Shown: positions 1 through 64,000, numbered from the stretch's first letter. The stretch: DNA of 64,000 nt from Magallana gigas (GCF_963853765.1 NC_088854.1:3286001-3350000), one strand, 5' to 3'. Program-made: numbers and translations. The notes: a model not told the origin generated them from the letters alone.

Positions 1-2703
1 GTCCACAAAATATCTATATAAACATGTTTATAAGGTGTCTTCCCACTTAACTGAAATTCTGAATTTTCTATGGGTGACTGATTTTAGCTAAGTGGGAACG
101 TTGCACAGGTAAGGGTGTCAAAGATCAAAGGAAATTAGTTACAGGTGAACTATAGTCTGTTCAATTATTGACCTTAGGTACATTTTTAATTAAATGAAAA
201 AATAACAGACACATTTTCAAGATTATGTTTTAAAATAAAAAAAATTAATTAAATACATTTAATAGATGTGAATTTTAATAATTAAAAAGGGTTTGTTTTA
301 TGATTCTTCTTGGAATTAATTTTATTTTATTTAAAATTACTCAATATTCATAATGATTCTTTTGAGTGATGAGAAGGTAAACAGACATAGTTGCATTAAA
401 AGGGCATGGTCACGATTTTGGTCAAAGAGGATGTCGCACTTCCTATGCTAATTTTCCCGAAAGAAGTTGCAGATGAAATGAAAAAATCAAAGTAAATGAA
501 TTTGATGTAATTTTTGTTGTTGTTGCAACGTTGCATATAAAGCAGTGTAGAATTTTATCTAGAAAGTTTGTATTACCATTTTAAGAACATTTTATAAATT
601 TGATTTTTTTAATCACATGAAAAGGTTATGTGGATAGATGATTTAAGAATGTTAGAATAAAGTTACTGAAACGCTAGATAATGTAATATTTTGCATGCGT
701 GCATAATTTTTTTTTCAACATTATTACTGTGTGAAGTCCCCGTTATTAACTTGCATTACAAACATTTTCTTCTTTACAATGGATTTTAAAACAATGCACG
801 TAGCAATGTAGAAAGTTGATTCCCCCCTTTTATGAAAAAGGATCTGTTGATTTCAAAGACACATATACAGGTTGTTATAAGCAACCCCCCCCCCCCCCCC
901 CCAAAAAAAAAAAACAACAAACAAACAAACAAACAAGAAAACAAAAAATCATTAAAAAGTATAAATCGGCGATGAAGCAATAGGTTAATGAAAATATGTA
1001 CGAATAAAGTTCCACCTTTTTATCTAGGCGTTTATCTAGGGAAGATTATATTTACAACTCTGACGGTTTTGAAGAGCCAAAATCATATTTATCCATGTAG
1101 CTCAAAAGAATGACAATAGAAATCAAATTGATATATGTTAACATCAGAATACATAATATATGGTCATCTTCCTTTTTAATTTATTTATTTTTAATTTTAT
1201 TTTATTTATTTAATTTATAGATATGAAACCTTTCAATAATTGATAGTTCTTAACATTTTTATAACACTGTAAATCCATATTATCAAGAATTTCTAAAAGT
1301 ATATCACAAGTGAATTTTATACCGGTAGTTCACACCTAAAACAGACTATACTCAGTGCTCACTCAGGTGTGAAAATCACAATTTTAGCTAGGTGGGAATA
1401 AGAATGTCAGAATTATAGCTACGTGGGAATAAACCGTTTATAACATGCACACACGATTTGAAACTGTCACTTGTTTAGTGCCTTCTTAATCCTGGTTTGA
1501 TCGAAGATCCATTCTATACCATTGTTTACAAAACTATGACGAAATGATCAGACAGCTGGCGAGGCGACCAATCTCCGGACTTAAAACTTTTGATGAAAGT
1601 ATTAGATACAATAGAAATTAAAAAAAAAATTGTAGCAGAGCTTATTGCAGCCTTGAAAGAATACAATATTCATTGTATGAAGTGCAAAAAGGAACCCATA
1701 AAGCCAATATCAGACATATCTCACGGATTCTTGATTGATTAAATTTCTAGATGACAAAACATATAGCAGCTATACAAGAATATCACTGAAGACACCGTCA
1801 ACTGGATACAAAGACAGGAGAGGCGATCACAGGGCATCAGAGGTGGCAAACTGAACCATGAAATTTCTTTTTTCCCCTCTAGGGTGACGGTGTGATCAAT
1901 AGTGACATGTTTGGGGAATAGTGTGAGAAACAAGTGTGAGTGACAACACAAGCTTTCACAACACAATGGGCCGTCCATTAAAGGAAATGGCACATGAAAC
2001 ATGGCATCGGCTTCCTAATCCAAAATCACGCCCACAGCCCTTATGCGGAAAAACTTTCATAGGTTGCAAATAAGGCTGATAAACGGTCACGTGAGAGTAA
2101 TCGATATCATGATTAAAAACTGATGTTATGCACTTTTACTTGAAAACTAGAGTGTGGCAGTCGAGATACGTGTTACAATATACATGTACCATAAAGCTTC
2201 TTTAAATTAGATTTTGATTGTGGTATTACCCCCGCCCCCGCAAAAAACAAAAAACAAAACACAAAAACTAATAACCATTCCAACCCTACCCCTCCAAATA
2301 AACAACAAAAAACAAAACCAGAAAAAAAAACCAAACTGATGACCAAACAGGTTTACAGTTTAAAATTGTGTTTGCAGACAGATTACAGAACTTGCCCGGG
2401 TCAATCTGTTCAGTGGCCGAGACTGTTTTTCCATATAAAGCGTTACAAAGGGATTTCAACTAATCCGAAAATTAACGCGCTTCTACACAGCATGGTATCA
2501 AAGTTGGGGACACTTGTACTCTATATTAAGCATACATATGCGCTACTGTCCGTTGTGATATACACACACAAAAAAAAAAAAAAATAAATAAAAAAATAAA
2601 TTATAAAGTTAGATTTTCCAGAACTTCAGAAGTAATAATTTTGATATCGAAAACTAAATTTCTTTACTGTCTGAATTTTGAATTGTAACACTAATTTGCC
2701 TAC

Positions 2704-2830
2704 CGTAGAAGATCACCTCAAGGTTTCGGGTGGCCAGCGCTTTCTTCATAAACTTGGCCACTTTGAGCCCCTGTCTGCCGTCTCGGATACTTCCTAGAAC
2801 CAACAGCACCCTAAGTTTGTCGCTCGCCAT
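2704..2830 (-). CDS. First coding exon of an NAD(P)H-dependent FMN reductase / quinone reductase-like (flavodoxin-fold) gene; downstream exons not found in the window
   Basis: Hand translation from ATG at 2830 (context gcaagATGG): MASDKLRVLLVLGSIRDGRQGLKVAKFMKKALATRNLEVIFY, then a phase-1 donor G|gtaggc at 2703. The beta1-GS(I/T)R-x-GR-helix-EV..D pattern is typical of the FMN_red family N-terminus. Too short for the ORF track. Confidence 0.75.
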
Positions 2831-2984
2831 CTTGCCAGTATCTGGGTCACTCCACCCAGCTCGACAGGAATACTGAGAGTGTTAGCTGTGAACAACACAG
2901 TGTAACTACACACGGCTCTCTCTCTCTCCCTCGCTCTCTGAATTTTTTAACGGTTAAGTAAGTTTTCAAATGATCCTACAGTAC

Positions 2985-3082
2985 TTTCTGACATATTTTA
3001 TTTCTTAATATAAAATCTGCAATATGACGACTTTAGACGTCATATTGCAGATTTTATTTTTTAAAGAAATAAATGTCAGAAA
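2985..3082. repeat. ~100-bp fold-back (long inverted repeat), probably a MITE remnant
   Basis: Perfect 20-bp inner arms ataaaatctgcaatatgacg / cgtcatattgcagattttat around an 8-nt loop. Outer imperfect arms tttctgacat..tttctt / aagaaa..tgtcagaaa. Confidence 0.7.
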
Positions 3083-3363
3083 GGACACTACAATAAATTC
3101 GGTAATTTTAACACTGTATGACGAAGCAATAAATAGGAAACACAGACTCAATGTTATGAATTATTTTGTTGTTGTTTGATCGGTGAAGTATATATGTGTA
3201 ATAAAGAATGCGCAGGTCAAATATTTATTAAATAATAAATGAATATTAATATACAAATTGAAAGTAACGTAATGTCTGTTAAAATGTCTGTAATTTAATA
3301 TTAATAGTTAAATTGCTAAAAATTACATGAAAGATATAAAGGAATCATTTTTTGAATCATATG

Positions 3364-3500
3364 AATGGTCGGGCAGGCGCGACCAAACCTATATAATATC
3401 AATGGTCGGGCAGGCGCGACCAAACCTATAATATCAATGGTCGGGCAGGCGCGACCAAACCTATACTATCAATGGTCGGGCAGGCGCGACCAAACCTATA
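3364..3500. repeat. Tandem minisatellite, ~4 x 35-37 bp, inside a small element with imperfect inverted ends
   Basis: Unit aatggtcgggcaggcgcgaccaaacctat(a)atatc, each with a tggtcg/cgacca hairpin. Flanked by ataaaggaatcatt (3336) and aatgattctttat (3516-3528). Confidence 0.85.
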
Positions 3501-5209
3501 AAAAACCATAAAGCGAATGATTCTTTATTCCTTAATTAAAAACAGTGTGTTCAGTTTTATTGATTCAACATTTTTAGTAGCCCCCATACCTAGCATTTTG
3601 ACAGTTTATATTTTGTATAGAATTAATCAACTCATTGATACAACATATATTCACTCTTGTTATTCATTTATATGGCATGTAAATAAGCACAAGTAGGTAT
3701 CAGGGTCAGCTCAACCATACCTACGCTTGTCAATTTGAATGTGGAAATAAATACAACATTTCCACATGGACCCTACTCAGACTCTGTCCGTTCACATTGG
3801 TATCATTGCCGTCAACAAGTCGACCATCTTTTTTATTACTCACCATTTTGCATTGTGTCATTGAGGTAGCAATTATTTGTAACCTATACGTGCTAACAGT
3901 CGATAAATACCCGAAGAGAATCACACAGAATATGATAAGAATCCGCTAATCATTTGATATATATACGTGTACCAACAGATATACTTAAAAAGGGATCTAG
4001 AAATCGAATAACGTTTGAATCAACAAAAAGCGAAAAAGAGGAGTCACCTGTACGCGTTGAATCAGGTTGATTATCATGTCCTTTGTCTATTGAACATGAT
4101 GTACGATATGAAACATATTTATATCAGGTATTGATCAAATCTTCAAAGTTTTCGATGTAATAAAAAAACTACCCACTTTACTCAGACCACATGGACCGCT
4201 ATCATACTGTTACATATAAGTTACCGGTGTTATATAGTGCCCTTTCCCCCTAGCCATCTTTCCCCCGGAAAAATGGTTATATAGCCGCCCCCCCCCCCCC
4301 ATCCCCTGGAAAAATGGCTATATAGCAGTTTTCCCTCTATATATAATAGTAGAATTCCCCCCTTTTTACATTTAGGTCATGTTTATGGCGGACCATTCGT
4401 GGCAACAATTTGCAATAGCTGATATGATACTAATATCTAATAATAAAGGATAATAATGGCATGTATTAATACTTAGTATTAAATACACTGTTTTTTCACT
4501 CTGATATAAACAAAGGCATTTATTTCACCTTTTGTTACACCTTTTTAGAACACCTTTTATTCGGATTTCGGAATACCTCGATTTTTTCCCCTCTAGTAGA
4601 TGCTTATCTACAGTTTTGATTTTGACGTTTTTAACAGAACACGTCAGAATACATTTGAGTGAAAATGCGCCGACTTGGAACTTTAATTTTGCCATATATT
4701 ATTATCTATGTTTAAACTCCTCCCAGGAAACTAACAGACCAATTTTTAAATTAATTTTGTAAAGGAAGGAATAAGAAGAAGTTGAAAAGTATTTCCTCCT
4801 TCGTTTAAAAGTCTATAGCTTTTACATTAATACTGTTAAAATTGACGATCCTAATATGCATGATAATATATTTCTACTTCTAAATATCAAACGAAAGACA
4901 GGATGGAATAAAATGATGAGAAATTGAAATGTTTTACTTCGACTGATGGGGTTCTAGATCGAGGGTAAGGGGTATTATCATAAGAATTGAATATGTATAA
5001 AATGCATGTGTAAAGTTGGTATTTACAATTATGGTTTTAAGTCACGCATATTCATATTCATGTTTTAAGCACATTTTTCCTTACGAAAAGCAGGTTTTAT
5101 GATGTAAACAATTTTTAAAAAAATGAAATGGCATCACAACCAGAATAAAGTCGGTATCTTTGCTGGTTACCTCGGAAAATGTGAAATGGAGCCTAAACTA
5201 AACTTAAGA

Positions 5210-5374
5210 AATAAAGTACGAGTTATCGTGAATGTTGCAGAATAACCTCCGAGGTTGAGAAATGTTGTTTTTAAATATAAAAGCCGAGGCGTTAGCCGAG
5301 GCATTTATATTTTAAACAACATTTCGAGACCGAGGAGGTTATCCTGCAACATTCACGAAAACAAGAACTTTATT
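5210..5374. mobile_element. Palindromic non-autonomous element (family not determined)
   Basis: Arms 5226-5250 tcgtgaatgttgcagaataacctcc and 5334-5358 match at 24/25 as an inverted repeat. Central gccgaggcgttagccgaggc; outer aataaagt/actttatt. Confidence 0.65.
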
Positions 5375-6439
5375 TGTATTCTACTAACAGCCCAGTATTT
5401 CTACAGATCGTTTTCCTAAAGAGAGACGATCTAGGTCATTTTGACGGCTGTTCCGTGTAACCCCAGTGGTTTTGTTAGTAATGTTTACATGTGTATCGAT
5501 CAAAGGAATTACATGCAGACGACAGAATTTTTTCTTGGGATTTTTAATACTCTTCACTTATTTATAAAATATCTTTGAGTTATATTCCTAACATTTTAAG
5601 GGCACTTTAATACGATTATAACTACTACACGTTATATATTTTAAATGTAAAAACACGCAGTGAAGATGTGCTAGGGAGGTCCTAGGAACAGCTGCATTGA
5701 TCTCTTAAAAAAAACATTTGAGGCAATACACATCGTTTTGACTGGAACTAACACGTGAAATTGACATGGTTTTAAATTTTTTACGGTTTGAAGTTGTACT
5801 TTCATGATCATTGCGAGACAAATAAGTATTTCTGATCTGATAATTTACTGATGACGTTCGTGGTACATGTATATTGGAGAATAATGTCCGCGGCATCTCT
5901 TTGATCTTGGCAATAACTGTAGTAGAATTGTGTATACATTACCATTCCCTTTCTATTTCGCAAAGTGATTTAAAAATAAACAGTTTTGAAAACAGTGCCT
6001 CATAAAACAAGATATACGATTCACTTACCTAATAATCTTGTTATACTATTTATTTCATATCCTTCAGTTCATCCAAAAATTCTCTTAAATAGAGGTTTAA
6101 CCTGGACAAAATTTGCACAAACAGACTGATATATTTATTGAAAAATTCTCAAAAAAAATTTCAATTACAAATTCAGAATACAGAGTTATGCATATAAATG
6201 TATATCTTGTAAAACCAAGTACTTTTATTTTCAATTAATCACCTAAATTAAGTTCTATGTTTAATTCTATTACACATATGTTCATTTATTAGCATTGTTT
6301 ATAGAAAATAATAAATCGGCAGAACGAAACTTAACCTGTACAGATGAATGCACAAATATGCAACCTGGGAGTGTAGAAACATTGATTTAAATCCTTAATG
6401 GGTTTCCATACCTATTTTTTTTATAAACGTGAAGAAACT

Positions 6440-6747
6440 GGGTACTATATAGTAGCTTTTCCCCCGGGGGAAAAGGCTACTTTATACATGTATTTTTTTT
6501 ATAGTAGGTTTTCCGTTGGGAAAAGCTACTATGGGGAAACAACTGCCATTCCCGTCATATAGTTTTTTGCTTTCGGAGAGAATATTTTTCCCTTAATTAT
6601 CAAAAGATTTTGGACCAGGAATATTTGTTGGGGTGAGGAAAACTGTATGCCCCCTTTCCCGGCAAAAAACTTGCAACCAAAGCTGAAGATACTCATTTTT
6701 ACATTACACACAGGACATCAAAGCTCAGATGGGTTATCACCCGTCTA
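6440..6747 (-). mobile_element. Remnant of a Helentron-associated non-autonomous element (HINE-like) with degenerate internal repeats
   Basis: Minus-strand terminal hairpin agacgggt-gata-acccatct (6727-6746) resembles the subTIR of the 28.7-33.3 kb element. Degenerate tatagtag..ttttccccc-gg-gaaaa.ctac repeats occur here and at ~4226-4345. Confidence 0.4.
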
Positions 6748-6872
6748 GTTCATGCACATACGTTTGATATAGTTTTTCACAATAAATATTTATATCAGTT
6801 GCTTTAATATAAAGAGCTTCAATAATAAATATAATATCAGACAATAAAAATAACATACAAAGTTCAATAAAA

Positions 6873-9800
6873 TCAGCATCGTATACTGACGTTGTTTGCA
6901 TCACAAGTGGTTGTTTTACAAATATGAGCGAAGTTCGACCTCTCCAGGAGATCAATGAAATGTAAAGAAAGTTCCGACCGGGATTTGCTATTATTACAAT
7001 CTGTAAAGGACGGTGCATTCCGAATGTATGATGGGGTTCCCGCTAAAAAGAAAAAAAAGTAAAACATTACATTTAAATGAAGATGGCCATATATAGGAGT
7101 TCAATTAATTTTAATTAAAAACATTAATAAAAAAGATTTGACAATTCATCTCTTTTGATATTTTATATACATGTTTTACCAAGAAAAATGACCATGCTTA
7201 TAAATCTCTTTTGTTTGAAGTTNNNNNNNNNNNNNNNNNNNNNNNNNNNNNNNNNNNNNNNNNNNNNNNNNNNNNNNNNNNNNNNNNNNNNNNNNNNNNN
7301 NNNNNNNNNNNNNNNNNNNNNNNNNNNNNNNNNNNNNNNNNNNNNNNNNNNNNNNNNNCAGGATTAACAGAATATTTACCGATACATTCTGGCATCGGTC
7401 CAGCAGGGGACCAGTTCCCACTGGATCCGCACACATACAGTACATCCTCGCTGTAACCATTGGGAACGAAATACCCGGATTGACATACAATAACGCACAT
7501 GTTCAGCATATCGGTATTCCAGTCGTTACAGACCATGACAGCGTTTGGAGGAATCGCAAGATCAGGGCATGGAATGGCTGTTAAATATAGAAAAAAGTAA
7601 GAAAGCCGAAAAACATGTGTAAGAAAGACTGAATATGATATATAACTGTACGTACGTTTGACAGACAAGTTAAAGTTGCACTCCGTGCGCAGACCGTTGT
7701 TTAGTTTGAGTGCGGAATACTGGACCGTAAAGTCTCCCCATGGAAAAGTAGATGTATTTTGGGGGTAATTGGACTGCACTTTTATTTGATTCCCCATTGG
7801 GTCGTGGAATGATGGGATGTTCCATGACGCTACAGCTTCTGGTTGTGACGTCAAAATTGTTTCAGAGTTCTGACAGTTGGACATCACGGGAGGTTGGACA
7901 TCTGATTAAGAATTTGTTGGTACATTAGGTTGCTTACCAAGGAAAATGATCAACCAGCTCACACAACTGAAATACATGTATCTGTTAATGTTTATGATAC
8001 CCTACCTGTTTCACAGACACTTCCGGTCCAGCCTGGCGCACATGCGCACTTAAATCCTCCTAATGTATTAGTACAGGTCGCTGCGTTTAAACAAGGGGAA
8101 CTAGAACAACTGATGGAGTCTGAAAATTAGAGTAATAAAACGTTAACAATGTAAATCATTTTTTCCCGTTAAATTATTATTAAAAATTTTCTAATACGAA
8201 AGAGAGTACACCATCTTACACCAGCAGATTGGTCGAGATCCACTCCACAGGCCGGTAGCCTGACACCTGCGGTTTACATCTCCAGTGATGTTGTACCCTG
8301 CATTACATGTGTAGGTCACCACGTCTTCGTACCGAGTTCCAGGGAAATCTGGCACGCCATTGGTCAGCACTCCAGGGTCACCACAGTTAACGCCTACAAC
8401 ATAGCGTGCTCTGTAACTTCATGTCCTATCATGATATGAATATATGAAATAACTGTACATGTTAAATGAAGTTTTATTATTCTATTAATAACATGTCTTT
8501 CGGAAAAATCAAAAACGTTGAATCTTAAGATCAATAAATTCATACGCTGGCAAGATGGAATCGAGTTGCTCCAATGCCCAGAGGACAGGCACGTGACCTT
8601 AGATTGTCCAATCAGTTCGTATCCTAGAGCAGAACAGTCAAAGGAACAAGACGCTCCGTATAAGTAGGACGTGCCCCCGGTACAGCTGTAGGAACCCGAG
8701 TAAGAGGGCGGCGGGCAGCGCACCACTGGAAATGGGCAATGTATTTCATTACATGATATTAATGGAAGTTAACGAAGCTCTTATTACAGGGTGTAAACTT
8801 AATTCGGGACCCCCACTCCCATTTTATCCATGTCTTACGAACCTACCTGTGACAGTAACGCTGAAGGAACACTGAGCGGTATTACCGGCGCTATCGCGCG
8901 CCGAGTACCCAATCGTTGTAGCTCCTTCTGAAAACCGACTTCCAGGTGCGGGACCAGACCTTGTTGTGCTGAAAAATCATTACCAATTGTTTTAAAAACG
9001 AAATACATTATTACTGAATCATTTTGGGTAGTTTATCTTTAAGGAGCACCTCTAAAGGTATGAGGAGGGTATCAGGCTTAATGATTTAAGGTCGATGGGA
9101 TTAAAATAAATTAAGACTGAACATTTTGATGAGAATTTTCAAGATATTATTATACATTTTCTGTAATTTAATTTTTTCATTACCGTAAAATTGGCGAGTT
9201 CAGACCCTAGGGCCATAAAAGTTAGATGAGCTCACTTTTAGTGAGTCTCACTTTTACAAAAGAATGGTCCTCTTAACTCTGACATTAGGAAAAAAACTTT
9301 GCTAAAAATTTGATAATCATGTCAAATGTGAGATATTTGCCTCCATTGCCTCCATTGCGCTACGGCCGTGTTGTGGACACATTAATTTAAAATTAAGGTA
9401 CCTCACTACACCTACACTTATACTTTTTACGACACTACGTCACAAGATGGCAATTTAGATGTTTTGTTAAACTGTTTATATCGTTGAATTAGGTTGTATA
9501 TCGTCGTAGTTCAGTGGTTAAAGTATTGGGCTTCTGAACTGCAGATCATGAGCTCGAATCCGCCTGGAGCTTTTGTTCATGCAAACTGAATTAAATTTTT
9601 GAAAATGTAATTTTTCATTCAAAATTGCATATTTTTTGGCCAATTTGACTTAAATACTTCTTATCCATTATTATATCTATCATAATCAAGTAATTTTCTG
9701 CTGATTTGAGAAAATATTTCTCGGTGTAATGAGCCACCTTAAGACTTGATCGAGCTTTATTTACATAACAATGAATTCTTACCACTGAATCTCTCTTGTA

Positions 9801-10819
9801 ACTTGACTTCTAACATTCAAATTTAGAACAATCATTCAAAATACAGAAGAAAGCATTTTTTATACATAAAGAATAAAAAAATAAAAATAAAACGTGTCCA
9901 GGTCCCTTTAAAATGGATGTTAGACAATCTTTGTTGTTACGTAATATTATATTTTATTTATTTACATGTACCCTTCAGGTACTATGAACACAATACACGC
10001 CTTCATAGTCTAAATTATTTATGTGAGTTTGAGCGCGTTGTCATAAAGATATAAATACCCCAAGTATCCATCCTTGGAGTCGTAGGCAGTGGGCTCCGTC
10101 CAGCTGACGACAGACGACGTTTCCAATGGGTTAGCTGTGACATATACGTTCCCTGGGCAGCCAATCGTAGGAGGTGTAGTATCTATAATATTAAAAAAAA
10201 CTCCAAGCAATTAATCCGGCCTGTCCTTTTTCTTTTATGTTAAAAAATTGGAGGGGAAAGACGACTTTCACATTCCTTATCCAATCTCCCTATGTCTGAC
10301 ATACTCGGGAAAGTTTTTGAGAGGTAAAATGACTCGCATCAGTGGTTTTTGGATTGTTTACGACGCAAACATATTACGTCACTTACCAGGGGGAGGGGGT
10401 GGAGGACTTCTTCTCCTTCTCCTCCAAAAGCGCTTCGCTCTGTAGGACTCTGAAAATTCAATTCAAGTTATTATTTGGGTTTTCTTCTATAAACTATAGA
10501 TATACTAGTGATCTCAAATGTCATACATTTCTTGGGTTTATAGTGTTTGCTGTAAAAGGGACGCTTCATAGATGTGTTACTTACTACACTTGGGACCCGT
10601 CCATCGACCATTTTCACAAATTCGAGAAACATCTTTCCCATCAATAATACATCTAAACGTACAGATCGTGAATGCTGGCAGGTTTTGCCAAAAAAAGATG
10701 TCTGTTGGAAGTAGGTTCCCTCCTGACGAGTCTGTGCATTGTTGAAACTCGGCGTTATACAGGTCCACAAAAGAACAAGGCGATAGATTATCCGAGGAGT
10801 CGCCAAAGGACCCGAAAGG
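6873..10819 (-). CDS. Multi-exon sushi(CCP)/HYR/EGF domain protein (SVEP1-like family), 3' portion; 5' exons not identified
   Basis: GT-AG exons with compatible phases: 10585-10819 (sushi-like, ..CENGRWTGPKC); 10059-10182 + 8847-8968 (HYR, TTPPTIGCP..GNTAQCSFSVTV); 8546-8725 (sushi); 8220-8393 (sushi, VNCGDPG..CQATGLWSGSRPIC); 8006-8119 (EGF, CSSSPCLNAATC..CACAPGWTGSVC); 7656-7901 (HYR); 7380-7577 (sushi-like); 6873-7042 (last exon, ..NNVSIRC*). An N-gap lies in the last intron. Confidence 0.88.
7223..7358. other. Assembly gap (136 N)
   Basis: Run of n in the sequence, inside the last intron of the sushi/HYR gene. Confidence 0.99.
9397..9738. mobile_element. 342-bp non-autonomous DNA transposon with TTAA target duplication (Kolobok-like), containing a tRNA-like A/B box segment
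   Basis: ttaa|ggtacctcactacacc ... ggtgtaatgagccacc|ttaa: imperfect TIRs, GG..CC termini, TTAA on both sides. Internal gtagttcagtggttaaag...gctcgaatcc at ~9503-9570. Confidence 0.7.
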
Positions 10820-10875
10820 CTGCAAAAAGAAATAACACGTGTGACATAAAACAAAGACAGAATATTCGGCCGCCC

Positions 10876-10880
<5 letters not shown>

Positions 10881-10960
<80 letters not shown>
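10881..10960. repeat. (TA)40 microsatellite
   Basis: Directly visible. Confidence 0.98.
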
Positions 10961-10961
<1 letters not shown>

Positions 10962-12338
10962 GTACGTTATCAAATCAGTATTTTCTTGTTTTATTTTCCA
11001 ATGACTGTGTGTAGTATAATTGATGTGCACAATAGTTTCGACATGGTTTATTTATACCTTTGACATGATACATTGTACACACTTTCCTTGAATAAATGAA
11101 TCGGAACGCATCATAGTAAGAATGGATGTCGTAAATTATTTCAAATAAACAATGTTGTTGACTATATTGACCATTGAATAACAATATTATTTTAATGACT
11201 AATTTTTCCACAAAAAGCGGTTCGTTATGTTTATGGAGATTTGCCTGGTTAACAGCTATGCAGCGGCTAAATGTCAAAGCTTATAGTTTCGTTCTACACA
11301 ATTTGAAAGTAAATACAACATTTACAACATGACAACTTGTAAATTTTGTATTTACTGCCACACGGTAAAGTAAAAGCTTACAACATGACGTTAAAATGGA
11401 CAATAACCAGTCGCAGACATTGGTTTTGGTTATCAGCGTTTTGTAATGTGCACTCATAAATATGTGTTATGTACATATATCAAATGAAAAAAAAATCCAC
11501 GCGTATTGATCACACATCAAAGAGATACATTTTTGTTTAATCTCGTCATAGAATGAGAGTACACATCATAGATTATTCCCTGTAAGTTTCTGTAGAGTAC
11601 TGCAGTGGACAACACTCTGGACCACACTGTCAGTTTTAATCAACTTTTGAAAACTCGTGCCCTGGCTGGAGAACCCCTACCAGTGTAATAGGATATCCTA
11701 TGTAAAATCTTTATAATCCAAGAGCAGGAAGTTGTTTTTTATTTTGGCTCGGAGGAAAGTTGTACTAGATACTAATGAACGATCAAATGAAATGAATTAA
11801 ATATATTTAAATAATTCAGTTCATGCTTCTTTCCCTCAAAGGAAGTTTTGGAACATTTCCAAGTTTGTGGATAAAAAACGTTTTTCATGGTAAAAAGACT
11901 TTCGTGAATTGACGGACCATTTAAATTTTTCTTCCTTGATAAGAAAAATCGTTACTAATTAAAATGACAAATGTGAAATTAGAAAAGTGCCATTAGTCTT
12001 TAAGTTACAAATAAAACAAACTGAAATTTTTCCAGACATCATACACGAAAACCGGAAAATATCGATCTATTCTTTTTAAAGGAATTGTTGTCAAACTCTG
12101 TAACTCGAAGTCTAACTCTGTAATTTGAAAATTGTTTAATCTGACTATTGACAAACATATCTTTAATTCAAATGCGATTGAAATAAATTTTGAAATATAT
12201 TGATTATTTTTAATTAAATTAAAACTATTTTCTTACTTTTTTCAGTTTCAAATTCAAATCTTTAAATATTAATTTAGTTAGTTTATGATTTATGGAGATT
12301 AATCCAAAAGAAGATCAGGATCATTTGCTAAATATATA

Positions 12339-12496
12339 CAGAAAAACACGCTTATAATGAATTGACGCTTACAGCGAAGTGATTTTCATTTACCGTGACT
12401 TTATTAAATGTTGAAAACTGGACGGATATACGAATTACGCTTTTAACAAATTAAAATCGCCCGTCCCTAGGACTTCGTTATAAGCGTGTTTTGCTG
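12339..12496. mobile_element. 158-bp Tc1/mariner (pogo-like) MITE
   Basis: ta|cagaaaaacacgcttataatgaa ... ttcgttataagcgtgttttgctg|ta: TIR 21/23 identical, TA target duplication. Confidence 0.8.
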
Positions 12497-13025
12497 TAAT
12501 AATAGTTTTACTCATGTTTGATTGTTGCAAGTTTCCCTAAAATTTGACAAGTTTTAATAAAAAGACATGCATAGAACATAAGTTTTTCTCACCATTATTA
12601 TTGCTACCAACAAAGTGGCTGCTGTGTATTCCATTGCTTCTGTTCTAAAGGTAAAACTGATTTGACGGGTTTAAATCCCTAAGAGTTTTGGGGAATTCCC
12701 CTTTCTAATTCTGCTTACAGAAAACTCTCAAGTTCAATTAAAGGTATCGGGTTTAAATTTATTTAATATACCGCCATTTTCTAGTTAAATGAGAATACCG
12801 TTATATTGATCTTAAACTATGTGTACGGTTTGTTTGTCTAATTTGGTAAGTTGTTTAATAAAAATATCACCGTGCAAAATTCACTGTTTAATTATAACTT
12901 TATTTTGGACTTCAACATCTGTTTCGTAGTGTTTTCTCACAGTTTATTTCTTACAGAGTTACTTATTTATTTGGTGATTGACGCTTTTCGGACTCTTAAT
13001 GTGATTTCAAAGAGACAGAGTGCCA

Positions 13026-13620
13026 TGTCTCAGGGACTGTTGATCTCTTGAAACAACATCGTTCAATTATCAGTTTTTCATTTCTTGGACATCAAAGACT
13101 CATTGAGTTTATTTAATTATTTTATATCTGTGAACCTTTTACTCAGCTTACTTATGTCATCACCTGTCAATCTATACTCATTGTTCAGATTCTTATATAT
13201 AGTTATGTAGAATTGTCAATCGACAGTCTGGAATACGGTGGCCAGCCTCGGCCACGTCCGACTCACCCAGAGTCTTGAGTCCGGAGGCCACTACTTGCCA
13301 TATCCGACTTGTTTGTAAAATGTCTGTCTGTTAAATTGTTAGAATGTTGCCATCGTTGAATCTCGTCCAATAAATGTGGAATCCTGCATCAATTGCCTGT
13401 TTATTTCTCTGGAACTGTATACTGGTGGACCCTCGGGAATACGGCAATCCTACCCTTCGTTTTTACCTTACGGCCTACAGCGCGCCTACACCTTATACCT
13501 TATACCCTTTACGCCAACATTCCCTCACCCGGTTCGTACTGCACACGACCGATGCAGATCCAGAAAAATTCCCTAGCACCGTGCAAATCTACGCGGTCAC
13601 AAAAACATTAAATTGGTGTT
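13026..13620 (+). mobile_element. Candidate LTR plus primer-binding site and 5' leader fragment of an LTR retrotransposon, abutting the left edge of the array
   Basis: Starts TGTC; TATA-like at ~13194; AATAAA at 13369; then TGGTGGACCCTCGGGA at 13423 (PBS-like) and a C-rich leader. No canonical CA end, second LTR or gag seen. Confidence 0.3.
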
Positions 13621-14695
13621 GGGTTTTATTTCTCAAATAAAGAAAGAAAAAAAACTGAATAGCATTGCAGTTGCATAAATCTGAAGTGAAATGCAAAATT
13701 GACGGCATTGACAAAGGGGTAGACATCGCACAGGGATTCTACAAGATTCATCAGGAGGTAAAATGACACGAAATGCCAGTGAACTATTGACCGGTAAAAT
13801 TCTAACATTAAGAGTTACGGCATGCTAATAGCTAAAAAAAAAAAATGAAAAATTGCCGAAATATTAAAGGATCAATATCTCGTAAAAATCAAAATATTGG
13901 GAATTGTCCACATCTTGTCAGTAATTTTCAACAAAGATTGGTTTTAGAAGAGAAAAGCACAGATGTGTTTCTGCTGAATGTAAGCAGAGGGAATTCTAGT
14001 CAAATAATTTCCAAAAAAACGTTCTGGTTAATATAGTAACTTGCATAAATATCTGTCCGTGCTACCTTTTTGTTTGAAAACATTTTTATATCGTACGTGC
14101 ATCTCTCCGTCTCTCCTGTATCTCGAAGGTTTGGTCGACTAACTTAAAATTTAAATAGTTACATTTTAGGTTTGCATTTTAACGCCAAACGAAGTTTTCG
14201 ACAAAAACACTACTTCTAAGTACAACAAAGTAATTCTGACAGCACTTATCCGTACAAAACATCCCATTAAGACAAAATTACGCGTAATGCCATAATATTA
14301 TGAATTCACAATAAGCTTAAGGAGTTAAATAAAACGGGCATTTTTGTTACAAGAACTGATTAGTTTTAACAGGCCAATAAATGTTAACGAACTATTTTTA
14401 TCACTTAATCAAGAATTCTTGCTATGTTTGCTGTGCTTTTAACTACATCACTGTAAAAAAAAAACCACATTAAAATAAGTTAACTGCACGTTAATTTTCC
14501 AAAATGTATTGAAAGGCTTTAAAATGTGCATAGCAAAGATCGTCAGCAAAAATCTATGTTAAATGTATCGCCAGTCTATCTTATCCCGAAATCGTCAGTC
14601 TTCCCCTCTGCACGAGCTCCAGACAGAGGAATCGCGAGTCTTCACCCCGAATGTATATAAACTCGTGCTGATATTCATATCCACAGAAATTAAAC

Positions 14696-16457
14696 ATGGC
14701 TGTTCCACCAGGAGGACCAATTGAGATCTGCTTCTCTTTTGATACTACTGGGTCGATGTCCAGTTCTATAAACGCTGTAAAAGAAACTGTGCAAGAATTG
14801 ATTCTACGACTACAGACGGACATACCCGGTCTTAGAATCGCTGTCTTCGCTCATGGTGATTATTGTGATAAAAACTCGTCATACGTCACCAAACACATTG
14901 ACTTTTCAACCGATTTGAAAGAACTGTGTAACTGGATGAAAAATGTTGAATCCATCGGCGATAGCGATGAATGTTATGAATTGGTGTTGCATGAGGTTCA
15001 AAGTCTTTCGTGGACGCCGGGATCACAGAGAGCTCTGGTGATGATTGGAGATGCAATTCCGCATGGTTTAAATTACCCAGACAATAAATTGAGATTAGAT
15101 TGGGAAGTGGAATTAGACATTAAATTGGCAGCAATGGTGAGTACTTTTATGCAATAATTAGAGTCTACACGCTTTTAATGGTAAATTAATTTCCATCTCT
15201 TATAATTGAAATCAACATTAAAAGCAAAGCCGTTTAAATTTTGGCTCATAAACACTTTTTAATTCATTCAGAGTGTCCGCGTGTACGGTGTACAATGCGG
15301 AGGTTCGGGCGATGAGAGAACCAAATACTTCTACCAAACACTGGCCAACAAGATGGCGGGCAGACAAGTGGAGTTGGAGCAGTTTTCCAACCTATTTGAC
15401 TTTATCTTGGATATTTGCTACAGAGAGAAAGCAGCAGAGTTTCTCTATGAACAGAAAGTCCGTGACAGAGATGCTAGAATGGGTCTCCATAAGGACGTGC
15501 ACGCTCTGTTCGGGGCTCTAAGAGAGGGAGAAGAAGAACCTTCAACGTCCTCGTCAACCACAGAGAAGCCAAAGTCCAGAACACTTCCATTCAAGCCAGC
15601 TCTGAAAAAGAAACCTTCGCCCACAAAGGCTCATTCCATTACCAAACTGAAGAAAAACAGTTCCCTCATTCATAAAGTCAAGAAAACCATCGCCAAAAAG
15701 AAACCCAGGTCTGCAGTCGAAAGAAAGAAGGCGAAACTCTTGTCAAAAGGTACATAGAAGTCTTTTTTCTTCTTCTTCTTCTTCTTCTTCAGAATACACC
15801 CCATTAGATTGAGATTGTTTCTCGGCCCTTAATAGAACACTTTGGCTAACTAGAGGCTTTCCATTTATCGATCCAGCCTGCTCTCTTTTTCGGGATTCCT
15901 TGGCTGGCGAAAATGTTTGTTGTATGACCACGCAGCTCTTTACCATTTGTGGTAAATTGTATTTCATAATATTTCAGATGAACAATCTTAGAAAACTGAA
16001 GAGAGAAAACGTTCCGGACACGAACTTTTCTTTAAACAAAATACAGTGGTGGCCATGGGAACTAGTCATCTCTCCCACCAAACCAGAAAACGACTCTTTG
16101 TGGACTGAAAGATACAGAGGAAGAAAGGGTTTCCGCAAAACCAGCGTCTGCGGAGGAAAGACTTTTCCTGCAGCTGTGTACGAGTTCTCTGTGAGGAAAC
16201 TTTCCGATCCTAAACGTTACGTGACATACTGTAAATTGTCGTCAGGATTCACCAAGACAAGGAGACTTTTATCTCATTCTGACGTTCGATCCCAAGTCAA
16301 CAAAATTGTTGCTTTAGGGTATTCCGTCTATGTACGACGATGTTTGTTGAATGATTCTAACAAAGACACTGTCAGGAAATCATTACTTCGATATGACTAT
16401 GCTTGGAAGCGAGTTACAAATGTTAGAGATTCGAAAAGAGATATATCAGTAGCATAA
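14696..16457 (+). pseudogene. Array copy 1 (edge): diverged vWA / Lys-rich / GIY-YIG-like gene, frameshifted before exon 3
   Basis: Exons 14696-15136, 15272-15749, 15978-16457. Exon 2 is 478 nt instead of 495 (6-nt and 11-nt deletions), so splicing gives ..SK-DEQS*. Also TGGGD->IGD in the vWA loop and a 4-codon deletion in exon 3. Confidence 0.75.
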
Positions 16458-18652
16458 TTTCTGTCATGTTATTTATTCTATGTCGTTTCTATTGTACTTG
16501 TGGTGCATTTTTATATCAGAATATAGATTCTGAATTTGTTGTTGTTTTTAAAAAAAAAACAAATATGAATACACCTCTTACTTATGTCACTGTACAAATT
16601 TCACGACATGCCACTGGTATATTTTAAGCTTCTTAAAGTAAAATAGTTCATGAAATATTTCAAATTAGGAATTGAATGGAAAATTGAATAGCATTGCAAT
16701 TGTGAAAATCAGAAGTGAAGTGCAAACCTTACGGCATTGACGAAAGGGTGGCATCGCAAGGGAATCTGCAAGATTGAACGGGGAGCTAATATAAGACGAA
16801 ATGCCGGTGAACTGTTGACCAGTAGAATTCTGACATTGACAGCTACGGCGTGCTGATAGTAGGGATTGTAAATATTTTGTACTAATAAAACTGGGTAAGC
16901 TTGACAAAGCGAAAGAATAAAATAAATTGTCGAAATATTAAAGGATCAATGTCTCATAAAAATCAAAGTATTGGAAATTGTTCACACATCTTGTCAGTAT
17001 TTTCCACAAAGATTGGTTTTAGATTCTTTAAGGAGAAAAACAGAGATGTGTTTCTGCTGAATGATGATTCTAGTTATTTTATTTAAAAAAAACTTTTCTG
17101 GATATAGTAACTTACGTAAATATTTGTCCCGTGTTACCTTAAAGTGTTGTTTTGAAACACACACGTAAATTTTGAACTGCGTCAAGGAAATATTAGTTTC
17201 ATTATTATTACGCAAAATTCACTTTAACTGCCTATCTATTGAAACTCCGTGACTATACTGAGAATACAGTCCTTTGAAATGCAAACAAGGATCGCTCCAT
17301 GTCTTTTTCTAATTCAAACTTTATGTACAAATTATTGACATTTTCTCATATACTTAGGTTACAGTGCATACACATCACATATTCACTTCATTTAAGATAT
17401 AAGTATAAACACAGTCACATACCGAAGATAAAAATGCACATGTACAGACAAGTGTATACACCGACAAACAGACATATATATACACAAACAATCTCGAATA
17501 CTTTATTTATCAACCATGGAAGTTTGAGTATTTTTAGTAAAGGGGGGGGGGGTGGAGAAAAAGAGGGGAACACTATCTATCAAAAGTCATACATATGCAA
17601 GAGGATACATAATAGTATACTTATATTTTCTTTTGCTATAATTTGATTACAATATGCTTGCAGCTATTATAAACACATTTTATAACAAGTCACAATTAGT
17701 TTGCCAATACTTTACATACTCAGCGAATTTACAATTATTAAGTAACAGTAGTTTCTCAATATGTATTCTATCAGTGACAGTTCGTTTTAACATGAGCGTC
17801 GAGAGGTTTGCGACATTCTTATATTTACTGGCAAAAATAAAATTGTTTTACTGTAATAATCGCTCCATGTTAATGGTATGTTGAAAATAGGTTGGTTCAA
17901 ATCCTTTATTTTTCTATTGGTGACTCAAAATGAACTTAAAGTGCTTGTCATATGGCATATGTATTAAACGTATGTACGATGCTCTTTATTCCGCTCTTTC
18001 TGTATAAGTAAAGAAAAACGTGGCACCAACCTTGTTCGCAACACAAACCATTATCTATAGCGTACTTGCATCTCTCCTGTATCTCGAAGGTTTGGTCGAC
18101 TAACTTGAAATTTAAATAGTTACATTTTAGGTTTGCATTTTAACACCAAACGAAGTGTTCGACAAAAACACTACTTCTCAGTACTAAAACGTTATTCTGA
18201 CAGCATTTATCGGTACAAAAAACCCCATTTAGACAAAATTACGCATAATACCAAAATATTATGAATTCACAAAAGGCTTAAAAAGTCAAATAAAACTCAT
18301 TTTTGTTACAAGAACTGATTAGTTTTAACAGGCCAATAAATGTTGGCGAACTATTACTTAATCAAGAATTCTTGCTATGTTTGCTGTGCTTTTAACTACA
18401 TCACTGTAAAAAAAACCCTTAAAATAAGTTAACTGCACGTTAATTTTCCAAAATGTATTGAAAGGCTTTAAAATGTGCATAGCAAAGATCGTCAGCAAAA
18501 ATCTATGTTAAATGTATCGCCAGTCTATCTTATCCCGAAATCGCCAGTCTTCCCCTCCAGTTCGAGACAGAGGAATCGCGAGTCTTCACCCCGAATGTAT
18601 ATAAACTCGTGCGGATACAGAACATTCATATCCACAGAAATACTCTGATCAA

Positions 18653-19733
18653 ATGAGCATGGCTGTTCCACTAGGAGGCTACAGAGAGCAAGGAGCAGAG
18701 TTTCTAGACTTCTATGAACAGGAAGTCCGTGCCAGAGATGCTAAAATGGCTCTCCATAAGGAACTGCATGCTCTCTTCGGGGCTCTAAGAGAGGGAGAAG
18801 AAGAATCTTCAACGTCCTCGTCAACCGCAGAGAAGCCAAAGTCCAGAACACTTCCATTTAAGCCAGCTCTGAAAAAGAAACCTTCGCGCACAAAGGCTCC
18901 TTCCATTACCAAAGGGAAGAAAAACAGTTCCCTCATTCATAAAGTCAAGAAAACCATCGCCAAAAAGAAACCCAGGTCTGCAGTCGATAGAAAGAAGGCA
19001 AAAGTCTTGGCCATTTCTTGTCAAAAGGTACGTAGAAGTCGTTTTTCTTCTTCAGAATACACCCCATTAGATTGAGATTGTTATCTCGGCCCTTAATAGA
19101 ACACTTTGGCTTACTAGAGGTTTTCCATTTATCGATCCAGTCTGCTTTCTTTTTCGGGATTCCTTGGCTGGCGAAAATGTTTGTTGTTTGACCACGCAGC
19201 TCTTTACCATTTGTGGTAAATTGTATTTCATAATATTTCAGATGAAAGCTCTTAGAAAACTGAAGAGAGAAAACGTTCCGGACACGAACTTTTCTTTAAA
19301 CAAAATACAGTGGTCCCCATGGGAACTAGTTATCTCTCCCACCAAACCAGAAAACGACTCTTTGTGGACTGAAAGATACAGAGGAAGAAAGGGTTTCCGC
19401 AAAACCAGCGTCTGCGGAGGAAAAACTTTTCCTGCAGCTGTGTACGAGTTCTCTGTGAGGAAACTTTCCGATCCTAAACGTTACGTGACATACTGTAAAT
19501 TGTCGTCAGGATTCACCAAGACAAAGTGTTGGGAATCGAGACTTTTATCTCATTCTGACGTTCGATCCCAAGTCAACAAAATTGTTGCTTTAGGGTATTC
19601 CGTCTATGTACGACGATGTTTGTTGAATGATTCTAACAAAGACACTGTCAGGAAATCATTACTTCGATATGACTATGCTTGGAAACGAGTTACAGATGTT
19701 AGAAATTCGCATAGAGATATATCAGTAGCATAA
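18653..19733 (+). CDS. Array copy 2: vWA-less variant (in-frame 705-bp deletion), ~288 aa, Lys-rich + C-terminal domain
   Basis: Exons 18653-19027 and 19242-19733. Junction ccactaggagg|ctacagagag fuses codon 9 to exon 2; 570 coding nt plus the 135-nt intron 1 are lost and the frame is preserved. Confidence 0.75.
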
Positions 19734-21878
19734 TTTCTGTCATGTTATTTATTCTATGTCGTTTCTATAGTACTTGTGTTGCGTTTTGATATCAGAATAT
19801 TGATTCTGAATTTGTTGTTGTTGTTTTTAAGTAAAACAAATATGAATGCACCTCTTACTTATGTCACTTTACAAATTTCACGACATGCCACTGGTATATT
19901 TTAAGCTTCTTGAAGTAAAATAGTTCATGAAATATATCAAATAAGGAATTGAATGGAAAATTGAATAGCATTGCAATTGTGAAAATCAGAAGTGAAGTGC
20001 AAACTTTACGGCATTGACGAAATGGTGGAATCGCACGGGAATCTGCAAGATTCAACAGGGAGCTAATATAACACGAAATGCCGGTGAACTGTTGACCAGT
20101 AGAATTCTGACATTGACAGCTACGGCGTGCTGATAGTAGGGATTGTAAATATTTTGTAGTAATAAGACTGGGTAAGCTTGATAAAGCTAAAAATTAACAA
20201 AAATTGTCGAAATGTTAAAAGGATCAATATCTCACAAAAATCAAAGTATTGGAAATTGTTCACACATCTTGTCAGTAATTTTCCACAAAGATTGATTAAG
20301 ATTCTTTAAGGCAAAAAAATGGAGATCTGATTCTGCTGAATGTAAGCATGCAGAAATGATTCTAGTCACAGTATTTAAAAAAACTGTTCTGGATATAGTA
20401 ACTTACGTAAATATTTGTCCAGTGTTACCTTAAAGTGTTGTTTTGAAACACACACGTAAATTTTGAACTGCGTCGAGGAAATATTAATTTCATTATTATT
20501 ACGCAAAATTCACTTGAACTACCAATCTATTGAAACTGTGTGACTATACCGAGATTACAGTCCTTTGAAACGCAAACAAGGATCGCTCCATGTTTTTTTT
20601 ATTCAAACTTTCATGTACAAATTATTGGCATTTTCTCATATACTTAGGTTAGAGTGCATACACATCACATATTCACTTACTTTAAGATATAATGTATAAA
20701 CATCGACAAACAGACATGTATATGCACAAACAATCTCGAATACTTTCTTTATCAACCATGGAAGTTTGAGTATTTTTAGTTAAGAAGGGGGGGGGGGTGA
20801 GGGTGTGTAGGAGGGCGGAGAAAAAGAGGGGAACACTATCTATCAAAAGTCATACATATGCAAGAGGATACATAATAGTAGACTTATATTTTCTTTTGCT
20901 ATGATTTGATTAAATATCCTTGCAGCTATTATAAACACATTTTATAACAAGTAACAAATAGTTTGCCAATACTTTTAATACTCAGCAAATTTACAATTCT
21001 TAAGTAACAGTAGTTTCTCAATATGTATTCAATCAGTGACAGTTCGTTTTAACATGAGCGTAGTGAGGTTTGGGACATTCTTATATTTACTGGCAAAAAT
21101 AAATTGTTTTACTGTAAGAATCGCTCCATGTTAATGTTCATGTTAATGGTATGTTGAAAATAGCTTGGTTCAAATCCTTTATTTTTCTATTGGTGACTCA
21201 AAATGAACTGAAAGTTCCTGTCATATGGCATATGTGTTAAACGTATGTACGATGCTCTCTATTCCGCTCTTTCTGTATATGTTAAGAAAAACGTGGCACG
21301 AACCTTGTTCGCAACACAAAACATTCTTTATAGCGTACATGCATCTCTCCTGTATCTCGAAGGTTTGGTTGACTAACTTCAGATTTAAAAAGTTACATTT
21401 TAGGTTTGCATTTTAACACCAAACGAAGTTTTGGACAAAACCACTACTTCTCAGTACCAAAACGTTATTCTGACAGCACTTATCGGTACAAAAAACCCCA
21501 TTTAGACAAAATTACGCATAATACCAAAATATTATGAATTCACAAAAGGCTTAAAAAGTCAAATAAAATGGGCATTTTTCTTACAAGAACTGATTAATCT
21601 TAACAGGCCAATAAATGTTGGCGAACTATTTTTATTAGTTAATCAAGAATTCTTGCTATGTTTGCTGTGCTTTTGACTACATCACTGTAAAAAAAACTTA
21701 AAATAAGTTAACTGCACGTTAATTTTCCAAAATGTATTGAAAGGCTTTAAAATGTGCATATCAAAGATCGTCAGCAAAAATCTATGTTAAATGTATCGCC
21801 AGTCTATCTTATCCCGAAATCGCCAGTCTTCCTCATGCACGAGCTCGAGACAGGAATCGCGAGTCTTCACCCCGAATG

Positions 21879-21911
21879 TATATAAACTCGTGCGGATACA
21901 GAACATTCATA
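21879..21911 (+). promoter_or_regulatory. Core promoter of the array gene (TATA box + initiator), repeated in every unit
   Basis: TATATAAA at 21879 (55 nt before the ATG) and a TCAT Inr-like motif whose A is 30 nt downstream (21909). Same arrangement at 45749 and in the other units. Confidence 0.6.
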
Positions 21912-21933
21912 TCCACAGAAATACCCTGATTTA

Positions 21934-23749
21934 ATGAACATGGCTGTTCCACCAGGAGGACCAATGGAGATCTGCTTCTCTTTTGATACTACTGGGTCGA
22001 TGTCCAGTTCTATAAACGCTGTAAAAGAAAATGTGCAAGAATTGATTCTACGACTACAGACGGACATACCCGGTCTTAGAATCGCTGTCTTCGCTCATGG
22101 TGATTATTGTGATAAAAACTCGTCATATGTCACCAAACACATTGACTTTTCAACCGATTTGAAAGAACTGTGTAACTGGGTGAAAAATGTTGAATCCACG
22201 GGTGGCGGCGATAGCGATGAATGTTATGAATTGGTGTTGCATGAGGTTCAAAGTCTATCGTGGACGCCGAGATCACAGAGAGCTCTGGTGATGATTGGAG
22301 ATGCAAATCCGCATGGTGTAAATTACCCAGACAATAAATTGAGATTAGATTGGGAAGTGGAATTAGACAAATTGGCAGCAATGGTGAGTACTTTTATGCA
22401 ATAATTAGAGTATACACGCTTTTGATGGTAAATTAATTTCGATCACTTATAATTCAAAGCAACATTAAAAGCAAAGCAGTTTAAATTTTGGCTCATAAAC
22501 ACTTTTCATCTCATTCAGAGTGTCCGCGTGTACGGTGTACAGTGCGGAGGTTCGGGCGATGAGAGAACCAAAAACTTCTACCAAACACTGGCCAACAAGA
22601 CGGCGGGCAGACGAGTGGAGTTGGAGCAGTTTTCCAACTTATTTGATTTTATCATGGCTATTTGCTACAGAGAGCAAGGAGCAGAGTTTCTAGACCTCTA
22701 TGAACAGGAAGTCCGTGCCAGAGATGCTAGAATGGGTCTCCATAAGGACGTGCACGCTCTGTTCGGGGCTCTAAGAGAGGGAGAAGAAGAACCTTCAACT
22801 TCCTCGTCAACCGCAGAGAAGCCAAAGTCCAGAACACTTGCATTCAAGCCAGCTCTGAAAAAGAAACCTTCGCTCACAAAGGCTCCTTCCATTACCAAAG
22901 GGAAGAAAAACAGTTCCCTCATTCATAAAGTCAAGAAAACCATCGCCAAAAAGAAACCCAGCTCTGCAGTCGATAGAAAGAAGGCGAAACTCTTGGCCAT
23001 TTCTTGTCAAAAGGTATGTAGAAGTCTTTTTTCTTCTTCTTCTTCCTCTTCCTCTTCTTCTTCTTCTTCTTCTTCTTCAGAATACACCCCATTAGATTGA
23101 AAATGTTGCTCGACCCTTAAAAGAACCCTTGGCTAACCAGAGGTTTTCTATTTATTGATCCAGCCTGCTCTCTTTTTTTTTGGCTGGCAAAAATGTTTGT
23201 TGTATGACCACGCAGCTCTTTACCATTTGTGGTAAATTGTATTTCATAATATTTCAGATGAACAATCTTAGAAAACTGAAGAGAGAAAACGTTCCGGACA
23301 CGAACTTTTCTTTAAACAAAATACAGTGGTCCCCATGGGAACTAGTTATCTCTCCCACCAAACCAGAAAACGACTCTTTGTGGTCTGAAAGATACAGAGG
23401 AAGAAAGGGTTTCCGCAAAACCAGCGTCTGCGGAGGAAAAACTTTTCCTGCAGCTGTGTACGAGTTCTCTGTGAGGAAACTTTCCGATCCTAAACGCTAC
23501 GTGACATACTGTAAATTGTCGTCAGGATTCACCAAGACAAGGTGTTGGGAATCGAGACTATTATCTCATTCTGACGTTCGATCCCAAGTCAACAAAATTG
23601 TTGCTTTAGGGTATTCCGTCTATGTACGACGATGTTTGTTGAATGATTCTAACAAAGACACTGTCAGGAAATCATTACTTCGATATGACTATGCTTGGAA
23701 GCGAGTTACAAATGTTAGAGATTCGAAAAGAGATATATCAGTAGCATAA
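21934..23749 (+). CDS. Array copy 3: intact 3-exon gene, 478-aa vWA / Lys-rich linker / ET-type GIY-YIG-like protein
   Basis: Exons 21934-22383, 22519-23013, 23258-23749; both introns phase 0 (ATG|gtgagt..ttcag|AGT; AAG|gtatgt..ttcag|ATG). MIDAS motif FSFDTTGSM, plus TGGGD and IGDA. AATAAA at 23844. Confidence 0.88.
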
Positions 23750-24474
23750 TTTGTGTCATGTTATTTATTCTATGTCGTTTCTATTGTACTTGTGGTGCAT
23801 TTTTATATCAGAATATAGATTCTGAATTTGTTGTTGTTTTTCAAATAAAACAAATATGAATGCACCTCTTACTTATGTCACTTTACAAATTTCACGACAT
23901 GCCACTGGTATATTTTAAGCTTCTTAAAGTAAAATAGTTCATGAAATATATCAAATAAGGAATTGAATTGAAAATTGAATAGCATTGCAATTGTGAAAAT
24001 CAGAAGTGAAGTGCAAACCTTACGGCATTGACGAAAGGGTGGCATCGCAAGGGAATCTTCAAGATTCAAAGGGGAGCTAATATAACACAAAATGCCGGTC
24101 AACTGTTGACCGGTAGAATTCTGACATTGACAGCTACGGCGTGCTATAAGTAGGGATTGTAAACATTTTGTAGTAATAAGACTGGGTAAGCTTGGCAAAG
24201 CTAAAAAAAAAATGAAAATTTGGCGAAATATTAAAGGATCAATATCTCACAAAAATCAAAGTAATGGAAATTGTTCACATCTTGTCAGTAATTTTCCACA
24301 AAGATTGGTTTTGGATTCTTTAAAGAGAAAAACACAGATGCATTTCTGCTGAATGTAAGTATGCAGAAATGATTCTAGTCACATTATTGAAAGAAAACTG
24401 TACTCGTTATAGTAACTTGCTTAAATATCTGTCCCGTGTTAGCTTAAAGTGTTGTTTTGAAACACACACGTAAA

Positions 24475-25413
24475 GAACAAGTGCACTTAAGCTATAGAGA
24501 ATGGGCCCTTTTTGAGTGCCGTTTATATGTAGAAAATATCAACAAATTGCTTTTTTCTCGTAATAGTTAAGCACTCATGGATACTTCTGATTTATATGCA
24601 CGCTTAATTTTACCAAAATTAGCATACAATTTAAAAAATTGAGGATTTTTAAATGCCTATAAATAATCTAAATCCGGAAAAATCGAACCGAACCTACTTG
24701 AATTGTGTCTATTTAAATCAGAGGGAGGAGACATTTAAATCAACATTGCTCTGTTGGTGGATCGATTGGCGCGTTTGCTGAATTATACTTATGTATTATT
24801 TTACGTTTTATAAAAATCGAATGAAGCTTTGAAGTTGCATATTTCCATAGTGACAAACAAACATTCCTGACCATACAAAGATGATGGAAAGTGATCTAAA
24901 ACGTGTCAATGTTTTACAGTGAGCACATTTGACAAACGTTTACCTGGATAGAAACCTCGTGATTGTTTGAAATAATTTATGCATGCGTGAGTTCAAACAT
25001 GGGTCACGCAAGTAATAGCTTTCGCTTGCTATAGGAAAAATCTTGAAATTTTCATACGTTTTTCATTTTTTAGGTACCAGCCTAACCGAGTACAAACTTC
25101 TTTCTTTCACAGGAGTTTTCTAAATGTATAATGCGTATTTTGTCTTTTCCACAAGTTTGTACTCGGTTAGGCTGACAGTAAACAAAGGCTTTAAAATGAA
25201 TGCCTGTCCTCGATTTACTATACAAAATCACGAATGTCTGCTGACCCCTACTATGTTTTAAAGCTTCGTGCTTTTTATAAACAATAAATTCAGCGCTAAA
25301 ACTTGCTAATTCTTATGGAATAAATATCAATAGATAATGTTAGGGGAAAAAATATGCTTAATTTGATTCTTCATTTTTTCACTTTTTATCGGGGCCCATA
25401 ATTGCACTCGTCC
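24475..25413. mobile_element. 939-bp insertion with imperfect TIRs and no target duplication
   Basis: Empty site cgtaaa|ttttgaac in the other units. Termini gaacaagtgcactt / aattgcactcgtcc (11/14 inverted match). Contains a nested 97-bp element. Confidence 0.85.
25078..25174. mobile_element. 97-bp mini-element with perfect 22-bp TIRs nested in the 939-bp insertion (second copy 40997-41093)
   Basis: cagcctaaccgagtacaaactt ... aagtttgtactcggttaggctg, flanked by AC on both sides (possible 2-bp TSD). Confidence 0.7.
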
Positions 25414-25438
25414 TTTTGAACTGCGTCGAGGAAATATT

Positions 25439-28403
25439 TTTTTTATAATTTATTTCTTTTTCAAAGAAACAGACATGCAAAACAGACATTCAATCATACA
25501 CACACACATGCACACTTATGAATAAACACTGAAATTTATTATTTTGTGGTTACTTGCTTATATGGGAAAAAAATTAAGTATAGAAAAAAAAATATTCATG
25601 ATACAGTGTAATAAAAATAAATCAGATATCAGCAGCCAATATATCTTTCCAACTATCCCATAAGTTTTCAAAATATTGTAGTTTACCAGTTTGTATTGCA
25701 GCATATCTTTCAATATTGTATTTTAGTTTTAAGTGATAAAGGAAACCAATCAGACATGGTGTCTTATTTGACATAAGACAACAAAAAATATATTGTTTCA
25801 TATACAGAATTATAAAATTAATTACTTTGTTATGAAATGACAATGGAAGTTGGCCAAGTATAATATTAAACATATTAAATCCAATTCTTTCAGAGGTCTT
25901 TCTATAAATGTATACACTAAGTTCACTCCACAGGGTATGTATTTTCTCACAGGAAATAAAAACATGTATTATTGTTTCCACATTGTTTTTACAAAACCCA
26001 CATGTGTCAGTATTTTTAATATTGATTTTTTTAAGGTAGTATCCAACTGGAAGAATTTTGTGTAGAATTCTAAATTGAAGCCATTGTACAGAAGAATCTT
26101 TGGTAGTTTTAAAACAAATCTTAAAAATATCATATACAGTAAGATCTTCAACATTATAATCAATCAGACCTGTTTTCCATCTGGTTACAGCAATTGGAAC
26201 AACCACATTTTCGTTCAAAACATTGTAAATAATTTTTGTACACTTTTCATGGAGTATGATTGTTTGGAGAAAAAATGGTATACATGGATTAGGATTTCTT
26301 TGAACAGAAGTCCTGTCAATGTTAGACATTTTAAAAAACATAAAAATTGCTGATTTAACACTGTTGTATTGCATTATACATATATTCTTGAGATTGTATT
26401 TACATTTAAATTCTTCATAACTTAAAAAATTACAATTTTCATCATAAAAATCTTGTATGACCTTTACACCATTCTTGTACCAGGTTTTTATGAAAACATA
26501 TTTATTTGCTATGAGTATTTTTGAATTGTACCACACCGGAGAATTTAAAAGATTATCTTTTGCCTTTGGGTGATCAATATAGGTAATAATAAAACATAAC
26601 CATGAATTTAACACATCTTTCCAAAAATCATTGTTTACCTTGTGTAAACATTCAATTACAAAACTATCACCAAAATCAAACAAATTCTGTAAAAACTCAT
26701 TTCCATAAATGGTAAATAAAAAATCCATCCATGGTTTGTATGATTTTGTAAGCCTTTTTATCCATGAACATTTGAGAGATATTATAAAATTGTTAATGTC
26801 AACCATTTTCAACCCTCCTGATGAATAGTCCTGTGTAATGACTGACCTCTTAACTTTATCAATCTTAGATTTCCACAGAAATTCAAACAAAATTTTACTA
26901 AGGTATGAAATTGTTTCTTTCTTTGGATTTGGTAGTGAAATGAATAAATGATTTAGTTTCGGTATGAGCAAACTTTTAATAACAGTAATTCTACCAATGG
27001 GAGTAAGAATTCGTCGTTTCCATTGCTCTACCATAGCTATAATTTTTGGAATTTGTAAATTATAATTCATATCGACAATATTATGAAGATTTACTGAGAA
27101 CTGAATTCCTAAAAGGTTGAATGTTGTTGACCCCCAATCCAATTTCCATCTTGTGTGATGATAAACCTGATCTGAAAATTTTTTGGATCCAATCCAAATA
27201 ATTTTTGTCTTAGATGTATTTATTTTAAGACCAGAAAAACTCGAAAAAAAATTCTATGGTTTCAAGAGCTGCAAAAAGTGATTTTGGTGAACCATCAAGG
27301 ACTAGTGAAGTGTCATCTGCATATTGTGATATATTATGTTCAATATCATTAATAAAAATACCTTTAATATCTTTGTTTTGTTTAATCATTATTGCTAAAA
27401 TTTCTGCACACATGATAAATAAATATGGAGCAACAGGGTCTCCTTGCCTGCATCCCCTTTGTACAACAAACTGTTGTGATAAATGGCCGCACTGTAAAAT
27501 AGCAGCATGGAAGTTTGTATTTAAAATCTTAATCCACTGAATAATATTTTCTCCAAAGCCAAAATATTTAAGGACTTGGTATATGAATGACCACGCCATA
27601 AAATCAAAAGCCTTTTCAAAATCTATAAGTATTAAAAGACCAGGTATGTTTTTGAACTCAGTGTAAGATAACAGGTCATATATAAATCTGGTATTTTCTC
27701 CAATGTATCTTCCCTTCATAAATCCAGACTGTGTATCAGATATTAAATAATCTAATACTTTCTTAATTCTAAAACTAACACACCCTGAAATAATCTTGTA
27801 CAAAACATTTAAAAGAGTAATTGGTCGCCAGTTTTTTTAAAAACTGTCTAGGCTTATCACCTTTAGGTAGACATGAGATAATTCCAAGTCTCTGTGAGAT
27901 GGGGAGTTCCTTCTTCAAAAATATACAGTTAATGGCTCGTACAACAAAATTTTTAATATCTTTCCAAAATTTTTAAAAAAATTCAGCAGTGTACCCATCA
28001 CTCCCAGGAGATTTGTTGTTCTTCATATGTTTTATGACATTTAATACCTCTTTTTCTAAAAAAAAACATCTTCTAGACCATTTGACAACTCATTTTTTAA
28101 CTTAGGTGAATTGTAATTAAAAATAATATTATCTAAATCAATCCTTACTAATTTGTGTCCTCACTTGCATATAAATTTTCATAGTACTTCTTTACATAAT
28201 CTAGTATTTTTTCTTGCTCATATACCCTTCCAATACCCTCAACTTCAATTTGTTTTATTGTTTTGTTTATGTAATTTCTAGATTCCAAATTGCAAAAATA
28301 TGTTGAAGGTTTTTCGCCTTCCTCCATCCAATGGGCACGAGACCTTATTATATTTCCAAACAACTTTTCCTTGCGTAGCTTTTCAAGAGCACATTTTTTT
28401 TTT
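25439..28403 (-). mobile_element. 5'-truncated L1-clade (Tx1-like) LINE, ORF2 with frameshifts (2,965 bp)
   Basis: 15-bp TSD cgtcgaggaaatatt at 25424-25438 and 28404-28418; poly(T) on + at the 3' end. ORF2 fragments: GNIIRSRAHWMEEGEKPSTYF (linker), RT with IDFEKAFD, RGCRQGDP and QYADD, and C-terminal CxxC..H..C zinc knuckle (CGFCKNNVETIIHVFISC). Target ATATT/AA fits L1 endonuclease preference. Confidence 0.95.
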
Positions 28404-31400
28404 CGTCGAGGAAATATTAATTTCATTATTATTAGGCAAAATTCACTTGAACTACCAATCAATTGAAACTGCGTGACTATACTGAGATTACGGTTCTTTG
28501 AAATGCAAACAAGGATCGCTCCATGTTTTTTTTAATTCAAACTTTCATGTACAAATTATTCACATTTTCTCATATACTTAGTTTACAGTGCATACACATC
28601 ACATATTCACTTCATTTAAGATATAAGAATAAACACAGTCACATACCGAAGATAATCAAAGTACTGAAAGTACTGTTAGACGGTGGCTTCGTTTGAAAAT
28701 GGCATATTACATGTAACAATGAGTGATGCATGACAATTATTGATGTCGAAAACCGCGGCCAGTATCGTATACATGTACTATACTTAACGCTTACTCGCAC
28801 AACTGGTCGTGAGTTTCCTACATGGATGATTCTGTGGAAATCGTAGCTGTGATATCAATCCACACTTTACAAATGCTGTGTCTCTTGGCCGTCATCTTTT
28901 GGTGGAAACCCAAAGATTTATCACAGTAGCCTTTGTAGTATAGAAAATTGTATCTATAGTTTGTATCTATATGTTAGTATCTATATCAGCTGACATTAAA
29001 AACCCGTTTTCGGTAATACTATGTATTTTGATTGCCCCAGAGTGACTCATTAAATATGTGGGTTGCCACCACATATTGAATGAATAGATCAAATCCAAGG
29101 CGATTTCATCACAGAACGCCCAAATATTTGATTGTTTGAAGAAGGGGAATTTTGGTTTTTTCCCTTTTGACCTTTGGGTTGACCCCGCAAAGGGGAACAA
29201 ATTTTGAAATGTGTGGATTGGACTATTGTGCTTTAAATATATTGTAGATTTCCCAAGTAACGAGAATAAATTCAGCTTTGGTATGATAAAATACTTATTT
29301 TTACTAACTATTTGGGCATACATATAGTATGTTAATTGTCCCTCTCGACAGCATTTTCCCTCAATTTCTCCACGAGGAAAAAGTTGCAGTCTTGTGAACC
29401 ATCACACTTGCATTTGTCCTCATAGTCAGTTAATACATTTAGGTGTAAAGAAAACGGAATGGGTTTACAAGAACCTGTTTGATAAAACTGGTATTCTTTC
29501 GAATGCACGTCATCATGAAACAGAAGAGTCAATCAATATTTTATCTTCGACTTTAGTGGAATATTTCCATTTGCTCACAACGAAAGTGAATGAAAGTTTG
29601 AAAAAAAAATATCATACAATATTCAGTCGCGGCAGTTTCATTAATCAACGTTTTAAACATTTGTTCTATTGTATTTAGCTATATATTTATTCAAATCATT
29701 TGAATGAATTCGCGAAAGTCACATCTATATTTTATCGCTTCTTAGTACACTTTAACACGCATAAATTACTTGCTACATTAAACTTTTCTAGTAAACTTAC
29801 AACAAATATTGATTAATTATACAAAATAAGTTTTTAAAAACACCAAACAAACAAAATTCAAGTTGAACGCACGTTTTCTGACCGTGCAGCTGTGTATATA
29901 AAGAAGATGTGGGAATGAGTTGCGCAACTGTCCATTTATTAAAGTCGTAAAAAACATTTTCAAATTTATCATTTTTTCAATTAAATATATTTGATATGTT
30001 ATAATACTAGTTTACAAAATGGTAATTTCTAACTATAATCAGTTTGAAATATTTTAAAAAAAACGATAAGAAAAAAAAAATAAATCTTTAAGTTTTGGTG
30101 GTATCGAACCCACAACCCAAAAACCCAAGTTCTATAAAGTGTCCTAATGTCAGAAGTTCTAACCACTGAGCCATTTCATTCACAACAAAGTGAGTTGTTT
30201 AAATGCTATATGAGAAGCTAACCACGAATTTACGGACTTGTATTATATTTCTAAAACGTTCAACTGTTGAGCTACAAAATGACATTTTTGAACTGTAGTG
30301 GGTCATCTGTCCACAATTTTGTTGAGTAAAATCGGTTTAAATTCCATTAAACCACATTTAGACTGTGACAAAAAATATGAAGCTCAGATTCACTATATGA
30401 AAGAAAAGGCATTGAAGTTATAAAAAGTACATTATTTGGAGATTTTGACACACACGCGCCAGTTTAAATCAATATATTGCAAGTATTTAAAATATTTAAA
30501 GGTTACAACCCGATGTTACGTTAAATATACATTATTTTTAATTATTTTAAAAAAAAAGTATCAGCTTTTATGATATTTTAATTTTGCCGTATCTAATCAT
30601 TCCTCATATAGGCATTTTACACGCCTTATTCATCCACATTCTTTGATTTTATTCTTTGCATGTACTAGACAATAGATTTAGGGTTCGCAAATCCCGGCAA
30701 TATTTTCGGAAAGCTATAGTTCTGTAGCTCAGCAGAATTCTACAGTCATCTATGAAGCACATTTTTTTGGCCTTCATGATTCATTATTTATTGCAAATAT
30801 AGCATGGATGTATACGCTACAGCCGATGTAGCATTGCGTTAAGTGATGACACTTTCTAACCGGTGTGTATTTCAATTGCGAGTCGACAATTACAAACTGG
30901 CGCATCATTTGTAAATGCATGTTGACAAAATGCTAACACTTGGAAATAAATGTCGAAAAAAGTTCATAGTGAAGTTGTACTTGCGAGTTAAAAATTATTT
31001 GAGAACAAACGGGGCGATGTTTACGTACATATGTAAATATGTTATCTGTTAGTGGAAAAAATGCCCCCAAAACCTTAAGGAAGGAGTCTTTTTATTATCA
31101 AACATACTTCTTATAATAAGAAATGCATGAAATTTTGACACAGTCAAACGGATCATATTACTTAATGATTCTATCAGTTTAATTAAATTTTACCTTTGTG
31201 TTTTTGGATAAAGGTCAGGTCAAGGTCACTACCTTTTTCCTCAACGTAAAGAGTGATAAAAATAAGTGTAGCTCTTTAAAGTTCTGTAGACATTTGTTTA
31301 AGATTTGAAGATTCAAATCTTCAATGAAATCATAGACCATGAGAGTGTCTATAAGCTTATACTACTAAATTGGAATAAATATTTATACTAAAATTGATAT

Positions 31401-32133
31401 TGCTTAGCCCGCATTTCCTCTAATTTTCTTAAATTTTGAAGAAATTTTGATTATTTTTTTAAGCTTCCAATAATAAAATATTTCTAATTTCTATGTATTA
31501 TGAAGACTTTATATAAAGATATAAATTGACAGAAAAGCTAATATATTGACCGTTTCATAAGAGAGAAAAACTGATTTTAGTGATTTTTTCACAAAAATCA
31601 ATGTATAGAATGGGCGCTTTAAAAAGCTTATAAAAATGTTATTTGATAGGCAAATCATATTTTAAAAACATATTCTGAAACCCAAGTATCATATTATTAG
31701 TTCACATTAGTAAAAAAAAATCCAACATTATTGTTATTGTTTTTAAAATGCTAAAACAGACTCATTATATATATATAATCTGCAGCAATTCTGAATTGCG
31801 CAACATGTGATATTTTCCTACGCCAAAAATATAGTCCTTGTTCCACTCTAAACATTGATTACATTTTTCTATGCCAAGTTGTATGATAGTAAAAAAGAAA
31901 GAAAAATATACTATTTTAATTTCCTTTCATCTTGATTTAATGAACAATTAATCAAATTTACGTTTGACAAGACGAAAACCAGAAAAGACTCCTTCCTTAA
32001 TACATTTAGCAGGGACGGGCGCATATGAATTAAAGTCACTATTTGTACTTCGCTCATCGAATTGCGTTATTCAGTTCATTGTGAAAAAAATCAACAGAAA
32101 CTGTTTAGTTAACAAAATTATCATATCTTACAT

Positions 32134-32214
32134 TAGCTGCAGAACTGTAGCTCTCCGGGGAAGAAATATGGTCTGTCAATATTTTTTTCCCGGAGAGCTA
32201 CAGTTCTGCAGCTA
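32134..32214. mobile_element. 81-bp fold-back MITE with 9-bp TSD, nested in the HINE
   Basis: atcttacat|TAGCTGCAGAACTGTAGCTCTCCGGG...CCCGGAGAGCTACAGTTCTGCAGCTA|atcttacat. Confidence 0.85.
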
Positions 32215-32315
32215 ATCTTACATTACCGTTCACAATGTACCATAAATGTATATGGAATATCGCATGAGTTGAACCAATTCTTTTTTCTCACAAAAACGCT
32301 AGCGTTTGCTGCAAA

Positions 32316-32347
32316 CAGGGACGTATATACTAGTATATACGTCCCTG
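32316..32347. mobile_element. 32-bp perfect palindrome with 7-bp flanking direct repeat
   Basis: ctgcaaa|cagggacgtatatactagtatatacgtccctg|ctgcaaa. Confidence 0.75.
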
Positions 32348-34570
32348 CTGCAAATTAGAGATACGCGAGCTGATCAATGACACGCCGTGAAATCCATTAT
32401 AAGACGTTTTACAGCGAATGTCTTTAATCCCTTATTTGCTTACAAAAATCTGAACTGAAAATCTTCGAAACATCGTAAAATGTAGTTTATATACATGTAA
32501 AATGGCGACTCGATTTGCACGCGAATTTTACAATCCGACGTCGATTAGCGTGTTTGAAAGAAAGTCAGCAGCAAGTAAAGCGTCAACATCAGTAGTAAAT
32601 ATTGTCTGATAAATATAGAAGTGCCTGTAATAAAAATAATGTTTCTACAGACTGAGTGAGGTACAAATAGTTTTTGTGTGTTTGAAAACACATGCACACT
32701 TGTAGAAGAAAGTGTGCCATTGATCGGTTGAAGTTCAATAAAATGTAATTTATATGTAATATTCATTGTCAGTATCTGTTGTGAATTCTTTGAAATAAGC
32801 AACAACAAAATAAATATTCTGCCTCAACTAAAACTAATGCGTTGAAAATTACTGAATTTATCGATGAAGCATATTTACATTGCTGAAATATGAAATGGCA
32901 AACCAGTTTAAATAGTGTTTCTGACATCATTAAAAAAAACAAGAAACAATTATTGTGAGATCTCTTGACAAATTATTGCAGTGATATAGTTTTAATGCAG
33001 TCCTGATACAGAGTTAAACGTCACAACTGACAGTTGGTGCTTAAATTATTAATACCGCGTAAGCAAACAGGGTAACGGCTCATTTAGAATAAAACACATG
33101 TTAATTTCATACATTATATAAATGTATGTACAAAATAATTAGCAGCTACATGTATAATGCTTAAAATATCTGATAGGATGAAAATTAATTCTCATACTGA
33201 AATCGACACATAGATAAAACATTGCCTGTAACACTGAATACATGTACCTAACAGAGTTATCGTTCCTTATCCGCTAGGGTCCCCGTGAGAAATACTCTTC
33301 CGGTCAGGACCGTAGCAATAGACCGTGGCTATTTATAGCCACCGTCTAAAAATGCTCATGTACAGACAAGTATATACAGCGACAAACAGACATATATGCA
33401 CAAACAATCTCGAATACTTTATTTATCAACCATGGAAGTTTGCGTATTTTTAGTTAAGAGGTGGGTGGGGGAGAGGGGGACATTATCTATCAAAAGTCAT
33501 ACATATGCAAAAGGATACATAATAGTATACTTATATTTTCTTTTGCTATAATTTGATTACAATATCCTTGCAGCTATTATAAACAGTTTATAACAAATCA
33601 CAAATAGTTTGCCAATACTTTTCATACTCAGCAAATTTACAATTCTTAAGTACAGTAGTTTCTCAATATGTATTCTATCAGTGACAGTTCGTTTTAACAT
33701 GAGAGTCGAGAGGTTTGGGACATTCTTAAACTTACTGGCAAAAATAAATTGTTTTACTGTAAGAATCGCTCCATGTTAATGTTCATGTTAATGGCATGTT
33801 GAAAATAACTTGGTTCAAATCCTTTATTTTTCGATTGGTGACTCAAAATGAACTTAAAGTGCTTGTCATATGGCATATGTATTAAACGTATGTACGATGC
33901 TCTCTATTCCGCTCTTTCTGTATAAGTAAAGAAAAACGTGGCACCAACCTTGTTCGCAACACAAACCATTATCTATAGCGTACTTGCATCTCTCCTGTAT
34001 CTCGAAGGTTTGGTCGACTAACTTGAAATTTAAATAGTTACATTTTAGGTTTGCATTTTAACACCAAACGAAGTGTTCGACAAAAACACTACTTCTCAGT
34101 ACCAAAACGTTATTCTGACAGCATTTATCGGTACAAAAAACCCCATTTAGACAAAATTACGCATAATACCAAAATATTATGAATTCACAAAAGGCTTAAA
34201 AAGTCAAATAAAACTCATTTTTGTTACAAGAACTGATTAGTTTTAACAGGCCAATAAATGTTGGCGAACTATTACTTAATCAAGAATTCTTGCTATGTTT
34301 GCTGTGCTTTTAACTACATCACTGTAAAAAAAACCCTTAAAATAAGTTAACTGCACGTTAATTTTCCAAAATGTATTGAAAGGCTTTAAAATGTGCATAG
34401 CAAAGATCGTCAGCAAAAATCTATGTTAAATGTATCGCCAGTCTATCTTATCCCGAAATCGCCAGTCTTCCCCTCCAGTTCGAGACAGAGGAATCGCGAG
34501 TCTTCACCCCGAATGTATATAAACTCGTGCGGATACAGAACATTCATATCCACAGAAATACTCTGATCAA

Positions 34571-35651
34571 ATGAGCATGGCTGTTCCACTAGGAGGCTAC
34601 AGAGAGCAAGGAGCAGAGTTTCTAGACTTCTATGAACAGGAAGTCCGTGCCAGAGATGCTAAAATGGCTCTCCATAAGGAACTGCATGCTCTCTTCGGGG
34701 CTCTAAGAGAGGGAGAAGAAGAATCTTCAACGTCCTCGTCAACCGCAGAGAAGCCAAAGTCCAGAACACTTCCATTTAAGCCAGCTCTGAAAAAGAAACC
34801 TTCGCGCACAAAGGCTCCTTCCATTACCAAAGGGAAGAAAAACAGTTCCCTCATTCATAAAGTCAAGAAAACCATCGCCAAAAAGAAACCCAGGTCTGCA
34901 GTCGATAGAAAGAAGGCAAAAGTCTTGGCCATTTCTTGTCAAAAGGTACGTAGAAGTCGTTTTTCTTCTTCAGAATACACCCCATTAGATTGAGATTGTT
35001 ATCTCGGCCCTTAATAGAACACTTTGGCTTACTAGAGGTTTTCCATTTATCGATCCAGTCTGCTTTCTTTTTCGGGATTCCTTGGCTGGCGAAAATGTTT
35101 GTTGTTTGACCACGCAGCTCTTTACCATTTGTGGTAAATTGTATTTCATAATATTTCAGATGAAAGCTCTTAGAAAACTGAAGAGAGAAAACGTTCCGGA
35201 CACGAACTTTTCTTTAAACAAAATACAGTGGTCCCCATGGGAACTAGTTATCTCTCCCACCAAACCAGAAAACGACTCTTTGTGGACTGAAAGATACAGA
35301 GGAAGAAAGGGTTTCCGCAAAACCAGCGTCTGCGGAGGAAAAACTTTTCCTGCAGCTGTGTACGAGTTCTCTGTGAGGAAACTTTCCGATCCTAAACGTT
35401 ACGTGACATACTGTAAATTGTCGTCAGGATTCACCAAGACAAAGTGTTGGGAATCGAGACTTTTATCTCATTCTGACGTTCGATCCCAAGTCAACAAAAT
35501 TGTTGCTTTAGGGTATTCCGTCTATGTACGACGATGTTTGTTGAATGATTCTAACAAAGACACTGTCAGGAAATCATTACTTCGATATGACTATGCTTGG
35601 AAACGAGTTACAGATGTTAGAAATTCGCATAGAGATATATCAGTAGCATAA
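34571..35651 (+). CDS. Array copy 4: vWA-less in-frame deletion variant (duplicate of copy 2)
   Basis: Exons 34571-34945 and 35160-35651; translation identical to copy 2. Confidence 0.75.
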
Positions 35652-37852
35652 TTTCTGTCATGTTATTTATTCTATGTCGTTTCTATAGTACTTGTGTTGC
35701 GTTTTGATATCAGAATATTGATTCTGAATTTGTTGTTGTTGTTTTTAAGTAAAACAAATATGAATGCACCTCTTACTTATGTCACTTTACAAATTTCACG
35801 ACATGCCACTGGTATATTTTAAGCTTCTTGAAGTAAAATAGTTCATGAAATATATCAAATAAGGAATTGAATGGAAAATTGAATAGCATTGCAATTGTGA
35901 AAATCAGAAGTGAAGTGCAAACTTTACGGCATTGACGAAATGGTGGAATCGCACGGGAATCTGCAAGATTCAACAGGGAGCTAATATAACACGAAATGCC
36001 GGTGAACTGTTGACCAGTAGAATTCTGACATTGACAGCTACGGCGTGCTGATAGTAGGGATTGTAAATATTTTGTAGTAATAAGACTGGGTAAGCTTGAT
36101 AAAGCTAAAAATTAACAAAAATTGTCGAAATGTTAAAAGGATCAATATCTCACAAAAATCAAAGTATTGGAAATTGTTCACACATCTTGTCAGTAATTTT
36201 CCACAAAGATTGATTAAGATTCTTTAAGGCAAAAAAATGGAGATCTGATTCTGCTGAATGTAAGCATGCAGAAATGATTCTAGTCACAGTATTTAAAAAA
36301 ACTGTTCTGGATATAGTAACTTACGTAAATATTTGTCCAGTGTTACCTTAAAGTGTTGTTTTGAAACACACACGTAAATTTTGAACTGCGTCGAGGAAAT
36401 ATTAATTTCATTATTATTACGCAAAATTCACTTGAACTACCAATCTATTGAAACTGTGTGACTATACCGAGATTACAGTCCTTTGAAACGCAAACAAGGA
36501 TCGCTCCATGTTTTTTTTATTCAAACTTTCATGTACAAATTATTGGCATTTTCTCATATACTTAGGTTAGAGTGCATACACATCACATATTCACTTACTT
36601 TAAGATATAATGTATAAACATCGACAAACAGACATGTATATGCACAAACAATCTCGAATACTTTCTTTATCAACCATGGAAGTTTGAGTATTTTTAGTTA
36701 AGAAGGGGGGGGGGGGTGAGGGTGTGTAGGAGGGCGGAGAAAAAGAGGGGAACACTATCTATCAAAAGTCATACATATGCAAGAGGATACATAATAGTAG
36801 ACTTATATTTTCTTTTGCTATGATTTGATTAAATATCCTTGCAGCTATTATAAACACATTTTATAACAAGTAACAAATAGTTTGCCAATACTTTTAATAC
36901 TCAGCAAATTTACAATTCTTAAGTAACAGTAGTTTCTCAATATGTATTCAATCAGTGACAGTTCGTTTTAACATGAGCGTAGTGAGGTTTGGGACATTCT
37001 TATATTTACTGGCAAAAATAAATTGTTTTACTGTAAGAATCGCTCCATGTTAATGTTCATGTTAATGGTATGTTGAAAATAGCTTGGTTCAAATCCTTTA
37101 TTTTTCTATTGGTGACTCAAAATGAACTGAAAGTTCCTGTCATATGGCATATGTGTTAAACGTATGTACGATGCTCTCTATTCCGCTCTTTCTGTATATG
37201 TTAAGAAAAACGTGGCACGAACCTTGTTCGCAACACAAAACATTCTTTATAGCGTACATGCATCTCTCCTGTATCTCGAAGGTTTGGTTGACTAACTTCA
37301 GATTTAAAAAGTTACATTTTAGGTTTGCATTTTAACACCAAACGAAGTTTTGGACAAAACCACTACTTCTCAGTACCAAAACGTTATTCTGACAGCACTT
37401 ATCGGTACAAAAAACCCCATTTAGACAAAATTACGCATAATACCAAAATATTATGAATTCACAAAAGGCTTAAAAAGTCAAATAAAATGGGCATTTTTCT
37501 TACAAGAACTGATTAATCTTAACAGGCCAATAAATGTTGGCGAACTATTTTTATTAGTTAATCAAGAATTCTTGCTATGTTTGCTGTGCTTTTGACTACA
37601 TCACTGTAAAAAAAACTTAAAATAAGTTAACTGCACGTTAATTTTCCAAAATGTATTGAAAGGCTTTAAAATGTGCATATCAAAGATCGTCAGCAAAAAT
37701 CTATGTTAAATGTATCGCCAGTCTATCTTATCCCGAAATCGCCAGTCTTCCTCATGCACGAGCTCGAGACAGGAATCGCGAGTCTTCACCCCGAATGTAT
37801 ATAAACTCGTGCGGATACAGAACATTCATATCCACAGAAATACCCTGATTTA

Positions 37853-39668
37853 ATGAACATGGCTGTTCCACCAGGAGGACCAATGGAGATCTGCTTCTCT
37901 TTTGATACTACTGGGTCGATGTCCAGTTCTATAAACGCTGTAAAAGAAAATGTGCAAGAATTGATTCTACGACTACAGACGGACATACCCGGTCTTAGAA
38001 TCGCTGTCTTCGCTCATGGTGATTATTGTGATAAAAACTCGTCATATGTCACCAAACACATTGACTTTTCAACCGATTTGAAAGAACTGTGTAACTGGGT
38101 GAAAAATGTTGAATCCACGGGTGGCGGCGATAGCGATGAATGTTATGAATTGGTGTTGCATGAGGTTCAAAGTCTATCGTGGACGCCGAGATCACAGAGA
38201 GCTCTGGTGATGATTGGAGATGCAAATCCGCATGGTGTAAATTACCCAGACAATAAATTGAGATTAGATTGGGAAGTGGAATTAGACAAATTGGCAGCAA
38301 TGGTGAGTACTTTTATGCAATAATTAGAGTATACACGCTTTTGATGGTAAATTAATTTCGATCACTTATAATTCAAAGCAACATTAAAAGCAAAGCAGTT
38401 TAAATTTTGGCTCATAAACACTTTTCATCTCATTCAGAGTGTCCGCGTGTACGGTGTACAGTGCGGAGGTTCGGGCGATGAGAGAACCAAAAACTTCTAC
38501 CAAACACTGGCCAACAAGACGGCGGGCAGACGAGTGGAGTTGGAGCAGTTTTCCAACTTATTTGATTTTATCATGGCTATTTGCTACAGAGAGCAAGGAG
38601 CAGAGTTTCTAGACCTCTATGAACAGGAAGTCCGTGCCAGAGATGCTAGAATGGGTCTCCATAAGGACGTGCACGCTCTGTTCGGGGCTCTAAGAGAGGG
38701 AGAAGAAGAACCTTCAACTTCCTCGTCAACCGCAGAGAAGCCAAAGTCCAGAACACTTGCATTCAAGCCAGCTCTGAAAAAGAAACCTTCGCTCACAAAG
38801 GCTCCTTCCATTACCAAAGGGAAGAAAAACAGTTCCCTCATTCATAAAGTCAAGAAAACCATCGCCAAAAAGAAACCCAGCTCTGCAGTCGATAGAAAGA
38901 AGGCGAAACTCTTGGCCATTTCTTGTCAAAAGGTATGTAGAAGTCTTTTTTCTTCTTCTTCTTCCTCTTCCTCTTCTTCTTCTTCTTCTTCTTCTTCAGA
39001 ATACACCCCATTAGATTGAAAATGTTGCTCGACCCTTAAAAGAACCCTTGGCTAACCAGAGGTTTTCTATTTATTGATCCAGCCTGCTCTCTTTTTTTTT
39101 GGCTGGCAAAAATGTTTGTTGTATGACCACGCAGCTCTTTACCATTTGTGGTAAATTGTATTTCATAATATTTCAGATGAACAATCTTAGAAAACTGAAG
39201 AGAGAAAACGTTCCGGACACGAACTTTTCTTTAAACAAAATACAGTGGTCCCCATGGGAACTAGTTATCTCTCCCACCAAACCAGAAAACGACTCTTTGT
39301 GGTCTGAAAGATACAGAGGAAGAAAGGGTTTCCGCAAAACCAGCGTCTGCGGAGGAAAAACTTTTCCTGCAGCTGTGTACGAGTTCTCTGTGAGGAAACT
39401 TTCCGATCCTAAACGCTACGTGACATACTGTAAATTGTCGTCAGGATTCACCAAGACAAGGTGTTGGGAATCGAGACTATTATCTCATTCTGACGTTCGA
39501 TCCCAAGTCAACAAAATTGTTGCTTTAGGGTATTCCGTCTATGTACGACGATGTTTGTTGAATGATTCTAACAAAGACACTGTCAGGAAATCATTACTTC
39601 GATATGACTATGCTTGGAAGCGAGTTACAAATGTTAGAGATTCGAAAAGAGATATATCAGTAGCATAA
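37853..39668 (+). CDS. Array copy 5: intact 478-aa gene (duplicate of copy 3)
   Basis: Exons 37853-38302, 38438-38932, 39177-39668. Confidence 0.88.
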
Positions 39669-40393
39669 TTTGTGTCATGTTATTTATTCTATGTCGTTTC
39701 TATTGTACTTGTGGTGCATTTTTATATCAGAATATAGATTCTGAATTTGTTGTTGTTTTTCAAATAAAACAAATATGAATGCACCTCTTACTTATGTCAC
39801 TTTACAAATTTCACGACATGCCACTGGTATATTTTAAGCTTCTTAAAGTAAAATAGTTCATGAAATATATCAAATAAGGAATTGAATTGAAAATTGAATA
39901 GCATTGCAATTGTGAAAATCAGAAGTGAAGTGCAAACCTTACGGCATTGACGAAAGGGTGGCATCGCAAGGGAATCTTCAAGATTCAAAGGGGAGCTAAT
40001 ATAACACAAAATGCCGGTCAACTGTTGACCGGTAGAATTCTGACATTGACAGCTACGGCGTGCTATAAGTAGGGATTGTAAACATTTTGTAGTAATAAGA
40101 CTGGGTAAGCTTGGCAAAGCTAAAAAAAAAATGAAAATTTGGCGAAATATTAAAGGATCAATATCTCACAAAAATCAAAGTAATGGAAATTGTTCACATC
40201 TTGTCAGTAATTTTCCACAAAGATTGGTTTTGGATTCTTTAAAGAGAAAAACACAGATGCATTTCTGCTGAATGTAAGTATGCAGAAATGATTCTAGTCA
40301 CATTATTGAAAGAAAACTGTACTCGTTATAGTAACTTGCTTAAATATCTGTCCCGTGTTAGCTTAAAGTGTTGTTTTGAAACACACACGTAAA

Positions 40394-41332
40394 GAACAAG
40401 TGCACTTAAGCTATAGAGAATGGGCCCTTTTTGAGTGCCGTTTATATGTAGAAAATATCAACAAATTGCTTTTTTCTCGTAATAGTTAAGCACTCATGGA
40501 TACTTCTGATTTATATGCACGCTTAATTTTACCAAAATTAGCATACAATTTAAAAAATTGAGGATTTTTAAATGCCTATAAATAATCTAAATCCGGAAAA
40601 ATCGAACCGAACCTACTTGAATTGTGTCTATTTAAATCAGAGGGAGGAGACATTTAAATCAACATTGCTCTGTTGGTGGATCGATTGGCGCGTTTGCTGA
40701 ATTATACTTATGTATTATTTTACGTTTTATAAAAATCGAATGAAGCTTTGAAGTTGCATATTTCCATAGTGACAAACAAACATTCCTGACCATACAAAGA
40801 TGATGGAAAGTGATCTAAAACGTGTCAATGTTTTACAGTGAGCACATTTGACAAACGTTTACCTGGATAGAAACCTCGTGATTGTTTGAAATAATTTATG
40901 CATGCGTGAGTTCAAACATGGGTCACGCAAGTAATAGCTTTCGCTTGCTATAGGAAAAATCTTGAAATTTTCATACGTTTTTCATTTTTTAGGTACCAGC
41001 CTAACCGAGTACAAACTTCTTTCTTTCACAGGAGTTTTCTAAATGTATAATGCGTATTTTGTCTTTTCCACAAGTTTGTACTCGGTTAGGCTGACAGTAA
41101 ACAAAGGCTTTAAAATGAATGCCTGTCCTCGATTTACTATACAAAATCACGAATGTCTGCTGACCCCTACTATGTTTTAAAGCTTCGTGCTTTTTATAAA
41201 CAATAAATTCAGCGCTAAAACTTGCTAATTCTTATGGAATAAATATCAATAGATAATGTTAGGGGAAAAAATATGCTTAATTTGATTCTTCATTTTTTCA
41301 CTTTTTATCGGGGCCCATAATTGCACTCGTCC
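40394..41332. mobile_element. Duplicate of the 939-bp TSD-less TIR insertion
   Basis: Matches 24475-25413 at +15,919. Confidence 0.85.
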
Positions 41333-41357
41333 TTTTGAACTGCGTCGAGGAAATATT

Positions 41358-44322
41358 TTTTTTATAATTTATTTCTTTTTCAAAGAAACAGACATGCAAA
41401 ACAGACATTCAATCATACACACACACATGCACACTTATGAATAAACACTGAAATTTATTATTTTGTGGTTACTTGCTTATATGGGAAAAAAATTAAGTAT
41501 AGAAAAAAAAATATTCATGATACAGTGTAATAAAAATAAATCAGATATCAGCAGCCAATATATCTTTCCAACTATCCCATAAGTTTTCAAAATATTGTAG
41601 TTTACCAGTTTGTATTGCAGCATATCTTTCAATATTGTATTTTAGTTTTAAGTGATAAAGGAAACCAATCAGACATGGTGTCTTATTTGACATAAGACAA
41701 CAAAAAATATATTGTTTCATATACAGAATTATAAAATTAATTACTTTGTTATGAAATGACAATGGAAGTTGGCCAAGTATAATATTAAACATATTAAATC
41801 CAATTCTTTCAGAGGTCTTTCTATAAATGTATACACTAAGTTCACTCCACAGGGTATGTATTTTCTCACAGGAAATAAAAACATGTATTATTGTTTCCAC
41901 ATTGTTTTTACAAAACCCACATGTGTCAGTATTTTTAATATTGATTTTTTTAAGGTAGTATCCAACTGGAAGAATTTTGTGTAGAATTCTAAATTGAAGC
42001 CATTGTACAGAAGAATCTTTGGTAGTTTTAAAACAAATCTTAAAAATATCATATACAGTAAGATCTTCAACATTATAATCAATCAGACCTGTTTTCCATC
42101 TGGTTACAGCAATTGGAACAACCACATTTTCGTTCAAAACATTGTAAATAATTTTTGTACACTTTTCATGGAGTATGATTGTTTGGAGAAAAAATGGTAT
42201 ACATGGATTAGGATTTCTTTGAACAGAAGTCCTGTCAATGTTAGACATTTTAAAAAACATAAAAATTGCTGATTTAACACTGTTGTATTGCATTATACAT
42301 ATATTCTTGAGATTGTATTTACATTTAAATTCTTCATAACTTAAAAAATTACAATTTTCATCATAAAAATCTTGTATGACCTTTACACCATTCTTGTACC
42401 AGGTTTTTATGAAAACATATTTATTTGCTATGAGTATTTTTGAATTGTACCACACCGGAGAATTTAAAAGATTATCTTTTGCCTTTGGGTGATCAATATA
42501 GGTAATAATAAAACATAACCATGAATTTAACACATCTTTCCAAAAATCATTGTTTACCTTGTGTAAACATTCAATTACAAAACTATCACCAAAATCAAAC
42601 AAATTCTGTAAAAACTCATTTCCATAAATGGTAAATAAAAAATCCATCCATGGTTTGTATGATTTTGTAAGCCTTTTTATCCATGAACATTTGAGAGATA
42701 TTATAAAATTGTTAATGTCAACCATTTTCAACCCTCCTGATGAATAGTCCTGTGTAATGACTGACCTCTTAACTTTATCAATCTTAGATTTCCACAGAAA
42801 TTCAAACAAAATTTTACTAAGGTATGAAATTGTTTCTTTCTTTGGATTTGGTAGTGAAATGAATAAATGATTTAGTTTCGGTATGAGCAAACTTTTAATA
42901 ACAGTAATTCTACCAATGGGAGTAAGAATTCGTCGTTTCCATTGCTCTACCATAGCTATAATTTTTGGAATTTGTAAATTATAATTCATATCGACAATAT
43001 TATGAAGATTTACTGAGAACTGAATTCCTAAAAGGTTGAATGTTGTTGACCCCCAATCCAATTTCCATCTTGTGTGATGATAAACCTGATCTGAAAATTT
43101 TTTGGATCCAATCCAAATAATTTTTGTCTTAGATGTATTTATTTTAAGACCAGAAAAACTCGAAAAAAAATTCTATGGTTTCAAGAGCTGCAAAAAGTGA
43201 TTTTGGTGAACCATCAAGGACTAGTGAAGTGTCATCTGCATATTGTGATATATTATGTTCAATATCATTAATAAAAATACCTTTAATATCTTTGTTTTGT
43301 TTAATCATTATTGCTAAAATTTCTGCACACATGATAAATAAATATGGAGCAACAGGGTCTCCTTGCCTGCATCCCCTTTGTACAACAAACTGTTGTGATA
43401 AATGGCCGCACTGTAAAATAGCAGCATGGAAGTTTGTATTTAAAATCTTAATCCACTGAATAATATTTTCTCCAAAGCCAAAATATTTAAGGACTTGGTA
43501 TATGAATGACCACGCCATAAAATCAAAAGCCTTTTCAAAATCTATAAGTATTAAAAGACCAGGTATGTTTTTGAACTCAGTGTAAGATAACAGGTCATAT
43601 ATAAATCTGGTATTTTCTCCAATGTATCTTCCCTTCATAAATCCAGACTGTGTATCAGATATTAAATAATCTAATACTTTCTTAATTCTAAAACTAACAC
43701 ACCCTGAAATAATCTTGTACAAAACATTTAAAAGAGTAATTGGTCGCCAGTTTTTTTAAAAACTGTCTAGGCTTATCACCTTTAGGTAGACATGAGATAA
43801 TTCCAAGTCTCTGTGAGATGGGGAGTTCCTTCTTCAAAAATATACAGTTAATGGCTCGTACAACAAAATTTTTAATATCTTTCCAAAATTTTTAAAAAAA
43901 TTCAGCAGTGTACCCATCACTCCCAGGAGATTTGTTGTTCTTCATATGTTTTATGACATTTAATACCTCTTTTTCTAAAAAAAAACATCTTCTAGACCAT
44001 TTGACAACTCATTTTTTAACTTAGGTGAATTGTAATTAAAAATAATATTATCTAAATCAATCCTTACTAATTTGTGTCCTCACTTGCATATAAATTTTCA
44101 TAGTACTTCTTTACATAATCTAGTATTTTTTCTTGCTCATATACCCTTCCAATACCCTCAACTTCAATTTGTTTTATTGTTTTGTTTATGTAATTTCTAG
44201 ATTCCAAATTGCAAAAATATGTTGAAGGTTTTTCGCCTTCCTCCATCCAATGGGCACGAGACATTATTATATTTCCAAACAACTTTTCCTTGCGTAGCTT
44301 TTCAAGAGCACATTTTTTTTTT
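41358..44322 (-). mobile_element. Duplicate of the 5'-truncated L1/Tx1 LINE
   Basis: Same TSD (41343-41357 and 44323-44337), same truncation point and frameshifts. One visible substitution (IIRSRA->IIMSRA). Confidence 0.95.
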
Positions 44323-45803
44323 CGTCGAGGAAATATTAATTTCATTATTATTAGGCAAAATTCACTTGAACTACCAATCAATTGAAACTGCGTGACTATA
44401 CTGAGATTACGGTTCTTTGAAATGCAAACAAGGATCGCTCCATGTTTTTTTTAATTCAAACTTTCATGTACAAATTATTCACATTTTCTCATATACTTAG
44501 TTTACAGTGCATACACATCACATATTCACTTCATTTAAGATATAAGAATAAACACAGTCACATACCGAAGATAAAAATGCTCATGTACAGACAAGTATAT
44601 ACAGCGACAAACAGACATATATGCACAAACAATCTCGAATACTTTATTTATCAACCATGGAAGTTTGCGTATTTTTAGTTAAGAGGTGGGTGGGGGAGAG
44701 GGGGACATTATCTATCAAAAGTCATACATATGCAAAAGGATACATAATAGTATACTTATATTTTCTTTTGCTATAATTTGATTACAATATCCTTGCAGCT
44801 ATTATAAACAGTTTATAACAAATCACAAATAGTTTGCCAATACTTTTCATACTCAGCAAATTTACAATTCTTAAGTACAGTAGTTTCTCAATATGTATTC
44901 TATCAGTGACAGTTCGTTTTAACATGAGAGTCGAGAGGTTTGGGACATTCTTAAACTTACTGGCAAAAATAAATTGTTTTACTGTAAGAATCGCTCCATG
45001 TTAATGTTCATGTTAATGGCATGTTGAAAATAACTTGGTTCAAATCCTTTATTTTTCGATTGGTGACTCAAAATGAACTTAAAGTGCTTGTCATATGGCA
45101 TATGTATTAAACGTATGTACGATGCTCTCTATTCCGCTCTTTCTGTATAAGTAAAGAAAAACGTGGCACCAACCTTGTTCGCAACACAAACCATTATCTA
45201 TAGCGTACTTGCATCTCTCCTGTATCTCGAAGGTTTGGTCGACTAACTTGAAATTTAAATAGTTACATTTTAGGTTTGCATTTTAACACCAAACGAAGTG
45301 TTCGACAAAAACACTACTTCTCAGTACCAAAACGTTATTCTGACAGCATTTATCGGTACAAAAAACCCCATTTAGACAAAATTACGCATAATACCAAAAT
45401 ATTATGAATTCACAAAAGGCTTAAAAAGTCAAATAAAATGGGCATTTTTCTTACAAGAACTGATTAATCTTAACAGGCCAATAAATGTTGGCGAACTATT
45501 TTTATTAGTTAATCAAGAATTCTTGCTATGTTTGCTGTGCTTTTGACTACATCACTGTAAAAAAAACTTAAAATAAGTTAACTGCACGTTAATTTTCTAA
45601 AATGTATTGAAAGGCTTTAAAATGTGCATAGCAAAGATCGTCAGCAAAAATCTATGTTAAATGTATCGCCAGTCTATCTTATCCCAAAATCGCCAGTCTT
45701 CCCCATGCACGAGCTCGAGACAGGAATCGCGAGTCTTCACCCCGAATGTATATAAACTCGTGCGGATACAGAACATTCATATCCACAGAAATACCCTGAT
45801 CAA

Positions 45804-47603
45804 ATGAACATGGCTGTTCCACCAGGAGGACCAATGGAGATCTGCTTCTCTTTTGATACTACTGGGTCGATGTCCAGTTCTATAAACGCTGTAAAAGAAA
45901 ATGTGCAAGAATTGATTCTACGACTACAGACGGACATACCCGGTCTTAGAATTGCTGTCTTCGCTCATGGTGATTATTGTGATAAAAACTCGTCATATGT
46001 CACCAAACACATTGACTTTTCAACCGATTTGAAAGAACTGTGTAACTGGGTGAAAAATGTTGAATCCACGGGTGGCGGCGATAGCGATGAATGTTATGAA
46101 TTGGTGTTGCATGAGGTTCAAAGTCTATCGTGGACGCCGAGATCACAGAGAGCTCTGGTGATGATTGGAGATGCAAATCCGCATGGTGTAAATTACCCAG
46201 ACAATAAATTGAGATTAGATTGGGAAGTGGAATTAGACAAATTGGCAGCAATGGTGAGTACTTTTATGCAATAATTAGAGTATACACGCTTTTGATGGTA
46301 AATTAATTTCGATCACTTATAATTCAAAGCAACATTAAAAGCAAAGCAGTTTAAATTTTGGCTCATAAACACTTTTCATCTCATTCAGAGTGTCCGCGTG
46401 TACGGTGTACAGTGCGGAGGTTCGGGCGATGAGAGAACCAAAAACTTCTACCAAACACTGGCCAACAAGACGGCGGGCAGACGAGTGGAGTTGGAGCAGT
46501 TTTCCAACTTTTTTGATTTTATCATGGCTATTTGCTACAGAGAGCAAGGAGCAGAGTTTCTAGACCTCTATGAACAGGAAGTCCGTGCCAGAGATGCTAG
46601 AATGGGTCTCCATAAGGACGTACACGCTCTGTTCGGGGCTCTAAGAGAGGGAGAAGAAGAACCTTCAACTTCCTCGTCAACCGCAGAGAAGCCAAAGTCC
46701 AGAACACTTCCATTCAAGCCAGCTCTGAAAAAGAAACCTTCGCTCACAAAGGCTCCTTCCATTACCAAACTGAAGAAAAACAGTTCCCTCATTCATAAAG
46801 TCAAGAAAACCATCGCCAAAAAGAAACCCAGCTCTGCAGTCGATAGAAAGAAGGCGAAACTCTTGGCCATTTCTTGTCAAAAGGTACGTAGAAGTCTTTT
46901 TTCTTCTTCTTCTTCTTCTATTTCAGAATACACCCCATTAGATTGAAAATGTTTCTCGACCCTTAAAAGAACACTTTGGCTAACCAGAGGTTTTCTATTT
47001 ATCGATCCAGCCTGCTCTCTTTTTCGGGATTCCTTGGCTGGCAAAAATATTTGTTGTATGACCACGCAGCTCTTTACCATTTGTGGTAAATTGTATTTCA
47101 TAATATTTCAGATGAACGCTCTTAGAAAACTGAAGAGAGAAAACGTTCCGGACACGAACTTTTCTTTAAACAAAATACAGTGGTCCCCATGGGAACTAGT
47201 TATCTCTCCCACCAAACCAGAAAACGACTCTTTGTGGTCTGAAAGATACAGAGGAAGAAAGGGTTTCCGCAAAACCAGCGTCTGCGGAGGAAAGACTTTT
47301 CCTGCAGCTGTGTACGAGTTCTCTGTGAGGAAACTTTCCGATCCTAAACGCTACGTGACATACTGTAAATTGTCGTCAGGATTCACCAAGACAAGGTGTT
47401 GGGAATCGAGACTTTTATCTCATTCTGACGTTCGATCCCAAGTCAACAAAATTGTTGCTTTAGGGTATTCCGTCTATGTACGACGATGTTTGTTGAATGA
47501 TTCTAACAAAGACACTGTCAGGAAATCATTACTTCGATATGACTATGCTTGGAAGCGAGTTACAAATGTTAGGGATTCGAAAAGAGATATATCAGTAGCA
47601 TAA
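45804..47603 (+). CDS. Array copy 6: intact 478-aa gene
   Basis: Exons 45804-46253, 46389-46883, 47112-47603. Confidence 0.88.
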
Positions 47604-47697
47604 TTTCTGTCATGTTATTTATTCTATGTCGTTTCTTTAGTACTTGTGTTGCGTTTTTATATCAGAATATTGATTCTGAAGTTGTTGTTGTTTTTCA

Positions 47698-47703
47698 AAT
47701 AAA
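47698..47703 (+). terminator. Polyadenylation signal AATAAA of the array gene (present in copies 3 and 5-10; AGTAAA or absent in copies 1, 2, 4)
   Basis: tttttcaAATAAAacaaat about 95 nt after the stop codon. Confidence 0.5.
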
Positions 47704-49818
47704 ACAAATATGAATGCACCTCTTACTTATGTCACTTTACAAATTTCACGACATGCCACTTGTATATTTTAAGCTTCTTAAAGTAAAATAGTTCATGAAA
47801 TATATCAAGTAAGGAATTGAATTGAAAATTGAATAGCATTGCAATTGTGAAAATCAGAAGTGAAGTGCAAACCTTACGGCATTGACAAAAGGGTGGCATC
47901 GCAAGGGAATCTTCAAGATTCAAAGGGGAACTAATATAACACGAAATGCCGGTCAACTGTTGACCGGTAGAATTCTGACATTGACAGCCACGGCGTGCTA
48001 TTAGTAGGGATTGTAAACATTTTGCAGTAATAAGACTGGGTAAGCTTGGCAAAGCTAAAAAAAATGAAAATTTGGCGAAATATTAAAGGATCAATATCTC
48101 ACAAAAATCAAAGTTTTGCAAATTGTTCACATCTTGTCAGTAATTTTCCACAAAGATTGGTTTTAGATTCCTTAAAGAGAAAAACACAGATGTGTTTCTG
48201 CTGAATGTAAGTATGCAGAAATGATTCTAGTCACAGTATTTAAAGAAAACTGTACTCGTTATAGTAACTTGCTTAAATATCTGTCCCGTGTTACCTTAAA
48301 GTGTTGTTTTGAAACACACACGTAAATTTTGAATTGCGTCGAGGAAATATTAATTTCATTATTATTAGGCAAAATTCACTTGAACTACCAATCAATTGAA
48401 ACTGCGTGACTATACTGAGATTACAGTTCTTTGAAATGCAAACAAGGATCGCTCCATGTTTTTTTTTAATTCAAACTTTCATGTCCAAATTATTCACATT
48501 TTCTCATATACTTAGTTTACAGTGCATACACATCACATATTCACTTCATTTAAGATATAAGTATGAACACAGTCACATACCGAAGATAAAAATGCACATG
48601 TACAGACAAGTGTATACAGCGACAAACAGACATATATGCACAAACAATCTCGAATACTTTATTTATCAACCATGGAAGTTTGCGTATTTTTAGTTAAGAG
48701 GTGGGTGGGGGAGAGGGGGACACTATCTATCAAAAGTCATACATATGCAAAAGGATACATAATAGTATACTCATATTTTCTTTTGCTATAATTTGATTAC
48801 AATATCCTTGCAGCTATTATAAACAGTTTATAACAAATCACAAATAGTTTGCCAATACTTTTCATACTCAGCAAATTTACAATTCCTAAGTACAGTAGTT
48901 TCTCAAGATGTATTCTATCAGTGACAGTTCGTTTTAACATGAGCGTCGAGAGGTTTGGGACATTCTTAAACTTACTGGCAAAAATAAATTGTTTTACTGT
49001 AAGAATCGCTCCATGTTAATGTTCATGTTAATGGCATGTTGAAAATAACTTGGTTCAAATCCTTTATTTTTCGATTGGTGACTCAAAATGAACTTAAAGT
49101 GCTTGTCATATGGCATATGTATTAAACGTATGTACGATGCTCTCTATTCCGCTCTTTCTGTATAAGTAAAGAAAAACGTGGCACCAACCTTGTTCGCAAC
49201 ACAAACCATTATCTATAGCGTACTTGCATCTCTCCTGTATCTCGAAGGTTTGGTCGACTAACTTGAAATTTAAATAGTTACATTTTAGGTTTGCATTTTA
49301 ACACCAAACGAAGTGTTCGACAAAAACACTACTTCTCAGTACCAAAACGTTATTCTGACAGCACTTATCGGTACAAAAAACCCCATTTAGACAAAATTAC
49401 GCATAATACCAAAATATTATGAATTCATAAAAGGCTTAAAAAGTCAAATAAAATGGGCATTTTTCTTACAAGAACTGATTAATCTTAACAGGCCAATAAA
49501 TGTTGGCGAACTATTTTTATTAGTTAATCAAGAATTCTTGCTATGTTTGCTGTGCTTTTGACTACATCACTGTAAAAAAAACTTAAAATAAGTTAACTGC
49601 ACGTTAATTTTCCAAAATGTATTGAAAGGCTTTAAAATGTGCATAGCAAAGATCGTCAGCAAAAATCTATGTTAAATGTATCGCCAGTCTATCTTATCCC
49701 AAAATCGCCAGTCTTCCCCATGCACGAGCTCGAGACAGGAATCGCGAGTCTTCACCCCGAATGTATATAAACTCGTGCGGATACAGAACATTCATATCCA
49801 CAGAAATACCCTGATCAA

Positions 49819-51618
49819 ATGAACATGGCTGTTCCACCAGGAGGACCAATGGAGATCTGCTTCTCTTTTGATACTACTGGGTCGATGTCCAGTTCTATAA
49901 ACGCTGTAAAAGAAAATGTGCAAGAATTGATTCTACGACTACAGACGGACATACCCGGTCTTAGAATTGCTGTCTTCGCTCATGGTGATTATTGTGATAA
50001 AAACTCGTCATATGTCACCAAACACATTGACTTTTCAACCGATTTGAAAGAACTGTGTAACTGGGTGAAAAATGTTGAATCCACGGGTGGCGGCGATAGC
50101 GATGAATGTTATGAATTGGTGTTGCATGGGGTTCAAAGTCTATCGAGGACGCCGAGATCACAGAGAGCTCTGGTGATGATTGGAGATGCAAATCCGCATG
50201 GTGTAAATTACCCAGACAATAAATTGAGATTAGATTGGGAAGTGGAATTAGACAAATTGGCAGCAATGGTGAGTACTTTTATGCAATAATTAGAGTATAC
50301 ACGCTTTTGATGGTAAATTAATTTCGATCACTTATAATTCAAAGCAACATTAAAAGCAAAGCAGTTTAAATTTTGGCTCATAAACACTTTTCATCTCATT
50401 CAGAGTGTCCGCGTGTACGGTGTACAGTGCGGAGGTTCGGGCGATGAGAGAACCAAAAACTTCTACCAAACACTGGCCAACAAGACGGCGGGCAGACGAG
50501 TGGAGTTGGAGCAGTTTTCCAACTTATTTGATTTTATCATGGCTATTTGCTATAGAGAGCAAGGAGCAGAGTTTCTAGACCTCTATGAACAGGAAGTCCG
50601 TGCCAGAGATGCTAGAATGGGTCTCCATAAGGACGTACACGCTCTGTTCGGGGCTCTAAGAGAGGGAGAAGAAGAACCTTCAACTTCCTCGTCAACCGCA
50701 GAGAAGCCAAAGTCCAGAACACTTCCATTCAAGCCAGCTCTGAAAAAGAAACCTTCGCTCACAAAGGCTCATTCCATTACCAAACTGAAGAAAAACAGTT
50801 CCCTCATTCATAAAGTCAAGAAAACCATCGCCAAAAAGAAACCCAGCTCTGCAGTCGATAGAAAGAAGGCGAAACTCTTGGCCATTTCTTGTCAAAAGGT
50901 ACGTAGAAGTCTTTTTTCTTCTTCTTCTTCTTCTATTTCAGAATACACCCCATTAGATTGAAAATGTTTCTCGACCCTTAAAAGAACACTTTGGCTAACC
51001 AGAGGTTTTCTATTTATCGATCCAGCCTGCTCTCTTTTTCGGGATTCCTTGGCTGGCAAAAATATTTGTTGTATGACCACGCAGCTCTTTACCATTTGTG
51101 GTAAATTGTATTTCATAATATTTCAGATGAACGCTCTTAGAAAACTGAAGAGAGAAAACGTTCCGGACACGAACTTTTCTTTAAACAAAATACAGTGGTC
51201 CCCATGGGAACTAGTTATCTCTCCCACCAAACCAGAAAACGACTCTTTGTGGTCTGAAAGATACAGAGGAAGAAAGGGTTTCCGCAAAACCAGCGTCTGC
51301 GGAGGAAAGACTTTTCCTGCAGCTGTGTACGAGTTCTCTGTGAGGAAACTTTCCGATCCTAAACGCTACGTGACATACTGTAAATTGTCGTCAGGATTCA
51401 CCAAGACAAGGTGTTGGGAATCGAGACTTTTATCTCATTCTGACGTTCGATCCCAAGTCAACAAAATTGTTGCTTTAGGGTATTCCGTCTATGTACGACG
51501 ATGTTTGTTGAATGATTCTAACAAAGACACTGTCAGGAAATCATTACTTCGATATGACTATGCTTGGAAGCGAGTTACAAATGTTAGGGATTCGAAAAGA
51601 GATATATCAGTAGCATAA
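49819..51618 (+). CDS. Array copy 7: intact 478-aa gene
   Basis: Exons 49819-50268, 50404-50898, 51127-51618. Carries E->G, W->R and P->H variants. Confidence 0.87.
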
Positions 51619-53833
51619 TTTCTGTCATGTTATTTATTCTATGTCGTTTCTTTAGTACTTGTGTTGCGTTTTTATATCAGAATATTGATTCTGAAGTTGT
51701 TGTTGTTTTTCAAATAAAACAAATATGAATGCACCTCTTACTTATGTCACTTTACAAATTTCACGACATGCCACTTGTATATTTTAAGCTTCTTAAAGTA
51801 AAATAGTTCATGAAATATATCAAGTAAGGAATTGAATTGAAAATTGAATAGCATTGCAATTGTGAAAATCAGAAGTGAAGTGCAAACCTTACGGCATTGA
51901 CAAAAGGGTGGCATCGCAAGGGAATCTTCAAGATTCAAAGGGGAACTAATATAACACGAAATGCCGGTCAACTGTTGACCGGTAGAATTCTGACATTGAC
52001 AGCCACGGCGTGCTATTAGTAGGGATTGTAAACATTTTGCAGTAATAAGACTGGGTAAGCTTGGCAAAGCTAAAAAAAATGAAAATTTGGCGAAATATTA
52101 AAGGATCAATATCTCACAAAAATCAAAGTTTTGCAAATTGTTCACATCTTGTCAGTAATTTTCCACAAAGATTGGTTTTAGATTCCTTAAAGAGAAAAAC
52201 ACAGATGTGTTTCTGCTGAATGTAAGTATGCAGAAATGATTCTAGTCACAGTATTTAAAGAAAACTGTACTCGTTATAGTAACTTGCTTAAATATCTGTC
52301 CCGTGTTACCTTAAAGTGTTGTTTTGAAACACACACGTAAATTTTGAATTGCGTCGAGGAAATATTAATTTCATTATTATTAGGCAAAATTCACTTGAAC
52401 TACCAATCAATTGAAACTGCGTGACTATACTGAGATTACAGTTCTTTGAAATGCAAACAAGGATCGCTCCATGTTTTTTTTTAATTCAAACTTTCATGTC
52501 CAAATTATTCACATTTTCTCATATACTTAGTTTACAGTGCATACACATCACATATTCACTTCATTTAAGATATAAGTATGAACACAGTCACATACCGAAG
52601 ATAAAAATGCACATGTACAGACAAGTGTATACAGCGACAAACAGACATATATGCACAAACAATCTCGAATACTTTATTTATCAACCATGGAAGTTTGCGT
52701 ATTTTTAGTTAAGAGGTGGGTGGGGGAGAGGGGGACACTATCTATCAAAAGTCATACATATGCAAAAGGATACATAATAGTATACTCATATTTTCTTTTG
52801 CTATAATTTGATTACAATATCCTTGCAGCTATTATAAACAGTTTATAACAAATCACAAATAGTTTGCCAATACTTTTCATACTCAGCAAATTTACAATTC
52901 CTAAGTACAGTAGTTTCTCAAGATGTATTCTATCAGTGACAGTTCGTTTTAACATGAGCGTCGAGAGGTTTGGGACATTCTTAAACTTACTGGCAAAAAT
53001 AAATTGTTTTACTGTAAGAATCGCTCCATGTTAATGTTCATGTTAATGGCATGTTGAAAATAACTTGGTTCAAATCCTTTATTTTTCGATTGGTGACTCA
53101 AAATGAACTTAAAGTGCTTGTCATATGGCATATGTATTAAACGTATGTACGATGCTCTCTATTCCGCTCTTTCTGTATAAGTAAAGAAAAACGTGGCACC
53201 AACCTTGTTCGCAACACAAACCATTATCTATAGCGTACTTGCATCTCTCCTGTATCTCGAAGGTTTGGTCGACTAACTTGAAATTTAAATAGTTACATTT
53301 TAGGTTTGCATTTTAACACCAAACGAAGTGTTCGACAAAAACACTACTTCTCAGTACCAAAACGTTATTCTGACAGCACTTATCGGTACAAAAAACCCCA
53401 TTTAGACAAAATTACGCATAATACCAAAATATTATGAATTCACAAAAGGCTTAAAAAGTCAAATAAAATGGGCATTTTTCTTACAAGAACTGATTAATCT
53501 TAACAGGCCAATAAATGTTGGCGAACTATTTTTATTAGTTAATCAAGAATTCTTGCTATGTTTGCTGTGCTTTTGACTACATCACTGTAAAAAAAACTTA
53601 AAATAAGTTAACTGCACGTTAATTTTCCAAAATGTATTGAAAGGCTTTAAAATGTGCATAGCAAAGATCGTCAGCAAAAATCTATGTTAAATGTATCGCC
53701 AGTCTATCTTATCCCAAAATCGCCAGTCTTCCCCATGCACGAGCTCGAGACAGGAATCGCGAGTCTTCACCCCGAATGTATATAAACTCGTGCGGATACA
53801 GAACATTCATATCCACAGAAATACCCTGATCAA

Positions 53834-55633
53834 ATGAACATGGCTGTTCCACCAGGAGGACCAATGGAGATCTGCTTCTCTTTTGATACTACTGGGTCGA
53901 TGTCCAGTTCTATAAACGCTGTAAAAGAAAATGTGCAAGAATTGATTCTACGACTACAGACGGACATACCCGGTCTTAGAATTGCTGTCTTCGCTCATGG
54001 TGATTATTGTGATAAAAACTCGTCATATGTCACCAAACACATTGACTTTTCAACCGATTTGAAAGAACTGTGTAACTGGGTGAAAAATGTTGAATCCACG
54101 GGTGGCGGCGATAGCGATGAATGTTATGAATTGGTGTTGCATGGGGTTCAAAGTCTATCGTGGACGCCGAGATCACAGAGAGCTCTGGTGATGATTGGAG
54201 ATGCAAATCCGCATGGTGTAAATTACCCAGACAATAAATTGAGATTAGATTGGGAAGTGGAATTAGACAAATTGGCAGCAATGGTGAGTACTTTTATGCA
54301 ATAATTAGAGTATACACGCTTTTGATGGTAAATTAATTTCGATCACTTATAATTCAAAGCAACATTAAAAGCAAAGCAGTTTAAATTTTGGCTCATAAAC
54401 ACTTTTCATCTCATTCAGAGTGTCCGCGTGTACGGTGTACAGTGCGGAGGTTCGGGCGATGAGAGAACCAAAAACTTCTACCAAACACTGGCCAACAAGA
54501 CGGCGGGCAGACGAGTGGAGTTGGAGCAGTTTTCCAACTTATTTGATTTTATCATGGCTATTTGCTATAGAGAGCAAGGAGCAGAGTTTCTAGACCTCTA
54601 TGAACAGGAAGTCCGTGCCAGAGATGCTAGAATGGGTCTCCATAAGGACGTACACGCTCTGTTCGGGGCTCTAAGAGAGGGAGAAGAAGAACCTTCAACT
54701 TCCTCGTCAACCGCAGAGAAGCCAAAGTCCAGAACACTTCCATTCAAGCCAGCTCTGAAAAAGAAACCTTCGCTCACAAAGGCTCCTTCCATTACCAAAC
54801 TGAAGAAAAACAGTTCCCTCATTCATAAAGTCAAGAAAACCATCGCCAAAAAGAAACCCAGCTCTGCAGTCGATAGAAAGAAGGCGAAACTCTTGGCCAT
54901 TTCTTGTCAAAAGGTACGTAGAAGTCTTTTTTCTTCTTCTTCTTCTTCTATTTCAGAATACACCCCATTAGATTGAAAATGTTTCTCGACCCTTAAAAGA
55001 ACACTTTGGCTAACCAGAGGTTTTCTATTTATCGATCCAGCCTGCTCTCTTTTTCGGGATTCCTTGGCTGGCAAAAATATTTGTTGTATGACCACGCAGC
55101 TCTTTACCATTTGTGGTAAATTGTATTTCATAATATTTCAGATGAACGCTCTTAGAAAACTGAAGAGAGAAAACGTTCCGGACACGAACTTTTCTTTAAA
55201 CAAAATACAGTGGTCCCCATGGGAACTAGTTATCTCTCCCACCAAACCAGAAAACGACTCTTTGTGGTCTGAAAGATACAGAGGAAGAAAGGGTTTCCGC
55301 AAAACCAGCGTCTGCGGAGGAAAGACTTTTCCTGCAGCTGTGTACGAGTTCTCTGTGAGGAAACTTTCCGATCCTAAACGCTACGTGACATACTGTAAAT
55401 TGTCGTCAGGATTCACCAAGACAAGGTGTTGGGAATCGAGACTTTTATCTCATTCTGACGTTCGATCCCAAGTCAACAAAATTGTTGCTTTAGGGTATTC
55501 CGTCTATGTACGACGATGTTTGTTGAATGATTCTAACAAAGACACTGTCAGGAAATCATTACTTCGATATGACTATGCTTGGAAGCGAGTTACAAATGTT
55601 AGGGATTCGCAAAGAGATATATCAGTAGCATAA
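53834..55633 (+). CDS. Array copy 8: intact 478-aa gene
   Basis: Exons 53834-54283, 54419-54913, 55142-55633. Confidence 0.88.
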
Positions 55634-57849
55634 TTTCTGTCATGTTATTTATTCTATGTCGTTTCTTTAGTACTTGTGTTGCGTTTTTATATCAGAATAT
55701 TGATTCTGAAGTTGTTGTTGTTTTTCAAATAAAACAAATATGAATGCACCTCTTACTTATGTCACTTTACAAATTTCACGACATGCCACTGGTATATTTT
55801 AAGCTTCTTAAAGTAAAATAGTTCATGAAATATATCAAGTAAGGAATTGAATTGAAAATTGAATAGCATTGCAATTGTGAAAATCAGAAGTGAAGTGCAA
55901 ACCTTACGGCATTGACAAAAGGGTGGCATCGCAAGGGAATCTTCAAGATTCAAAGGGGAACTAATATAACACGAAATGCCGGTCAACTGTTGACCGGTAG
56001 AATTCTGACATTGACAGCCACGGCGTGCTATTAGTAGGGATTGTAAACATTTTGCAGTAATAAGACTGGGTAAGCTTGGCAAAGCTAAAAAAAAATGAAA
56101 ATTTGGCGAAATATTAAAGGATCAATATCTCACAAAAATCAAAGTTTTGCAAATTGTTCACATCTTGTCAGTAATTTTCCACAAAGATTGGTTTTAGATT
56201 CTTTAAAGAGAAAAACACAGATGTGTTTCTGCTGAATGTAAGTATGCAGAAATGATTCTAGTCACAGTATTTAAAGAAAACTGTACTCGTTATAGTAACT
56301 TGCTTAAATATCTGTCCCGTGTTACCTTAAAGTGTTGTTTTGAAACACACACGTAAATTTTGAATTGCGTCGAGGAAATATTAATTTCATTATTATTAGG
56401 CAAAATTCACTTGAACTACCAATCAATTGAAACTGCGTGACTATACTGAGATTACAGTTCTTTGAAATGCAAACAAGGATCGCTCCATGTTTTTTTTTAA
56501 TTCAAACTTTCATGTCCAAATTATTCACATTTTCTCATATACTTAGTTTACAGTGCATACACATCACATATTCACTTCATTTAAGATATAAGTATGAACA
56601 CAGTCACATACCGAAGATAAAAATGCACATGTACAGACAAGTGTATACAGCGACAAACAGACATATATGCACAAACAATCTCGAATACTTTATTTATCAA
56701 CCATGGAAGTTTGCGTATTTTTAGTTAAGAGGTGGGTGGGGGAGAGGGGGACACTATCTATCAAAAGTCATACATATGCAAAAGGATACATAATAGTATA
56801 CTCATATTTTCTTTTGCTATAATTTGATTACAATATCCTTGCAGCTATTATAAACAGTTTATAACAAATCACAAATAGTTTGCCAATACTTTTCATACTC
56901 AGCAAATTTACAATTCCTAAGTACAGTAGTTTCTCAAGATGTATTCTATCAGTGACAGTTCGTTTTAACATGAGCGTCGAGAGGTTTGGGACATTCTTAA
57001 ACTTACTGGCAAAAATAAATTGTTTTACTGTAAGAATCGCTCCATGTTAATGTTCATGTTAATGGCATGTTGAAAATAACTTGGTTCAAATCCTTTATTT
57101 TTCGATTGGTGACTCAAAATGAACTTAAAGTGCTTGTCATATGGCATATGTATTAAACGTATGTACGATGCTCTCTATTCCGCTCTTTCTGTATAAGTAA
57201 AGAAAAACGTGGCACCAACCTTGTTCGCAACACAAACCATTATCTATAGCGTACTTGCATCTCTCCTGTATCTCGAAGGTTTGGTCGACTAACTTGAAAT
57301 TTAAATAGTTACATTTTAGGTTTGCATTTTAACACCAAACGAAGTGTTCGACAAAAACACTACTTCTCAGTACCAAAACGTTATTCTGACAGCACTTATC
57401 GGTACAAAAAACCCCATTTAGACAAAATTACGCATAATACCAAAATATTATGAATTCACAAAAGGCTTAAAAAGTCAAATAAAATGGGCATTTTTCTTAC
57501 AAGAACTGATTAATCTTAACAGGCCAATAAATGTTGGCGAACTATTTTTATTAGTTAATCAAGAATTCTTGCTATGTTTGCTGTGCTTTTGACTACATCA
57601 CTGTAAAAAAAACTTAAAATAAGTTAACTGCACGTTAATTTTCCAAAATGTATTGAAAGGCTTTAAAATGTGCATAGCAAAGATCGTCAGCAAAAATCTA
57701 TGTTAAATGTATCGCCAGTCTATCTTATCCCAAAATCGCCAGTCTTCCCCATGCACGAGCTCGAGACAGGAATCGCGAGTCTTCACCCCGAATGTATATA
57801 AACTCGTGCGGATACAGAACATTCATATCCACAGAAATACCCTGATCAA

Positions 57850-59649
57850 ATGAACATGGCTGTTCCACCAGGAGGACCAATGGAGATCTGCTTCTCTTTT
57901 GATACTACTGGGTCGATGTCCAGTTCTATAAACGCTGTAAAAGAAAATGTGCAAGAATTGATTCTACGACTACAGACGGACATACCCGGTCTTAGAATTG
58001 CTGTCTTCGCTCATGGTGATTATTGTGATAAAAACTCGTCATATGTCACCAAACACATTGACTTTTCAACCGATTTGAAAGAACTGTGTAACTGGGTGAA
58101 AAATGTTGAATCCACGGGTGGCGGCGATAGCGATGAATGTTATGAATTGGTGTTGCATGGGGTTCAAAGTCTATCGTGGACGCCGAGATCACAGAGAGCT
58201 CTGGTGATGATTGGAGATGCAAATCCGCATGGTGTAAATTACCCAGACAATAAATTGAGATTAGATTGGGAAGTGGAATTAGACAAATTGGCAGCAATGG
58301 TGAGTACTTTTATGCAATAATTAGAGTATACACGCTTTTGATGGTAAATTAATTTCGATCACTTATAATTCAAAGCAACATTAAAAGCAAAGCAGTTTAA
58401 ATTTTGGCTCATAAACACTTTTCATCTCATTCAGAGTGTCCGCGTGTACGGTGTACAGTGCGGAGGTTCGGGCGATGAGAGAACCAAAAACTTCTACCAA
58501 ACACTGGCCAACAAGACGGCGGGCAGACGAGTGGAGTTGGAGCAGTTTTCCAACTTATTTGATTTTATCATGGCTATTTGCTATAGAGAGCAAGGAGCAG
58601 AGTTTCTAGACCTCTATGAACAGGAAGTCCGTGCCAGAGATGCTAGAATGGGTCTCCATAAGGACGTACACGCTCTGTTCGGGGCTCTAAGAGAGGGAGA
58701 AGAAGAACCTTCAACTTCCTCGTCAACCGCAGAGAAGCCAAAGTCCAGAACACTTCCATTCAAGCCAGCTCTGAAAAAGAAACCTTCGCTCACAAAGGCT
58801 CCTTCCATTACCAAACTGAAGAAAAACAGTTCCCTCATTCATAAAGTCAAGAAAACCATCGCCAAAAAGAAACCCAGCTCTGCAGTCGATAGAAAGAAGG
58901 CGAAACTCTTGGCCATTTCTTGTCAAAAGGTACGTAGAAGTCTTTTTTCTTCTTCTTCTTCTTCTATTTCAGAATACACCCCATTAGATTGAAAATGTTT
59001 CTCGACCCTTAAAAGAACACTTTGGCTAACCAGAGGTTTTCTATTTATCGATCCAGCCTGCTCTCTTTTTCGGGATTCCTTGGCTGGCAAAAATATTTGT
59101 TGTATGACCACGCAGCTCTTTACCATTTGTGGTAAATTGTATTTCATAATATTTCAGATGAACGCTCTTAGAAAACTGAAGAGAGAAAACGTTCCGGACA
59201 CGAACTTTTCTTTAAACAAAATACAGTGGTCCCCATGGGAACTAGTTATCTCTCCCACCAAACCAGAAAACGACTCTTTGTGGTCTGAAAGATACAGAGG
59301 AAGAAAGGGTTTCCGCAAAACCAGCGTCTGCGGAGGAAAGACTTTTCCTGCAGCTGTGTACGAGTTCTCTGTGAGGAAACTTTCCGATCCTAAACGCTAC
59401 GTGACATACTGTAAATTGTCGTCAGGATTCACCAAGACAAGGTGTTGGGAATCGAGACTTTTATCTCATTCTGACGTTCGATCCCAAGTCAACAAAATTG
59501 TTGCTTTAGGGTATTCCGTCTATGTACGACGATGTTTGTTGAATGATTCTAACAAAGACACTGTCAGGAAATCATTACTTCGATATGACTATGCTTGGAA
59601 GCGAGTTACAAATGTTAGGGATTCGCAAAGAGATATATCAGTAGCATAA
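57850..59649 (+). CDS. Array copy 9: intact 478-aa gene
   Basis: Exons 57850-58299, 58435-58929, 59158-59649. Confidence 0.88.
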
Positions 59650-61865
59650 TTTCTGTCATGTTATTTATTCTATGTCGTTTCTTTAGTACTTGTGTTGCGT
59701 TTTTATATCAGAATATTGATTCTGAAGTTGTTGTTGTTTTTCAAATAAAACAAATATGAATGCACCTCTTACTTATGTCACTTTACAAATTTCACGACAT
59801 GCCACTGGTATATTTTAAGCTTCTTAAAGTAAAATAGTTCATGAAATATATCAAGTAAGGAATTGAATTGAAAATTGAATAGCATTGCAATTGTGAAAAT
59901 CAGAAGTGAAGTGCAAACCTTACGGCATTGACAAAAGGGTGGCATCGCAAGGGAATCTTCAAGATTCAAAGGGGAACTAATATAACACGAAATGCCGGTC
60001 AACTGTTGACCGGTAGAATTCTGACATTGACAGCCACGGCGTGCTATTAGTAGGGATTGTAAACATTTTGCAGTAATAAGACTGGGTAAGCTTGGCAAAG
60101 CTAAAAAAAAATGAAAATTTGGCGAAATATTAAAGGATCAATATCTCACAAAAATCAAAGTTTTGCAAATTGTTCACATCTTGTCAGTAATTTTCCACAA
60201 AGATTGGTTTTAGATTCTTTAAAGAGAAAAACACAGATGTGTTTCTGCTGAATGTAAGTATGCAGAAATGATTCTAGTCACAGTATTTAAAGAAAACTGT
60301 ACTCGTTATAGTAACTTGCTTAAATATCTGTCCCGTGTTACCTTAAAGTGTTGTTTTGAAACACACACGTAAATTTTGAATTGCGTCGAGGAAATATTAA
60401 TTTCATTATTATTAGGCAAAATTCACTTGAACTACCAATCAATTGAAACTGCGTGACTATACTGAGATTACAGTTCTTTGAAATGCAAACAAGGATCGCT
60501 CCATGTTTTTTTTTAATTCAAACTTTCATGTCCAAATTATTCACATTTTCTCATATACTTAGTTTACAGTGCATACACATCACATATTCACTTCATTTAA
60601 GATATAAGTATGAACACAGTCACATACCGAAGATAAAAATGCACATGTACAGACAAGTGTATACAGCGACAAACAGACATATATGCACAAACAATCTCGA
60701 ATACTTTATTTATCAACCATGGAAGTTTGCGTATTTTTAGTTAAGAGGTGGGTGGGGGAGAGGGGGACACTATCTATCAAAAGTCATACATATGCAAAAG
60801 GATACATAATAGTATACTCATATTTTCTTTTGCTATAATTTGATTACAATATCCTTGCAGCTATTATAAACAGTTTATAACAAATCACAAATAGTTTGCC
60901 AATACTTTTCATACTCAGCAAATTTACAATTCCTAAGTACAGTAGTTTCTCAAGATGTATTCTATCAGTGACAGTTCGTTTTAACATGAGCGTCGAGAGG
61001 TTTGGGACATTCTTAAACTTACTGGCAAAGATAAATTGTTTTACTGTAAGAATCGCTCCATGTTAATGTTCATGTTAATGGCATGTTGAAAATAACTTGG
61101 TTCAAATCCTTTATTTTTCGATTGGTGACTCAAAATGAACTTAAAGTGCTTGTCATATGGCATATGTATTAAACGTATGTACGATGCTCTCTATTCCGCT
61201 CTTTCTGTATAAGTAAAGAAAAACGTGGCACCAACCTTGTTCGCAACACAAACCATTATCTATAGCGTACTTGCATCTCTCCTGTATCTCGAAGGTTTGG
61301 TCGACTAACTTGAAATTTAAATAGTTACATTTTAGGTTTGCATTTTAACACCAAACGAAGTGTTCGACAAAAACACTACTTCTCAGTACCAAAACGTTAT
61401 TCTGACAGCACTTATCGGTACAAAAAACCCCATTTAGACAAAATTACGCATAATACCAAAATATTATGAATTCACAAAAGGCTTAAAAAGTCAAATAAAA
61501 TGGGCATTTTTCTTACAAGAACTGATTAATCTTAACAGGCCAATAAATGTTGGCGAACTATTTTTATTAGTTAATCAAGAATTCTTGCTATGTTTGCTGT
61601 GCTTTTGACTACATCACTGTAAAAAAAACTTAAAATAAGTTAACTGCACGTTAATTTTCCAAAATGTATTGAAAGGCTTTAAAATGTGCATAGCAAAGAT
61701 CGTCAGCAAAAATCTATGTTAAATGTATCGCCAGTCTATCTTATCCCAAAATCGCCAGTCTTCCCCATGCACGAGCTCGAGACAGGAATCGCGAGTCTTC
61801 ACCCCGAATGTATATAAACTCGTGCGGATACAGAACATTCATATCCACAGAAATACCCTGATCAA

Positions 61866-63665
61866 ATGAACATGGCTGTTCCACCAGGAGGACCAATGGA
61901 GATCTGCTTCTCTTTTGATACTACTGGGTCGATGTCCAGTTCTATAAACGCTGTAAAAGAAAATGTGCAAGAATTGATTCTACGACTACAGACGGACATA
62001 CCCGGTCTTAGAATTGCTGTCTTCGCTCATGGTGATTATTGTGATAAAAACTCGTCATATGTCACCAAACACATTGACTTTTCAACCGATTTGAAAGAAC
62101 TGTGTAACTGGGTGAAAAATGTTGAATCCACGGGTGGCGGCGATAGCGATGAATGTTATGAATTGGTGTTGCATGGGGTTCAAAGTCTATCGTGGACGCC
62201 GAGATCACAGAGAGCTCTGGTGATGATTGGAGATGCAAATCCGCATGGTGTAAATTACCCAGACAATAAATTGAGATTAGATTGGGAAGTGGAATTAGAC
62301 AAATTGGCAGCAATGGTGAGTACTTTTATGCAATAATTAGAGTATACACGCTTTTGATGGTAAATTAATTTCGATCACTTATAATTCAAAGCAACATTAA
62401 AAGCAAAGCAGTTTAAATTTTGGCTCATAAACACTTTTCATCTCATTCAGAGTGTCCGCGTGTACGGTGTACAGTGCGGAGGTTCGGGCGATGAGAGAAC
62501 CAAAAACTTCTACCAAACACTGGCCAACAAGACGGCGGGCAGACGAGTGGAGTTGGAGCAGTTTTCCAACTTATTTGATTTTATCATGGCTATTTGCTAT
62601 AGAGAGCAAGGAGCAGAGTTTCTAGACCTCTATGAACAGGAAGTCCGTGCCAGAGATGCTAGAATGGGTCTCCATAAGGACGTACACGCTCTGTTCGGGG
62701 CTCTAAGAGAGGGAGAAGAAGAACCTTCAACTTCCTCGTCAACCGCAGAGAAGCCAAAGTCCAGAACACTTCCATTCAAGCCAGCTCTGAAAAAGAAACC
62801 TTCGCTCACAAAGGCTCCTTCCATTACCAAACTGAAGAAAAACAGTTCCCTCATTCATAAAGTCAAGAAAACCATCGCCAAAAAGAAACCCAGCTCTGCA
62901 GTCGATAGAAAGAAGGCGAAACTCTTGGCCATTTCTTGTCAAAAGGTACGTAGAAGTCTTTTTTCTTCTTCTTCTTCTTCTATTTCAGAATACACCCCAT
63001 TAGATTGAAAATGTTTCTCGACCCTTAAAAGAACACTTTGGCTAACCAGAGGTTTTCTATTTATCGATCCAGCCTGCTCTCTTTTTCGGGATTCCTTGGC
63101 TGGCAAAAATATTTGTTGTATGACCACGCAGCTCTTTACCATTTGTGGTAAATTGTATTTCATAATATTTCAGATGAACGCTCTTAGAAAACTGAAGAGA
63201 GAAAACGTTCCGGACACGAACTTTTCTTTAAACAAAATACAGTGGTCCCCATGGGAACTAGTTATCTCTCCCACCAAACCAGAAAACGACTCTTTGTGGT
63301 CTGAAAGATACAGAGGAAGAAAGGGTTTCCGCAAAACCAGCGTCTGCGGAGGAAAGACTTTTCCTGCAGCTGTGTACGAGTTCTCTGTGAGGAAACTTTC
63401 CGATCCTAAACGCTACGTGACATACTGTAAATTGTCGTCAGGATTCACCAAGACAAGGTGTTGGGAATCGAGACTTTTATCTCATTCTGACGTTCGATCC
63501 CAAGTCAACAAAATTGTTGCTTTAGGGTATTCCGTCTATGTACGACGATGTTTGTTGAATGATTCTAACAAAGACACTGTCAGGAAATCATTACTTCGAT
63601 ATGACTATGCTTGGAAGCGAGTTACAAATGTTAGGGATTCGCAAAGAGATATATCAGTAGCATAA
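61866..63665 (+). CDS. Array copy 10: intact 478-aa gene
   Basis: Exons 61866-62315, 62451-62945, 63174-63665. Confidence 0.88.
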
Positions 63666-64000
63666 TTTCTGTCATGTTATTTATTCTATGTCGTTTCTTT
63701 AGTACTTGTGTTGCGTTTTTATATCAGAATATTGATTCTGAAGTTGTTGTTGTTTTTCAAATAAAACAAATATGAATGCACCTCTTACTTATGTCACTTT
63801 ACAAATTTCACGACATGCCACTGGTATATTTTAAGCTTCTTAAAGTAAAATAGTTCATGAAATATATCAAGTAAGGAATTGAATTGAAAATTGAATAGCA
63901 TTGCAATTGTGAAAATCAGAAGTGAAGTGCAAACCTTACGGCATTGACAAAAGGGTGGCATCGCAAGGGAATCTTCAAGATTCAAAGGGGAACTAATATA

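Follow-up and report, generated by a model that had tools for sequence, protein, structure and literature searches.

A homogenised tandem array of a gene for a vWA and GIY-YIG-like protein in the oyster Magallana gigas

The stretch of Magallana (Crassostrea) gigas (Pacific oyster) chromosomal DNA analysed here (64,000 bp, referred to as the window) carries a head-to-tail array of one complete protein-coding gene. The gene is transcribed and spliced, its product combines two folds, its copies are homogenised within species, and its protein is under purifying selection; a preliminary description made from the sequence had likewise proposed a homogenised array of a single, complete, expressed gene. 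To explain the locus, we lean towards a long-lived, concertedly evolving array with a nuclear product that would bind or nick DNA, the multi-copy state being kept by demand for that product.

Structure of the array

Self-BLAST resolves a tandem unit of 4,015-4,016 bp, with 10 gene-bearing units in the window, in agreement with the preliminary description, which gave at least 10 head-to-tail copies at this period. Genome-wide there are 13, all at a single locus (C2:3300693-3361711). Three further units and a 1,437-bp partial unit lie beyond the window and take the array to extended coordinate 77482, 13.5 kb past the window's end. Ten of the 13 copies are intact (478 aa, three exons), two have lost the vWA domain to an in-frame deletion and encode 288 aa, and the copy at the edge is frameshifted; RefSeq annotates the array genes as "uncharacterized protein". 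The near identity claimed for copies 6-10 holds: units within 44320-64000 are 99.4-100% identical to one another, and the older units (14110-24474 and 33347-40393) match them at 90-97%. Divergence is graded from centre to edge, with the divergent copies at the array edge. The parts of the window are as follows.

13766..14109, plus strand: decayed remnant of unit spacer at the array's left edge (82-83% matches to unit positions 1-360)
14110..16795, plus strand: unit 1 (partial), edge pseudogene; exons about 14696-15136, 15272-15749 and 15978-16457
16796..20070, plus strand: unit 2, vWA-less gene; ATG at 18653, fused exon 18653-19027, exon 3 19242-19733
20071..24474, plus strand: unit 3, intact 478-aa gene; exons 21934-22383, 22519-23013 and 23258-23749
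24475..28400, minus strand: 5'-truncated non-LTR retrotransposon (LINE fragment) in spacer; ORFs 25622-27142 and 27225-27803
28656..33346, no strand assigned: composite dispersed-repeat insertion in spacer, containing a nested high-copy element of about 930 bp
33347..44574, plus strand: higher-order duplicate of block 17429-28655 (99.5% identical)
44320..64000, plus strand: array core in the window, units 6-10, with an intact 478-aa gene in each
44320-47938, 47939-51953, 51954-55968, 55969-59984 and 59985-64000, plus strand: bounds of units 6-10
56488..57038, no strand assigned: old interspersed repeat of about 550 bp, in every unit's spacer (dozens of genomic copies, 78-86% identity)

The spacer remnant at the left edge also gives weak translated matches to M. 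angulata spacer. Next to it, unit 1 is the decayed edge copy that had been noted earlier: its first ATG is lost, and its 478-nt exon 2 shifts the frame into exon 3. RefSeq models it as a 310-aa product. The frame of unit 2 is open (288 aa) because the deletion leaves codon 9 of exon 1 followed directly, in frame, by mid-exon 2 sequence, and the translation is identical to RefSeq XP_065930595.1. The segment of unit 3 also takes in the opening 389 bp of the unit that follows. The higher-order duplicate holds a second vWA-less gene (exon 3 at 35160-35651) and a second copy of the unit 3 gene (37853-38302, 38438-38932 and 39177-39668), and it repeats the LINE fragment at 40394-44319. In its first occurrence this fragment matches the Pfam families zf-RVT (5e-9) and RVT_1 (1.5e-19). 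The composite insertion has an inverted copy, 100% identical, at C2:3273876-3278566, and its nested element has more than 40 genomic copies. All three insertions (24475-28400, 28656-33346 and 40394-44319) are intergenic, which bears out the statement that no coding exon is interrupted by a transposable element. At position 57038, depth spikes and loose ends occur in both DNA and RNA runs.

Identical 4-kb repeats are difficult to assemble, and one might suppose that one or two genes were over-expanded or collapsed in assembly, or that the unit is a transposon that has captured a gene; we find either hardly credible. Arrays are present in the independent assemblies of four species, a contig from a DNA run of an unrelated oyster sample spans the unit junction at 59984/59985, and the copies show ordered, graded differences and nested insertions. 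As for a transposon, the unit has no terminal repeats, reverse transcriptase, transposase or RNA gene, and the reverse-transcriptase ORFs belong only to the separate LINE fragment in the spacer. There are no dispersed copies, with 13 of 13 at one locus, while the introns are conserved and orthologues occur across phyla. A match to a catalogued transposon had been named in advance as evidence against a gene array; on the grounds just given, the transposon reading is rejected.

Tandem Repeats Finder missed the array, reporting a 35-bp repeat only, because its maximum period was 500 bp. The published C. gigas satellitome comprises 52 satDNAs with a longest monomer of 3,287 bp and an abundance cut-off of 0.01% of the genome (PMC8268682); a catalogued satellite is ruled out, as the 4,016-bp units, about 64 kb in total, fall outside both limits. 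Rfam and ARAGORN find no RNA genes in the unit, which rules out a linked 5S, snRNA or tRNA gene as the driver.

Gene model and transcripts

The reference copy of the gene has the following features.

57795..57802, plus strand: TATATAAA, candidate core promoter, 48 bp upstream of the ATG
57850..58299, plus strand: exon 1, N-terminal portion of vWA, including MIDAS-like D18-x-T20-x-S22
58435..58929, plus strand: exon 2, remainder of vWA (up to residue ~238), then Lys-rich linker
59158..59649, plus strand: exon 3, PF19239-type GIY-YIG-fold domain and stop codon
59744..59764, plus strand: AATAAA and poly(A) addition site (signal 59744-59749; two RNA contigs end at 59764)

The three-exon, 478-aa model predicted earlier proved exact. 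Both introns are GT-AG and phase 0, and both predicted splice junctions are crossed and matched exactly by RNA contigs of at least five runs (SRR27190608, SRR11244612, ERR1758952, ERR12311769 and run X15), the spliced transcripts that the preliminary description had proposed as a check. Assembled transcripts start at TATATAAA or 105 nt upstream of it. The predicted AATAAA signal is followed by transcript ends: contig L005 finishes in an A run at 59764, and the X15 contig also stops there. No transcript contig was found for the vWA-less copies, the one candidate (L013) being of the full-length type. In each of two poly(A) libraries, about 13 million sampled RNA reads gave only 16 raw reads at the locus, and high dosage therefore remains a supposition.

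Concerted evolution and selection

In M. angulata the same array occupies the corresponding chromosomal position; arrays of the orthologue, each with a unit length of its own, occur in Saccostrea echinata (3,756-bp unit, at least nine copies) and Ostrea edulis (5,034-bp unit). With arrays in these species and the domain architecture widespread in Lophotrochozoa, the proposal of a lineage-specific amplicon has to be abandoned. Core units are 99.4-100% identical within M. gigas and 99.9-100% within M. angulata, but about 95.8% identical between the two, and the protein copies cluster by species or genus. That M. angulata, S. echinata and O. edulis each have near-identical arrays of their own indicates concerted evolution. 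The two oldest M. gigas units branch outside the M. gigas and M. angulata groups. Between old and new units, the stretch that starts 450 bp upstream and runs to the end of exon 3 is about 99% identical (intron 1, 100%), as against 93% for the spacer; judged from these alignments, the putative conversion tract takes in promoter and gene and leaves out the spacer. The array had been called actively amplifying on the strength of its near identity, but a stable array with gene conversion or unequal exchange would account for that identity just as readily.

Between genera the spacers of the units show no alignment, and a translated comparison of the M. gigas flanks with a short Ostrea flank found no synteny. 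Beyond Magallana, an ancestral array and repeated independent amplification therefore both fit. Between oyster genera, dN/dS is 0.08-0.10; taken by domain, it is 0.04-0.05 in vWA and 0.09-0.11 in the C-terminal part. These estimates point to strong purifying selection on the protein.

Such an array could also perpetuate itself without any dosage benefit, unequal crossing-over expanding, contracting and homogenising it while one or a few copies suffice. The small number of reads in the sampled RNA libraries is consistent with this, and unit length differs in every genus. The pseudogene, the two truncated copies, the transposon insertions and the 11-kb higher-order duplication, which are signs of ongoing structural turnover, point the same way. 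Yet four species belonging to three genera have multi-copy arrays in which nearly every copy is open, 10 of the 13 M. gigas copies are intact, and coding selection is strong; we regard this alternative as distinctly unlikely. In the demand-driven reading that we favour, unequal exchange and gene conversion would hold the copies alike, as in histone or 5S arrays, and the multi-copy state would persist because some stage or tissue demands the product in large quantity. The array resembles those of histone, 5S rDNA and U snRNA genes in its head-to-tail units of a few kilobases, each a full transcription unit, and in near identity within species, divergence between species and divergent edge copies. 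It differs in that each unit yields a spliced, polyadenylated mRNA for a 478-aa protein, in its copy number of about 13, and in having no linked RNA gene.

The vWA domain and linker

Exon 1 alone matches Pfam PF25106 (VWA_4), scoring 38.6 bits where the cutoff is 27 (E 1.1e-9). The model of residues 1-238 has a Rossmann-like alpha/beta fold with pLDDT mostly 80-97, and in Foldseek it matches integrin beta I-like domains (E 1e-10, about 245 columns). The MIDAS-like motif, D18-T19-T20-G21-S22, has the form DxTxS, a variant of DxSxS; among 50 relatives, D18, T20, S22 and D123 are invariant and T89 nearly so. This is a vWA domain with a MIDAS-like, putatively metal-binding site, and it is probably a protein-docking module that holds a partner. 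Residues 239-318 are a Lys-rich, disordered linker that probably directs the protein to the nucleus or contacts DNA. From this linker and the absence of a signal peptide, the 478-aa protein is predicted to be intracellular and nuclear. Each unit of the array is one transcription unit.

Viral vWA proteins (Pfam VWA_4) provide close matches to the vWA part. A phage cr106_1 protein matches at E 8e-22 (28-30% identity), and a Megavirus vWA protein of the 'ariadne-like RING finger protein R811' type at E 2e-11 (rmsd 2.8). In the viral proteins, however, the vWA domain is paired with RBR ubiquitin-ligase or other modules, not with GIY-YIG.

The C-terminal GIY-YIG-fold domain

The C-terminal domain is modelled with pLDDT 93.7 and a beta-beta-alpha-alpha-beta-alpha core. 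Of the nine solved structures that match it best, seven belong to GIY-YIG nucleases, the top match being T4 EndoII (2wsh, Z 7.5 over 111 residues) and the others 3oqg, 1ycz, 1ln0, 2lwf, 9u75 and 3mx4. A Z below 8 is not decisive alone, and the assignment of this model to the GIY-YIG fold rests on the consistency of the matches. Foldseek against the PDB gave none at E<=0.001 for this domain, though GIY-YIG entries ranked among the first, and it took VIA-align and the AlphaFold libraries to bring the relationship out; PDB sequence searches with the protein and with a profile of the domain returned chance matches only, and exon 3 found nothing usable in the ESM Atlas feature search. Residues 319-478 reach PF19239 marginally (22.0 bits, cutoff 21.4), and the exon-3 translation of the reference copy falls just under that cutoff (20.6 bits). 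Among 60 relatives, 41 match this family at E<0.1, the best at 1.2e-12.

The nearest named structural relatives are the plant EFFECTOR OF TRANSCRIPTION (ET) proteins (Arabidopsis ET1/ET2/ET3), which share the PF19239 type. The top Swiss-Prot structural matches are Arabidopsis ET3 (E 3.9e-5, TM 0.63) and ET2 (E 1.7e-4), and a plant cluster that is 100% PF19239 matches the oyster domain at TM 0.70. ET proteins have been reported to influence DNA methylation and, to our knowledge, are described as plant-specific. Unlike the ET domain, which lies in the N-terminal half, the oyster domain is C-terminal, after the vWA domain, and sequence identity between them is only 15-19%. Membership of the ET family is ruled out, as the oyster protein stops after GIY-YIG, and sequence, Pfam scan and model show neither a further domain nor the Cys/His-rich, zinc- and DNA-binding ET repeats; the one domain is what they have in common. 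The GIY-YIG domain of ET2 is described as nicking DNA in a report that cites Ivanov et al. 2008 (PMC6585611).

With the canonical GIY-YIG nucleases (T4 EndoII, Hpy188I, the UvrC N-terminal domain, I-TevI and Eco29kI) the oyster domain shares the core and the tyrosines Y383 and Y399, and its N-terminal extension is similar to those of EndoII and Hpy188I. It differs in having no detectable sequence match to the solved structures, and in the family's invariant E384, R439 and YDYAW motif, which have no described counterpart. The strand 1 tyrosine ('GIY', Y383) is Tyr in 51 and Phe in six of 60 relatives, and the strand 2 tyrosine ('YIG', Y399) is Tyr in 37 and Phe in 15. The Gly of YIG is replaced, by C400 in M. 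gigas and most commonly by Ser among relatives, and the catalytic Arg expected on helix 1, R415 in M. gigas, is Arg in only 27 of the 60. A canonical catalytic Glu was not located, there being no conserved Glu after strand 3 in these relatives; D459 of YDYAW (54 of 60) is a candidate metal-binding residue by spacing only. It may be a DNA-binding domain that does not cut, and we infer that the protein works in the nucleus, binding or nicking DNA.

Family distribution and possible functions

The family numbers close to two thousand in lophotrochozoan data sets (1,899 database hits), in molluscs, a brachiopod, a nemertean and an annelid. No member is characterised, and the three-part architecture (vWA, Lys-rich linker, GIY-YIG-like) is, as the preliminary description had suspected, without a characterised animal relative. 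In bivalves, stand-alone and repeated PF19239 proteins are common; one Mercenaria relative has five PF19239 domains and a transposase-type HTH. Some scallop and clam homologues are automatically named after Mimivirus R811.

Several of these observations suit an immune or antiviral effector array, in which vWA would recognise or dock a signal of danger or foreignness, and GIY-YIG would cut invading nucleic acid. Bivalve immune genes are often tandemly expanded. A vWA domain paired with a variable effector domain is a pattern of conflict systems, giant-virus RBR ligases and phage proteins have a vWA of this subtype, and the R811-type names and abundant PF19239 proteins would fit. Pathogens, oyster herpesvirus among the possibilities, would then have driven copy number up. 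A dN/dS of about 0.1 and homogenised copies are, however, unlike an arms race; they rule out a rapidly evolving conflict gene, and the suggestion of a conflict-driven gene fails with it, the copies being homogenised, not diversified. No expression data tie the gene to infection, and the literature searched by LOC numbers, accessions and UniProt ids does not mention the gene; the single paper listed for PF19239 does not name that family in its main text. We think an immune role quite doubtful.

GIY-YIG domains serve homing endonucleases and Penelope-like elements, and the encoded nuclease might nick its own locus, the ensuing recombination amplifying and homogenising the array in a loosely homing-endonuclease-like manner. 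The arrays in several oysters and the Mercenaria protein would be in keeping with this. Against it, there is no evidence of any target site, the paralogues on C5 and C4 are amplified no further than a pair, homologues of most species resemble ordinary genes, and catalytic competence is only putative; we consider it very improbable.

Within the demand-driven explanation, a more specific version is conceivable but on the unlikely side: that animals have a large, unstudied family of ET-type GIY-YIG DNA-nicking proteins fused to an intracellular vWA docking domain, the ET type having so far been discussed only for 'plant-specific' epigenetic regulators, and that the oysters have kept their concertedly evolving, histone-style array over a very long time to meet a need for nicking in bulk. 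Such a need might arise, for instance, in the chromatin of the germline or embryo, or in defence against DNA viruses. The nuclease-like domain ties the family to ET proteins, and a role in mollusc DNA or chromatin processing is therefore testable by ordinary assays.

Homogenised protein-coding arrays other than those of histones are uncommon, and the locus is a compact, fully sequenced case for concerted evolution. It offers graded divergence, a conversion tract, a nested duplication and arrays in sister species and sister genera for comparison. For oyster genomics, it is a likely site of copy-number variation.

Extent of the array

Comparison of the window with itself showed head-to-tail repetition of a unit of 4,015-4,016 bp. 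Identity to the last unit is 99.4-100% for units at 44320-64000 and 90-97% for those at 14110-24474 and 33347-40393; the period of about 4 kb and the near-identity among copies 6-10 noted in the preliminary description are thereby borne out. The following 20 kb of the chromosome hold three more full units and a terminal partial unit of 1,437 bp, with which the repeats stop, so that the array, 64 kb long, ends at 77482 when the window numbering is carried on. A whole-genome search of the assembly placed all 13 gene copies at C2:3300693-3361711, C2 being the chromosome of the window, and at no other site. Because its period limit is 500 bp, Tandem Repeats Finder did not detect the array. The array is unlikely to be an assembly artefact, since arrays occur in four assemblies made independently and a DNA contig from an unrelated oyster sample spans the unit junction. 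No tRNA genes or Rfam families were found in the unit, which is also absent from the published C. gigas satellitome, whose longest monomer is 3,287 bp (PMC8268682).

Distant paralogues lie on two other chromosomes, as a pair 4.8 kb apart (G000:C5:51168606-51175138) and as a single gene (G000:C4:16851361-16855275), with no further amplification of either. They share 52-55% identity with the arrayed gene in the vWA part and 29-32% in the C-terminal domain.

Gene model and copy variants

The gene of the reference copy has GT-AG introns with all junctions in phase 0, and encodes 478 amino acids.

Exons of the reference copy
57850-58299, first exon
58435-58929, second exon
59158-59649, third exon

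Ten copies (units 3, 5 and 6-13, numbered from the left) are open throughout and together encode six distinct proteins, in agreement with the six in RefSeq; units 3 and 5 show sequence differences from units 6-13. Two residues separate XP_065930600.1 (Magallana gigas, 478 aa) from the reference copy. Unit 1, which had been described as a decayed edge copy, has indeed lost the first ATG, and its 478-nt exon 2 shifts the frame. In units 2 and 4 a deletion, whose junction in unit 2 is at 18677/18678, fuses codon 9 of exon 1 in frame with the middle of exon 2, leaving a vWA-less open frame of 288 aa whose translation is identical to RefSeq XP_065930595.1. Annotation of the array genes goes no further than 'uncharacterized protein' or 'VWFA domain-containing protein', and a literature search by their identifiers found no mention of them.

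Transcription

Logan contigs of 1.5-1.6 kb from three runs encode the complete protein and, when aligned to the array, lack precisely the two predicted introns; one of them terminates at 59764 in a stretch of A residues, 15 nt past AATAAA. A similar spliced contig was found in a fourth run, and an RNA contig from run X15 has identical splice joints and an identical 3' end. Both junctions predicted in the preliminary description are thus matched exactly by RNA from four runs and X15. About 70% of sampled words were present in six RNA runs from four studies, which equals the exonic share. Raw poly(A) reads numbered 16 per run out of approximately 13 million sampled, indicating a low level in those samples. 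The 5' ends of transcript contigs fall either at TATATAAA, the promoter-like motif at 57795 where a TATA+Inr start had been proposed, or 105 nt upstream of it, and RNA contigs also cover the upstream spacer at lower depth.

Domains of the protein

In an AlphaFold2 model built with 50 relatives, the vWA domain (residues 1-238) and the C-terminal domain are both predicted with confidence and the linker joining them (239-318) is disordered; conservation in the family alignment spans the full length of the protein. The N-terminus leads directly into strand 1, and a signal peptide is therefore absent. Residues D18, T20, S22 and D123 of the vWA part are invariant in the family and T89 is nearly so. 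Structural matches to the predicted vWA model comprise integrin beta I-like domains (E 1e-10) and viral vWA proteins, among them R811-like RBR ligases of giant viruses. Predicted models of vWA proteins from a crAss-like phage (cr106_1; BFVD) match it at 28-30% identity with E of approximately 1e-21. Together, the phage and giant-virus matches indicate a vWA subtype common to animals and viruses.

The C-terminal domain modelled alone (pLDDT 93.7) has a beta-beta-alpha-alpha-beta-alpha core behind an N-terminal extension. Among 48,161 solved chains, seven of its nine best structural matches are GIY-YIG nucleases: T4 EndoII (Z 7.5), Hpy188I, UvrC, I-TevI, AtGRXS16, PD-T4-3 and Eco29kI. The only clear structural matches among Swiss-Prot models are Arabidopsis ET3 and ET2, of the plant EFFECTOR OF TRANSCRIPTION (ET) proteins. 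Searches of AlphaFold clusters and the ESM Atlas returned mollusc relatives first, then coral, Lingula and plant ET-like proteins; against a plant cluster composed entirely of PF19239 proteins, the domain reaches TM 0.70. The PF19239 profile itself is passed narrowly (22.0 bits against a cutoff of 21.4), and 41 of 60 relatives match it. Conservation is seen at Y383, E384 (60/60), Y399 (Y or F), W412, E413, R439 (60/60), YDYAW and R473; at position 415 the oyster protein has Arg, which fewer than half of the relatives share, and no position in the domain could be assigned to the canonical GIY-YIG Glu.

The ET2 domain has been reported to nick DNA (PMC6585611), and ET proteins have been termed plant-specific (PMC6585611). 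The oyster protein shares their domain but has no ET repeats, and is therefore not a member of the ET family. We infer that it may bind or nick DNA in the nucleus while its vWA domain docks a partner.

Family distribution and constraint

A search with the closest full-length relative returned 1,899 proteins, the best 120 of which come from bivalves, gastropods, a chiton, Lingula, Lineus and Owenia. Relatives are mostly 450-500 aa long, and all sampled members combine a vWA and a C-terminal domain. The C-terminal domain is also found as stand-alone proteins, and the vWA-less oyster copies are thus not unique in their layout. An unusual repeat layout within the same domain family occurs in the clam Mercenaria mercenaria, where XP_053393955.1 (991 aa) carries a transposase-type HTH (HTH_Tnp_1) and five consecutive PF19239 domains.

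We recovered orthologous coding sequences, all with three matching exons, and computed dN/dS. Between genera the ratio is 0.08-0.10 (0.04-0.05 in the vWA part, 0.09-0.11 in the C-terminal domain and 0.2-0.35 in the linker), values that are only rough because synonymous sites approach saturation; between M. gigas and M. angulata it is 0.22. By this comparison of coding sequences, the protein is clearly constrained. The low ratios speak against a rapidly evolving conflict gene, one of the possibilities raised in the preliminary description. An immune-effector role is one of two main rivals to the reading that the facts fit, namely that a conserved cellular gene persists in the form of a homogenised array.

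Arrays in other oysters and concerted evolution

M. angulata has at least 5.5 units of approximately 3,975 bp at the matching chromosomal position, and in Saccostrea echinata nine or more copies recur every 3,756 bp up to the contig start. In Ostrea edulis the unit at the examined locus is 5,034 bp, with more near-identical genes elsewhere on the same chromosome. Between genera, alignment is restricted to exons.

A nucleotide tree built from the units separates a cluster of M. gigas core copies (those from 44320 rightward) from a cluster of M. angulata copies; units 1 and 2 of M. gigas branch outside the two clusters. Copies in the protein tree cluster by species or genus, with some Saccostrea copies predating the divergence of the two species in that genus. 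Old and new M. gigas units are approximately 99% identical from 450 bp upstream through exon 3, and 100% identical in intron 1, but only 93% identical in the spacer. For the identity of the gene tract, conversion or exchange is a better explanation than selection acting alone. The second main rival is a neutral array that perpetuates itself; under the reading of a conserved cellular gene, dosage would be what maintains the homogenised array.

Insertions and higher-order structure

Across the array no insertion reaches any exon, and the claim that the coding exons are free of transposable elements therefore stands. The spacer of every unit contains an old interspersed repeat of approximately 550 bp, and the spacer after unit 3 holds a 3.9-kb 5'-truncated LINE (RVT_1, zf-RVT). 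An 11.2-kb block at 17429-28655, comprising a vWA-less unit, unit 3 and the LINE, is repeated at 33347-44574 with 99.5% identity. Because the duplicated block includes the LINE, this higher-order duplication is later than the LINE insertion. One further feature separates the two blocks:

28656-33346, composite of dispersed repeats, 4.7 kb

The composite has a 100% identical inverted copy 36 kb leftward (G000:C2:3273876-3278566). A nested part of approximately 930 bp looks like a recently active non-autonomous element, because more than 40 copies at 97-100% identity are spread over all chromosomes.

To the left of the array, a neighbouring minus-strand gene with HYR and Sushi (SCR) domains has exons at 7359-7887 and 8397-8726, adjoining a run of N at 7223-7358. 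Farther left, a 35-bp tandem repeat occupies 3359-3501 in four copies with 95% matches.
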